This document shows, in pieces, positions 1-64,000 of a stretch of DNA of 64,000 nt. Source of the DNA: Ginglymostoma cirratum (lineage: Eukaryota); contig JAHRHZ010000079.1 of NCBI GenBank assembly GCA_024137785.1, positions 9,833,073 through 9,897,072 of the forward strand, read 5' to 3'. Each line of letters begins with the position of its first letter. Position 1 is the first letter of the stretch. A program made the translations under genes and the position numbers. A model generated the notes under the pieces. That model saw nothing but the letters and a program-made list of their open reading frames with translations, searched no databases and had not been told where the DNA came from.

Positions 1-339
1 GGCAGTGTGTTTAATGGCACATTCACATCAAATGTACGCGTTCCAAACGAGAAGGTTGTTAAAAGTATTTCATGTTCTCCTGTTACATGGTTTAAAGGTA
101 ATCTAGAACCTGGAACATAGTTGGAACATTCAACTGTTAAATTGGCAATGGTCTGCCTATGCCTTTGAGGCCATTTCTTAATTTGGGAGAGGGTGGGAGG
201 AGTGTTTGGGAGGTAGGGCAGGGGGGTGCTTATAGAAAAGTGAGAGCAATTTAAACATGGTAAACTTAAATGCACTCCAGGTGAATTAACTACTTTGCTG
301 CTATTTGCTAACTGTAAATTTTCATTGCCTTTTCTTAAA

Positions 340-1430
340 ATTCATTCATATGATATGGGCATTGCTGGTGATGACTGCATTTATTGCCCATTCCTAATTG
401 CCCTTGAGAAAATGGTGATGATCTGTATTGTTGAATTGCTGCATTCCATTGATGTAGGTAAATCCCTGATGCCATTAGGGAGGGAGTTCCAGTATTTTCA
501 CCCAATGACACATAAGTTATGATAAATTTCCAAGTCATGATGGCGAGTGTTTTGGAGGGGAACTTATGGGTGGTGGTGATTCCACATATCTGTTACCCTT
601 ATCTTTCCAGATGGCAATGCCTGTGGGTTTGAAAGGTGCAGTCTAAACAACCTCGATGAATTTTTGCAGTGTATCTTGTAGATGGTACACACAGCTGCTA
701 CTGGAAAATGGTAGTGGAAGCAGTGAATATTGTCTATCAAGTGGGCTGCTTTAGCCTGGATATTGTCAAACTTCTTGAGTGTTTTTCGAACTGCATTCAT
801 CTAGGAAAGTGGGGAGTATTTAACCATACCCCTGACTTGCAATCTGCTGATGGCAGACAGATTTTTTTCAGGGTCATGGCATGAGTTATTTGGAACACGA
901 TTCCTAACCTCTGACTTGGTTCTATAGCCGCTGTATTCATATGCTAGTACAGTTCAGTTTCTGGTCAATGGTAACCCCTATTATGTTCATAGGGGGATTC
1001 AGTGATTGTAATGGCATTGAATGTCAAGGAATGATGGTTAGATTCTCTCTTGTTGGACATGGTCATTGCTTGGCACTTCTGTGGAACAAACATCACTTCA
1101 GCTTGTCAGCACTAATCGGGATACTGTCCAGGTCTTGCTGCATTTGGACAAGGTCTGGTTCAGTATCTGAGAGTAGCTAATATTGCTAAACATCAATAAG
1201 CATTTCTGGTTCTTTTTACGATGGAAAGAAGCAGCTAAAGAGATTGGGCTTTGGACATTACCCTGCATAATTCCTGAAGGATGTCCTGGAGCTGAGATGA
1301 CTGAGCTCTAACAATACTTTGTGTCAGGTATGACTGCAACCAGTGGAGAATTTTCCCCAATGATTCTCAATAACTTCTTCAGCTTTGTTTGGGCTTTAAA
1401 TTGCATGTTTGAACAATGTGACATTTGGAG
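340..1430 (-). mobile_element. CR1-like LINE 3' part (RT C-terminus and tail), degenerate
   Basis: Minus-strand remnants KFDNIQAKAAHLI...HFPVAAVCTIYKIHC; tail sequence (plus strand atttattgcccattcctaattgcccttgag) matches the tails at 22530-22680, 27800-27870 and 28930-29000. Confidence 0.8.
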
Positions 1431-1799
1431 GTTTTTTTCTGAATTGTAACAGGATGTCTCCTTGATATTGGATGAGATATTCAGAGCGGTGATCACAGTT
1501 AGATTGCCACTACTGATAATTTTTTTTTGGTTAGAACTAAGTTTTAAACTTCTAACCAGGAATCCAATCCAGGCTCCTTCAGAATTAGAGTAAAGCTAAA
1601 AGCAACCCTGTTCCTCTGCACTGCGAAGATATTCAGGGAAAGGAAAACCACTCCCCTGTTTGCAGCAGCGTGCCATGTACTGAGATTTCAATGTTTAGCA
1701 GTACGGCCAGATGCTTTGACAGCTGTTGTGAAAAGCTAAGTTTAGGGTTAGGATGCAGTTGGATAATTGTTCGGGTGCCAGGTCACTAAGATTCTGAAT

Positions 1800-2200
1800 A
1801 AGTGATGGAGCAGCTATGGTAGAACAGGGTTTGGGGGTATGTCAGGATCAGTGGTGGTAGAAAGCGTATGGATATTGGGGCCAGTGGGGTTTGGGGGGAG
1901 GCTGTGTTGGAACCGACAGGAGTAGGAGGGGTTTATGTTCGGACAGGTAGGCCAGGTGATTGTTGTCAGGGGCAGGAGGCACCATGTTGGGGCCAGTAAT
2001 CAGAATCTTCATCTTCTGAGGGTTTGAGCTGGTACCAGACAATGTATCATTTCATGGTGGTCCAATTGGCCAGTAGGGAGATTGGGGCTCAGGCTGCTTA
2101 AACCATGTTGCACTGGGTGAATTCTGTTAGGGGTGTGGTCCAGGGGAATAAGGGCCAGAGTGGGTTTAGTTGGGAGTGTGTGGGGTAAGTTTGAGTGTTA
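1800..2200. repeat. G-rich low-complexity tract, probably part of an old repeat
   Basis: Strong G/T skew; a C-rich tract of mirror composition lies at 41560-41820. Confidence 0.4.
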
Positions 2201-2974
2201 GCTTAATCTTTAACCAGGAATTAGATTACCACCTTAATTATCTATCTTTTACCGGTTAACTATGTAGTTTAATGGAAGTAGAACCCTCCAATGTTAGGGA
2301 TTAATTTTTATTGGGTTCTCGATGCACAGAAATTGACAATGGATTTTTCAATCTTCCAGGCAATCTCCATTGGGTCAACTCCATGTGGGATTCCATAAAT
2401 GCTGATGCACAATTCCAATCTGTGCTCCATCAATGCTTTATCTTAGCTTCAGGATATCTGGGTAGTGTTCTAAATGATGTATTTTGTCATGTTGTGTGTA
2501 ATATTTTAACGAACTGCTCATAACATCAAAAAGAGCCTCAAACTGACCATTGGCATGCAGCATTCTAACAGCTGCAGTGTAAGTTACCGACTAACACTCA
2601 TAGGGCCTTATGCTCCATGCTACAGTCACACTCCTATCAGATTCAAGCTTATCAGAAAATAGCTGCAGCATCTTTTTAACTGACAGTACAATAAAGCTTC
2701 TATATTTCATGTTCGCATTGCTCAGTTCATTAATTCAAGAGAGGAATTCCTAAAAATCATTATTGTGTCCCACATGTGATACATAATTTACACTGAATTT
2801 GTTGAAGTTCAAGGTTGTGCGGATAGGTTTTTGAGTGAGAAAGCTAAGTTAATTTGCTCAGCTGTAACAATTGAACTTTATTTTAGAAAGACTTAAGAGT
2901 TGTAGAGATGAGCTCTACATCTAAAGGCTTAGGCCTTTGCAGGATGGTAATTACAGTTGTGCTATATACTTAAG

Positions 2975-3330
2975 AAACTCTTTCATCAATCCTGAAAACA
3001 GGGACAGCACTATCAGTCAGATTTGAGGTCACTACAGCTCTTAGACTCCTTTTCAGGCTTGCCCAAGACATCAGCAGTATTAATCTTTGTTCTATCCCTA
3101 AATTCAACAAACATGTGACATATGGCTGAGCCATCACCTTTGCCTCTTCCATTTTCCCTCTGACTAACAACAGCAAACTGAAGGCTGCTGAATTCACCTT
3201 TGCTTCTGGTTTCCAAAAATACCTGGTGCTTGATGGCACCCTTGTAGCATTGTAGCCACAATAGAATAACCTACACTAACAGAAAAGGGGCTCTACTCCA
3301 GAAATAAATACCTGTCTTCTGATGCTAAGG
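2975..3330 (+). mobile_element. PIF/Harbinger DDE transposase fragment, pseudogenised
   Basis: Plus-strand translation ALSVRFEVTTALRLLF...FASGFQKYLVLDGTLVAL...YTNRKG resembles Harbinger motifs GFP.V.G.IDCTHV and NRKG.HS.N.Q; in-frame stops present. Confidence 0.65.
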
Positions 3331-3614
3331 CGACATCCATGTCGGTTTAACTTTGGGCTATACTTGTTTGAAGATGAAGAAGCCCAGATTGATGTCTGTC
3401 ATACTGACAAGATTCCATTATACTTTTAGATCACAAGAAATTCTTTGCAGTAGGTGTTTGTTGGATAGTTTGGTGTTTGTGAGATATCTGGATTTTTAAC
3501 AATGACATGTGATTATAAGATGGCGTTACTTTGTCTATTGTTTGCAGTCACATGACACACAAATCTATATTGTTTGGTCAGATGCCTCCAGGCTTGTAGC
3601 ATGTTAAAATGTAG

Positions 3615-5030
3615 TAGCATAGAAATGTTTCCAGCGTAGTGGAAATCACTTGGCCCATTTTGGTCCAAACTACACAGGAAAGAAACCTACCCAGCTTAAT
3701 TCCACCTACCAGCTCTTGATCCATCACTTTCTATGTTACAACACCTCAAGTTCTTATCCAACCATTTTTTTAATGGGTGGTTGAGGATTTCTGTCTCTAG
3801 CAGACTTTCAGACAGTGAATTCCAGATTCCCATCACACATTTTGCATGATAAAAAAAATTCTCAACTCCCCTCTAATCTTACTATCAATTAGTTTAAATG
3901 TGTGTCCATTCATTTTTAACCTTTTGTGCCTGAGAAAACTTTTTTCCTATCACTCTATCTAGACTCTTCATAATTTTATGCACTTCAATTAAAACTTCCT
4001 TCAGCCTACCCTAATGCTTCATACTTAAACAACTTGAATTCCACTTGTAAATTTTCTGACCATTCTGATCAGCTCATTGATTTCTTCCTGTAATCAAATG
4101 CATTTCTCCTCAATATCAATCACAACTGAATTTCATGCCTTCTGCAAGCTTTTTAATTTCTCCCCTTGCATTCAAGTGTAAGTTACCAATATATATGACA
4201 AGAAGCTAGAGACCCAGTGCTAAGCCACGTATAACCCGAATGGAAACACCATTCTAATTCCACAAACTTTTTTTTAAAATCCCAACAGTGTGGAAACAGG
4301 CCCTTTGGCCCAGCAAGTCCACACCAACCCTTGGAGCATCCCACCCAGACCCATCCCGCTATAACCCACACGTTCCTGAACAATACAGGAAATTTAGCAT
4401 GGCCAATCCACCTAGCCTGCACATCTTTGGACTGTGGAGGAGACTGGAACACCCAGAGGCAACCCACGCAGACACAGGGAGAATGTGCAATCTCTGCACA
4501 GTCACCAGAGGCTGGAATCAAACCCGGGTCCCTGGTGCTGTGAGGCTGCAGTGCTAACCACTGAGCCACCGTGCCGCCATGATATAACTCTAACATAGCT
4601 CTTCTGACATAACTCATTACTTCCTGCCACTAAGTTAATTTTGGATCCAATCTACCATTTTTCCTTGGATCCTATCACCATTTAATTTTCTGGCAGCTCA
4701 GTGATTTGAGGCATCACCAAAAGCCCTGCTAAAATTCACATAGACTATGTCAAGCACATTATTTTCAATGAGTCCTCTTGTTAACTCCTCAAAAATTCAC
4801 ATTTGTCAGGCATGACTTTCCCTTAAGAGAAATCTATAATGACTATCTTTTCGAAGTTTTTCCAATGATTTGCTTACCTCTGAGGTTTGGATGATTGGTC
4901 TGTAATTACTCTGGCTGTTCCTTCCTGAATAACATCAGCAGCTCTCTAATCCCCAGGTACCATGCCTGTAGACAGACAGAGTTGAAACAAATGGTTAGAG
5001 CTCCCTCTCTTTATTTTCCTTGGCAGCCTG
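3615..5030 (-). mobile_element. CR1-clade LINE, highly degenerate, interrupted by HE1 SINE
   Basis: Similar to the CR1 at 46471-48520 (tcaggcatgactttccc, caccaaaagccctgctaaaattc corresponding to DFSKAFD). Confidence 0.65.
4276..4578 (-). mobile_element. HE1-type V-SINE
   Basis: Minus strand begins ggcggcacggtggctcagtggttagcactgc (A box), B box ggtttgattcc, V-domain gcacattctccctgtgtctgcgtggg, CR1-type tail. Confidence 0.92.
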
Positions 5031-5179
5031 TGAGATTTTTCATCTTAGCCTAGTGCCGGTGTACAAAATTAAGGATCCGTAACTACAAGATTGTCACCAA
5101 TAAATCCAAAAATGAACCAAATAGAAACTGTTTTAACTTCTGAATGGTTAGAATGTAGTTTCCAGAATAGTTTCCAGAA

Positions 5180-5470
5180 CCAGGAGTCACAGTCGAAGGA
5201 TAAGCCTTTTAAGACAGAGATGAGAAATTTCTTCACCCAGAGTGGTGAGCTTTTGAATTTTTTTGGCCACTGGAAAAACTCTTGGGGGGACCAAAAGATT
5301 GAAGTCTTTCAAGAAAGATGTAGATATAGTTCCTGTGGACTAATGGGATCAAAGGATATGGAAGAAAGCATGAACAAGGTATTGAGTTGGACGATCAGCC
5401 ATGATTATATTGAATGGCGGAGCAGGCTTGAGGTGCTGAATGGCTTACTCCTGCTTCTATTCTCTATGTT
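5180..5470 (+). mobile_element. CR1 LINE 3' end
   Basis: FKTEMRNFFTQ motif; tail gaatggcggagcaggcttgagg...tggcttactcctgcttctatt. Confidence 0.8.
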
Positions 5471-5486
5471 GATATGAACAGAGCTG

Positions 5487-6060
5487 ATTGTGCAGCAGTA
5501 TTACAGCTGAACTAGTAATCCAGAGATCCAGGTAATACAATGGGGATGTATGTTCGAATCCCACACTGGCAGATGATGGAATCTGAATTCAATAAAAATC
5601 TGAATTCAATAAAAATCTGTAACTGATGACCATGAAACGATTATCAATTAAAGGAAAATTTCATCTGGTTCACTAATGTCTTTTTTAGAGGGGAAATCTG
5701 CTATCCTTACCTGGTCTCGTCTACACATAACTCCTGTACCACAGCAATTTGGTTGATTCAAAACTGGCTTCCAAAATGGCACAGCAAGCTACTAGGTTGT
5801 TCCAACCATTAGAAAGTTTTGAAGGAATGAAATCTGATACACCACTTGGCAATGACAAATAAACCTGCAAACCTGACCCAAACATCTCTTCAAAGTCCTC
5901 CTAACCAATAATGGAGGTCAAAATTAAGATAGCTGTATCACAGATTAGTCAAGCAAATGTCATACCCAGTCAAACATTTGGAATCATACCTTGCACACAA
6001 TGTCCAAGACATGGAACATTATCATCCCTTTGTATGTTCTGTTCTACCATAGGCAAGAAA
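5487..6060 (+). mobile_element. tRNA-like head and SINE-like body continuing into the APE-endonuclease start of a CR1-like LINE
   Basis: B-box-like gttcgaatccc at about 5552; body catctggttcactaatgtc shared with 27557-27870; then degenerate ...HRLVKQ...ESYL..NVQD..IIIP.YVL; 17-bp tandem duplication at 5580-5619. Confidence 0.65.
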
Positions 6061-6134
6061 ACCTACTGATTGTCATGTATTTCACATTTGGCTAATGAAT
6101 TATTACACCACCATGTTGAACAATGTTGGAGGAC

Positions 6135-6308
6135 ATGATGTGGAGGTGCCAGTGTTGGACTGGGGTGGACAAGGTCAAAAATCACACAACAACTGGTTAA
6201 TAGTCCAACAGGTTCATTGATACCTGAAGACGTTGTGAGTCTCTGAAAGCTTGCGTTTTCAAATGAATCTGTTGGACTATAGCCTGGTATTGTATGATTT
6301 TTGACCTT
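6135..6308. mobile_element. Fold-back PLE-terminus element (family C) with degenerate hammerhead motif in the loop
   Basis: Inverted arms 6171-6218 and 6262-6308; ctgaaga (6224-6230)...gaaagctt (from 6245) between the arms. Confidence 0.6.
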
Positions 6309-6519
6309 AAAGCTTGGAGGAAGCATTGATGGTAGGAAGGGGCACAAAGTGTACTCTGAGTGAGGGACTTTAATATCTACCATCAACAGACACAAATGCA
6401 AGTAAGATATAATTATGTTAATTCTACAAGTTGAAATAAAAATTGTAGATTTTCTTTTTAGTGGGTAACCTTGATTTTTGAACTCTGCAGACATATCTTC
6501 TCCATGTCCACTCATTCAT

Positions 6520-7270
6520 AATTTTTCATGATCCAAGTTAGATCACACCGCAGCCTTCCCTTTTTCAGAGCAAAGGACCCAAGTCTGATAATTCCTGAAA
6601 CCCCAAAACCCAAAACCTTCAGTTCTGATATTATTTTTGTAAATCTTCTTGCAGGTTCACCAATGGTCTATACTTTTCTGAAATATGAAGATCAGAACTG
6701 TTCAACTGGGTATTCTGACTGTGATCAAGGTTCTACATGAAGCAAAAGCTTTTCTGCTTTTAGATTTTATTCCCTTGGAATAGTGCTTCAAGTGCATTTT
6801 TAGGACTTGTTAACTTAAATTTCTACTTCTAATGATCTGTGAATCCATTTCCTTAGATCTCCCTTGTTTCTCTACCCCATTTAAATTCATTTAGAGTGTG
6901 CAATTTTCTTCTTTCTCCTACCAATATACATTTATGTATTTTAAAATTCGTTTGTACTTTAGATGTCAATTCTATATATTTATTGATATCATCTTGGAAT
7001 TTGTCCTTGTCTGTCTTAATATTAACCAACTATTGCTAGCCCAAACTTTTGAAATTATTTGCAAAAATCCTGAACGGTAGTCGCTGTGCTGATCGCTGTG
7101 GGAAACTATCTCCCATTTACACTAATGTGAATAACCACCCATAGCACTACAATCTGTTTCTTTCTTTTGTAGCCAACTTGTTCTCCATTCTGTTACTTGT
7201 CTGCTGACTCCATTTTTTTGGTTTTAGTCACGATTACTGTGCAGTCCTTTATTGACAATCCAAAATTACA
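6520..7270 (-). mobile_element. CR1 LINE RT fragment, very degenerate
   Basis: gatcagaactgttcaact and tagccaacttg resemble CR1 RT (QFWSP, NWL) on the minus strand. Confidence 0.5.
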
Positions 7271-7596
7271 TATATTATGTTATTCTTCTGCATTCCTACA
7301 AGTACATTGTCAAAAACAATCAAGAAAATTTGTCAAGCACCTTACAAAGCTGACATTTTGTTTGTTTTTAGATGTATTTATGTTACATACTCTGAACAAA
7401 GAATTAATAGTTCTTCTCTGATATTAAAGTATTTGGCTTGTAGTTCCTTGGACTTGACAAATTTCCCATTATAAATATAGGAATATCAACATAACTAGTC
7501 ACTATTTACATTATATATACAGATCTAGTGCCTTTGCTATTTTGTCCCTTACTTATTTTACTGTAAACAGATACAATCCATCTATGCTAGAAGTTT

Positions 7597-8764
7597 GAGA
7601 TAACCAGGTGCAGAGCTGGATGAACACAGCAGGCCAAGCAGCATCAGAGGAGCAGGAAAGCTGACGTTTCGGGCCTAGACCCTTCTTCAGAAATGGGGGA
7701 GGGGAAGGGGGTTCTGAAATAAATAGGGAGAGAGGGGGAGGCGGATAGAGGAGAAGATAGGTGGAGAGGAGACAGACAGGTCAAAGAGGCAAGGATGGAG
7801 CCAGTAAAGGTGAGTGTAGGTGGGGAGTTAGGGAGGAGATAGGTCAGTCCAGGGAGGACGGACAGGTCAAGGGGGAGGCATGAGGTTAGTAGGTAGGAGA
7901 TGGTGGTGGGGCTTGAGGTGGGAGGAGGGGATAGTTGGGAGGAAGAACAGGTTAGGGAGGCGGGGACCAGCTGGGCTGGTTTTGGGATGCAGTAGGGGGA
8001 GGGGAGTTTTTGAAGCTTGTGAAGTCCACATTGATACCATTGGGCTGCAGGGATACCATCTACCTGATACCATTCCGCTTGGGGAGGCTGGGGACCACTT
8101 TGCAGAACACCTATGCTCAGTTTGCACTAAACAACTACACATCCCAGTAGCGAACCATTACAACTCCCCCTCCCATTCCTCAATGACATGTCCATCCTGG
8201 GCCTCCTGCAGTGCCACGACGATGCCACCCGAAAGTTGCAGGAACAGCATCTCATATTCCGCTTGGGAACCCTGCAGACCAACGGTATCAATGTGGATTT
8301 CACAAGCTTCAAAATCTCCCCTCCCGCTACCGCATCCCAAAAGCAGCCCAGCTCGTCCCCACCTCCCTAACCTGTCCTTCCTCCCGCCTATCCCCTCCTC
8401 CCACCTCAAGCCCCACCACCATCTCCTACCTACTAACCTCATCCCGCCCCCTTGACCTGTCCATCCGCCCTGGACTAACCTGTCTCCTCCCTAACTCCCC
8501 ACCTACACTCACCTTTACTGGCTCCATCCCCGCCTCTTTGACCTGTCTGTCTCCTCTCCACCTATTCTCTCCTCTATCCATCTTCTATCCGCCTCCCCCT
8601 CTCTCCCTATTTATGTCAGAACCCTCTTCCCCTCCCCCATTTCTGAAGAAGGGTCTAGGCCCAAAGCATTAGCCTTTCTGCTCTTCTGATGCTGCTTGGC
8701 CTGCTGTGTTCATCCAGCCATATACCTTGTTATCTCAGATTCTCCAGCATCTGCAGTTCCTACT
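7597..8764 (+). mobile_element. Penelope-like element (family A), 3' portion with inverted terminal copy
   Basis: GIY-YIG C-terminal remnants (DHFAEHL, VANHYN, RKLQEQHLIFRLGTLQTNGINVDF); arms 7597-8052 and 8270-8736 inverted; TSD atctatgct(a/g)gaagttt at 7580-7596 and 8765-8781. Confidence 0.9.
7660..7693 (-). ncRNA. Minimal type I hammerhead ribozyme motif
   Basis: Minus strand tttCTGAAGAagggtctaggcccGAAACGTCagc. Confidence 0.7.
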
Positions 8765-10979
8765 ATCTATGCTGGAAGTTTAATGTGTTATAAATTTGAC
8801 CAACCTAACAGTTACTCCCTTTTTTATATATACCCTAATCCCTTTTTGCATTTTTTGATCTTGTCTTATCAACCTTATTAGTCTCCATATTAAATTTTGA
8901 GGCAAAATATTACTGTTATCACTAAGGGTTTATTTTGTGTATCACTTAGAGGGCTTATAATTTTTTGCAGATTTTCCTTTTGTTGTTTATTTCCCTGTGA
9001 AATAATTTACAATTTATTTTTGTAATCGATAATTATTTCATTTTCTAGTTATTCCTAGTTTTCTATTTATTTATTTCCTCTTCATATCTATTTTTATTTG
9101 TTTTGCTTCAATTTTACCCACATCTTTTTTTATTCATCAATTTTATTTTGTTTTGGTTAATTCTTGTGTTCTCGCAGGAATATATGACTTCCAAATTATT
9201 TTAATCACCCTTTTTAAATGCTTTCTGCAGTCGTTCTATCTCTTTGCCTGTCGATGTTCCTTTCCCAATTTACTTGCCCTGATTCCATTCTCACCCCCTC
9301 AAAGCTAGCTAAAATGAGGCATCTTTTGCCAGTCTGTTTTTGTTCACTTTTTTTGATTGACAATCTGCTTGTAAGGGCATTGCAAAGTCGAAAGAAATGT
9401 GGCAGCTGCTGCTGACTGCTCCAGTTCACTTGATTGCTCAGTCTTCTGCTGTTTACTCTTTCATCTCTAATGCTTAAATCTGTTCAAAGACTTCCTGCTC
9501 TACTCCTGAATTCAAAAGGAAATAAGAGAGAGGGAGAGAGAGATTATAGGGTTAAGCTAAGGTGCTGAGGCAGGTGAATTTAGCTGGTGGCTCCTATCTA
9601 TCTGTACCTATCAATATCCTCCACTTACTTAATAAAGTTGGTTTAATTCATTCACATTTTATCAAATCAAATGTGATTAATTCAATCGATAAATCCTCAT
9701 TAGTCACTGTTGAAATGTAGGCAGTAGGTTTGTGAAATGTTTCAGTGGCTGTAAATAAAGGGCTTTAAGATGTCTAACATCATGAAAGATAATATAAAAA
9801 AATCAAGTCTTTCTTTTCTCAGTAAGAAGTCTAGAAGGGCAGCATCCCGGAATAAATGTTGGGTATGGCCAAGCTGCCTGAAACTGATCCTGCTCATGGT
9901 GGCAAGCCCTTCATTGAAATACTAAAGGTGTCACCCATGCCACAGGGACTGCCTGTCCTCTAAAGGAGGTTGCATATTGTGGTGTGATGTTTCCTAGGGG
10001 TTGCTGGAGTGGCAGTTGCCTCTTTTTTGCAGAAAGACAACTAGAAGTGCCCACTTTTACTACTTTTTGTAAGGATGCTATAAAGTCTTCCTTTTTTAAA
10101 ATTTATTTAGGGACCCACATATAATCCAACTTTTACCTCCCAGATATTCTCTATTCCAATACTTTCTGTACAATTGTATCAATTACGTCTAGCTTCAGAG
10201 ATTCTGTCATGAACATTCCTTTTTCTTTCTTACCTCCATTTACCGTCACATGTGACAACCGAGAAATCGGCAATTTGGATTCAGGGACTTTGATGTGAAT
10301 TGGGTTGGTGCAGGGATGTATATTTTAGATCACCTTCACATCTGCTCAGACTTACATTTTAACATTTTTTGATCTGCTTGCTGTTTTTATATTCTAATAT
10401 GAAGCGCAGTATCCCCTCGAGTGCTGATTCTACTCACAAACAAATCTTTCATTCTTCATTTGAATTGAGTGTTGCAATTGATACTAACCATAAAACATGG
10501 AAATAAGCTTTTTGTTTGAAATTTGAAGCAGTCAATAAGACGTTAGGAAACAGTGTTGAAAATATACCGGAATGATTTATTGATTATGTTTTTGTGTTCA
10601 AAAATCTAAAGATATCACATACTTTTCAAAAGTGTGACCATTAACCTTTCAGATTCCTTAGTGGGATATGTCATTCTGCAGTCAGATTGCTGTCTTCTAA
10701 AAGGTAAAAGTACCTGAAAATTGATTAACAATTCTCATTCTTTTTAAAAGGTTTGACCATGAAAAAAGCCTTTCTAGAAGAATAGACTCTAGAAGAACAA
10801 TGTAACAGCTGTTATTAGACTGCTGAATTGACCTCTATAATTTCAAATCTAATGTTGATCTTGCTTTGTACCTTGGTAACCTTTTATGCCTCGCTCTTAA
10901 CCTTGTATGCCCCATTCTGTCTAAGCACCTTATGACCTGCATGTCCTTGTTGGCTGAGATCTGCCTGTACAATTAATCC

Positions 10980-11705
10980 TTGCATCTAAATCATTGAGAT
11001 GCAATGTGAACAGCTAGCTCCAAGAACTGATTGTTGTGATACCCAACTGGTCACAGCCTGCCAACCTGAGAATGACCCATTCATTCCTACTCCCTGCTTT
11101 CTACCTGTTAATCAAACCTCAATCTATGTTAGTATATTGTTCCTAATTTCATCCAAATTAGTTTTGTTTACCATCTTCCCGTCCACAATTTTATCAAAAT
11201 CCTCCCAAAAATCCAAGTATACCACATCTACTGGTTTCTCCTCAGTGAATTTGCAGTAACATCTTAAAAAAAAAACTGCTACAGGTGTGTCAAGCGTGAC
11301 TTCCCCACATGAATCCATGTTCACTGTTTATTTGCCAAATATCTAGTAATTACAAACCTTAAATCATATTCTAATATTTTATCTACTACTGATGTCAAGT
11401 TATCAGGTCTGTAGTGAACACAGAACCTGCCGGAGAAACTCAACAGTTCTGGTAGCATCTGTGAAGAGAAAGCAGAGTTAACGTGTTGAGTCCAGTGGAC
11501 CACCTTCAGGTCTGTAGTCTCCTGATTTCTCACTCTCTCCTTTTCTTAAACAATCGGATTACATTCACAACCTCCCAATCTGCAAGCACTGTTCTATAAT
11601 TATTAGTTTTATTGTCTCAGTACCTATTTCTTTCAACAACCTAGGTTAACTGTCATTAGTCCTGGGCCTTTGTAAAATTTTGGTCCCATTAACTTTTCCA
11701 ATACT
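10980..11705 (-). mobile_element. CR1 LINE RT fragment
   Basis: KPVDVVYLDFWEDFDK and YRPDNLTSVVDKILE in the ORF track. Confidence 0.8.
11416..11505 (-). mobile_element. 90-bp PLE-terminus insertion (family B)
   Basis: Similar to the terminus of 13683-15140; exact 13-bp flanking duplication tcaggtctgtagt at 11403-11415 and 11506-11518. Confidence 0.75.
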
Positions 11706-11744
11706 ACATTTTACTGATACTAATTATGATCCAGATCTTGAGAT

Positions 11745-12245
11745 ATAGGGAACAACTTCAAACAATTTTGGGGGTAACACATAATTTGGGATAATTGTGT
11801 GAAGGACTATTTAACTTCAAAAGAAGATTGATGGGATAAGTGGATGAAGTTCAATGCAAAGAGGTGTGAGATGATACATTTTGGTATGAGGAACTGTTAG
11901 AGACAATATAAATAAAGGCTACCACTTTAAATGGTTTGCAGGAGCAAAAAACATTTGGCTGTATTTGAACATAAGTCATTAAATTTGCAGACAGAGAGTG
12001 CTGTTAATAACACATACAGTATTCTACCCTTTACAAATAGAAGCATGGAGTTCAACAGCAAGGAGGTTACAGTGCATTTATTTAAGACCCTGCTCAGAAC
12101 TTAGCTGGGCTATTGAGCAATTCTGACCAATTGAAACTATGAAACTATGTTTTTGAGAATGGTTCCCAGGGAGGAGACACTTCAGTTATGAGGAAAGATT
12201 AGAGGAGATGGGACTGCGTCCTTTCATTGGAAATGGCTGAAAGAT
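11745..12245 (+). mobile_element. CR1 LINE RT C-terminal fragment
   Basis: tggatgaagttcaatgcaaagaggtgtgagatgatacattttgg reads WMKFNAKRCEMIHFG. Confidence 0.75.
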
Positions 12246-12259
12246 GTAAGCAGAAGTTA

Positions 12260-12357
12260 AAAAGAAGTGCTGCAGAAGCTCAACAGATCTGGCAACATCT
12301 GTGGAGAGAGAAATAGAGTTAACGTTTTAAGTCTGGTATGATTCCTCTTCGTAACTG
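12260..12357 (-). mobile_element. PLE-terminus fragment (family B)
   Basis: gaagctcaacagatctggcaacatctgtggagagagaaatagagttaacgttt matches family B ends. Confidence 0.65.
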
Positions 12358-12559
12358 TTCAACATAATTCTTTGATTTGTGGCTACATGACAGTGACTGC
12401 ATCCCTTACTCAAGTTCCAAAACCTAGAGATCTACTTTTATAGCATGTAACACTTCCTACACATGTGATTGTCTAGGACACTTGGTATATCCATGACTTT
12501 CCATATATACTGCAGGGTGTACATAACACCAGGCCAAGCTGACCCGCCATACCATAATG

Positions 12560-13310
12560 TTGTGAAATATTTTATTGCAATTAGCATAAGTAGAATAGCT
12601 TACCAGTTATTCTCCCAATGACCTTCTTACTCTGTACCAACCTAAGTGTCAATAAGTGAAAAGGGTTGAAAGAGAAAGGAACACCTCATTCTCTGCTTCA
12701 CTGAATTCTGTCACCTACCAAACTCCCACTTAACATTCTATGCACCCAAACCAGCATTGTGAGGTTATTGAAATGTTTCCAGAATTGAACTCTAGCCCTT
12801 TCAGTTGTTCTCTTGAAATTGACCTGCAAATTATCTGCTCTGACTGCCATTTGAGCATATGTCAGAAAGGCTTCCTCTCCCATTGCTGATGCAGGACATC
12901 TCTTCACCTATCCACCAACTCCACTACTGCCTCCCAGCACTGTGTCTGAAATTCTTGGAGTCATGTTCTCCCAAGTTGTGCAATTCTTCGCCTTTTCCCA
13001 GGTCAGATTCCGTCCATAAGCACCCCCTCAGCCACAACGCACATTCCCTTTGAGCTGCAGGCTAACTTTAAGTGATACAAAATATACATTCATGATATTG
13101 GCACCTGGCTCAAGTGTCCAGCCAATAAACAGCTTGGTTATCTTGCTGGATGCAGAGATCAGGGCAGTAGTAAGCAGCATGAAGCTGGCGTGTTGCCAGC
13201 ATCGCAATTAGTTGCACATCACAGTTGTTGTACATGTTTCTGGAGGCTTTCCAATTTACCTTAGATATTAAATCCCATTGATGAGAGTACTAACCTGAAA
13301 TCACGAAAAG
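12560..13310 (-). mobile_element. Probable Harbinger-derived fragment with Myb/SANT-like remnant
   Basis: ORF 12698-12907 ...RARVQFWKHFNNLT resembles the QC.K.FNDL motif of Harbinger Myb proteins. Confidence 0.4.
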
Positions 13311-13682
13311 CCCAAATTCCCCATCCGAAGATTGACTTTCAAGTCAGGAGATACATGACTTTTATATATTCCTTTGCCCTTTCAAATGAAACCTTAAAAC
13401 TCAACTTAACAGCAAGGCTTGAAATTTTAGTTATACACTTATTCACAATGATACATATATTTTCTGTGGCCTTTTAATTCATTTGCATCAAAGAATTAAA
13501 TTCTCATGTTCTGTTTTTGAAGGTAAGTAGAGAAAAGAAAGTTTTAATGGACAAATAATGCATGCAAAGGGACCTGCAAGTTATGAACACATACAATACC
13601 AATAACTTTTTATTGATTAGGTGTTTGCATTCATGATTGCACAATGCAAACTATTCATGTCCTGAAAGTTATAATGCATTTT

Positions 13683-15140
13683 GTTTCTCCGATACATCAA
13701 TGATATAATCGGTGCTGCCTTCCTCTCTCATTTAGAATTGGAAAACTTCATCAATTTCACCTACAATTTCCACCCTGCCCTCACCTTCATCTGGTCTGTC
13801 TCTGACTCCTCCCTTCCCTTCCTCTTTCTGTTTCCATTTCTGGGGATAGACTGGCCACTAATATCCATTACAAACCCACCGACTCCCACAGCTACCTGGA
13901 CTATACATCATCACACCTCACTTCCTGTAAAGACTCCATCCCATTCTCTCAGTTCCTCCATCTGCGTCGCATATGTTCAGATGAGGCCAACTTCGACAAG
14001 GGAGCCTCCAAAATATCCACATTCTTCCTCAACCGAGGATTCTCCGGCTCCGTTGTCGACAGCGCCCTCAATCGGGTCCGACCCATCTCCTGCACTTCTG
14101 CCCTCACCCCTCCTCTTCCCTGCCACAACAGCGATAGGGTTCCCCTCATCCTCACCTACCATCCCACCAGCGTCCACATCCAGAAGATCATCAGACGCCA
14201 TTTCCGCCACCACCCGACACATATTCCCCTCCCCTCCCCTCCCCTCCCTTGTCCGCCTTCCGCAGGGACCATTCCCCCAGGGACACCCTGGTCCATACTT
14301 CCTTCACCCACAACACCTCCCCACAGACCTATGGCACCTTCCCTTGGAACCAGCGAAGGTGCAACACCTGCCCCTTTACCACCTCCCACCCCAGAATCCA
14401 AGGGCCCAAACATATCTTCCAGGTGAAGCAAAACTTCGCATGCACTTCCAAGAATCTAGTCTACTGCATTAGCTGCTCACAATGTGGTCTCCTCTACATT
14501 GGGGAAACGAAGCATAGACTTAGTGACTGCTTTGCAGAACATCTACGGTCTACTCGCAAAAAAGACCCTGAACTACCTGTTGCCTGCCACTTGAATGCAC
14601 CACCTTGCTTCCTGGCCAACATCTCTGTCTCTGGCTTGCTGCAGTGCTCCAGTGAAGCCCAACGCAAGCTGGAGGAACAACACCTCATTTTCCTACCCTA
14701 CAGCCCTCCGGACTCAATACTGAGTTCAATAATTTTAGAGCTGAAACTCTCCCATGTCCCGGCCCCCCACCCCACACACTAGGCCTTGTTATCACATAGC
14801 CTACCACTACACACCCCCTGTTGTTAGTCACTAACAGTCCCCATTGACAACTACTCACCCTCCCAGCCTGATCGTTAGCAACTCCTTTGTCTGTCCAACC
14901 GTCTTTCTCTCTTTTTGGGCTCTATCCTATCGTTTACTCCCTACCTCACCCACCTCCCTATTTTCTGCATATAAACTGACCTTTTCCCAGCCACCATCAG
15001 TTCTGAGGAAGATTCACCGGATGGGAAACAGAGAAGACTCTGTTTTCTCCGCCACAGATGCTGCCAGACCTGCCGAGCTTTTCCAGCAACTTTGTTTTTG
15101 TTCCTGATTCACAGCATCCGCAGTTCTTTTGGTTTTTATT
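13683..15140 (+). mobile_element. Penelope-like element (family B), 5'-truncated, RT C-terminus and GIY-YIG endonuclease, frameshifted
   Basis: FLRYINDI (YIDD-type), FHPALTF, CNTCP, NLVYCISCSQCGLLYIGETKHRLSDCFAEH; terminal ctgagga...gaaac; TSD taatgcatttt at 13672-13682 and 15141-15151. Confidence 0.93.
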
Positions 15141-15602
15141 TAATGCATTTTTTTTGTTGCTGCAATTACAAGCTGCTTGTCTGTAAAGCAGTTCCAAGAT
15201 ATGAAAGATATTATTGTGCCATGCAACTAAGTGTAACTCTGTTAACAAACATCCTCCAAAAGCAAATAAGCTAGTTATTTGTCTCATTTGTTTCTGTGGA
15301 AGCCTTCAATGTGTAATAATACTTTTGTGATGACAGTCAAATAGGCAGGATTTTATGGTTTCCAGTGGGGTAAATCAAATGGAATGGGAAGTACATGCTC
15401 CCTCACAGCCCTCTTCTGCACCCCTTACCATTTGAGCATGGTGCATCAAGCATCAGCCAGCCAAGGGGATCTGTAAAATGCTAACCCCCACACCCCCCAC
15501 CAAATAAGTCATTGTTATAAAGTGTTCTGGTGTTTGTTATCAATCTGTTAAGTCATGCATGCTTTGATTTCTGTATTGTAGTTATGATTTAATATGCCCT
15601 AT

Positions 15603-15755
15603 GGGGGGGGAAGCTGATGGCCTATTGGTATTATCACTAGATTATTATTCCAGAAACACAGCTAATGTTCTGGGGACCTGAGTTCGAATCTCGCCACAGC
15701 AGATGATGGAATTTCAATTTCAAAGAAGAAACTGGAATTAAGGATCTACTGATGA
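15603..15755 (+). mobile_element. tRNA-like head of the SINE/LINE family
   Basis: B box gagttcgaatctc near 15680; similar to 27557-27700 and 5487-5630. Confidence 0.7.
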
Positions 15756-15764
15756 ATAGGAAAT

Positions 15765-16083
15765 GGCAGTGGCACAGTGGCTCAGTGGTTAGCACTGCTG
15801 CCTCACAGCGCCAGCGACCCAAGTTCAATTTCACCCTAGAGCGAATGTCTGTATGGAGTTTGCACATTCTCCCCGTGTCTGCGTGGGTTTCCTCCGGGTG
15901 CTCTGGTTTCCTCCCACAGTCCAAAGATGTGCAGGTTAGGTGGATTGGCCATAGCTTTTGGGGATGTGTAGATTAGGTGTGTTATAGGGGGATGGGTCTG
16001 GGTGGGATGCTCCAAGGGTCGGTGTGGATTTGTTGGACCAAAGGACATGTTTCCACACTGTAGGGATTCTATGTCTATGTCTA
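15765..16083 (+). mobile_element. HE1-type V-SINE
   Basis: A box gtggctcagtggttagc, V domain, tail gtagggattctatgtctatgtcta. Confidence 0.9.
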
Positions 16084-17053
16084 ATGGGTATCGGGGGGGA
16101 AACTCTCCAGTATTTGAAGTCATTCCTGACACACAGGAAGATGGCTGTGGTTGTTGAAGGTCAGCCAATTCGGCTCCGGTACCCCTCTGCAGGAGTTCCT
16201 CAGGGTAATGACCTAGGCCCAACCATCTTCAGCTGCTTCATCAATGACCTTCCCTCCATCATAAGGTGAGAAGTACAGATATTTGCCAATGATTGTACAT
16301 CATTCAGCGACGTTTGCGACTCCTCAGATGTTGACTCCATGTTCAAATGCAACAAGAAAGGGTGGCACAGTGGCTCAGTTGTTGGCACTGCTGCTTCACG
16401 GCGCCAGCGACCCAGGTTCAATTCCACCCTCAGGCAACTGTCTGTGTGGAGTTTGCACATTCTCCCCGTGTCTGCATGGGTTTCCATCGGGTGCTCCGGT
16501 TTCCTCCGACAGCCCAAAGATGTGCAGCCTAGGTGGATTGGAAGTACTAAATTGCCTGTAGTGTTCAGGGATGTGTAGTTGAGGTGGGTTATGGGTGGAT
16601 GGGTTTGGGTGGGATGCTCTGAGGGTCAGTGTGGACTTGTTGGGCTGAAGGGCCTGTTTCCACACTGTAGGGATTCTATGATTTTATGAAGATCTGGACA
16701 ATATCCAGGCTTGGGTTGACAAGTGGCAAGTAACATCTGTACCACACAAATACCAAGCTATGACCATCCCAAGAAGAGGCTATCTAACCATTACCCCAAC
16801 ATCCTGGGGGTTACCATTGTCCAGAAACTCAACTGGTCTCACCACATAAACACAGTGGCTACAAGAGCAGGTCAGAGGCTAGGAATACTGTGACGAGTAA
16901 CTCATCGCTTGACTCTCCAAAGCCTGTCCACCATCTCCAAGGAACAAGTCAGGAGTGTGACAGAGTACGCGCTATTTGTGTGGATGAGTGCAGTCCCAAC
17001 AACACTCAACAAGCTTGACACCATCCAGGACAGGGCACCCTGTTTAATTGGCA
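16084..17053 (+). mobile_element. CR1-like LINE RT fragment split by an HE1 SINE
   Basis: SAGVPQGNDLGPTIFSCFINDLPSII; resumes at gatctggacaatatccagg after 16688; LNKLDTIQDRA. Confidence 0.85.
16360..16688 (+). mobile_element. HE1-type V-SINE
   Basis: gggtggcacagtggctcag head, B box ggttcaattcc, V domain, tail gtagggattctatg. Confidence 0.92.
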
Positions 17054-17059
17054 GTTTCT

Positions 17060-17666
17060 CTTGCAGAGAGTTGTTGCCACGGTGGAGCCAGAATGTCAGC
17101 TTCAGAAGCTGTACGTAAACAGCTTTGAGCTCCTTGAGTTTTTTTTAATTAGACAAAAGTAGCATGTGCAAGTGGAATCAGGCTGATGCTGACCTGGGAT
17201 TTTAGTTGTGCTTTTAGTTGGGGTTTGGTATTGGCTGTTGAAGCTGAGAGGTACAGCTTTCTGTCTGCTGCAGCAAAAAACTTGAACTCTGCCTCTGCTC
17301 CTAGATTGTTTCTTTCAGTGTTCCTTTCTCCTGGACTGGAAAGGAAATAGCACGTGAGGAAATTATGTTTTGCTAAATTTGCCTTTGTCAAAGGTGTGTT
17401 TATGGCATGCTGCTATATTGGTCAAGCTGATCATTAGTCATTAAATTATATATGATTTTATTAAATATTTCAATAGTTATTGTTATGCCAATTCTCTTTT
17501 GCTTGCTTTTTAAGTGTTGTCAGAATAAAGTGTGTTTTGCTTAAAGCCTAGTAGTGGACTAATTGAATCACATCTGGAACACAGCATCTTACAGTTGCCT
17601 TTAAAATAAAAGTTAGAGTCTAGGCTATATCCTTGATATATTTTGAGTGGACTTCATCTGGTAACA
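17060..17666 (+). mobile_element. Possible LTR remnant
   Basis: AATAAA near 17524 followed by a U5-like stretch ending ...ggtaaca; no partner LTR in window. Confidence 0.3.
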
Positions 17667-19183
17667 AATTTGTTAGGCATAGAGCAGATGGATATAGAAA
17701 ATCATAAAAGTGATCCCTGTAACTTTCTACCCATTTTTGTTGATGGATGGTGAACTGTCATAACGTTTGCCTATGATTTTCCTCTAAAGTGTTTCCTGCA
17801 TGCTAGGCCCTCCAAGTTCTACTCTGTCAACTTATCGTCTGAAATATTACCTTTTGTTTCTTTTCGTTGCAAACTGATCTACATATTTCTAAGTTCCTAC
17901 TTGTTTACCAGCTTTTTGTCCCAGCATCGTAGTGCCTTTAAATTTACAAGAGCAAACCATTTGCACTTAAACCTATCACTTGATATGAATCCAGAAGTGT
18001 CACGACACAGGTAACAATTGATACAGATTGAATAGAACAAGAACGATTATGTTCAGCAGAAAATGATATGTTGATAAAATATTTTGTAAGCTAATGGGTT
18101 AAGCAATGCAGCAATGGCTATCACAATCTGTTTTATTAGAACTACATCTAATTATTTTGATACATTTGCAAAATGAATTTGTGACGACCTAGAAGTTAAA
18201 ACAATGTATTCAATACAATAATGATTTCTTTAAAATATGAGGCTCCTACTGTTCTAAACGTCGATGTGATTATCTCAATGACAAATTCAATTCAGCCTCT
18301 TTGTAATACGGAAGCAAATCTATTTACGGATTCGATCTTCATGAAATATTTTGAATTCTGCATTAAATTACTGGATTAAAAATAAAACTCCTTTTCTTTG
18401 GAGACCAGCGATTTCAATAAAGTTAAAACTAATCGACAGTTCACTTGACAAGACCAAAGAATAAACTTTTGATAAAATGGACTGAATTCTTTTTTTGATG
18501 CTCAGGCTCACTTCAGTGCATGGGTGGCAGGAATCTTGGTAGCCAGCTGGAGAGTCACCGAAAGACCAACAGCATCCTTTCCAGGCAAAGGCCATTGAAT
18601 TTAACACCAATCAGGCATTGTCGAGATCACTGGTCGGTCCGTGCTTGGAATTAAAACCTTAATGAAAGAAGTCCCGATGAATCAGAGCTGCCAGCCAATT
18701 GGAAACTGGCAGCTCTTGCATTCAGCAGTGTCCTGGTTGTGGTTGCAAATGGAAGAGTAACCTAAAGTCCAAGGGATATAGAGGATCCAGGAGTACACTC
18801 AATTTGTGGAGATAAATCAGGAAAAGCAGGTCATGTGAGTCAGAAGCAAGTTCAAGAGGTGTGGCTCCCATGAGCAACTTTAATGCCACATGTCTAGTTC
18901 CTCAATCGGGCATCAATTGTCTTTCATCAAGCCCTCTCTCCTGACATATCAAGCTATCCTCACAACTTGACCTGCCCACCATGGTCACAAGCTCATTTGC
19001 AGCTGGGTTTATGTTTGTGGACACAGGCAATTAATTGGCTACTGAAGGGCCATCGTTATTATCTAGATCGTCAATGGACCTTCCCATCCTGGATAAATTC
19101 TAGCAGAGGCTGGAAGGCAATGAGGTTTAGGTATACTGTCAGCTCATTGAATTAAGTGTGCTTCCTGCCTTGAAGCTCATTAC

Positions 19184-19465
19184 CTCTGGTAACATGAGAT
19201 TCTGACGTTAGTTTTTGTTTCGGAAGAAATCTAATTTCCGCCATGTCTTTCTGATCAATCATTATTTTTCTAATATATTTCTGCAGGTCAGGAAGCACTG
19301 AGTTCGAGTTCCTCATTATAAATAAGGGACAAAAGTAAGATATGCTCTCATTCACTAATATCTCAGTATTTATGGTTTTGTAAGATTTTGGAAGCCCATT
19401 GAAAATATCCCAGGTTTGACAGTTTATGAAGAAATTGGAAAGATTCAGGAGGAGTCTGGAACATT
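19184..19465 (-). CDS. Candidate 282-nt phase 1/1 coding exon of an unidentified gene
   Basis: Acceptor tttttcacatacatttcag, donor gag|gtaatg, open frame (E)CSRLLLNLSNFFINCQTWDIF...PDLQKYIRKIMIDQKDMAEIRFLPKQKLTSESHVTR; no repeat recognised. Confidence 0.35.
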
Positions 19466-19650
19466 CTGAAATGTATGTGAAAAATATTTTCGCAACTCCA
19501 AGTATCACAATTGGGCGTTATATTATAATATAGATGTGTTTCAATGCAATGCTTCTTCATCAGAATCCGACCCTGAAGAATAAGCTCACCCTTGCATTAA
19601 CCTGCCTTGTGTATTTGTTTGTGTACATTATAGTGCTTTCCCAATGAAAA

Positions 19651-19962
19651 TGGCACCATATGGCTCAGTGATTAGCACTGCTGCCTCACAGTGCTAGGGA
19701 CCCGGGTTCAATTCCACCTTCGGGTGACTGTCTGTGTGGAGTTTGCACGTTCTCTCCGCGGGTTTCCTCTGGGTGCTCTCCCACAGTCCAAAGATGTGCA
19801 AGCTAGGTGGATTGGCCATGCTAAATTGCCCATAGTGTTCAGGGATGTGTAGTTTAGGTGGGTTATGGGGGGATGGGTCTTGGGTGGCATGCTCTGAGGG
19901 TCGATGTGGACTTGTTAGGCCAAAGGGCCTGTTTCCACACTGTAAGGGTTCTATGAATCTAT
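19651..19962 (+). mobile_element. HE1-type V-SINE
   Basis: tggctcagtgattagcactgctgcc, B box ggttcaattcc, V domain, tail. Confidence 0.9.
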
Positions 19963-20329
19963 AATGTCTTGTCAGCATGCATTATCATCTTTTGTACCAT
20001 GATGTAGACAGATCTGATTAATCATTTTTAAAAAGTAGTTTTGGCATTTCACGTAAGTCTACACTTAAAACAAATATGCTACATGCTCCCTTTAACTGAT
20101 CAGAACCTTGCTTTGAAATTTCCATAAGCTCCTACTGCTCATTTTTTTTTCCCTGGAGTTGTCTATTGTTTGGACAGCTGTGTCTGTTATCAATGCTTGG
20201 CTGAGTTTCAAGTTCTCATAAGTGTGAGCATGGTCTTATTCTCTTCCTCTGACAGTAAACGATAGTTTCAAGAAGCTAAAATAACAAACCATTCCTTTGA
20301 GAGTTCTGATTTGTAAATACAACCAATAG

Positions 20330-22680
20330 AGTTAAAATAATTGGAGGCAGGTCTAGTTCAAATGACTATTGTTGTAGTTCTTGGAAATTAATTACTGCAG
20401 GACTTCTTCAGGGTAATGCACTAGGCCCAGAATTCTTAAATTGGATTATCAATTACCTTCCCTCTATTGCAAGGTCAGAAATGGGGATGTTCACTGAAAA
20501 CCACATAATGTTCAGCACTTTTTGTGACTCCTTAGATATTGAAACAATCCATTTCCGTATGCAGTAAGACCTGGTCAACATTCAGACTTGAAAAGAGAGC
20601 AGTGCAAGTAACATTTGCACCACAGAAGAGCCAGACAATGACCTTCCACAACATCTAATCGTATCCCCTTAACATTGACATTCAGTGACATTATAATTGC
20701 TGACATCCCCCATCAAAATAGAACCTGAATTGGATCAACAATAATGCAGTCATTACAAGCAGAGATTGGACGCTAGGAAATCTGTGGTAAGAAACTCATC
20801 ACCTAATTCCCCAAAACCTGTCTAGCACATACAAAGCACAGATTAAGAGTGGGTGCAATGTTCTTTACTTGCCAGGATGACTACAACTTCAACAATGCTC
20901 AAAGTGTTTGACAGTATTCAAGACAAAGCAACTCCTTTGACTGGCACTTTAAACATTCACCCTCTCCACCACATGACAGCAGTGTGTGCTATCTACATGA
21001 TCCACTGCAACAACACACCAAGGCTTCTTTGCAGCACCTTCCAATCCCAAGAACTCCACCACCTGATAGGATAAAGGTGACAAGTATAATGGTAACAGTT
21101 CCACCAGTAGGTTCCCTTCCGAGACACAGAAAACTGCAGATGCTGGATTCCAACGTAGACAAACAGGAGGCTGGAAAAAACACAGCAAGCTGGGCTGCAT
21201 CTGGAGGAGGAGAAGTCAATGTTTTGGGTATTACCCTTCCTCAGGACTGGATATAGGGGTAGGGGGAGCTGCAGATAAAGAGAGGGTGAGGGTAGTGGAA
21301 TGGTAGTGATAGGTGGACACTGGTAGTAGGTACGACCTGGTTGGTTGATGAGAGGGATGAATCTGATTGGTAGCTGGAATTGAAGGGAGGAGTGGGGGCT
21401 GGAAAGGGAGCCAGGGAATGGGTGGGAAGGTTATTTGAAATTAGAGAACTCAATGTTAAGACTTCCGGGCTGTAGGGTGCCCAGGTGGAAGATAAGGTTC
21501 TGTTCCTCAAATTTATGATCTAATTCACTTTGACACTGCAGGAGGCCAAGGATGGACATGTCGGAGGTGTTTTGTTGGGGGCGGGGTGCGAATGGGCGGT
21601 GACTGGGAGTTTAGGCTGGCTGTTTCAGGCCAGGAGAAGACACTTGGCGAAACAGTTGCCTAGTCTACATTTAGTTGCACTGATGTAGAGAAGACCACAT
21701 CAGGAGCAGTGGATGCAGTAGACTAGGTTGGAGGTGATGCAAATGAAACCCTGTCTCACCTGGAAGGACTGTTTAGGGCAGTGGATGGAGGTGAGGGAGG
21801 TGGTGTGCTGGTAGGTATTGCATCTTTTTACGATTACAGGGGTAGGTACTGGGGGTTATGGAGTGGTTGGTGGGGAGTGTGGGGCACACTAAGGAGTGGT
21901 GAAGGGACTGGTTCTTGCAGAAGGCAGAGAGGGGTGGGGAATGGAAGATGTTCTGGGTGGTTGGGTTGAATTGGAGTTGACAGAAGTGTTTGAGGATGAT
22001 ACATTGGATGCGGAGCCTTGTGGGTTGGAAAGTGAGAACAAGGGACACCCTATCTTTATGTTTGGAGGGGGGGATTTAGAGATGATGAGCAGGGAATGGA
22101 GGAGGCGCAGTGGAGGGCTGTCTGGATGACCGAGAGCGGGGAAAGAACGTTGTTTGAAATAGGAAGACATTCAGGATGCTTGGCAGTGGAATGTCTCTTC
22201 ATCAGAGCAGATGCAATGGAGATGAAGGAATTGGGAAAACAAGATGGAGTTTTTGCTGAATACAAGGTGGGAGGAGGTGTAATCCAGGTGGCTATGGGAG
22301 CCTGTGGGTTCATAGTATTTGTTGGCCCATAAACCCGCACCAGAAATGAAAACAGGGAGTTCAAGAAAGGCGAGGGACGTGTCTGAGATAGACCAAGTGA
22401 ATTTGAGGCCGGGTTGGAAGTTGTTATCAAAGTCAATGAACTGTTCCAGTTCAGTCTGGGTGCAGGATGCAGCACCAATGCAGTCATTCTGAGATGGATC
22501 TAAATCATTGTTGCTGGTCTAAAATTATGGAACTCCTTTCCTAACAGCAGTGTGGATATCCCTACACCTCATGGATTACGGTGGTTCAAGAAGGCAGAGC
22601 AGCATCACTTTCTCAATAGGGATGGCAATAAATGTCAGCTCAGCAAGCAATGCTCATGTCCCATGGAGAAATATGAATGT
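20330..22680 (+). mobile_element. CR1-like LINE 3' half interrupted by a PLE (21122-22487)
   Basis: FDSIQDKATPLTG...AVCAIYMIHC; sequence resumes after 22490 and ends with tail agggatggcaataaatg. Confidence 0.75.
21122..22487 (-). mobile_element. Penelope-like element, RT C-terminus and GIY-YIG, degenerate
   Basis: Minus-strand remnants MSSYFKQRSFP, LVLTFQPT.LRIQCIILKHFCQLQ, YPCNRK; terminal ctgaggaagggtaatacccaaaacatt near 21215-21245. Confidence 0.85.
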
Positions 22681-22789
22681 GTTTGCAATATTGATTTCTC
22701 ATGGCAATATACAGAATATTTTCTCAGTGTCCAATGACACAAATGTTTTTTATTAGATAGTCAGAAATTTATTTGTTTTACCCAAGAAG

Positions 22790-23225
22790 TGTAAATATTT
22801 TCCACTTACATTGCATGGAATATGAAGAGATTATAGCAAGCATCCTGGATAAGTGGCTATAAAGGATGCATGAGGAACGTATAGATGGAATGGGTGATTT
22901 GATGGGGCATGAGGATATAATGGAGGATATCATGAAGACTGAGGCGCATAGCCTCAGGTTGAAGAGACGGCCCCTTAGAACTGAGATGAGGAGGAATTTC
23001 TTCACCTAGCGGGTCGTAAAGCTGTGAAACTCTTTGCCACAGAGGTTGTGAAAGCCAAGTCATTGAAGGTCATTGAATTTAAGATCAAGAGTTCTTGATT
23101 AGTGAGGGGATCGAATGTTAAGGGGAAAAGACAGAGGAATGGGTTTGAGAAACATTAGTCATGATTGAATGGCAGAGCACACTCAGTAGGCTGAATGGCC
23201 TAATTCGGTTCCTGTATCTTATAGT
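22790..23225 (+). mobile_element. CR1 LINE 3' end
   Basis: agaactgagatgaggaggaatttcttcacc; tail gaatggcagagcacactcagtaggctgaatggcctaattc. Confidence 0.8.
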
Positions 23226-25186
23226 TTTATGGTCTAATGGAAGTGCCAAGTGGTGACAGATGTGATTGGAGGGGACGTGGGTTGGTCTGGAAGTGTTTGG
23301 AGGCATGAGGGCAGTGAAAGATGTGGTTTAGGGGACCATTAAACATTGTTTGAAATGCAATACTGCATTAGAGAACTGAGACAGGGCATTAAAACTAATC
23401 CAACTTTGAAATGAAAAGACAAAAACTGGCATGTGGACTGTAACCCATTGGCTGGCTAGCAATTTACGAGCTGCACAAATCCAGGGTTCGGGATTTATCA
23501 AGTCTGGAGGAAGATTCAGACCAACAGGTGTGTAATTGAATGTAGAGCTTCTTGAAATTGGAATTAAAATGGGGAAAAGTGAATGGAGGTATGCGGATTG
23601 GGTTTAGAAATCTGACTCTTGAGGTCACAATTAAGTGGTTCTGTTGGAAATCAAGTGGTTGTCCTTGTCACTTAAATTTTCCTCTTTATCAAAACATCTT
23701 TGTTTTAAGTATAAATTACTAAATATTCAAGAGAATACAGCACTTTTAAAATTAAAAAAAGATTTTTCTCGGGATTATGCTGTTCACCTATTCTACCACA
23801 AATTCAGTGGTCTTCAACATTTGGATTTTCACTTCAGCCTTCAAAAGATTTTTTTTTTTGCGATATAAATAAAGGAGTATTTCACTTTGTTCCAGCGTCA
23901 AGAGAAAGTCCATGTAAATTATTGTGTTCACATGCTGGACTTTTGTCATTCAATTGTTGAAAGCTTCTGGTCTAAGCTAGCCTCAACATCCTTCTGTTCT
24001 TTCTGCCAGTGGAAATGAAGATCAAATCAAATGGTACCAGTAATAGTGGAGGATTGTAGTGGGAATTGAGTCGTTTGAAGATAGTTTGATACTGACAATG
24101 AACAAAGGAAGATCTGTAATGTGGATTAGTAAATGGGGACTTTCAGATGGTGAAATTTAAGAACAGAGAGAAAAAAAATGCTTGTCTCCTCAAGCCTACA
24201 TCACTTTCGATATTTATAAATTAATTTATTCTAAAGAGCAGATAATCTTTACAATGTTCAAAGATAGAATAATAACCCATGACAATATTATTTAAGGAGG
24301 TAATTTTTTTGGATTGTGCTGGTGGAAAGATGCTAGTGCATGTGAGGAGGAAGTATTATTGTGAGACGAAAGAAACAAATGAAGAAAATATAATCCTGGA
24401 ATATAAACCAATTAGGCTCAGCTGTTCTTTTCCAAAGGATTGAATTTAGCTGCAACTATCCCGATGTGTGCAGAGACTGAGGTCTCCTTTTGTTTTGGTT
24501 TCAGTTGAAAGTTGTTTTCTTTCAGTTTTCACCCTATTCTCCCAGTGCTGAAATTGTCAGCATACCATGGGGATATTTTAATGCTGTTTCCTACATCCCC
24601 TGGGCATTACTGAGCAAACAGAATGCCAGCAGTTCCTTTCCAATGTGACCTTTTGATGTCTACGGTAGAAAAGTGTAATTCATTACCTGGTGCCTAGACC
24701 ACATTAGAGAAACAGGTCATAAAGGGGTGTGTGACACTGACTTAAACTGTTGTCATTGTCCAATGTATCCAGCCAGCAGGAATATCTTTGCTAATATCAC
24801 CTGCCGGAGCATAGATTTCTTTCACTGGGAAACACTGCAATGTTGCTTATGGGCAAACAATTGATCAATCAGGTTTTAGATGTTAGTTAATCTGCAGGAA
24901 AATTGATTCTAAACCAACAATTATGCGTTGTGTATTTTGTAGTTCAATTTAAGTTACAATTTAAGCCTAGATGTGATTGGATTTAGTCTTGGCAAATTTC
25001 AAATTGTTAGCTTCCATTATTTCTTTAAGACAAGTCCTATAAATACATCTTTCTTTATAAAGAAAATGTGAAATGAAGTTACTTATACAAAGACTTAGGG
25101 CTGGAATTTATGGGGTACCATAATCCTCACATCACTCTGACTAAAATGTCAGAGGAGATTCCACTCAGCAGAATAATACAGCTATT

Positions 25187-25442
25187 AAGAAAAGCAGAAA
25201 GAGCCCACAGCAGGTCTGGCACCATCTGTGGTGAGAGAAACAGAGTTAACCTTTAGGATCCAAGATAACTTTTATTACCCTAGAGTTTACAGCGCAGAAG
25301 GAAGCCCTTAGCCACCTAAAAGAAATGTCATATTGAACTCAAAATGTTAACTGTTTCGCTCTGTCTACAGATGCTGCCAGACCTGCTGAGTTTCTCCATC
25401 AATTCTGCTAAACCTTCAGATCTCCAGCATTTTTGCTTTTGT
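25187..25442. mobile_element. Fold-back PLE-terminus element (family B), diverged
   Basis: Left arm cagcaggtctggcaccatctgtggtgagagaaacagagttaac is inverted relative to right arm gttaactgtttcgctctgtctacagatgctgccagacctgctg. Confidence 0.7.
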
Positions 25443-27122
25443 GATGGCCAATTATAAATTTGAGGTGGAAATACTATCTCTAAGGAACAGGATGCCCTGC
25501 CTCTATTATCAGCAACATCACCAGGAGTGGTGGACACCGCCATTACAGTACTAGGAGATTGAGGAGTCAAGCCAAGTTGGATCATGTTCTATGTGTCCAA
25601 AGATTTTAGGGAACCCTAGAGGAAGAAGGAAGTGGAACTTGTTTTTTTAGAAACTATTATGGGAAAGGGGAGATTCTCCGATGAGCCCAGGGTGCCTTCT
25701 AAAGAGGGACCTGACCTCATTCTGCCTGATATTAGTAGGCACTTAACATAGGCCTGTCCAATTTCTTGTTAAGTTCCAGTTGTGGTAAGGTGAGGCTCTT
25801 GAGTAGCACAAGTTTTCAATTCAAAAGCCTCATTTGTTCCATTGCTGAGTGGGTTGCCTAACGTTGCCCCCTCCATTAGTAAGAGTTTGGTAGCAGCAGG
25901 CTGGATAGATTCACCTTTTACATTCCTCTCCCTCTCACCCACGTTTTCAAACCCACTGGCAGGCTAGAGATAAGATTATGAAATATATAGACATCAGTTT
26001 ATGAAGTCTAGTTATCCTATTTCTAAACTATGAAACTATTAAGTATTCTACATTGACAACAAAATGAGAAGAATAGCCATACATTATTAATGCAGATTTT
26101 GAAATTAGGCTACTTATAGTCTGCATGTATCTGATACACTTAAATGCATGACAAAGCACTGGGCATTAAGTCCTAGATGTATTTCAGATATTTTAGATAC
26201 TTAGGGAAGGCATTTGTTTTTAAAATAATCCCTGTGGAGCATTTCATATCCTCCATTTCTCCTGTAAGACAGTGAAGTGAATCAGCTTTGGTCATGTCAA
26301 ATGGTCCCTTGGAGCTGCACTGTCTGCATTCCAGATGAGGATCAGATGATGGATCTGTTTCCAGCATGGCTTGCTTTTTCTCGCTGTGTTTCTATTGACT
26401 TTTTAAGCAGAGGAACACTTTTAATGTGACAATTATTTAGGACTAAATACTTCGCACACATCAAATTCACTCCTAGATTTTCTCTTTGAAATGTACTCTC
26501 TAATAATTTTCTGTCCAAGATATGGCGCAGCATTTAACAATTGTACGAAATTTTAGCATTGTAGATTCATTATTTCTTCACTTCAGTGGTGCCTGAAACG
26601 TAGCTAGTGGCAGCATCAAGTTCAGGCTGGGTAAAATATGGGTTAGATAGAATGAGTTCTCTGCACTATATTGCAATGACAAAGATAATCTCAAAAGAGG
26701 ATTGTGCTACTGCATCAAACTGATATTTCTGTTTCCCACACTTGCAATTATTTGATAACTAACAGAGAGAAGTTAGATTCTAACAGGTTAGTTTTGAAAC
26801 TTGACCAACAGAGGTGAAAAAGAGAAAACTGATCTGTTGCTACTTATTTCTGTTGATTATTTAATTATTTCTACTCAATTTTACCTATGTGTTAAAACAT
26901 TAATATTGATCTTCCTTGCATTAATGTAACAAAAAAAATGTTTGGGAAGTTGTAGGGCTCCGCATGTTCAATGATTAGACTAAGACTATGCTATGACAAT
27001 TGCAAGTCACCAGGAAATTTGTAGGATCCATCAGTTGGCAAAGAGATAAAATAACTTTATAGACCAGGGTACCCCATCCTTTCTTTCACTGAAGGCAGGA
27101 GAAAAGAAAAGTATTCTCTTAC

Positions 27123-27188
27123 CTTTCTAAAATTATATCTGTCAGACAATTGTTGAGGGTAGCCATAGGGAAGTCCAGTTCCCACAAT
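27123..27188 (-). CDS. Candidate 66-nt exon of an unidentified gene
   Basis: Strong acceptor atttttctcttcccag and donor aag|gtaaga; open as IVGTGLPYGYPQQLSDRYNFRK (phase 0) or LWELDFPMATLNNCLTDIILE (phase 2). Confidence 0.3.
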
Positions 27189-27556
27189 CTGGGAAGAGAA
27201 AAATCTGGGAGAGAAACAAGAAATATCATTCCATGCGTAAACCAAAAGTTGCTTGTTTTTAAAAGCAACTTTTAATTTTTTTACAGAATCCTAAACTATT
27301 ATGAAATACTTTGTAGCAATGACTTCCTGCTTGGAGTAACCAATGCAGTTCAGATGTAGCAAGTTCATGGCCTCAAAGTGGTTATGCTCAAATTCAATTT
27401 TTTCTCCTTTTAATGGATTGTTTTACAGTGAAGTGTTTATTCTATCTGTTCATTCAAAAATTGGGGAAATATCCCTTATAAGATCATGATTTGTAGGAGC
27501 AGAATTAGACCATTTGGCCCATTGAGTTTGCTTCGCCATTCAATTATAGCTGATAT

Positions 27557-27870
27557 GGGGAGGCAATGGCCTAGCGATATTATCGTTGGAATGTTAGCTC
27601 AGAGACCCTGATAATGTTCTGAAGACTCGGGTTCTAATCCCGCCATGGCAGATGGTGGAATTTGAATTCAATAAAATATCTGGAATTAAGCATCTATTGA
27701 TGACCATTGCCGATTGTAGCAAAACCCCATCTGACCCACTAACGTCCCTTGGGGAAGTAAACTGCCATCCACAGCAATGTGGTTGACTCTTAACTGCCTT
27801 CTGGACAATTAAGGATCGGCATTAATGCTGCCTTGCCAGTGACACCCTTGTTCCGTGACTGAATAAAGGA
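27557..27870 (+). mobile_element. tRNA-headed SINE sharing head and tail with the CR1-like LINE; inserted in a CR1 3' end (27480-27995, minus)
   Basis: A-box-like tggcctagcg, B box gggttctaatccc, body ccatctgacccactaacgtccc, tail aattaaggatcggcattaatgctg. Confidence 0.8.
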
Positions 27871-30800
27871 AAACAAAAGATTTTCCCTGTAACCGTTCAT
27901 CCCCTTACAAATCAAGAACCTATCTATCTCTGTGGTACATACACTCAAAGATTGATCTCCACAGCCTTCTGCAACATTGATTTCCACAGATTAACTATGA
28001 GGGCAATTAAATCCAAATGCTGATGATCCTGGAACACAAAACATAATACGTTTAACCAGGAGCCTGGAAATGAGCTCTGAGCTCCCTCTTCTGCTTTGCT
28101 CCCTGTACCCACTCTATCTCCTCAATTTGAAAGCTACAGTGCATTATATGAGACAGAACAAACCCTGCTGAAAGTGCAGATTAGTACATTCATCATGAAA
28201 TTCAAAACCAAACATTGGCCACTCTATGCCTTTTTATGGTGTTCCTAGCATAGATCATTGCTTACCTGGTACTGTTCTGGAACCCAAATTCTGTCATCTT
28301 TAGCTGTTACAGAACAATAGTTTGCCTTATAATATGACCTTTTATAGGCATTCATTCAGCATTCCCAGACATGGAAGAGCTGAGATTAGGAGGTCTCTGA
28401 GAAATGGGCTTAATTCGCTATTTCTCCATATGATGATTTCAGTGGAGTGTAAAATTGGATAGACTGTAAACCAGGGCACTGGCCCAGTTCCCATCAATTC
28501 CCTGCCAGCTGGGCTAAGTTAAAACTAGTCACACAATTTCACTCATGTAATTGTGTACTAGCTTTACCAATGAGACTCATAAGAATGGGCTGTATTTTAC
28601 TTGATGAGCATTCAATTTCCACTGCCTCCTTTGTTACTTCCAATTAGGGCTTTAACACATCCATTTATTGAAAGAGATTTTAGGTCTTCTGCTCTCATGC
28701 AAAGATTTGTGTGATTGACAGATCAGAGACACACTGATGTGGATGAAGTTTGGAAATAATAGGCAAAGTGCTGGTGCTATGACAGTGAGGACTGAGAATG
28801 CAAATGAGGAACAATATTTTGAATTGTTAGTCATAATATTAGACATAGACCAAAACAAAAGCTAGACAAACAAGATGAGTCAGAAACATCCTTCCAAATG
28901 CCAACGTGAGTGTACTTGCACCAAGTAGACAGCAGTTCAAGAAAGAAGCTCAAGGGCAATGAGGGATGGGCAATAAATGCTGGTCCATATCCTGCGAGTG
29001 AATAATTTTAAAAAGTCTGCTATCTTATTAAGAATAATCTACACAAATCATATAGTTCGGAGGTAAAAACACACCCATGTAAGGTGTTTCATCATTTAGG
29101 AGATTAACATTTGTACAACAACACAGGATTAGGGGATCGACAATTTGTCAGACAGAAATGCAGAGCTAAAATCACTCACTGCCATCATAATGACTGGAAC
29201 TGTCTTCTGTATAGTCCAGGCACCTGCTTAAGTCAGTGGAAGACTTCATTCTTGTATGTAAATTGAGATCACATTGTGTACAGAGGCATGCTCTGCAATG
29301 TTGAGGAGTAACAAAATCAAGAGTGCACTGTATAGATGGCTCCAAGATGCTGCAGAGGAAGGGACACCAAAAGCAGAAGAAATGTAATTCATTTTTTACA
29401 TTGAGTAGAATTGCTTCTGTGGGCTTCTTAAAATAATATTGGGCAATGACTCTTTGGAATTCCCAGATTACGACGCAATTCTCCTCAACCAGTCCTCACT
29501 TTTCCACCCCTGGATCTATCTGCTTGTTAATCAGGTTGGACTCCATGACATACTCAGTTGGAACGTTGCAATAGTTGCCCATTCAGGACATCAACCCACC
29601 AACAGCAAAGTATCGACACTCAGCCTTCAAAATACAAGGGACTACCTGCTGGTAGTAATGGTCTGGGGTTTGTTGTATGTGTTGCAGTGCCAGCGTGTGT
29701 CTAGTGTAGTTTGCTGCCCTGATGCCTTCTCCTTGACTGGGCCCAAGAGTTTTGTTTTATGGTGATAAAGGAAAACCACTGATGAGTCTTAATGAGAAGG
29801 TTCTTTAGTTTTAAACAAGATGTAGTTTATTGCATGATAAGAATCTCATACAAATTATCTCAGTATTTTAAACATTATTACTAGTTACATTGGGAGATCA
29901 ATGTGATCTTTCTCCAAGATCGTAAGATATTCCGTCTATATACTCTGGGAGGAGTCATAATGCAATTTCCAAAATTAATCTTTTCAGAATCATTTTCTCA
30001 TGCAACTTCTCTCACCACTTCCCCCATTGTTAACACTTATACCTTCATGTATATAATTAGATTAACATTACTCCATCTCCCCTATCTCTATGGCATCACA
30101 AATTCAGATGATCTGAAAGCTTCACAATTCTTCCAGATTGTATTCCTTTTGGACTTGGAAGAATAGTAGGTTTTTGGTTTAAGGCAGTTGACCTTGATAT
30201 TGTTTTTAATCCTGAGTGTTCTGTAAAGTCTCACTACACTGGAGGATCTTGTATCTCTTAGATGACCTTTGCTGAGAACGTTGTTCCTGTTAAACCAGGT
30301 AGTTGTCCAAAACCTTATCTGGAAGATCCTTTATCTCCTAATTTTTTTTTCTTTGCAGAGCAATTCTTCTCTGCTGAATCAGGTAATTTCATCATAATAT
30401 GATCTATGGGGACATATAATCTAATGAATTTCCTTTATTGAAGACAGTTGCACTATTGAAACAAGTATTTCATTTTTTGCTGTATCCTGGATTTCTGGAC
30501 TAGGCAGCTTCCCCTTGACCATATCTTAATCTGTGGATGTTGCTCAACCCATCTCCAATATTTGCTCCCATGTAGTTGTATGCATTTGGTCTTTAATCAT
30601 AATTTTTATTCTCGACCTGCAATACATCAGTATTGAAGTAGATAAAATCTTGACCTCAACTTGCGGATAGGGTTAACTACCTTCATTCACCTTCTGAGGT
30701 TGGTCTTGCCAGTGAACTAAACATGTTTTCATCCTCAGTCATGCTATTTGAGGATTGCTGCTGACTTAGCTCTACTACTAATTCTTACTTGGAAAATAAT

Positions 30801-31287
30801 GAATTGAAATGTTCCTCTTGAACTTAGGCTGTTTCATCTTCTCACATCAAATTCAAATCTGCTGCTATACTTTGTTCACCAGTCTGCATTCATGCCTGAA
30901 CAATTTAAATAAAAGAATAATCCATAATTTACATCCATCATTACTTTTTCCCCTTATTTGTATCTCCTCACAAATACTGCTGGTTTCTGTCATCTGTATT
31001 TTCTTCAGTAATATCAGGATTGTTTTCCAATCTTGGGTATTCAAATATTTCACAATGACTAATGAGATCTTCTGGCTCTTTTGAGATCTCCGGACATCAC
31101 ACCACTGACTGACCCCTGGTCATACATTTGGTGTTTCCTAAATATCCTCACTGTTCTCAATAATCTTTCCAGGATGTGGGAGGGCCAGAACAATTAATCC
31201 TTTGCAATAAACTGGTAAACCATCTATGATTGTTATCTTCTGACGGTGCTTGCAGTGTGTGTATTTGGACAACTCACTTTTAATCTA

Positions 31288-31527
31288 CTCAGAGATAGTA
31301 AGAACTGCAGATTCTGGAGTCAGCAATAATACAATGTGGAGCTGGAGGAACACAGCAGGCCAGGCAGCATCAGAGGAGTAGGAAAGTTGATGTTTTGGGT
31401 CAGGACCCTTCTTCAGAAATGGCTTCACAGGAAATTTCTGAAGAAGGGTCCCGACCTGAAACGTCAACTTTCCTGCTCCTCTGACGCTGCCTGGCCTGCC
31501 GTATTCCTCCAGCTCCGCACAGTGTTA
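31288..31527. mobile_element. 240-bp fold-back PLE mini-element (family A) with two opposed hammerhead motifs
   Basis: Long inverted arms; ctgaagaagggtcccgacctgaaacgtc on plus and a counterpart on minus; exact 14-bp TSD tcacttttaatcta at 31274-31287 and 31528-31541. Confidence 0.88.
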
Positions 31528-31984
31528 TCACTTTTAATCTAGCCATTCTTCACACAACACCAGTCTATGGGTAGTTTTTTGTCAGTTTTTTCTTTGCTTT
31601 TGTCAAACTTGCCTGAGCCTATTTTGACTTGCTGGCCATTGGTTTGTCTTGGTGAAATGAAAAATACTTTTTATGTGTTCAAAGCTCAACTGAGTATATT
31701 CCTCTTTATGGGTTCTGCCAGATGCTAGAAAGTTCAATGAAATGTTCCACCATTTTCTCCATGATCAGTTTTCCAACAACTGTTTGTTCCTGGATCAGCT
31801 GATTGGCTTGACTCTGGACAGACACAGTGGAACTTGATCTCTCATGACCTGCTCAATGGCTATTGTAAATAGTTGAACACTTTTTGCTACTTGAAGAAGG
31901 TTTCAGAATATCAATAATATACACATTATCTACTATTTTCCAACCTTTGTGTTATAGTGTTGTTTGGAGCATTCCTTTAATCTG

Positions 31985-32090
31985 AAGCAAAAGCAGAAAT
32001 TGCTGGAGAAACTCAGCCAGTCAGGCAGCATCTGTAGAGAGAAAGCAGAGTTAATGTTTTGAGTCCAGTGACTCTCTCCTTCTTCCAGAG
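31985..32090 (-). mobile_element. PLE-terminus fragment (family B)
   Basis: gcagaaattgctggagaaactcagc...gagttaatgttttgagtccagtgac. Confidence 0.65.
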
Positions 32091-32729
32091 CAATATTAAT
32101 AGCTTTCTCCAAAGTGAAAACTTCCTGGACTATAATAAGTTTGACAAAGACTGAACAATAATCCTACCAATAACTCTATCTCTTATAAATTGTTAACAAA
32201 TTTCTTTAGATGCTGAACCTTCTGTTGAATCCTGCTTTTAGAAGAATTGTATTTGTTCACAGCAGGAGTGATTGTCAAAAGTTTGTAGAACTTGAACAGG
32301 AGTTTGTGTGCCTTCTTTTATGTTTGGCTCCGCTAAATATCATCAGCTGAAGGTCCTATTAGATACAATAATACACTTATATGTATTGTAATATATCAGT
32401 TTGTAATTTAATGGGTAGCTTGGAAGCAATTCTGTATCTTAAGCATTGTTTTCTCCAGATAGCCAACCATGGATTCTGTTTGGTCCGACTTTGAAATTAA
32501 AAAGCCAGGCAGTATTATTTTTCTTGCCATTTTCTACTTATGTAGAATTTTTCTTCAAATAATTTTTAATTCTGCAGTACCTCAATGTTGCTTTACTCTT
32601 TTTCATAAATAGATTCTTAGTTCTTCAATATAGCAAAGATGTTTTGTTTTCCTTGTCACAAGGGCTTTTAAACTGTGAAATATATCTATGCTAGGTTGTT
32701 TTCCTTCTTTTACATTCTATTGATATTTA

Positions 32730-34970
32730 AAGAAGAAAAGGTAACAAAGTGAGTATTAATCCTATTGAAAGTGAAAATAAGGAAATGGCAGATGAATTGA
32801 ATGGATTTTTTGCATCATTCTTCACCATAGAGGACACGGTAACATCCCAGAAATAGTTATAAATGATAGATGGAAGGGAAGATCGTTGGAACTGTGGGAT
32901 CACGCATTCTTGGATCCTGATGAACTTGATCCCAGGGTCATAAAAGAAGAAGCTAATGAGCAAGTTGATAAGTGATTTTAATCTTCCACAATTTCCTTAA
33001 TACTGGAATGGTGCAATTAGGTTGGAAAGTAGCAAATGCAATTCGTTTATTCATAATAAGAAGTAGACAGAAAACAGGAAACTGCAGCCCGGTTAGTTTA
33101 ACATTTTACATCGGGGAGGTGTTAGAAACTAGCATTCACGAAGTTATTGCTTATTATTTGATTTACTGTTGTCACATGTATCAAGATACAGTGAAAAGTA
33201 TTGTTTTCCGAGCTGTACAGGCAGATCATATTATACAAAGTACATCAGTGAGCAGAACAGAGTGCAGACTACAGTGAATCAGCTGCAGAGAAGGTGCGGA
33301 GAGAGAGAGATTAGTATTAACATTTGAGAGGTCTATTCAAAAGTCTCATAACAGCAGGGAAGAAGCTGTCCTCGAATCTATTCATACGTGTATTCAAACT
33401 TTTATATCCTATGCCCAATGGAAGAGAGTTGAAGAGAGTATAACTGGGGTGCAAGGGGTCTTTGATTATGTTGGTTGCTTTTCTGATGCAGCAGGAAGTA
33501 CACATGGAAGGATGGTTTGCGTGATGGGCTGGTCTGCGTTCACGACTCTCTGTAGTTTCTTCTTGAGAAGAGCAGATCTCATACCATGCTATGATGCATT
33601 CAGATGGAATGCTTTCTATGGTGAATGTATAAAAATTGGTCAGAGTCTTTGTGTACATCCTGAATTTCCCTAGCCTGTTGAGGAAGTAGAGATGTTGTTG
33701 TACTTTCTTGACCAATGCAATGCCCCGGGGTAGCAGGGCATTACAAGATGCTCCAAGTAATCAGGCAGACTAAACTTGGTTTTGTAAAATGTTATTTGAA
33801 GTAGCACTTGCTGTAGATAAAGGAAGCCTTTGGGCGTACAGTCCTTGAATTTCTAAGAGATATTTGAGAACGTGCTACATGAAAAGTTATTGAGGAAAAC
33901 ATGATTCCATGGTTTGGGTGGGGGTGTAAAAGGCTAAAAATATTGCCATGGATTGAAGTTTGGCTAACCAAAAGAAAATGGAGATTAGCCACAAATTTCC
34001 TTGCTGGTAAGACGTAACAAGTGGTGTGCCGTAGGGATCAGTGTTGGGTATCAACTTGTAATAATTTAACTAATTAACTTGGATCAAAGAACTCACATAT
34101 CATAGTTAAATTTGCACATGATTGTTGGGAAAGTAATTTGGAAAGAAGACACAAATTGGCTATAAAGCAATTTTAGATATGTAAGTGGACGTAGGCTTAG
34201 CAAATGGAATATAATGTGGGAAAATTTGAAATTGTCCATTTTGGTGGGATTGAATCAAAAAGAAATAATATCTAATGAGAGAGATTGCAGAGCTCTGTGA
34301 TGCAAAGGGATCTGAGTGTCCTTGTACACAAATCACAATGGATTGGTATGCAGGTACAGAAAATAATTAGAAAATCTAATAGACTGTTGTTATTTCAAAA
34401 GTAGGGAGATTATACTTTAGTTATGCATGACATTGGTGAGACTGCACCTGGAGTCTATATAAAATATTATTCTTATTGAGGGAAGGACGGAAATGTATTG
34501 GAAGTAATTCAGAGAAGGTTTACCAGACTAATACATGGAATAGGCGGATTGTCTTATGAGGGAAGGTTATACAGGCTAAGCTTGTAGCCACTGGAGTTTA
34601 GTGGAGTAAGAATTGATTTGATTGAAACATGCATGAAGCATCTTGACAGGGAGATGTAGAGAGGATGTTTCCTCTTTTCAGAGATTCTAGAACAAGGGGT
34701 CACTGTGTTAAAAATAAGGGCTAACCCAGTTAATACAGAAAGAGGGAGTTTTTTTTTCTTTCAGAGAGGATTATGTGTCTTTGGAAAGCTTTTTTTTTCA
34801 AAAGGCATTGGAAGAAGAGATTTTGAATCTTTATGTCATAGCTAGATAGATTTTAGGGGAAAAACAAGGGGATGAAAGATTATCTGGGGTAGGTGAGAAA
34901 GTAGAGTAATCAGATCAGACATGACCTTATTGAGTAACACAGCAAACTTGAGGGGCGGAGTTGCATACTC
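32730..34970 (+). mobile_element. CR1 LINE ORF2 remnant interrupted by a Rex/Babar LINE
   Basis: WKVANA...GNCSPVSLT; later tgccgtagggatcagtgttggg (PQGSVLG), atggaatataatgtgggaaaa, CR1 tail. Confidence 0.8.
33150..33715 (-). mobile_element. Rex1/Babar-type LINE 3' fragment
   Basis: QQHLYFLNRLGKF...TLTNFY.FTIESI..CIIAWY...KATNIIKDPLHP...RFEDSFFP. Confidence 0.8.
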
Positions 34971-35214
34971 CGAAATGATATGTCTGTGTGTGTTCAATAT
35001 TTAAATTCTGTAATAGAGCAATGGTGTATCTTGGTGCTACTTACAAGGATTTTCTCACAACTGGGAGTCAACATGGATTATTCATGCCTCTGCAGCGAAA
35101 AATGAAGGTTGAATGAAATGATGATTGTCCAAGTTTCATGGCCTAATAAACAATGCCTATGTTTTCCATGACTTTCCCAAATAAATCCTGGTTCGTGGAC
35201 ATTAATGGATTCTT

Positions 35215-35438
35215 AAAGAGAAACAGAAATTGCTGGAAAAGCTCAGCAGGTCCGTGAAGAGAAATCAGAGTTAATGTTTCGGGTCCAGGGTGATCCTTCC
35301 TCAGAACTCAACTTCGGGTTACTGGACCTGAAACATTAACTGTGATTTCTCTTCACAGATGCTGCCAGATCTGCTGAGCTTTCCAGCAACTTCTGTTTTT
35401 GTTTCCGATTTACAGCATCCGCACTTCTTTTGGTTTTT
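35215..35438. mobile_element. Fold-back PLE mini-element (family B) with hammerhead motif
   Basis: Inverted arms; minus strand gttCTGAGGAaggatcaccctggacccGAAACATTaac; probable TSD attaatggattctt / attaataaatcctt (11 of 14). Confidence 0.8.
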
Positions 35439-37899
35439 ATTAATAAATCCTTGCAGCCAGAACTGCAGTTTAAATGTTGAATCAGCCAATCTTATCATGG
35501 CCTAAGTAACATCCTCCTTTTTTGTAAAGACAGATACAAAGTATTCATTCAAAACCTCAGCCATGCCTCTGCCCCAATCTGCAAATCCCCATTTTGATCA
35601 GCCTTAATTCTCTTTTAAACACAATCTTACTGTTTTCATTGCCTAAAGGAAACTTTAGGTTTTCCCTTCATGCGAACTGCTAGCGTTTTCTCACAGTTCT
35701 TCATTGCCTCTCTTATTTGCCTTTCCACTTTCACCACCCGCACCCCCAAAAAACACGAACACACACAACCTTCGGTATTCCTGTTGATTTTCAGTTGTAT
35801 TTTCTGCATTAATCTGTCGTATGCACACTTTTTTTCCTTTTTAATATTAATGCATACTTCTTTTGCTGTGCAGAGATCTTTGAATTTGTTTGTCCAACCT
35901 TTTCTAACAGAGAGAATGTAAATTAACTACACTCAAAATCAGCTGCTCTTTAAAAATGGACCGGTGTTCAGTTTTCCTGCCAATCTTTTATTCCAATCTG
36001 TTCTTACCCCATTAATGTCAAGTTCTCTGCCGATTGACATTTCTTACTCTGGATTGTTGCATCTCATTACCATCACGTTATGGCATTTGGGTGGTGCTTA
36101 ATGCAGTCTCCAACATTAATCCTTCAGAACCATTGCCGTATATAATAGGGTTCATCCCACTGCTCTGCCTTTGCCACTCATAGACATTAAAATCTGCAAA
36201 ACTGTGAATATTGTCAAAACACTCGCGCCAGCTTTATTCACACCTTTTATACTGAACAAAACTTCAAGTGCGTTTGAAAAACCCATAGATTCAAAGGGCT
36301 TTTGTTTCATTTTATATCTAATTGTAGGAAAGTGGAGGATCAATGGTTTCACCGGAGCCTACTCACAATCACAGCCACTGGGCTATTTTATTGAATTTGT
36401 AACAAAATCTAGTCTCCTAGTGTGACTTCATTCTCTATTGAACTTAACTTTATGTGTAGAAAACAGAAGGATTGGCTTGCTGTGAACTGATTTGAAATTG
36501 AGAACCAGGCTTTGAGTGCTTCTGAACTAGAAAGTTAGATTAGTAATATTTTACTTTACAATCAGTTGGTCATGGAAGTAAGGACAGTAAACTGCTCAGA
36601 TTAGTTCAGTGTGTTTGACCCTGTTGATTTAATATGCCATTAGACTGTCCTAAAAAACTAAGTAGCATTGAATTGACATTCTGCACTTGAGTACAGAGTT
36701 GCCAGTAACATCTTATAATCCAATTTGAAGTGCTTTGGGATGTTGACGAGTCTGTGAGATGCACGATCGGTTTTCTTGCTAACTTTATTTCTAACAGTAC
36801 AGAATTAGGCCTATTCCAATCAGCGTTAAGAAAGAATTTTTCAGCATCAATATTTTCGCAAATGAATATTGGTCTTTAGATTTCCATTTGGTTACCAGAT
36901 CTAACCCACTCATGCAAACTAAATGAATTTACTGCAAGCCGAGCCTCTAATGCTTGGAGCAAGTGCTTTGGATTTTATTTCATGAACTATGAAGATGGGG
37001 ACAGTTTACATCTAATTAGCATTTTAATTATTTTGGAGAGATCAAGAATTTAGAGGAAGCTTTTATCAACTTCTGCTTCCTCTGGGGATCGATTAGAGAC
37101 TTTGACAATTCTCTTTGCAGAGCAGTCATACTGGTAAAGATAAAACGATGATGACGCCGTGCCCTAATGTTGAAAGTGTATGTTAGTGTGCTTTTTAACT
37201 TGAGTTTTTTCTTGACTATGATATATTATATTTATGCTTTGCACCTATGGGAGAGCTCAATTTGCTGCAGCAGTGTGCTGGCTCTTGTAAGATGTCATTA
37301 TGTACTATTTTTGAACAACTGGTAACTCATTTAAAATAAGCAAATTAGTAATTGTATTGGAATGGAACTCAAAAGACTATTAAATGAACCAGTTAATCAC
37401 TATACTATGAGGACAAAGTAAACCCACAGGTATATAAATGGTCTACGGACTTGATAAATAATTGGACTGGAATTATTTGATTGTTATTCTTTTGGAATAT
37501 AAACAATAAAAAATATCAAAATGCCAATTCAATATAAACAAAAATTTTCTACTGTTTTATAAAATATCATATGCCATAAAATAAACTTCCATGTTATTTC
37601 AGAAACAAATTCAGTGCAAGTTTGGTGAATCTTCTAATAACTGGCTGAAATCCTGTCTAAAACAAATCTCTTTCTGGATTCACAAGTTGATGATATTGTC
37701 AAATTTTAAATGTGGTCTCAATAAATCAAACCTGTTTTTTTAAATGTTTGTTATGGATCTTGTGAAACCAGCTAAGGGTAATCACGCTAAAATTAAGGGA
37801 AGTATAGAATTGTTAATATTAATAATTTAAATTGTATCAATAACAACATAAAGTTCTTGTTAAATCTGTAAAAGCAACCGATTAAGATCTGATTTGTGT

Positions 37900-38860
37900 T
37901 TGAAATGTTTTCGCAAATCTAAAATGGACCGCACAAGGTTGAATTTTGCAGCACCAGAGCTGACACTATTTTGTTTCGGAGACAATTAAGTGACCCTGTC
38001 AACCATCTACAATAAATGCAGGCCTCATTTAATTGAGTTATTAAGAGTCATTTGCATGAAATAGGATCCTTTTGTGAATTTGACATTTCTGCACACCTGA
38101 TGCATTGTTTTTTAACCTGCTGAACATATCATAACAGGAACAAATGCCAAAAAGCTTTCTCACATGGTATTTAAATGAATCCTCACTTCCATCACCGTAA
38201 GACTCTGATCAGTCATTTTTGCCATTAGTTACTGAAAGGTCCATGTTTATGGCTGTTTTGGCTGTGAAATGTTTTACAGACTGAGTTTATGGAGGGCAGG
38301 AACAGTATTTTTCAAGATAAATTTGTTTGCAATTGCTGGGAAATAGCAATTGTTGACTCTCCAAAATTAGGAGCAGCAGCAAAGAAGGTAACAGATACCT
38401 GCACAGGCTGTAAATAACAAAGAAAGACAAGGGCTCAACAGGCATTAAAGTCTGTGTGCCTTCCGAATCAGAGGCTGAATTTCAGAGTTGGAGGAAGAGC
38501 TATAACCCAACACCAGGTCTTGCACGTGTTGTGGCAATGAAGTTTGCTGTGAATCCAAACATTTATACCTCTGATCCTACAGAACTGCTTCCAGTGACAT
38601 CAACAATATTAATTAGCTTTGCAATGCAAGCACTTTGATTTTTCCATTAGTGCACTGTTGAGGACATGACCGCAATTAGCTTCTGGAGGCTGATGAGCAA
38701 AAAAGAAGGATGCTGGAATTTTCCCACTTTGTGGACACTGAGCATCATAAACTGCACATACATACTGAAATGTGCTGCTCATCGTGAAGCTGCTCTGTTT
38801 GAGAAAATAAGCCTTTGCTGTGGTCAATGTTCAACAACAGCGTTAATGGGGTAAACATCT
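37900..38860. promoter_or_regulatory. Candidate conserved non-coding (enhancer-like) elements
   Basis: TE-free complex sequence with clustered TAAT/ATTA, octamer ATTTGCAT (38050-38057) and Sox-like cattgtt; conservation is inferred, not tested. Confidence 0.35.
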
Positions 38861-39904
38861 CAAGACATGTTACAGGTACATTATAAAAGAAAACTAATAC
38901 CACACCACATGAGCTGTTAGAAGAGGTGACCAAAGGCTTAGTCGAAAAGATAGGTTTGAAGGACCACTTTTAAAGAATGATAGAGAAGTAGAAAGGCTTA
39001 GTGAGGGAATTGCCAACTTGATAACCTTGGCAACTGAAAGTACAGCCTCCAAGTTGAGACAATTAAAATTAGGCATGTTCACATGGTTAAAATCGGAAAA
39101 GTAGTGATATCTCAGAAGTTGTGGGGCTTATGGGAGTCAAGGTAATGGGTAAGAAACATTAAATATCAGTGAATTTTTAAGACAATTGATATTTGCAACA
39201 GATTCCAAATTAAACTCAACAAGAATTACTGCCTGGAAGTGCTCCTGAAAGACTGATTATGGCAACTGGTTGTCAAATTTTCGGCCCTTTCTTGATCCCT
39301 AACATTGCCAGCAATATAATTCACCTTTTGATGGCCTTAAGAATGCCGATAGCTAATTGAAGTAACATCTGCAATGAGTGGAATTAACAATTTTGATGTG
39401 GTTTAATAGTTGCACGTTTGTTTACCGAAGTAAGTTACTGCGTGATAATAGCCTACAGAACTTGGCAATCGTTCCTGGGTTGTTTGCATCCATAATGGCG
39501 TTTACACATCAGTTTTCAAAGTATTTAATGCATACATTACACCATTTATACACCATTTATTGTGCAAGATGTTTGTTGCTAGAGTTCGTTAAACTATTAA
39601 TTTGTCCTTTCACTGGTCGTAAATTGAATATATGATTTATATTTTAACATTGATTGACAACAAATAATTCTTGAACTATGACAACTAATGGACCATTTCT
39701 AAAAACAAAACAAAGCTGTAAGAAGTGCTTTAAGTTAGGAATATGAAATTGTCTGTTTGTTATTCTCTCAGAGGGAAAGAAATACCCTTGAACAGACTAT
39801 TCAGTTTGCAAATTGCTAAATTTGTACAGCAAATGTATCTTTTTTATCTGTGTCACGTTACGAATACAACAATTATAAATAAAATATATGTGTCTATATA
39901 CTGC

Positions 39905-40020
39905 TGCACACTTGCAGCACAGTGGCAGTGTCCCTACCCCTGGACAGAGAGGCCTGGGTTCAAGACCTACCTGCTCCAGAGATGTGTAATAACATCTCTG
40001 AACAGATTGATTAGAAAAAT
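39905..40020 (+). mobile_element. Short tRNA-derived SINE-like repeat
   Basis: B-box-like gggttcaagacc; second copy at 53200-53315, both ending aacag(a/g)ttgattagaaaat. Confidence 0.65.
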
Positions 40021-40149
40021 AGGTATACTGCTGCAACCGTATTTTGAAAATATTATTTTGAAAGGCTTTTGCTTTAACTTAAGGCACTCACTAATGAATT
40101 CCAATCTAACTGGGAATATCGTTGTAATTCACAGGTAGTGCTCTAGTGC

Positions 40150-40440
40150 CACAGAATCACAAAATTGTGACAGCCTAGAAGGAGACCATTTAGCCCATCA
40201 TGTCTACACAAGCTCTCCAAATGAAAATTGACTTAGTGGTTATCTCCAGTTTTTTTCTTTTCCCTGAAACATTTGCACACTGTTTCTATTCAAATAATCA
40301 TCTAATGCTGTCTTGACTATCTGATCTGAACCTGCCTATGCCACCACTTAATGCATTCTAAACTTGAACAAATCACTGTATGATCGAAAGGTTTTTTGCA
40401 GGACCCTATTTGATTATTTTGCAAATCACTTAAAATTCTT
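40150..40440 (-). mobile_element. CR1 LINE 3' end, degenerate
   Basis: cacagaatcacaaaattg...gaaggagaccatttagcccatca tail motif. Confidence 0.55.
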
Positions 40441-40479
40441 ATTTTTTGTGATAGCAAATTCTAAGCTTATGTCTGAAGA

Positions 40480-40776
40480 AGCAGAAGTCGCTCAGTGGTT
40501 AGCAATACTACCTTACATCGCTAGGGACCTGGGTTTGATTCCATCCTCGGGTGACTGTCTGTGTGGAGTTTGCACATTCCCACCGTGTCTGTGTGGATTT
40601 CCTCCAGGTGCTCAGGTTTCCTCTCATAGTTCAAAGATGTGTAGGTAAGGTGGATTAGCTATGTTAAATACCCATATTGTGCAGGTTATATGGATTAGCA
40701 ATGGGAAATGCAGGGATTGGGTTGGTGTGGACTTGATGGGCTGAATGGTTTGCTTTCACACTGTAGGGATTCTATA
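40480..40776 (+). mobile_element. HE1-type V-SINE, older copy
   Basis: gtcgctcagtggttagc, ggtttgattcc, gtgtggagtttgcacattc, tail gtagggattcta. Confidence 0.85.
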
Positions 40777-41559
40777 TGTTGTTTGATTGTAATGGGTTGT
40801 GACAAAATTTTTGTTACAGTGATATACAGATATGGTTGAGTGGAAACCTAGAGGAAGAAATGCTTTTCATAAGGAATGTTCAGCACACTTGATCGTGTTT
40901 TTGTTTCTTGACCCAAGCTCAGGCCAAACATCTTAGTAACTGTTCATTGTTGTTCACTGTACATGATGGTAAGGATACATTACAAGAAGCTCCAAGCTAT
41001 GCAGAGTCCAACTTCTTACTAAATTATTGACACATGATAACTGAGGTAACATGATATCAGGAGCAAGAATGGGCCAGCATTGCTAGTAGTGCTCAAAGCA
41101 GAAACAACATTTATAACTTTTCCTTCATTGGTATGATAATTGGAAAGCGCCTTTTTTGAAAAAAAAAATTAATGGGATGATCACTGATTTTTAAAAATTA
41201 ATTTCTTGCTAAGCAAAATGTTAGAAATCTAAAATGTCAACAGAAAATGCTGGTAATCAGTCAGGTGGATGGGCAGCATCGGTGGAGAATGAAATAAAGA
41301 TGCTGGGCCATATTTTATTATTGGATTGGGAATTGGAAACAGAACTAATCTCATCATTATGATGCTTTCTCTGCCTCAAGACAGCTAGCAGCCAGGATTG
41401 TTCAGGGATCTAGGAGCCTAGTGGCTGGGGGTGGGAGGGGAGGCTGGGCCCAGCTAAGACACCTCAAAAAAACTCACTTCCCTTTCCCCAAAAGCCTTGA
41501 TCTATTGCTTCCAAAGTGATCAGTCACTCACCTAGGTACAGTTGAACATTCTGATCATT

Positions 41560-41820
41560 TTAAACCCACTTATACTGAAACCCTCACCCTTCATTGTTAA
41601 CATCTCAAACACTTAACCCAACCCCTCACTGTTATTCCCTCACCCTCCCCTCTCACTCGCAAACCTTCACTGTCACACCATAACGCCCCCACCCGCATAG
41701 ACAGACATACACACCCTTACCCCACTCACTCTCATCCCTTCACACTCACCACCTTCCCTCTCACCCCCTTATCCACATCACCCAACTCACCCCTCGTCCC
41801 TCACCTCTCTCATCCACTTT
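41560..41820. repeat. C-rich low-complexity tract
   Basis: Repeated ccctcac/cactc words. Confidence 0.5.
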
Positions 41821-42117
41821 GTGAACAGAACTTACAGCTCAATTTTAGCAACCAAATATACGATAAAAGCACTTGAGTAAATAGACTGTTCAAATGAGTG
41901 GTGTAAACAATGTTAAGAAATTGTAGCTGCAGTGATTGTAACGAGGCCAGCCTGGTGGACCTCAAAGAATATGAGTTCCCTGATTGGGACTGTCAATCTG
42001 GTCCAGTCATGGAATCCTAGCTGACAGATAAAAACTGGAGTGTCACACATCCTGTCACTCTGAGAGTTGGCTGTAAGGGATGAATGTCAAGGACTTTCCA
42101 CATGTGAATAAAGGCTG

Positions 42118-42650
42118 CATCATAGGAGCAGAAAAGCTTGACGTTTCGGGCCTAGACCCTTCATCAGAAATGGGGGAGGAGCAAGCTTCAAAATCTCCCC
42201 TCCCCCAACTGCATCCCAAAACCAGCCCAGCTCATCCCCGCCTCCCTAACCTGTTCTTCCTCTCACCTATCCCCTCCTCCCACCTCAAGCCGCACCCCCA
42301 TCTCCTATCTACTAACCTCATCCCGCCCCCCTTGACCTGTTCGTCCTCCCTGGACTGACCTATCTCCTCCCTAACTCCCCACCTACACTCACCTTTACTG
42401 GCTCCATCCCCGCCTCTTTGACTTGTCTGCCTCCTCTCTACCTATCTTCTCCTCTATCCATCTTCTATCCGCCTCCTCCTCTCTCCCTATTTATTTCAGA
42501 ACCCTCTTCCCCTCCCCCATTTCTGATGAAGGGTCTAGGCGCAAAACGTCAAGCTTTCCTGCTCCTATGATGCTGCTTGGCCTGCTGTGTTCATCCAGCT
42601 CCACACCTTGTTATCTCGGATTCTCCAGCATCTGCAGTACCTATTATCTC
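42118..42650 (+). mobile_element. PLE family A 3' end with short inverted terminal copy
   Basis: Closely similar to 8305-8764; inverted piece 42118-42180; exact 13-bp TSD tgaataaaggctg at 42105-42117 and 42651-42663. Confidence 0.9.
42137..42170 (-). ncRNA. Minimal type I hammerhead ribozyme motif
   Basis: Minus strand tttCTGATGAagggtctaggcccGAAACGTCaag: canonical CUGAUGA, stem II, GAAA, GUC triplet. Confidence 0.75.
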
Positions 42651-44351
42651 TGAATAAAGGCTGACTTGGTTTCGGGATACCAGCCTCTGTGGAGTTAATT
42701 CAGTGACATGATGAAGCAAAAGGATTACTGTCAAGAGTCTATAGGAATCTGAGTAATCAAATGGTCTCCAGAATTGTTATCTCAATAGATATCTAGACCA
42801 AATGCATAAAAGCAATGGGAAAAGTGCAAATATTTACACTTGAACATGATTCTAGCTATCCCCTCAATAATAGACTGTATTATTTATCCATTTCAATTCA
42901 TCTGAAGAGTATTCCACATTTATAAGGCATTTTTTAATTGACAGTTTTCCATTTGGCATAAATAATAATCAGACAAACATGTCATTTTAAGGAGTAGCTA
43001 CATTATCTAACAATGGCACTGTCATAACTCACTTGATGGAATACAAATACAATTCATGCTACAGCATTGACTGATAAACTGTGAGGGAGGGAAACAATTT
43101 TACTTTTAAATTCTTAATGTTTCTACTCCATAATTCACACCTACATGTAGCTAGTGTAAAGGCCAATTACTGCTAAAGTCTGTAGTCACCATGAAAATTG
43201 AACAAAAACTTACCTGGGACAGCATCTTAATGAACTCACAGCCCTGTCACTTGCCTTCTTCGTTAGTGCAGGTTTACATAGAGTTATGTTAGAAGCAATC
43301 TATACAAAGGATCATTGTACTGATACCATAAAGGTTGAAATGCATAAAGGAAAATGGGGGAACTGGGCAAGTGATAATGAGATGTGATAAAGTGATAAGA
43401 GACATGGGATAAACCTGATGAACATGTGAAAGAACTGCGTGATAGATCTGAAAGTGAGTTAAGGAAAGCAACAGATCTTTTCAACATAGAACTACCTTTG
43501 AAAATAATTACTCTTAATTGTTTGTAATTTCCAACTCAATCTAAAGAGTGGAATTACCAATTATATTCTGCAAGCTGAATTGCAATATAACTGAAAACTC
43601 TAATCTACTTTTTATTTTGTATTTTCTTTGAACTGTTGACACCACATAGCCAGAGGAAAGGATAGCAGCCAATGTGAGATTCCCAAGGATCCAAATTTTC
43701 CTGACTGCCTTGGGAAGATTGAGGTGAGTAATCAATGCTCTGTTCCCCTTTAAATTTATCTATGTTGCTTATGAAAGGTGATTCGACAGTTAATGCAAAA
43801 TTTCCAGAGGTCTGAAATTAATAATGAACAATCAAAATATCATGCATCATTTTTGTTTGAACCAGGAATAAACACTGCACTATTCTGCAAATGTGATTTT
43901 ACTTCTGTAGTTGACCAGAATGAGCAAAAACTGACTGCAACAGAATGAGTTGTGTACAATCGTGTACAAAATAAACACAATAAGAAAGATGGGTTAAGTG
44001 AGAGGTAGCAAAAGTAAAATAAAGCATGAGTTCTTAAAATGTAAAGCAATAACTAAAATATGAGCAAATGAAACTCCATGTTTTTAAAAGCAAATTTTCA
44101 AGGTCTCAGTAATTATTTTGTAGCAATTAGAGCTATCACCTTCTGTTTAAAATCCATGCAAATCGTCCTTGATTAATTTATGTCTTTTCAAAAGCTGATT
44201 AATATTGTCACTTTTTTTTCCAATTATTTAGCCAACATCATGGTTAGGTTAATTTGTTTCTAAAGTTAATATATCCCTTTCTCCAGTTCTAAACAATGAG
44301 AAAATGTCAGAAGTCTTCCTGATTTTCAGCTCCGCACCTGTAGCTGGAGTA

Positions 44352-44574
44352 TTAAAGAAACGGCTTCACTAGGTACCAAACTGTCCAGTTTCCTATTTGA
44401 TTAAGAACCATCCCTCATGCAACTACAGGGATAGCCCCAGCAAAGTTGCTAACGGACAGAAGACTGCACCAGGTTAAATCTGATCTTCCCAGATCTGAGG
44501 GGAGGGTGAAATGGCATCAGGAATGCCAAACCAGACACAAGGCTCCGCTAGGCGAGAGAGACAATTTACTTCAG
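44352..44574 (+). repeat. Inverted duplicate of the Gypsy integrase 3' segment (45377-45608)
   Basis: Direct alignment; ORF track shows VKSDLP..GRVKWHQECQTRHKA on both strands. Confidence 0.85.
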
Positions 44575-44676
44575 TACTATGGCCAGAGCACCTATTATTT
44601 CCTGCCTTGCTATCCAAACAACCTATGATATAACTCATTGAGCACTGGCATTTTCTATCCTTTCAAAAATGCGAAG

Positions 44677-47600
44677 GGAAATAACTCCACAGAAGCTGGT
44701 ATCCTGTCTTCAAGTCACCCTTTATTCACATGTGGAAAGTCCTTGACACTGATGCAGCTTCCTCAGAGCCATCTCCCAGAGTGACAGGATATCTGTCACT
44801 CCAGTTTTTATGTGAGCTGAGATTCCATGATTGGACCACGTTAACAACATTAATCAGGGAACTCATATTCAATGAGGTCCACCTTGCTGACTTTGGTACA
44901 GTCATTATATCCCTCCCCCTCTGAGTCTGAAGACATGGGGTGATTGTTTTTGCTGTAGCGCATGCAGGGGTGTTTTAGCATCAGGTCAGGTTCTTCTGAC
45001 TCTGCCTCAGATACAGGAGGCATGTAACGCACAGTCGCTCACCTCTCGCACCCAGAATATCTTGGAAGAAGTTCATTCTCTTCTTCAATGGCAAAGGCAT
45101 TAAGGCAGTGACCATCTCAGATTCCAAGGTCTCCTTAAAGCTGGACAGGGATGGAGAACCCACAGGTAAAGCCAGCCTTTCCGACTGTTCTGAGGAGCCA
45201 GGCATGTTTTGCGCCTGCCTCCTGATTACAATTTTGCAGCTTTCATATGGTCTACCTGCTTGTTCAAGACCATCGCACCTACCCGAACTTTATACATCAC
45301 TGGGCCTGTCCTCACATCGACTGTGTCGCTTACCCATGCTGCGCCATTCCTGTGGTTCCTATGCCAAACTTTGTCCCTGAAGTAGATTGTTTCTCTCGAT
45401 TAGCAGAGCCTTGTGTCTGGTTTGGCATTCCTGATGCCATTTCACCCTTTCCCCAGATCCAGGAAGATCTGATTTAACCTGGTGCACAGTCTTCTGTCCG
45501 TTAGCAACTCTGCTGGGGCTATCCCCGTAGTTGCATGAGGGAAGGTTCTTAATCAAATAGGAAACCGGACAGTTTTGTACCTGGTGAAGCTGTCAGCCAT
45601 TTCTTTAAGCCTGCTTTCAAAGTATGGAATGCTCTTTCTGCCAAATCATTGGATGATGGATGGTATGGAGCTGTTCTTATATGTTGAATGCCATTCAACT
45701 TTAGGAAATACTCAAATTCCCTGCTGATAAACGATGGCCCATTATCTATGACCAACAATTTCAGGAGTCTGTGTATTGCAAAAGCTGCACACAGTTTTTC
45801 TATCGTAATCCCCATGTTTGACGAATGAACACTATGCACATCCAACCACTTTGAATGGGCATCCATAATGATTAAAAGCATTGAGCCATGAAAGGAACTG
45901 CATAGTGGACATGAGTCCAGGTTTTATCTGGTCTTTCCCTGATTGCGGGGGCACTGCTGGTGGTAATCTTTGTGCTTGTTGACATTCTCAGTACTGCCCC
46001 ACCAATGTGGCTGTGTCTGCATCCAATCCTGACCATCAGGCATAACTTCTCACCAATATCTTCATTTTGGAAACTCCTGGATGACCCTGGTGGAGTTCAG
46101 CCAGTTTTCTAGGCGACCTGTGCTTGGGACAATCACTCTAGCTCGCCATAATAATATGACATCCTTTACGGTGATCCGGCCTCTCCGGGTCCAAAAAGGT
46201 TTCAGTTCTGGTTGTGAAAGCCCTTTGGTTTCCCCCATCACCACCAGCTATTTCAGTTAGCTAGGACGGGCTTTTTCTACGTGCAAAGTCTAATATTGCC
46301 AGCTGTGACTGAAATTTAAAACCTTTATGGACTCTTCCTGTGGCAGTAGTGTATCTGTTAGCAGGAGGCGGCTCAATGCATCTGCAGATGCTACTTGGAG
46401 TCTTGTAAAGGTATTGGTGAACTTCCTAACTCTAAATATGACCGCCAAGCCTTTCTTCTCTATCTATGCATAGAACATAGAACATTACAGCGCAGTACAG
46501 GCCCTTCGCCCTTCGATGTTGCGCCGACCTGTGAAACCAATCTGAAGCCCATCTAACCTACGCTATTCCCTTATCATCCATATGTTTATCCAACGACCAT
46601 TTAAATGCCCTTAAAGTTGGCGAGTCCAGTACTGTTGCTGGCAGGGCATTCCACGCCTTTACAACTCTCTGAGTAAAGAACCTACCTCTGACATCTGTCC
46701 TATATCTATCACCCCTCAATTTAAAGCTATGTCCCCTCATGCTAGCCATCACCATCCGAGGAAAAAGGATCTCACTGTCCACCCTATCTAATCCTCTGAT
46801 CATCTTGAATGTCTCTATTAAGTCACCTCTCAACCTTCTTCTCTCTAACGAAAACAGCCTCAAGTCGCTCAGCCTTTCCTCATAAGACCATTCCCTCCAT
46901 ACCAGGCAACATCCTGGAAAATCTCCTCTGCACCCTTTCCAATGCTTCCACATCCTTCCTATAATGCGGCGACCAGAACTGCATGCAATATTCCAAGCGC
47001 GGCCGCACCAGAGTTTTGTACAGCTGCAACATGACCTCACAGCTCCAAAACTCAATCCCTCTACCAATAAAACCTAACATACCACAGGCCTTCCCAACAA
47101 GGCTAACAACCTGTGTGGCAACTTTCAGGGATCTATGCTCATGGACACCGAGATCTCTCTGCTCATCCATACTACCAAGAATCTTACCATTAGCCCAGTA
47201 CTCTGTGTTCCTGTTACTCCTTCCAAAGTGAATCACCTCACACTTTTCCACATTAAACTCCATTTGCCACCTCTCAGCCCAGCTCTGCAGCTTATCTATG
47301 TCCCTCTGTAACCTGCAACATTCTTCCGCACTATCCACAACTCCACCGACTTTAGTGTCATCCGCAAATTTACTAACCCATCCTTCTACGCCCTCATCCA
47401 GGTCATTTATAAAAATGACAAACAGCAGTGGCCCCAAAACAGATCCTTGTGGTACACCACTAGTAACCGAACTCCAGGATGAACATTTCCCATCAACCAC
47501 CACCCTCTGTCTTCTTACAGCTAGCCAATTTCTGATCCAAACCACTAAATCATCCTCAGTCCCATGCCTCCGTATTTTCTGCAATAGCCTACAGTGGGGA

Positions 47601-50600
47601 ACCTTATCAAACGCTTTACTGAAATCCAAAAACACCACATCAACCGCTTTACCCTCATCCACCAGTTTGGTCACCTTCTCGAAGAACTTAATAAGGCTTG
47701 TGAGGCACGACCTACCCTTCACAAACCATGTTGACTATCCCTAATCAAATTATTCCTCTCTAGATGATTATAAATCCTATCTCTTATAATCCTTTCCGAC
47801 ACTTCACCCACAACCGAAGTAAGACTCACTGGTCTATATTACCAGGGTTGTCTCTACTCCCCTTCTTGAACAAAGGGGCAACATTTGCTATCCTCCAGTC
47901 ATCTGGCACTATTCCTGTAGACAATGCCGATATAAAGATCATAGCCAAATGCTCAGCAATCTCCTCCCTAGCTTCCCAGAGAATCCGAGGATAAATCCCA
48001 TCCGGCCCAGGGGACTTATCTATTTTCACACTTTCCAGAATTGCTAACACCTCCTCCTTGTGAACCTCAATCCTGTCTAGTCTAATAGCCTGTATCTCAG
48101 CATTCTCCTCAACAACATTGTCTTTTTCATGTATGAATACTGATGAAAAATATTCATTTAGCGCCTCTCCTATCTCTTCAGACTCCACGCATAACTTCCC
48201 ACTACTGTCCTTGACTGGCCCTAATCTTACTCTCGTCATTCTTTTATTCCTGACATACCTTAGAAAGCTTTAGAGTTTTCCTGGATCCTACTTGCCAAAG
48301 ACTTCTCATGTCCCCTCCTGGCTATTCTTAACTCTCTCTTTAGGTCCTTCCTGGCTAACTTGTAACTCTCAAGCACCCTAACTGAGCCTTCACGTCTCAT
48401 CTTTACATAAGCCTCCTCCTTCCTTTTGACAAGAGATTCAATTTCTTTTGTAAATCACGGTTCCCTCGCTCGACCACTTTCTCCCTGCCCGACAGGTACA
48501 TATTTATCAAGGACACGCAGTATTTATGCTCTGCATTAGCTGAAGTCCTGGATGCATTGGTTATTGAGCATTCCTCTCCATTGGGCTTTTTATGCACTAA
48601 TATTGCCATGATGCTGTACGGGGTGGGGGTGTCATCACATGGCAAAACCAGATCTTGCTGAGGATCATAGTTTGCCAACAACTTAGAAGATGATAGCTGT
48701 TTCCTCACTGCTCTGAAAGCTATGGCTTGGCTACATGACCATTTCCAAGGCAGACCCTTTTTTAAGAGTGATGCAACGATGCCAGCTGGAGGCCAGCTTA
48801 TGTATGAACTTTCCGTAATAGTTCACTGACCCAGGGAAAGACCTAAAGTCTAGTACAGACGTCGGAGCCGGGGCACCTTTGATTACCCTCACTTTATCTT
48901 CTAGCGGGTGTAAACCAGTCTTGTCAACTCTGCGCCCAAGTAGGTCACTTGCGGTGCTTGGGATATTCATTGTTTCCGTCTAAGGCATACGCCCACCTGA
49001 GTGAAACGTCTAAGGTTTATGTTGAAGTTCTAAGTGCTCCTTATTGGTCGTCCTTATTACTAGCACATCATCTGTATAAATGGTGACCTGGGGTAGACCT
49101 TGTAAAATGTTCTCCATTATCCGCTGAAAAATTGTGTACGCCGATGATACCCCAAATGGCAGTATTGTATTTTGGTACAAACCCTTATGTTCTATTAATT
49201 GTACCATACTTCTGGGAATCCTCATTTAACCACAATTGCAAGTAGACATGGCTCATGTCCAGCTTTGTAAAGAATAGAACCCCTGCCAGCTTTGTGTATA
49301 AATCCTCTATGTGAGGGATTGGGTATTTATCCAGCTGCAAAAAAAGTTTACCATTTGTTTACAATCCCCACAAAGGCAAACCAACCTGTTGGCCTTCATG
49401 TTCCGTATGATTGGTGCTACCCATCCTGCAAACTGGAATGATATGATGATTTCTTTGCTTTCTAGCATTCTGATTTCTGTGTCTACTTTTGCTCGTAAGG
49501 CAAATGACACTTGGCAGGCTATGCAAAATGGTGGAGTTGTTTCCTGGTCAACAGGCAAAGTGGCCTTACCTCTCTTGATAGTCTCTGGATCTTCCTGAAA
49601 ACCATCTGAGTATTTATTAGGACTTCACTCATCGCCATTTTCTAATCAAAAAATGTTGAGCCAATCTAGGTGAATCTTTCTCAATGTTAATTTCGCCCCA
49701 TCAAGCTTGGGCCTGAGCCTTTAACTACTCCAGTGGTAACTGAACCAGCTGCTTCTCATAATAGTCCAGAGCCGAAGCTGTACCCTTAAACTGTAAACAT
49801 TTACTCGGCATAGGTTCTAAGTATAGCTGAGATCTTACACAAATTAAGGCTTGGAGTCCAGAGTGAATTTTGTTAACGTTTGGTTCTGTGATCACTGAAA
49901 CGCTGCACTGGTATCAATCTCCTTTAGAACCAGGTGGCCATTTAACCAGGTGTTTATTTAGATTGGTTCTGATATGGATGTTGTTGAACAATTTAACTCT
50001 TCCCAAACCAGATGTGGATGGGCTTTCCAGGGTATGCTCTCTCCTGGATACCGGCCTGTGAGTTCATTTACTCAATTTAAGTCGAGTCGGACTCCTTTGC
50101 TCTCTTGAGTCAACATTCCAGCAACAACTACAATGGCTTGCCAGCCTGGATCCTGAAGAAAATTTTGATTGCTTGGCTGAGGCTAGGCTTTGTTTTGGGG
50201 TTTTGTTTTGGGCTGACCAAGAGTCCCTCTGTTCAGGATATGTCCTGACTGAGGCTATGCAATTACCCTAACTCAAATGGTGTTCCCCAAGAACAGTCAG
50301 ACTGGTGAGGTGTCCACTTCCACTGAAATACACTGCAACTCTTATACTCCACTTGTTGCATTTACCAATGATAAAGCCAGTTGTAGTGGCTATTTGAAGT
50401 CCAGTTGACCTTCAGCTAATAGGTGCTTTTGCGTGGTTACATCATTAACCTGACATACCAAATAATCTTTCAGCATCTCATTAAGGGTTAAACCAAAGTT
50501 ACATTCCTCTGCCAGTCTTCTTATCTTGTCAAAAGTCCCAATACAGATTCCCCTGGTTCTTGAATTGCCGAGTAAAATGGATAACATCTCAGAATTAGAG

Positions 50601-51151
50601 GAGGCTTGGTTTGTAATATTCCTTTACTAAATCCAGCGACTCCTGAAAGGTTTTAGTATCTTGTACCTCAGAGAAAGTAGGCTCCTAATAACTGCAAATG
50701 CTGTGGGTCCATAAGCTGTCAGTAGAATTGCTCCAGAGTCATTTGCCCGGAAAAAATAATGTATTCTTTCCACATACTTGGCCCAGTCTTTGACGGCAGG
50801 ATCGATCGAGTCAAGCTTCCGAAGTAACAGCATGATGCCAGAAATGCTTACCCCAACTCAAGGATGACCATTGCAAGCAAATTTCTTCAGGAGCATGGTT
50901 TTCTCGTGTCGCCATTGAAATAACTCCACATTAATCAATATCCTGTCACCAAATCAACCTTTCTTTACATGGGGCAAATCCTTGACACTGATCCAGCCCT
51001 CTCAGAACCAGCTCCCTGAGTAAACAAGATGTCTGATACTCCTGTTCTTATCCATCAGTCAGTGCTTCCTGACTGTACCAGATTAACAGCCCCAGTCAGG
51101 GAACCCATATTCTATGAGGTCTACCAGACTGACCTCATTACAATCACTACA
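44677..51151 (-). mobile_element. Full-length degenerate Gypsy LTR retrotransposon (gag-PR-RT-RH-IN)
   Basis: 5' LTR 50916-51151, PBS-like tggcgacacgag, gag (DWAKYVERIHYFFRAND; RRLAEECNFG), protease EIDTSA near 49900, RT LPFGVSSA...YTDD, RNase H, integrase DAHSKW...DNGP...PYHPSSN.LAER, PPT agggggaggga, 3' LTR 44677-44909, flanks cgaag/ctaag. Confidence 0.92.
46471..48520 (-). mobile_element. Relatively young 5'-truncated CR1/HER1-like LINE nested in the Gypsy RNase H region
   Basis: KSPGPDGIYPRIL, DFSKAFDKVPH, SGVPQGSVLGP, FADD, RFFTQRVV; few frameshifts; (gttctat)n tail at the 46471 end. Confidence 0.95.
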
Positions 51152-51179
51152 CTAAGCACCTTAATATTTCCTCCCTCAC

Positions 51180-53130
51180 TATGTTTGTTCATCCAGTATT
51201 TCACACACCTCCTTAATAACAGTACCTTCATTATCGCAAAGACAGAGGCAAAGTATATATGAAGAAACGTGATTGCATATCCCACCTCCACATGTGTTAT
51301 TGTTCTGGTCCGTAATTGAGTTTATTCTTTTCTTAACTATCCCCTTACCCTTAATATAGTCATGAAGCTGCTGTTGAGCTTCTTTGATCTTTTCATGCCC
51401 ATCTTTGCTTGTCAAATTTCCTTTTTAATTTCACCTCTGCAATCTGTATACTTCTCCAGGTTTCCTGAAAGAAGAAATTTGTTTATTGCCTTATCTTACC
51501 CTGTATGCTTTCAGATATGGAAGCAGCTCTGGACTTGGGAGTCCTATCCTTTGCCTTTTAGAGAATGCATTTGTTTTGAAACCTTGTTATCTCTGCCTTG
51601 AATGCATCCCACTGCTCTGTTATTGATTTTCCTTCGAGTAACATTTTCAGTTCAGTTTTGCTAAATTACATTTCAATTTATTAAAATTGGTCTTTCCTCA
51701 TTTGACCATTTTTACTTTTGGGACAGAAGTGGGCAGGCTACATTTTCCCCAGAAAGAAACCCATTCCACAGGTATAAAGGATCTGAGAACAGGCTAAATT
51801 GCCTAATTGTGAACCAGCACCCATGGGAGCTTCTGACACCTCCAGCAATATCAGCAGCACCGTATACTCAGTATCGGTAGAAATGTAGGAATGGGAGGTT
51901 AACATTCGTAGCAACAGAGTACTCACGCAGGGTAGTGAGGGAAATGAAATAGGAGAGACATTGCAATGTTGGCTAAACATACAGGTATAAGAGTGAGGAG
52001 GATTGATTTGCTCACAGAGATCATTAAATGAGGCAATTTGTGTTGAAGTTTAGAATAAAGGGGTCAATTACGACAATTGATGTTTACTACAGACGCCAAA
52101 ATGTTTGCGGAAAATAAAAGCACGAATATGTAAACAAAACACGGATTCCAGTGTGAGGTGAAGAGCATGTATTGGGTTGGGATGTGTTTGGAAATTTCAA
52201 GAAGTGGAGTGAGATGGGAAAGGAATTCAAGCGTTGGGGGAGACAGTATTTTTCAGGGCAGCTGAGTTGGAAGGAAGGTGGAGCACTATCTTTAGGGGAT
52301 GGCTTCAATGCACAATGGAAGTAAATAGTACCTGCTTTCTTCCTTCTATTTGTGAACGGCTTCAAGAAAATGACCTATCCATTCTTGTCATATTTTGGTG
52401 TGGTTAGTGTATTATCAGGGCAAAATGAACTTGTAACAAGATCAAGTGATCCTTAATTATTTATTCACTTGGGAAACTGTTGATCTGGTGCTTGCTCACC
52501 CTCCATACTTTGGGGGTTAGGAAGGGTGGTTTTTATCCATTTGAATTATATTACTTAGGCACCTGCTGAAAACACACCCAGTTGGGGCACATAAAAACCA
52601 ATCTTTCATCTTTCCCTTTCCATACCTATGCTAAATCTAACTCAATTATAATAAGTACCACTGAAATGTGGCCTGACTGAAACCTTTTCCACCTACCCAG
52701 TCTCATGCCCAAATCTAAATCCAGAACTGTCCTTTCTCCTATTTTGCTTTCTTCATACTAGCTAAAAGTATTCTCCTGAGTGCATTTTCGGAACCTGCAC
52801 CATCCATGTCTTAACTCAAATTTGGGAAGTTAATGTCTTCTGATTTTACTGCCCTATTGTTTTCACATGTTTCAAAAATTGTCCCTCACATCCTCTCAAC
52901 CATTTGAGGGATCGCGGTAAACTTCAAGCACTGTGGTTGCCGTTCTTTGTTCTTCAGATTGCTACAGTTGATCATCCTTCTAAGCAAATCATCCCTCCTC
53001 ACTCCTTTATTTGTTTCATTAACCAAAATTACAATGACTCTCCTTTATAATTCTCCCCACTATCTTGTCTGAATGTCCTATTACTCGGAATGTTAAGGTG
53101 CCATTCCTACCTTTCTTTCAGCCATATTCC
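51180..53130. mobile_element. Mixed-orientation degenerate CR1 fragments (endonuclease region)
   Basis: Plus-strand EAICVE...VYYR near 52030-52100; minus-strand equivalents at 51180-51720 and 52880-53130. Confidence 0.45.
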
Positions 53131-53199
53131 AATCACGTTGAAAGCTTACAAAGAAAACACTACTTATTTACATGATCTGAGTCATGAATGTTTGTGGTC

Positions 53200-53315
53200 A
53201 AGCACAATGTGGTACAGTGTAGTATCCCTACTTCTGAGCCAGTAGGCCTGGATGCAACTCCCACCTCTTCCAGAGGTGTGTAACATCATCATTAACAGGT
53301 TGATTAGAAAATATC
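53200..53315 (+). mobile_element. Short tRNA-derived SINE-like repeat (second copy)
   Basis: Similar to 39905-40020. Confidence 0.6.
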
Positions 53316-53674
53316 TAGAAAGCACCACTTTCAGTAAACATCACTGTGGAAGACGATTAATGCTCTAAGACTGAACATGTCCAACATTGGTTGCAACTAA
53401 ATTTTGCTACCAGCCTGACCCTGTTAATTGTTGTCAATGCTTAAAATATATTGTGGACTGTCATTTGATGTAAGTGTCACTTTGGAAGCTCTTTACGAGC
53501 ATACACAGAGCTCTCCTAACTCAGCAATTGAGAAAATAGACATCCTGAGTACCTTTTTAAACCTAGTTTCATCAGCAGCAATGTCATGCTCAGAGGCTGT
53601 TAATTGTGAGTGGCATGAAGTATAATAATTAAGAGCTATCACCAATAGTACACAATGATCATTATGATAAGTAT

Positions 53675-54625
53675 CATAGAGTTATAGAATGATACAACAT
53701 AGAAGCAGGTCCTTTGGCCAACCATGTTTGTGCCAACCAACAAACATCAAACTGAACTAATCCCATTTACCTATACTTTGTCCCTAGCCTACTGCACCCT
53801 GGCATTTTAATTACTAATCCGGATACTTCTTGAAAGTTGAGAGAGTACCTGCCTCTACCACCCTCCCACGTGATACGTACCATGTATCTACTACACTCTG
53901 GGTGAAAACGTTTTTGTCTCAGATCTCCTCTAAAACACTTGCTCCTTACCTTAAACTTACGCACTCTGGTCTTAGACGCATCTGCCATGGGGAGGAGATT
54001 CTCACAGCCTACTCTGTCTATGCCTCTCATAATTTTATATACCTCAATCAGATCCCTCATCAGCCTGCTCCAAGGAAAACAAACCCAGCCTATCCAGTCC
54101 CTCATAACTGAGACTTTTCATCCCTGGCAACATCCTGTTGAACCTTCTCTCCACCCTCTCCAATGCAATCACATGTTTCTGAAAGTGTAACAATCAGAAC
54201 TGTGCACAGTATTCCATCTGTGGCCTCACCAGTGTTTTATAAAGATGTAACAAGACTGTCTTGCTCCTATAATCTGTGTCCTGCCTAATGGGTGCAAGCA
54301 TCTCATATGTCATCTTCACCAACCTGTGCTGACACCTTCAGGGGTCTACGGACAGTCCCTTTATTTATTGTCCTCATTTTTTTTTGTGTATATCCTTCCC
54401 TAATTAGATCTCCTGAAATGAATCACCTTACACTTATCAGGATAAAATTCCATTTGCCATTGCTCTGTCCAATTCACCAGCTGATCTGACTGTAGCCTGA
54501 TACCATCCTCCCCACTATCAAAAATGCTCCCAATTTTTGTATCATCTGCAAACTTACTAATTCGACTTTCTTCATTCACATCCAGGCTGTTAATGTACAC
54601 AACAAACAGCACGATGCCAGTGGTA
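53675..54625 (-). mobile_element. CR1 LINE 3' fragment
   Basis: ISKFADDTKIG, WQMEFYPDKCKVIHF, DLIEVYKIMRGIDRV. Confidence 0.9.
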
Positions 54626-56869
54626 CATCACAGTCGAACCTATCGCTGAAAGGTTTAGTTGAATTCGTTCTCAAGGAAACTGACATTTCAAGCAACTTAA
54701 AAGATATAACATTGAACATTTCAAAGTTCGCGCAGTGGGTTAACACAATGTCAGGTCTCTTAACTAAGTTGCAACCTAACGCAGATTGACAGCAATAAAA
54801 ATGTTCTCTTTCTGTCAGTTAGTGGTCCAATGTAAAACGTGATTTCTTAATCTCAACCCTATTTCTTACTCACTGAGACTACAGTCCAAAATTGACAAAT
54901 TTGTTTACACTTATGGGCAATCTTAAGGTTTGTTTTCACCTCAAGTGTTGCATTCAGTGTAAAACTGCATTACTTCACTGCAGTTCCAGGTTGCACTTTG
55001 GTCTTCTATTACATCATGCCAGCTTAGGTATGTTGCACAGCAAGAAAAAGCACTGCACTGATAGCAAGCTAATAGTGTCACACTGGTGAAAATCAAATAT
55101 TGCTGAGATCAGGTACTGGTCCAGTTATTAAGGCTGAGAGGATGTTCTAAGGCAGTGGTCTGGAATTGATGATGGCAATGACAATTAAATTGTCAATCTT
55201 CCCTGCCATTATTATTCTGGAACTGACAGCAGCCCTGGAATCCACATACGTGCATTTAAATGCAGAAATCCTTAAGTCACCTCCCATTATTTTCTGGCAT
55301 TCATGTCCTTCCCACCACTCAACCACCCCATGTGTACTTAGAAATTGCTAAATCAATGTGAACATGCATTTTACCCTATTAGTTTCATTGCATAAACACT
55401 TCAAAGCTATATTTTGTTGAATGAAGTATAACTAGGATTTCAACAGCGTAGTGAATACATTTCTGGAATGTCAAATACCCCATTTGTAATAAAAATACAC
55501 ATGACTAACAACTTTTAAAACAGGTACATATGATATTTAAGTTTCTAACTTAATCTAACGTGCACATCCTGATCATTTATTTTTGCCTCCACAAAATTGC
55601 AATTAAAGGTGAAACTCCCAGTGCATTTTGCTTTCTTCTTGCTCACTAACTAAATGTGATGAACTGCTAACCCTGCTTGTAGACATCACTGGGGGCTTGA
55701 GGATCTCAATGACTTGTTGGCAGATTCAAACTGACAGAGGCAAAGGACGAATCCTCAACAAAGATATAACCGTATCTTCTTGATCAGTTTTTTTGAGGTT
55801 AGAAACACAAGATCTTAAAGGTTAAGGTCGACACAGCATAAAAGAGAAAAGGTTTCTTTTCTCAAATGAATAAAAATGGACTCACCAATGTTAAACATCA
55901 TTTTAAAACAATTTACTACATGATATAGAGTCACAAATGCCAAGAGAATGGGATTTTGAGGACAATTTATTACTGGTTTGTTTCTCCTAATGAACAGTAA
56001 TATAGTGCAATAGCCACTGCTTCAAATTAAGTATATACACATATCCACTTTTGTATCAATTGAAACTTAACTAAAACTGAAATCCTTAAAAATTATGCTT
56101 TAATAAAGAGTAAAAATATATTTTGGTAATGTTTCAGAGTAAAATTGCAAGTATTTGTAATCATTAAAGGCCATTGAGTTTGACGGCAAAGCCATCATGA
56201 AAATTTGTGTGATGTAGTTGAATAAACCCGAGAAAAGCATAGTTAATTAGAGTTTTATGTTTCAAGAACCAGATTTAACTGTTAAATGGCAATTACTCAT
56301 TAATATTTTACATTTGATCTCCATATGTATCAGTTTACAATGTATAGAATAATTCATAAGCAGAAAATAAATAAGTAGTCTTAATAAATAAGACTTTAAA
56401 TAGCCTGCCTTTTCATTCCACTCATACAGGGCTCAGACAAACTTATTGCTTCTCAGTTAGTTGGTTATTATGTTTCCTTATCTAGTAGCTTATAAACTTT
56501 GAACCAGAAGATAATTGTTTCTCAATAAATCCAAAATCATTGCATGGAATTTTAAATAGGACGGCCACCTTTGTAAAACCCTTGTGGGTATCTTTACAGC
56601 TATTTTAACAAGTCCATAATTTATGTGTACAACTTGTATATTGGATGTATAACTCACTTTGCCAATATCATTATGGTTCTTGAGCATAACAATGTCACAA
56701 TGCACCAATCATGTAAATAAAATACAGTTCTGTTGCCCCAAGAGAACAATTATTTCCTCCTCTCCTTTTGTCAAGCACACAATCTACAATAGGGTCTTGT
56801 TTGATGCGTCTTTCATGAATGTTTCAATATGTTCCTTGATTTTCAGTCAAGCGGTGCCTCGATGTTAAA

Positions 56870-57255
56870 ATTTTCATCATATTTTCAAATCACTGTGTGA
56901 CCTTATTTTTCCCCATCTCTGTAACCTCATTCAGCCCTACGAATTTCCTTGATCTCTGCATTCCATGAATTTTGACCTCTTGAGCATTCCAGATTTTATT
57001 CACTTCACCGATAGAACCTGTACTTTCTGCTGCCTATACTTTTAATCTCAAGAACTGCATCCCTACAGCTCCACCTCTTCACCTCTCTTTCCTTTCATAA
57101 GGTGATCCTTTAAAAAAACTCACCTCTTTTGCCAAGTTTTTTACCATCTAACCCAATATTACCTTATGTGGTCAAATTTTGTTTTGTAGTGCTCCTGTAT
57201 AGCACATTGAGATATTTTATGTTAAGCATGCTATACAAATGCAAATCATTGTTAA
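56870..57255 (+). mobile_element. L2-type LINE/SINE 3' tail, degenerate
   Basis: aaaattttcatcatattttcaaatc...ctctgtaacctcattcagccctac...gctatacaaatgcaa tail. Confidence 0.5.
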
Positions 57256-59489
57256 TATTCTTTGATGAGGGATGAGATGTACTTGCAAGTCCAGATTTGG
57301 ATATTTCGATTTCAGTTATATATTCATTGGTGAGAAAGCCAGGCATTTCCCATGAGAAGAAAAAAATTAAGCCATCCATACATTTAATTTAATAGGATCC
57401 CATTTAACCAATAGAAGATTATTGTTTTTTGTTTTGTGTAATATCTTTCATGCATGAAGAATGTTTTGTCTGTTCAGTCAGTGGGAAGCATCTTCCTAAC
57501 CATTAGCTTTCGTTCATTTGCCTCAGCACTTTTGTTCAAGAGAACATGCCAACATTTGCAAATGTAGATGGCTGAAGCAAAGAAAGATAAAGGAATATGC
57601 GGATAAACTGGTCACGTATGATTAAGTCTACTGCCTGTGTCAATGATAATTTCAGAATGGTTTTTATCTATGCACAAGCATTTTGGTGTAGTGAGAAGGT
57701 TTGAACGTTCATATATAATTAATTCCTCTCCGGCTTCAATTTGGCTCATGCTTATTGTAATAAGGCATTTGCTGTGACAATTTAGCTTACTATTCCATCA
57801 TTTTAATCAGCAAAACTTAGCATCCTTAGGCAATCCTACTTTTTTCACATGTACTTGATTTTGACTATTTTAAGCTATTTGAGCATTATTGTATCAGAGT
57901 GAACGATATTTTTTCTCTTTTGTTCTGAAGTGCACCTCCTCCAATGAGTCAATAAATGCAATTGACTGCAGTTTTATTATATGTAAAGATAGCAAGAACA
58001 CTATGGCAATTTACAATTCCAAAGATTAAAACGTAATCTTTTTAGTTATAAAAAGTTGCAGATTTTGTTTCAATTTGCTATGCAGGCAGCATTATTTGTT
58101 CCTATTTTCTCCCTCCCTACCGGTCGTGTATCGTGTAATATATGGATTGTCAAACTTTATCCTGCATTGCTACATAGTTGATGATGGAACTCTGTGCAAT
58201 TGATCTTTATGTATGAGCTTTACTTTAATTGTAATTCTATGTTTATCACAACCAATTATTTTCTGCTTGTCACCTCTAAGGCCAATCACTTGCAGGTGAA
58301 ATTAGTACTTCATCTATTCTCTTCAGTTCACTGTACACCAGATCTAGGAAACCTAATGGGACAACTTAAACCTCATGCGTCTGCTTTGTTGCTGCAGGGT
58401 ATATAACTTCTATAATGTAGGTAATTTATTCAGGGTATACAATTACTGCCAGAGCGTTCCTTTATTCAAGACATATAATTACTCCGTGGCAGGCAATCCA
58501 TCCACTTCATACAATTAATATCTGGCCTTTCCTGAATCCAGAGTTCAAGCAATTTCTATTTGTAGCATATGGCATTCTTCCGTCTGTACAATTGCAGCAA
58601 TGTAGTCTTCAAATGTGGTGCACATTTTCCAGTTAAATCACTCCACAGCTTGACCTGTATTGATTTGTACTAAATCCTGCAGTCCATATAGCACCATTGA
58701 ATGTCCTCATTTCATGAAAGGGTAGCACTAATCCAAATACATAGAAACAATTAAATATAGGCTATTCTGTGTACATGTTGAAACAAATAAGTAACACTGA
58801 CAGGCCTGCCTGGAAAATTGTGATTCCACAAGGGTAAACTGAAAACAATTGAGCTCAATTACAAAGATTATAATGGGAACCTAAATATGTTGTGGTGTCT
58901 AGCTCGATTTAACATGGGGAAGAGAATTGCAAGAAATGTAATGAGCATAATTTAATAACCAAAGAAGAAAGCCAAAAAGTAAGTAGCCAAATCCTTCTGG
59001 TGTAATAAATAACAATGATCAATTGTGCATTTCTCATTAAATATACTGATTACTTGAGCAAACACACGTTTTCTTTGGCATTTTTAAAATCTTCCAGTGT
59101 GTCTTCAGTTCGGTAACATTATGTGCATACACCTAGCACTGTTGAATTACAATCTGCACTACCAGTGTAGAAGACATTTTGTCATTTTACATTGTATTTA
59201 TTATTTTATTGTAGGGTATTCAAATAATAATGTATAAAATAGTGAAATATTTCTAAATGTAGTTCTGAAAGATGAAATGAGGAAGAATGGATGATATGTA
59301 AAATAAAGGTTGGAAAACATTTCAGGGATATTAGGAAAAACAATAAATAATTCTGAATATTAGCTCAGTAAGTAAGCTATTAAAGAATAATTGTGATTAA
59401 TTCAAGTTTAGAAAATAGGAAGAAAATTAATATAGTGGAAATTGAAATTTAATTTTATTATGCATTTAAAATTATTGTGATGAAAAGAA

Positions 59490-60500
59490 TGGGTTGAATT
59501 TTACAGAAATTGGATAATTGAGATTTTCATTCAGTTTCATGCAGGGTTTCTCTCTGCACATACTAGGGGGTTTGCTCACACTATTGTTCCAAATCCACCT
59601 CATTAATGAAGTGTCATGCCTGTATGCTGTCCCATTTGTCCAATACTAGTCCAATTCACCCACTCACTGTAGGCAGAAGTACTTACCACTGCTGGGATGT
59701 CCCAGGATCACTAGAGCCAGTGCTATCTTTTAAAAGGCTATCATGCACCTGGTAAAGTGCTTGCTGGCTTCATGATTTGGGTCTTTTGGTATAGATGTAG
59801 AAGACAAGGGAAATTGACGCCTGTATTAGGGATACGGATCTGGATGCCCTGGGAGACAGAGTGCTTTGCGGGGGTGGAGGACATCCTCTTCCTCCAGGAC
59901 TGGCAGAGAAGTTCATGACATCAAACTGTGCCAGCCCTGTCCAAGGTTGACACTCTAGTCAGTGTGAGGAGTGCCCAGCAGTGCCTCAAGAAGGTGAATG
60001 ACTTTCTCCGCTCCGCCTATATAAGTGTCGCCATCCTCTCTCTGCCAGCATACACTCACTCGATCACTGCCATTGAACACTGACCCACTAAGGCTCAAGC
60101 TTGGCCGCCATTGCATGTAGCATGTTTCCTCAATCGCTATCTCCCATCCCAATCCAAAACATTACCTCTGTACTGCCTTCACCCTGACTCGGGACACCTC
60201 ACCACTTTTCTCCCAGCTGCACTAACAACTGTGCCAGTTATTTTCATCTCACTCCACACCTCCCTTTCTCTCAATCCAGGCGAAAACAGCCCATAATAAA
60301 GCAGAAAGAGCCAGTACGGGTGGTAGGGTGCTGGGCATTCAGCTCCTCACCCTCACTGAGGAGAGAATCTTGGCCCAGTTTGACCTTTGAACTGACGTCC
60401 ACCCATGAAGAATAGGGCATGGATGCATAAGAGCATTTACCAACAAGGTTGCCTTGTCTACTACCCAGGACTGCCTCAGGCAGCAAAACATTGCTAGTGT
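59490..60500 (+). mobile_element. Harbinger-type DNA transposon remnant with Myb/SANT-like exon
   Basis: TIR-like gggttgaatttt at 59490; 59800-60015 reads DTDLDAL...ILF...RSAQQCLKKVNDFLRSA. Confidence 0.6.
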
Positions 60501-60879
60501 ATCACAGGTATTAATGGGATTGATTTGTAATGTTACTTGATATGGTCATGAGTGCTTAGGGCAAGAATGGAACCTCTTGCTCACAAATGTACCTGCTGCA
60601 GATGCATCTACCCATGACAGTACCCATGACATGACCACCACATAGACCTTGTGAAGACAAAATTCTATCATCACATATCCCAAACCATGTTGCATGGCAC
60701 TATCATTGTGCTAAATGTGACAGACTTAGAAGCTACATTCCCTCTAACTGGTTTTTCTCCAGCACAGATTTCCAAGGTTTAGGTGTGGCACAAACTTCGG
60801 AAACTAGAAGTCAATATGTGTATGCCACTCAGCATACTTCGGAGTGGCTGCGCTGCCACACAGCTTAGAGAAAACATTT

Positions 60880-62760
60880 TTTAGAATAGATCTAACAACT
60901 AAAGACTGGGCATCCATGAGGTGCTGTGAGCCCTCAGCAACAGCACAACCATATTCCAGTACAATCTACAACCTCATGGCCTGGCATATTCCGTACTCTA
61001 CCATTACCAGAGGCCAGTAGGGCACGCTAGGTATATCTAAAAATGAGGCGCCAGTCTGGTGATGCTACAAAACAGTGCTACTTGCTTGTCAATCAACAAA
61101 AGCGGCTAGTATTAGAGAGAGCTAACCAATCCAACAAACAATGGATCAAATTTAAGTTCTGCAGTCCTGCCAAATCCAGTCATGAATGGTGCTTAAAAAT
61201 GAATCAACTCATTGGAGGAGGAGGCTCCATAATGATGTGCAAACCAAGCACATCAGTGCAAAGGATAAGGCTGAAGCATTTGCAAGAACCTTTAGCCAGA
61301 AGTGCTGAATAGATGATCCTTTGTTGCCTCCTTCAGAGGTCCCAGTATCACAGATGCCAGTCTTCAGCAAATTTAATTGCCTCCATGTGATATCAAGAGA
61401 TGTCTGAAAGCACTAGATACTGCAATGGCTATTGGGCCCCAGCAACATTCCTGCAGTAGTAGTGATGAGTCGTGCTCCAGAATAGGTCAGGAATTCATTA
61501 GAGGATGCACCAGCAAACCTGCCTTCTGTAGCACCCAGGACTGCAGCAATATTGTAGGGACACTCTTGCCTCCCTTTCCAAGCCTACCTGCTACTGCTAT
61601 AAATAAAAAGCTGGACAAATCCACCCTAGCCAATTGTTGTCTTCATCAGTCTACTTTCAGTCTTCAGTAAAATGGTGGAAGAGGTTATCAACAGTGCCAT
61701 CAAGCAGCATTTGCTTAGTAACAACCTCAACCTGTCATTCAGCTTGGGTTCCGTCAGGGCTACTCAGCTTTTGACCTCACTACAGCCTTGGTTTAAACAT
61801 TGACAAAAGAGTTGAATTCTGGCGGTGGGTGAAAGTGACATCAAGGCTGCACTTGACCACGTGGCATCAACAAGCCCTAGCAAAACAGGAATAAATGGGA
61901 ATTGCAGGGCCTAATTCTCCATTGGTTGGAGTAATACCTGGCACACAAGAAGATGGTTATGGTTGTTGAAGGTGAGTCATCTCAGCTCCAGTTCATGCAG
62001 GAGTTCCTTGTGATAGTGCCCTAGGCCCAACCATCTTCAGCTACTTCATCAATGGCCTTCCTTCTATCAAAAGGTCAAAAGTGGAAAGGTTTGCTGATAT
62101 CTACACATTGCTGAGCACTGCTTGTGAGCCCCCAGATATGGAAGCAGTCCTTGTCCAAATTTGGCAAAACCTGGACAATGTCCAGATTTGGACTAACTTG
62201 TGGCAAATGACAGTTGTGCCATACAAGTGCCTGGCAATGATCATCCCCAACAACAGAGAAAGCAGCCATCAGCCGCTGAATTACAATGGTGTCATCATTA
62301 CTGAAATCCCAACAATATCACACTGGGGATTACTATTGACCAGAAATGGAACTGGACTAGCCATACACATAGCGTAGTCCAACAGTAGCTCAGGCACTAG
62401 GAATTTTGCAGTGACTAATTCACCACCTGGCTTCTAAAAACCTATCCACCATCTACAAATTCAGGATAGTGATGGAATACTCTCTATTTGCCTGGATGAG
62501 TGCAGTTGCAACAATACTCAATAAGATTGACATCGTCCAAGACAAAGTAGCCACTTGATTGGCAACACATCCACAAGTATTCATTCCCTTCACCGCTGAC
62601 ATTCAGTAGCAGCAGTGTCTCCCACCAACAAAATGCATGACAGATATTCACCAAGACTACTTTGACAGCACCTTCCAAATCCCTATTAATTTCCAACTAG
62701 AACGACAATGGCAACAGATACATGGGATCACTACTACCTGCAAGTTCCCCTGCAAACCAC
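60880..62760 (+). mobile_element. CR1-like LINE ORF2 remnant (same family as 16084-17053)
   Basis: DIKRCLKALDTAMAIGP, DKSTLANC, caggagttcc...ctaggcccaaccatcttcagct, FADI, LDNVQIW. Confidence 0.85.
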
Positions 62761-63393
62761 TCAATGATTATCCTGGTGTTCAAGATGAAGTTGTGGATAA
62801 GTAAGCAGTGACACTAGATTCGCCAGATCCCCACTCTGATTTCCATGTTGGGGATTCTCAACATCCATTTTCTATCCATATATTCTACTTTCTACCCCTC
62901 TCCATCTATCTGCTGTGGGATACTTCTACCCATTCAGCCAGGTTTCCATGTCAGCGTGGTGTCTTCCTGTTGACAGGGAAATTCCAGTTGGCGTTGGGAG
63001 ACTATCTTTAATTGGTTCTTTAAATGGCCTGATTGTATCCTGCCACTTGTCGTTGGATAGCTGCAGACACCTACCCATCCATCATCCCACTCCAACTCCA
63101 GCCAGCTTCTCCTCAAACAATCTGGAGATCGGAACATGTCACTTTCTGATGGCAAGTTGCCTCTGATTCCACCTCCTCATCACAACACAATTGATTTGAT
63201 TTGATTTATTGTAGTCATGTTTATCTAAGTACAGTGAAAACCTTAGTTTGCGAGCAAGTCAAGCAGATCACAGTAATCAAGGGCATACAGATCATAGGGT
63301 GAAAAAAAAACTTGGACAAAGTGAGGCATACAGATTACACCACACAGGACGTGCACGAAACAAGATCAACATTAACAAGATCAACATTGTTTG

Positions 63394-63431
63394 AGTTAAC
63401 GTTTCGGGTCCGGTGACCCTTCCTCAGAACT
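63394..63431 (-). ncRNA. Minimal type I hammerhead ribozyme motif, best-paired copy
   Basis: Minus strand agtt CTGAGGA a gggtc accg gaccc GAAA CGTT aact: stem I agtt/aact, perfect 5-bp stem II, palindromic AACGTT stem III. Confidence 0.78.
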
Positions 63432-63841
63432 AATGGCAGCTTGCAAAACATTGGTTTATATGCAGAAATAGACAGAGGGATGGTGTAGGGGGTAAAATAT
63501 AGGATAAAGCCTGAAGAGAGAGAAGAGCAGTTGGATAGACAAAGGAGTTGATAACAATCTGGCTAGGAGGGTAAATAGCTGTTAATGGGGACTGTTAGTA
63601 ACTAACAATAGGTAGTGTATAATGGCAGGCTTTGTGATAACAAGACCCCTACTCCATTCCCCTCTCCATTTTCTGCAATATAAAGCGACGTTTTCCCAGC
63701 TACCATCAGTTCTGAGGAAGGGTCACCGGAGCCAAACCTCTGATTTTTTTCTTCACAGTTGCTGCCAGACCTGCTGAGCTTTTCCAGCAACTTCTGTTTT
63801 TGTTCCTGATTTACAGCATCCACAGTTCTTTCAGTATTTAT
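63395..63841. mobile_element. Fold-back PLE element (family B)
   Basis: Minus-strand terminal copy 63395-63650 then plus-strand terminal copy to 63841; exact 14-bp TSD tcaacattgtttga at 63381-63394 and 63842-63855. Confidence 0.88.
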
Positions 63842-64000
63842 TCAACATTGTTTGAATATAGAGAATCCATTCATCAGTCTAATAACAGCAGTGAAGAAAC
63901 TGTGCTTGAACATGTTAGTGTGTGTGTTCAAGCTTCCATATCTTCTCCCCAACAGAAGAGGTTGTCGGGGAGCGTTACCAAAGTGGGAGATGTGTCTTTG

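What the first reader, a model, noticed from the sequence alone, without database searches (positions are those of the whole stretch)
6135..63855. Graded series of hammerhead-bearing, TSD-flanked Penelope fold-back elements
Seen: about a dozen insertions from about three PLE families, ranging from coding copies (13683-15140, 21122-22487) through partial inverted copies (7597-8764, 42118-42650, 63395-63841) to non-coding hairpins of 170-250 bp (6135, 25187, 31288, 35215) and a 90-bp stub. Six have clear 11-17 bp TSDs and most keep a CUGANGA...GAAA core or a decayed version. Established: PLEs carry minimal type I hammerheads and often integrate with an inverted terminal copy. Inference: the small hairpins may be a non-autonomous MITE-like ribozyme retroelement class, differing from retrozymes in having inverted rather than direct hammerhead repeats.
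Basis: partly seen in the sequence, partly recalled or inferred. Interest (0 to 1): 0.7.

Follow-up and report, generated by a model that had tools for sequence, protein, structure and literature searches.

The report
Penelope retrotransposon twin run-off hairpins
These mirror-image DNA insertions are real and very common, but they are likely one-off stubs made each time a known jumping gene (Penelope-like) inserts, not a self-copying ribozyme element, and their sharp ends likely mark where that gene's RNA starts and how its two DNA copies are joined.

Summary
The 12 insertions, three to four Penelope-like (PLE) families and six 11-17 bp TSDs are confirmed. The MITE-like ribozyme class is not supported. 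In 1.22 Mb sampled without regard to the elements, 62 of 237 loci are head-to-head, 171 solo and 1 tandem; lengths run from 83 to 1311 bp. 42 of 46 resolved pairs have one tailed and one short arm. Arm 5' ends pile up 1-6 nt before the hammerhead core (A 37/144, B 43/123), not at its cut site. Full-length copies begin there too, and the unit is the element's 5' leader. Window hairpin 31288's junction is unique in the genome. Minimal junctions do recur (291 of 878 B hairpins share one). Fourteen A loci with one shared junction mix subfamilies and tail sides, so that junction likely forms anew each time. Best model: both nicked target strands are primed on same-source RNA, both cDNAs run off the RNA start and anneal end to end. 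Inverted copy plus tail is published; the scan noted these hairpins before (187 findings, at least 20 genomes).

The parts
6135..6308 (.). Family C hairpin, 174 bp: tailed antisense arm (+38..+119 counted from the C of CUGA) and short sense arm with core at 6224; only an 8-bp flanking repeat (6126/6314)
   Evidence: family C tied to PLE coding sequence in 4 of 31 upstream regions
7597..8764 (.). Family A head-to-head insertion: short antisense arm (-379..+94, intact core at 7690-7667) and tailed sense arm (-562..+126, end of the endonuclease); 17-bp TSD with 1 mismatch
11416..11505 (-). 90-bp B-related solo stub, decayed core, 13-bp TSD (11403/11506)
12259..12345 (-). Decayed B-related solo stub, no TSD found
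13683..15140 (+). Family B 5'-truncated coding copy (RT C-terminal part, linker, GIY-YIG, 3' UTR, leader with tail), frameshifted; 11-bp TSD
   Evidence: (82-84% aa identity to the 515-aa ORF of L223)
21122..22487 (-). Older, fourth PLE family coding copy with tail and decayed core; no TSD found
   Evidence: (46-58% aa identity to the L223 ORF)
25187..25430 (.). Decayed B-related hairpin, no core left, no TSD
31288..31527 (.). Family A hairpin, 240 bp: tailed arm -6..+128, short arm -4..+92 with intact core at 31438, templated filler, 14-bp TSD; junction unique in the genome
31979..32085 (-). Decayed B-related solo stub (+3..+103), no TSD
35215..35441 (.). Family B hairpin: short arm -4..+91, tailed arm +8..+134; 10-bp repeat (35180/35442) with about 25 extra bases on the left
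42118..42650 (.). Family A head-to-head insertion: antisense arm -12..about +50 with intact core, tailed sense arm -340..+128; 13-bp TSD
63395..63841 (.). Family B head-to-head insertion: antisense arm -221..+34 with intact core, tailed sense arm -64..+134; 14-bp TSD

Best explanation
The hairpins are the shortest members of a continuous series of insertions of endonuclease-bearing Penelope-like families and are likely made anew at each site by the autonomous element. Shown: the 100-135-nt unit is the element's 5' leader (hammerhead first, ORF start about 170 nt in); it ends at two fixed points about 35 nt apart; head-to-head pairs nearly always use one of each; 5' ends stop 1-6 nt before the hammerhead core; both arms carry the same subfamily variants; TSDs are 10-18 bp. 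Inferred: the endonuclease makes a staggered cut; each target 3' end primes reverse transcription at one of the two internal sites on RNA from one source copy; priming in the leader runs off the RNA's 5' end, likely an initiator-type start at the A at -4; the two identical cDNA ends pair through 2-3 self-complementary bases (AT in family A, CTG with a central mismatch in family B) or are joined by repair with short templated fillers. Solo stubs would be events where one primer succeeded. The ribozyme is likely a passenger here, not the cause of the ends.
For: Architecture counts 62 head-to-head, 0 tail-to-tail, 1 tandem, 171 solo, 3 complex of 237. One tailed plus one short arm in 42 of 46 resolved pairs. 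5'-end peak at -6..-1: A 37/144, B 43/123, about 6-7 per nt against about 1 downstream and 0.2 upstream, p 3e-14 and 6e-17. Full-length L229 starts at -2 and runs leader-ORF-3'UTR-leader; of 17 leader-joined ORF starts among 20 loci, 8 begin between -5 and +32, 9 run on to -94 or further, none stop between -93 and -6. Arms agree at 438/473 (A) and 116/137 (B) diagnostic sites against 264 and 84 expected. Dominant junctions equal the best self-annealing register: B 291 of 878 and 291 of 369 with 0-2 nt filler; A zero-loop AATT in 18 of the first 50 listed of 487 (counted by eye). TSD in 31/46 inverted but 23/142 solo loci. Two internal RT start sites bounding the tail, extension of both target strands, and no need for ribozyme cleavage are shown in vitro for an anole PLE (PMC11167929).
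Against: No RNA 5' end was measured: only assembled contigs were available. No excess of a cap-derived G at the stop (4/14 vs 3.5 expected; 2/10 vs 2.7). In D. virilis the start lies well upstream and it is the intron end that meets helix I (PMC2377424, PMC4209133), and family B has an AG at -4/-3. Both arms reach the peak in only 6 of 52 unbiased A and B pairs. Arm concordance could also come from copying one cDNA or from later gene conversion. One pair of unrelated loci shares an 18-nt complex filler. The clone test with loci was done for one A junction only (14 distinct loci of 76 matches); the dominant B junction was counted, not fetched.
Confidence: 0.72

Rival explanations
1. One reading: small hairpins are a non-autonomous, MITE-like ribozyme retroelement class copied as whole units from master hairpins.
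For: Hundreds of loci share one junction (76 of 498 A, 291 of 878 B). 50 of 58 scored inverted loci are 300 bp or shorter. One pair shares an 18-nt filler.
Against: Shared-junction A loci have the tail on either side (8 vs 4 directly seen among 15 fetched) and mix subfamilies; no arm polarity; 29 distinct loops among the 29 distinct loci closest to hairpin 31288; its junction is unique; the pair with the shared filler has opposite tail sides; no strong one-strand A-to-G editing scar among 89 pairs (top score 5); ribozyme buried in the duplex.
Confidence: 0.06
2. One cDNA is primed, runs off, folds back and copies itself (or self-priming occurs on an antisense template, as proposed in PMC3846280), making the second arm from the first.
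For: Explains arm concordance and rare variants shared within a locus (17 vs 3.4 and 10 vs 2.3 expected); small inverted snippets occur at the 5' ends of some solos.
Against: The commonest junctions have loops of 0-1 nt, too tight for intramolecular priming (steric argument from general knowledge). The second arm stops at the same +94/+96 point that solo copies use as a start. Inverted loci keep clean TSDs.
Confidence: 0.12
3. The short unit comes from a separate short (SINE-like) RNA that starts at -4, or RT stalls at the base of hammerhead helix I, instead of running off the full-length mRNA's start.
For: Short units far outnumber coding copies (B: 6 of 123 arms reach beyond -100). The boundary coincides with the 5' strand of helix I. 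No cap-G signal.
Against: No shared upstream head in solos; full-length copies begin at the same place; 39 of 144 A arms pass through the hammerhead into the 3' UTR.
Confidence: 0.1

Closest known systems
EN+ Penelope-like insertions with adjacent inverted 5'-truncated copy and one-sided 30-40 bp tail (PMC8557442 passages; Pen2a_Av in PMC3846280 passages and Discussion)
   Same: Head-to-head arrangement, tail on one arm, variable TSD, palindromic junctions, RT plus C-terminal GIY-YIG with CX4CX2C linker and CCHH.
   Different: Here both arms are often cut down to the leader alone, at tens per Mb, with a sharp 5' stop at -6..-1 and dominant 0-1 nt junctions; those papers explain junction palindromes by antisense self-priming.
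Poseidon of Anolis carolinensis, PAc (PMC11167929, main text read)
   Same: Hammerhead near the RNA front, two internal RT start sites bounding the tail, both target strands extended, ribozyme cleavage not needed.
   Different: PAc is Penelope/Poseidon clade with its start codon inside the hammerhead; family B has the linker zinc finger and its ORF starts about 40 nt after the tail. The paper's main text does not analyse hairpin stubs or 5' stops.
Minimal type I hammerheads of metazoan PLEs (PMC4209133, results and discussion read)
   Same: Long helix II with bulged base, short helix I, palindromic stem III, mostly single motifs, and pairs 100-700 bp apart on opposite strands attributed to truncated PLEs.
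   Different: That paper proposes cleavage and circular templates; here the ends sit about 30 nt upstream of the cut site.
Animal non-LTR retrozymes (10.64898/2026.07.22.740005, first fifth and passages read)
   Same: PLE pLTR-derived, non-coding, type I hammerhead.
   Different: Defined by tandem direct units each with a ribozyme; here 1 tandem in 237 loci, and paired ribozymes lie on opposite strands.

Membership tests
EN+ Penelope-like elements | RT fused to a C-terminal GIY-YIG endonuclease with CCHH | tested here: met
EN+ Penelope-like elements | pLTR: the 3' end repeats the 5' leader; partial tandems | tested here: met
   L229 leader-ORF-leader; 9 of 17 ORF starts preceded by a partial upstream copy
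EN+ Penelope-like elements | Optional 30-40 bp tail on one end and inverted 5'-truncated copy | tested here: met
   Two 3' ends about 35 nt apart in A, B and C; 42 of 46 pairs one-sided
Neptune/Nematis type | CX2-5CxxC zinc-finger linker between RT and EN (PMC8557442) | tested here: met
   CX4CX2C in family B translations and family A DNA is similar there; Neptune versus Nematis not separated
Neptune/Nematis type | Placement in an RT tree with reference PLEs | not tested
   No named reference PLE set was on hand
Minimal type I hammerhead | CUGANGA / helix II / GAAA / palindromic stem III / NUH | tested here: met
   Family references fold helix II; complete in 4 of 19 window arms
Minimal type I hammerhead | Self-cleavage | not testable with these tools
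   No raw RNA reads; 5' ends near the cut site: A 12/144 (confounded by a subfamily indel), B 6/123, no excess
MITE-like non-autonomous family | Uniform length and identical internal junction inherited from a master | tested here: not met
   Lengths 83-1311 bp; shared-junction A loci not clonal
MITE-like non-autonomous family | Symmetric terminal inverted repeats and short fixed TSD (recalled definition) | tested here: not met
   One-sided tail; TSD 10-18 bp, mode 14
Non-LTR retrozymes | Tandem direct repeats each with a hammerhead | tested here: not met
   1 tandem of 237 loci
Non-LTR retrozymes | Circular monomer RNA | not testable with these tools
   Only contigs were served

The most novel reading that the evidence does not exclude
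These hairpins are an in vivo record of an undescribed PLE integration step: two reverse transcriptases fire into both nicked target strands from two fixed sites in same-source leader RNA, run off the transcription start 4 nt before the hammerhead, and the two identical cDNA ends pair directly through 2-3 self-complementary bases. This would replace the antisense self-priming explanation of PLE palindromes and let starts and joining chemistry be read from genomes alone.
Probability: 0.45. Interest if true: 0.6.

Novelty: new member of a known kind. Interest (0 to 1): 0.36.

Why it matters
How PLEs, the sister group of telomerase, make their tandem and inverted insertions is called unresolved in PMC8557442 and PMC11167929. 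The stubs give counts that make it testable: strict pairing of one tailed with one short arm, same-source arms, a sharp 5' stop, and junctions predicted by self-annealing of two cDNA ends. At about 40 short hairpins per Mb in the sample, they would also be a large source of double-stranded RNA in introns and of assembly trouble. As a new class of element the finding does not hold.

Tried and rejected
Rfam scan of the window: only a chance miRNA hit on hairpin 6135. Cap-derived G at the 5' stop: not enriched; the base there is often T in place of the templated A (10 of 12 A, 4 of 7 B run-3 cores), unexplained, possibly an untemplated A. Hammerhead cut site as the source of ends: no excess in B, weak and confounded in A. 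Splice acceptor at -3 in B: arms usually include the AG and A has none there. Cross-family chimeric hairpins as proof of two RNAs: 5 A/B neighbours found, none with a spanning TSD; three read as nested insertions, two are unresolved. Hammerhead palindrome as dimerisation site: cofolding was inconclusive. ADAR-like scars: none strong. Segmental duplication for the pair with the shared filler: flanks unrelated. RNA ends: one search was laid on the wrong part of L260 and says nothing on the leader; one search shows contigs of guessed-RNA runs with fold-back joints and loose ends at the -4 boundary and at the tail end, which fits read-through of genomic copies and cannot show a start. Sampling limits: 35 of the first 80 stretches read wholly N; 54 loci touching N or an edge were dropped before the architecture counts and 35 A arms before the 5'-end counts, which likely undercounts young hairpins.

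Full report
Observation. Self-comparison and direct reading confirm twelve PLE-related insertions and six TSDs of 11-17 bp. Seven of 19 arms keep the hammerhead core and four keep it through the cut triplet; none has it in both arms. Hairpin 31288 folds at -171 kcal/mol (z -19.8) with the core inside the duplex. The genome is 4.36 Gb; the closest named protein relatives are from sharks and rays at 59-64% identity.

Identity. Family B encodes RT, a CX4CX2C linker and a CCHH GIY-YIG endonuclease, the Neptune/Nematis pattern in PMC8557442. Its endonuclease region has 135,493 first-look candidates in the genome. Family A and the old copy at 21122 are related coding families; family C lies downstream of PLE-like coding sequence in 4 of 31 upstream regions. 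L229 is a full-length 3.3-kb B copy: it begins 2 nt before CUGA, passes through the 135-nt unit into the ORF, and ends with the same unit. So the stub is the element's 5' leader.

Unbiased sample. I fetched 160 stretches of 10 kb at fixed coordinates, 1,219,516 bases not N. After dropping 54 loci at edges or N, 237 remained: 171 solo, 62 head-to-head, 1 tandem, 3 complex, 0 tail-to-tail. Each family has two 3' ends about 35 nt apart. Of 46 inverted loci with both ends resolved, 42 pair a tailed with a short arm, 2 are tail-tail and 2 short-short; 16 had an unresolved end; independent choice would give about half. TSDs of 10 bp or more: 31 of 46 inverted, 23 of 142 solo, 0 of 150 shuffled pairs; mode 14. 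Inverted lengths run from 83 to 1311 bp in the 58 scored.

The 5' boundary. Counting from the C of CUGA, arm 5' ends pile up at -6..-1: A 37 of 144 (35 more censored by N or edge), B 43 of 123, C 6 of 24 (short reference). The predicted cut site (+28 to +30) holds 12 A and 6 B ends in a 7-nt bin; only A is raised and an indel confounds it. Among 20 genomic matches to the ORF start (top of 40 scored; fetched), 17 are joined to the leader; 8 begin between -5 and +32, 9 extend to -94 or beyond as partial tandems, none stop between -93 and -6. A, B and the old family all have an initiator-like pyrimidine-A-N-T context with the A at -4 (consensus recalled). A cap-derived G was not enriched, and RNA starts could not be read from contigs, so the start is inferred.

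The 28 other loci most like hairpin 31288 each have a different loop, and its junction occurs once with up to 2 mismatches. No two unbiased loci had both ends within 3 nt and the same filler (9 near pairs of 666, fillers all different). Genome-wide patterns with exact flanks do show recurring minimal junctions: B 291 of 878, and 291 of 369 with 0-2 nt filler; A 76 of 498 for one junction and, by eye, 18 of the first 50 listed of 487 for the zero-loop form. A few of these are the same locus seen twice. Fifteen loci (14 distinct) with the shared A junction have the tail on one side in 8 and the other in 4, mix subfamilies, and share arm differences 12 times in the same and 16 in the opposite polarity. 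Across loci not selected by the query the polarity counts are 128 vs 127 (A) and 92 vs 118 (B). The recurring A junction is therefore made repeatedly, not inherited; B's was not fetched.

Mechanism. Arms of one locus agree at 438 of 473 and 116 of 137 subfamily sites (264 and 84 expected; A includes query-selected loci), so they come from one source. The dominant junctions are what two identical cDNA ends give if they anneal: ends at -4 in A are self-complementary over 2 bases, ends at -5 in B over 3 bases with a central mismatch (my reading; blunt -4/-3 joining also fits B). Loops of 0-1 nt disfavour fold-back priming. With the in vitro result that a PLE extends both target strands from two internal sites bounding the tail (PMC11167929), twin priming followed by run-off and end joining accounts for orientation, tail asymmetry, TSDs, boundary and fillers. 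One result against a clean picture: two unrelated loci 3.4 Mb apart share an 18-nt filler found nowhere else, with the tail on opposite sides; that fits gene conversion between hairpin centres better than parent-to-daughter copying.

Literature. Inverted truncated copy plus tail: PMC8557442 (passages), PMC3846280 (passages and Discussion). Opposite-strand hammerhead pairs 100-700 bp apart: PMC4209133 (parts 1-2 of 4). Promoter and intron: PMC2377424 (passages). Retrozymes as PLE derivatives: 10.64898/2026.07.22.740005 (part 1 of 5 and passages). Eight searches showed no paper on the 5' pile-up or dominant junctions; supplements, Repbase/Dfam and subscription papers were not seen and may bear on this. 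The scan's own notes reach a similar reading many times; my reading was written down before those look-ups, and a word search for the junction result found nothing.

Verdict. Real, abundant, and in layout already known: new shark-type members of a known kind, with useful mechanistic footprints. Interest 0.36.

Noticed in passing
L276:1408-1658 and L277:1367-1594: Two family B hairpins 3.4 Mb apart with unrelated flanks and their own TSD-like repeats share an 18-nt complex filler found nowhere else, with the tail on opposite sides; suggests gene conversion between hairpin centres or rare re-copying.
   Followed up: partly
several fetched loci: Fixed-length runs of N often lie at or beside hairpins, sometimes with mirrored identical copies on both sides; possibly assembly breaks at palindromes, which would inflate pattern counts slightly and hide young hairpins.
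   Followed up: partly
solo and hairpin 5' junctions, e.g. L064:5180-5300, L215:2683-2830, L096:1951-2188: Fillers often repeat the first 8-12 nt of the unit once or more, like slippage at a template end (telomerase-like) or templated insertion during end joining.
   Followed up: no
L129:2635-3001, L247:613-998: Family A solo units sit inside family B 3' UTRs about 100-120 nt before the core, in two loci; possible target preference.
   Followed up: partly
L220:2660-3008: Three-arm insertion under one 15-bp TSD whose arms differ at 5 of 7 subfamily sites, the one clear case of mixed sources.
   Followed up: no
L241-L260, 35-45 nt after the tail end: Family B has a conserved in-frame stop, then a branch-point/polypyrimidine/AG-like stretch just before the likely start codon: a possible 5' UTR intron.
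   Followed up: no
window 63366-63394 and 63842-63892: The left TSD of the 63395 element is preceded by a partial repeat of itself, and its right flank resembles 10805-10858 inverted, so it sits in another small repeat.
   Followed up: no
window 4275-4578, 15769-16078, 16361-16687, 19661-19962, 40486-40775: Five copies of a 300-bp dispersed repeat at 70-83% identity, probably a SINE.
   Followed up: no
window 46558-48269, 45549-45923, 33317-33760: A LINE-type RT (RVT_1, E 5e-26), an integrase fragment (rve, E 1e-9) and an ORF matching ALKBH8_N (E 1.5e-8), probably transposon-derived.
   Followed up: no
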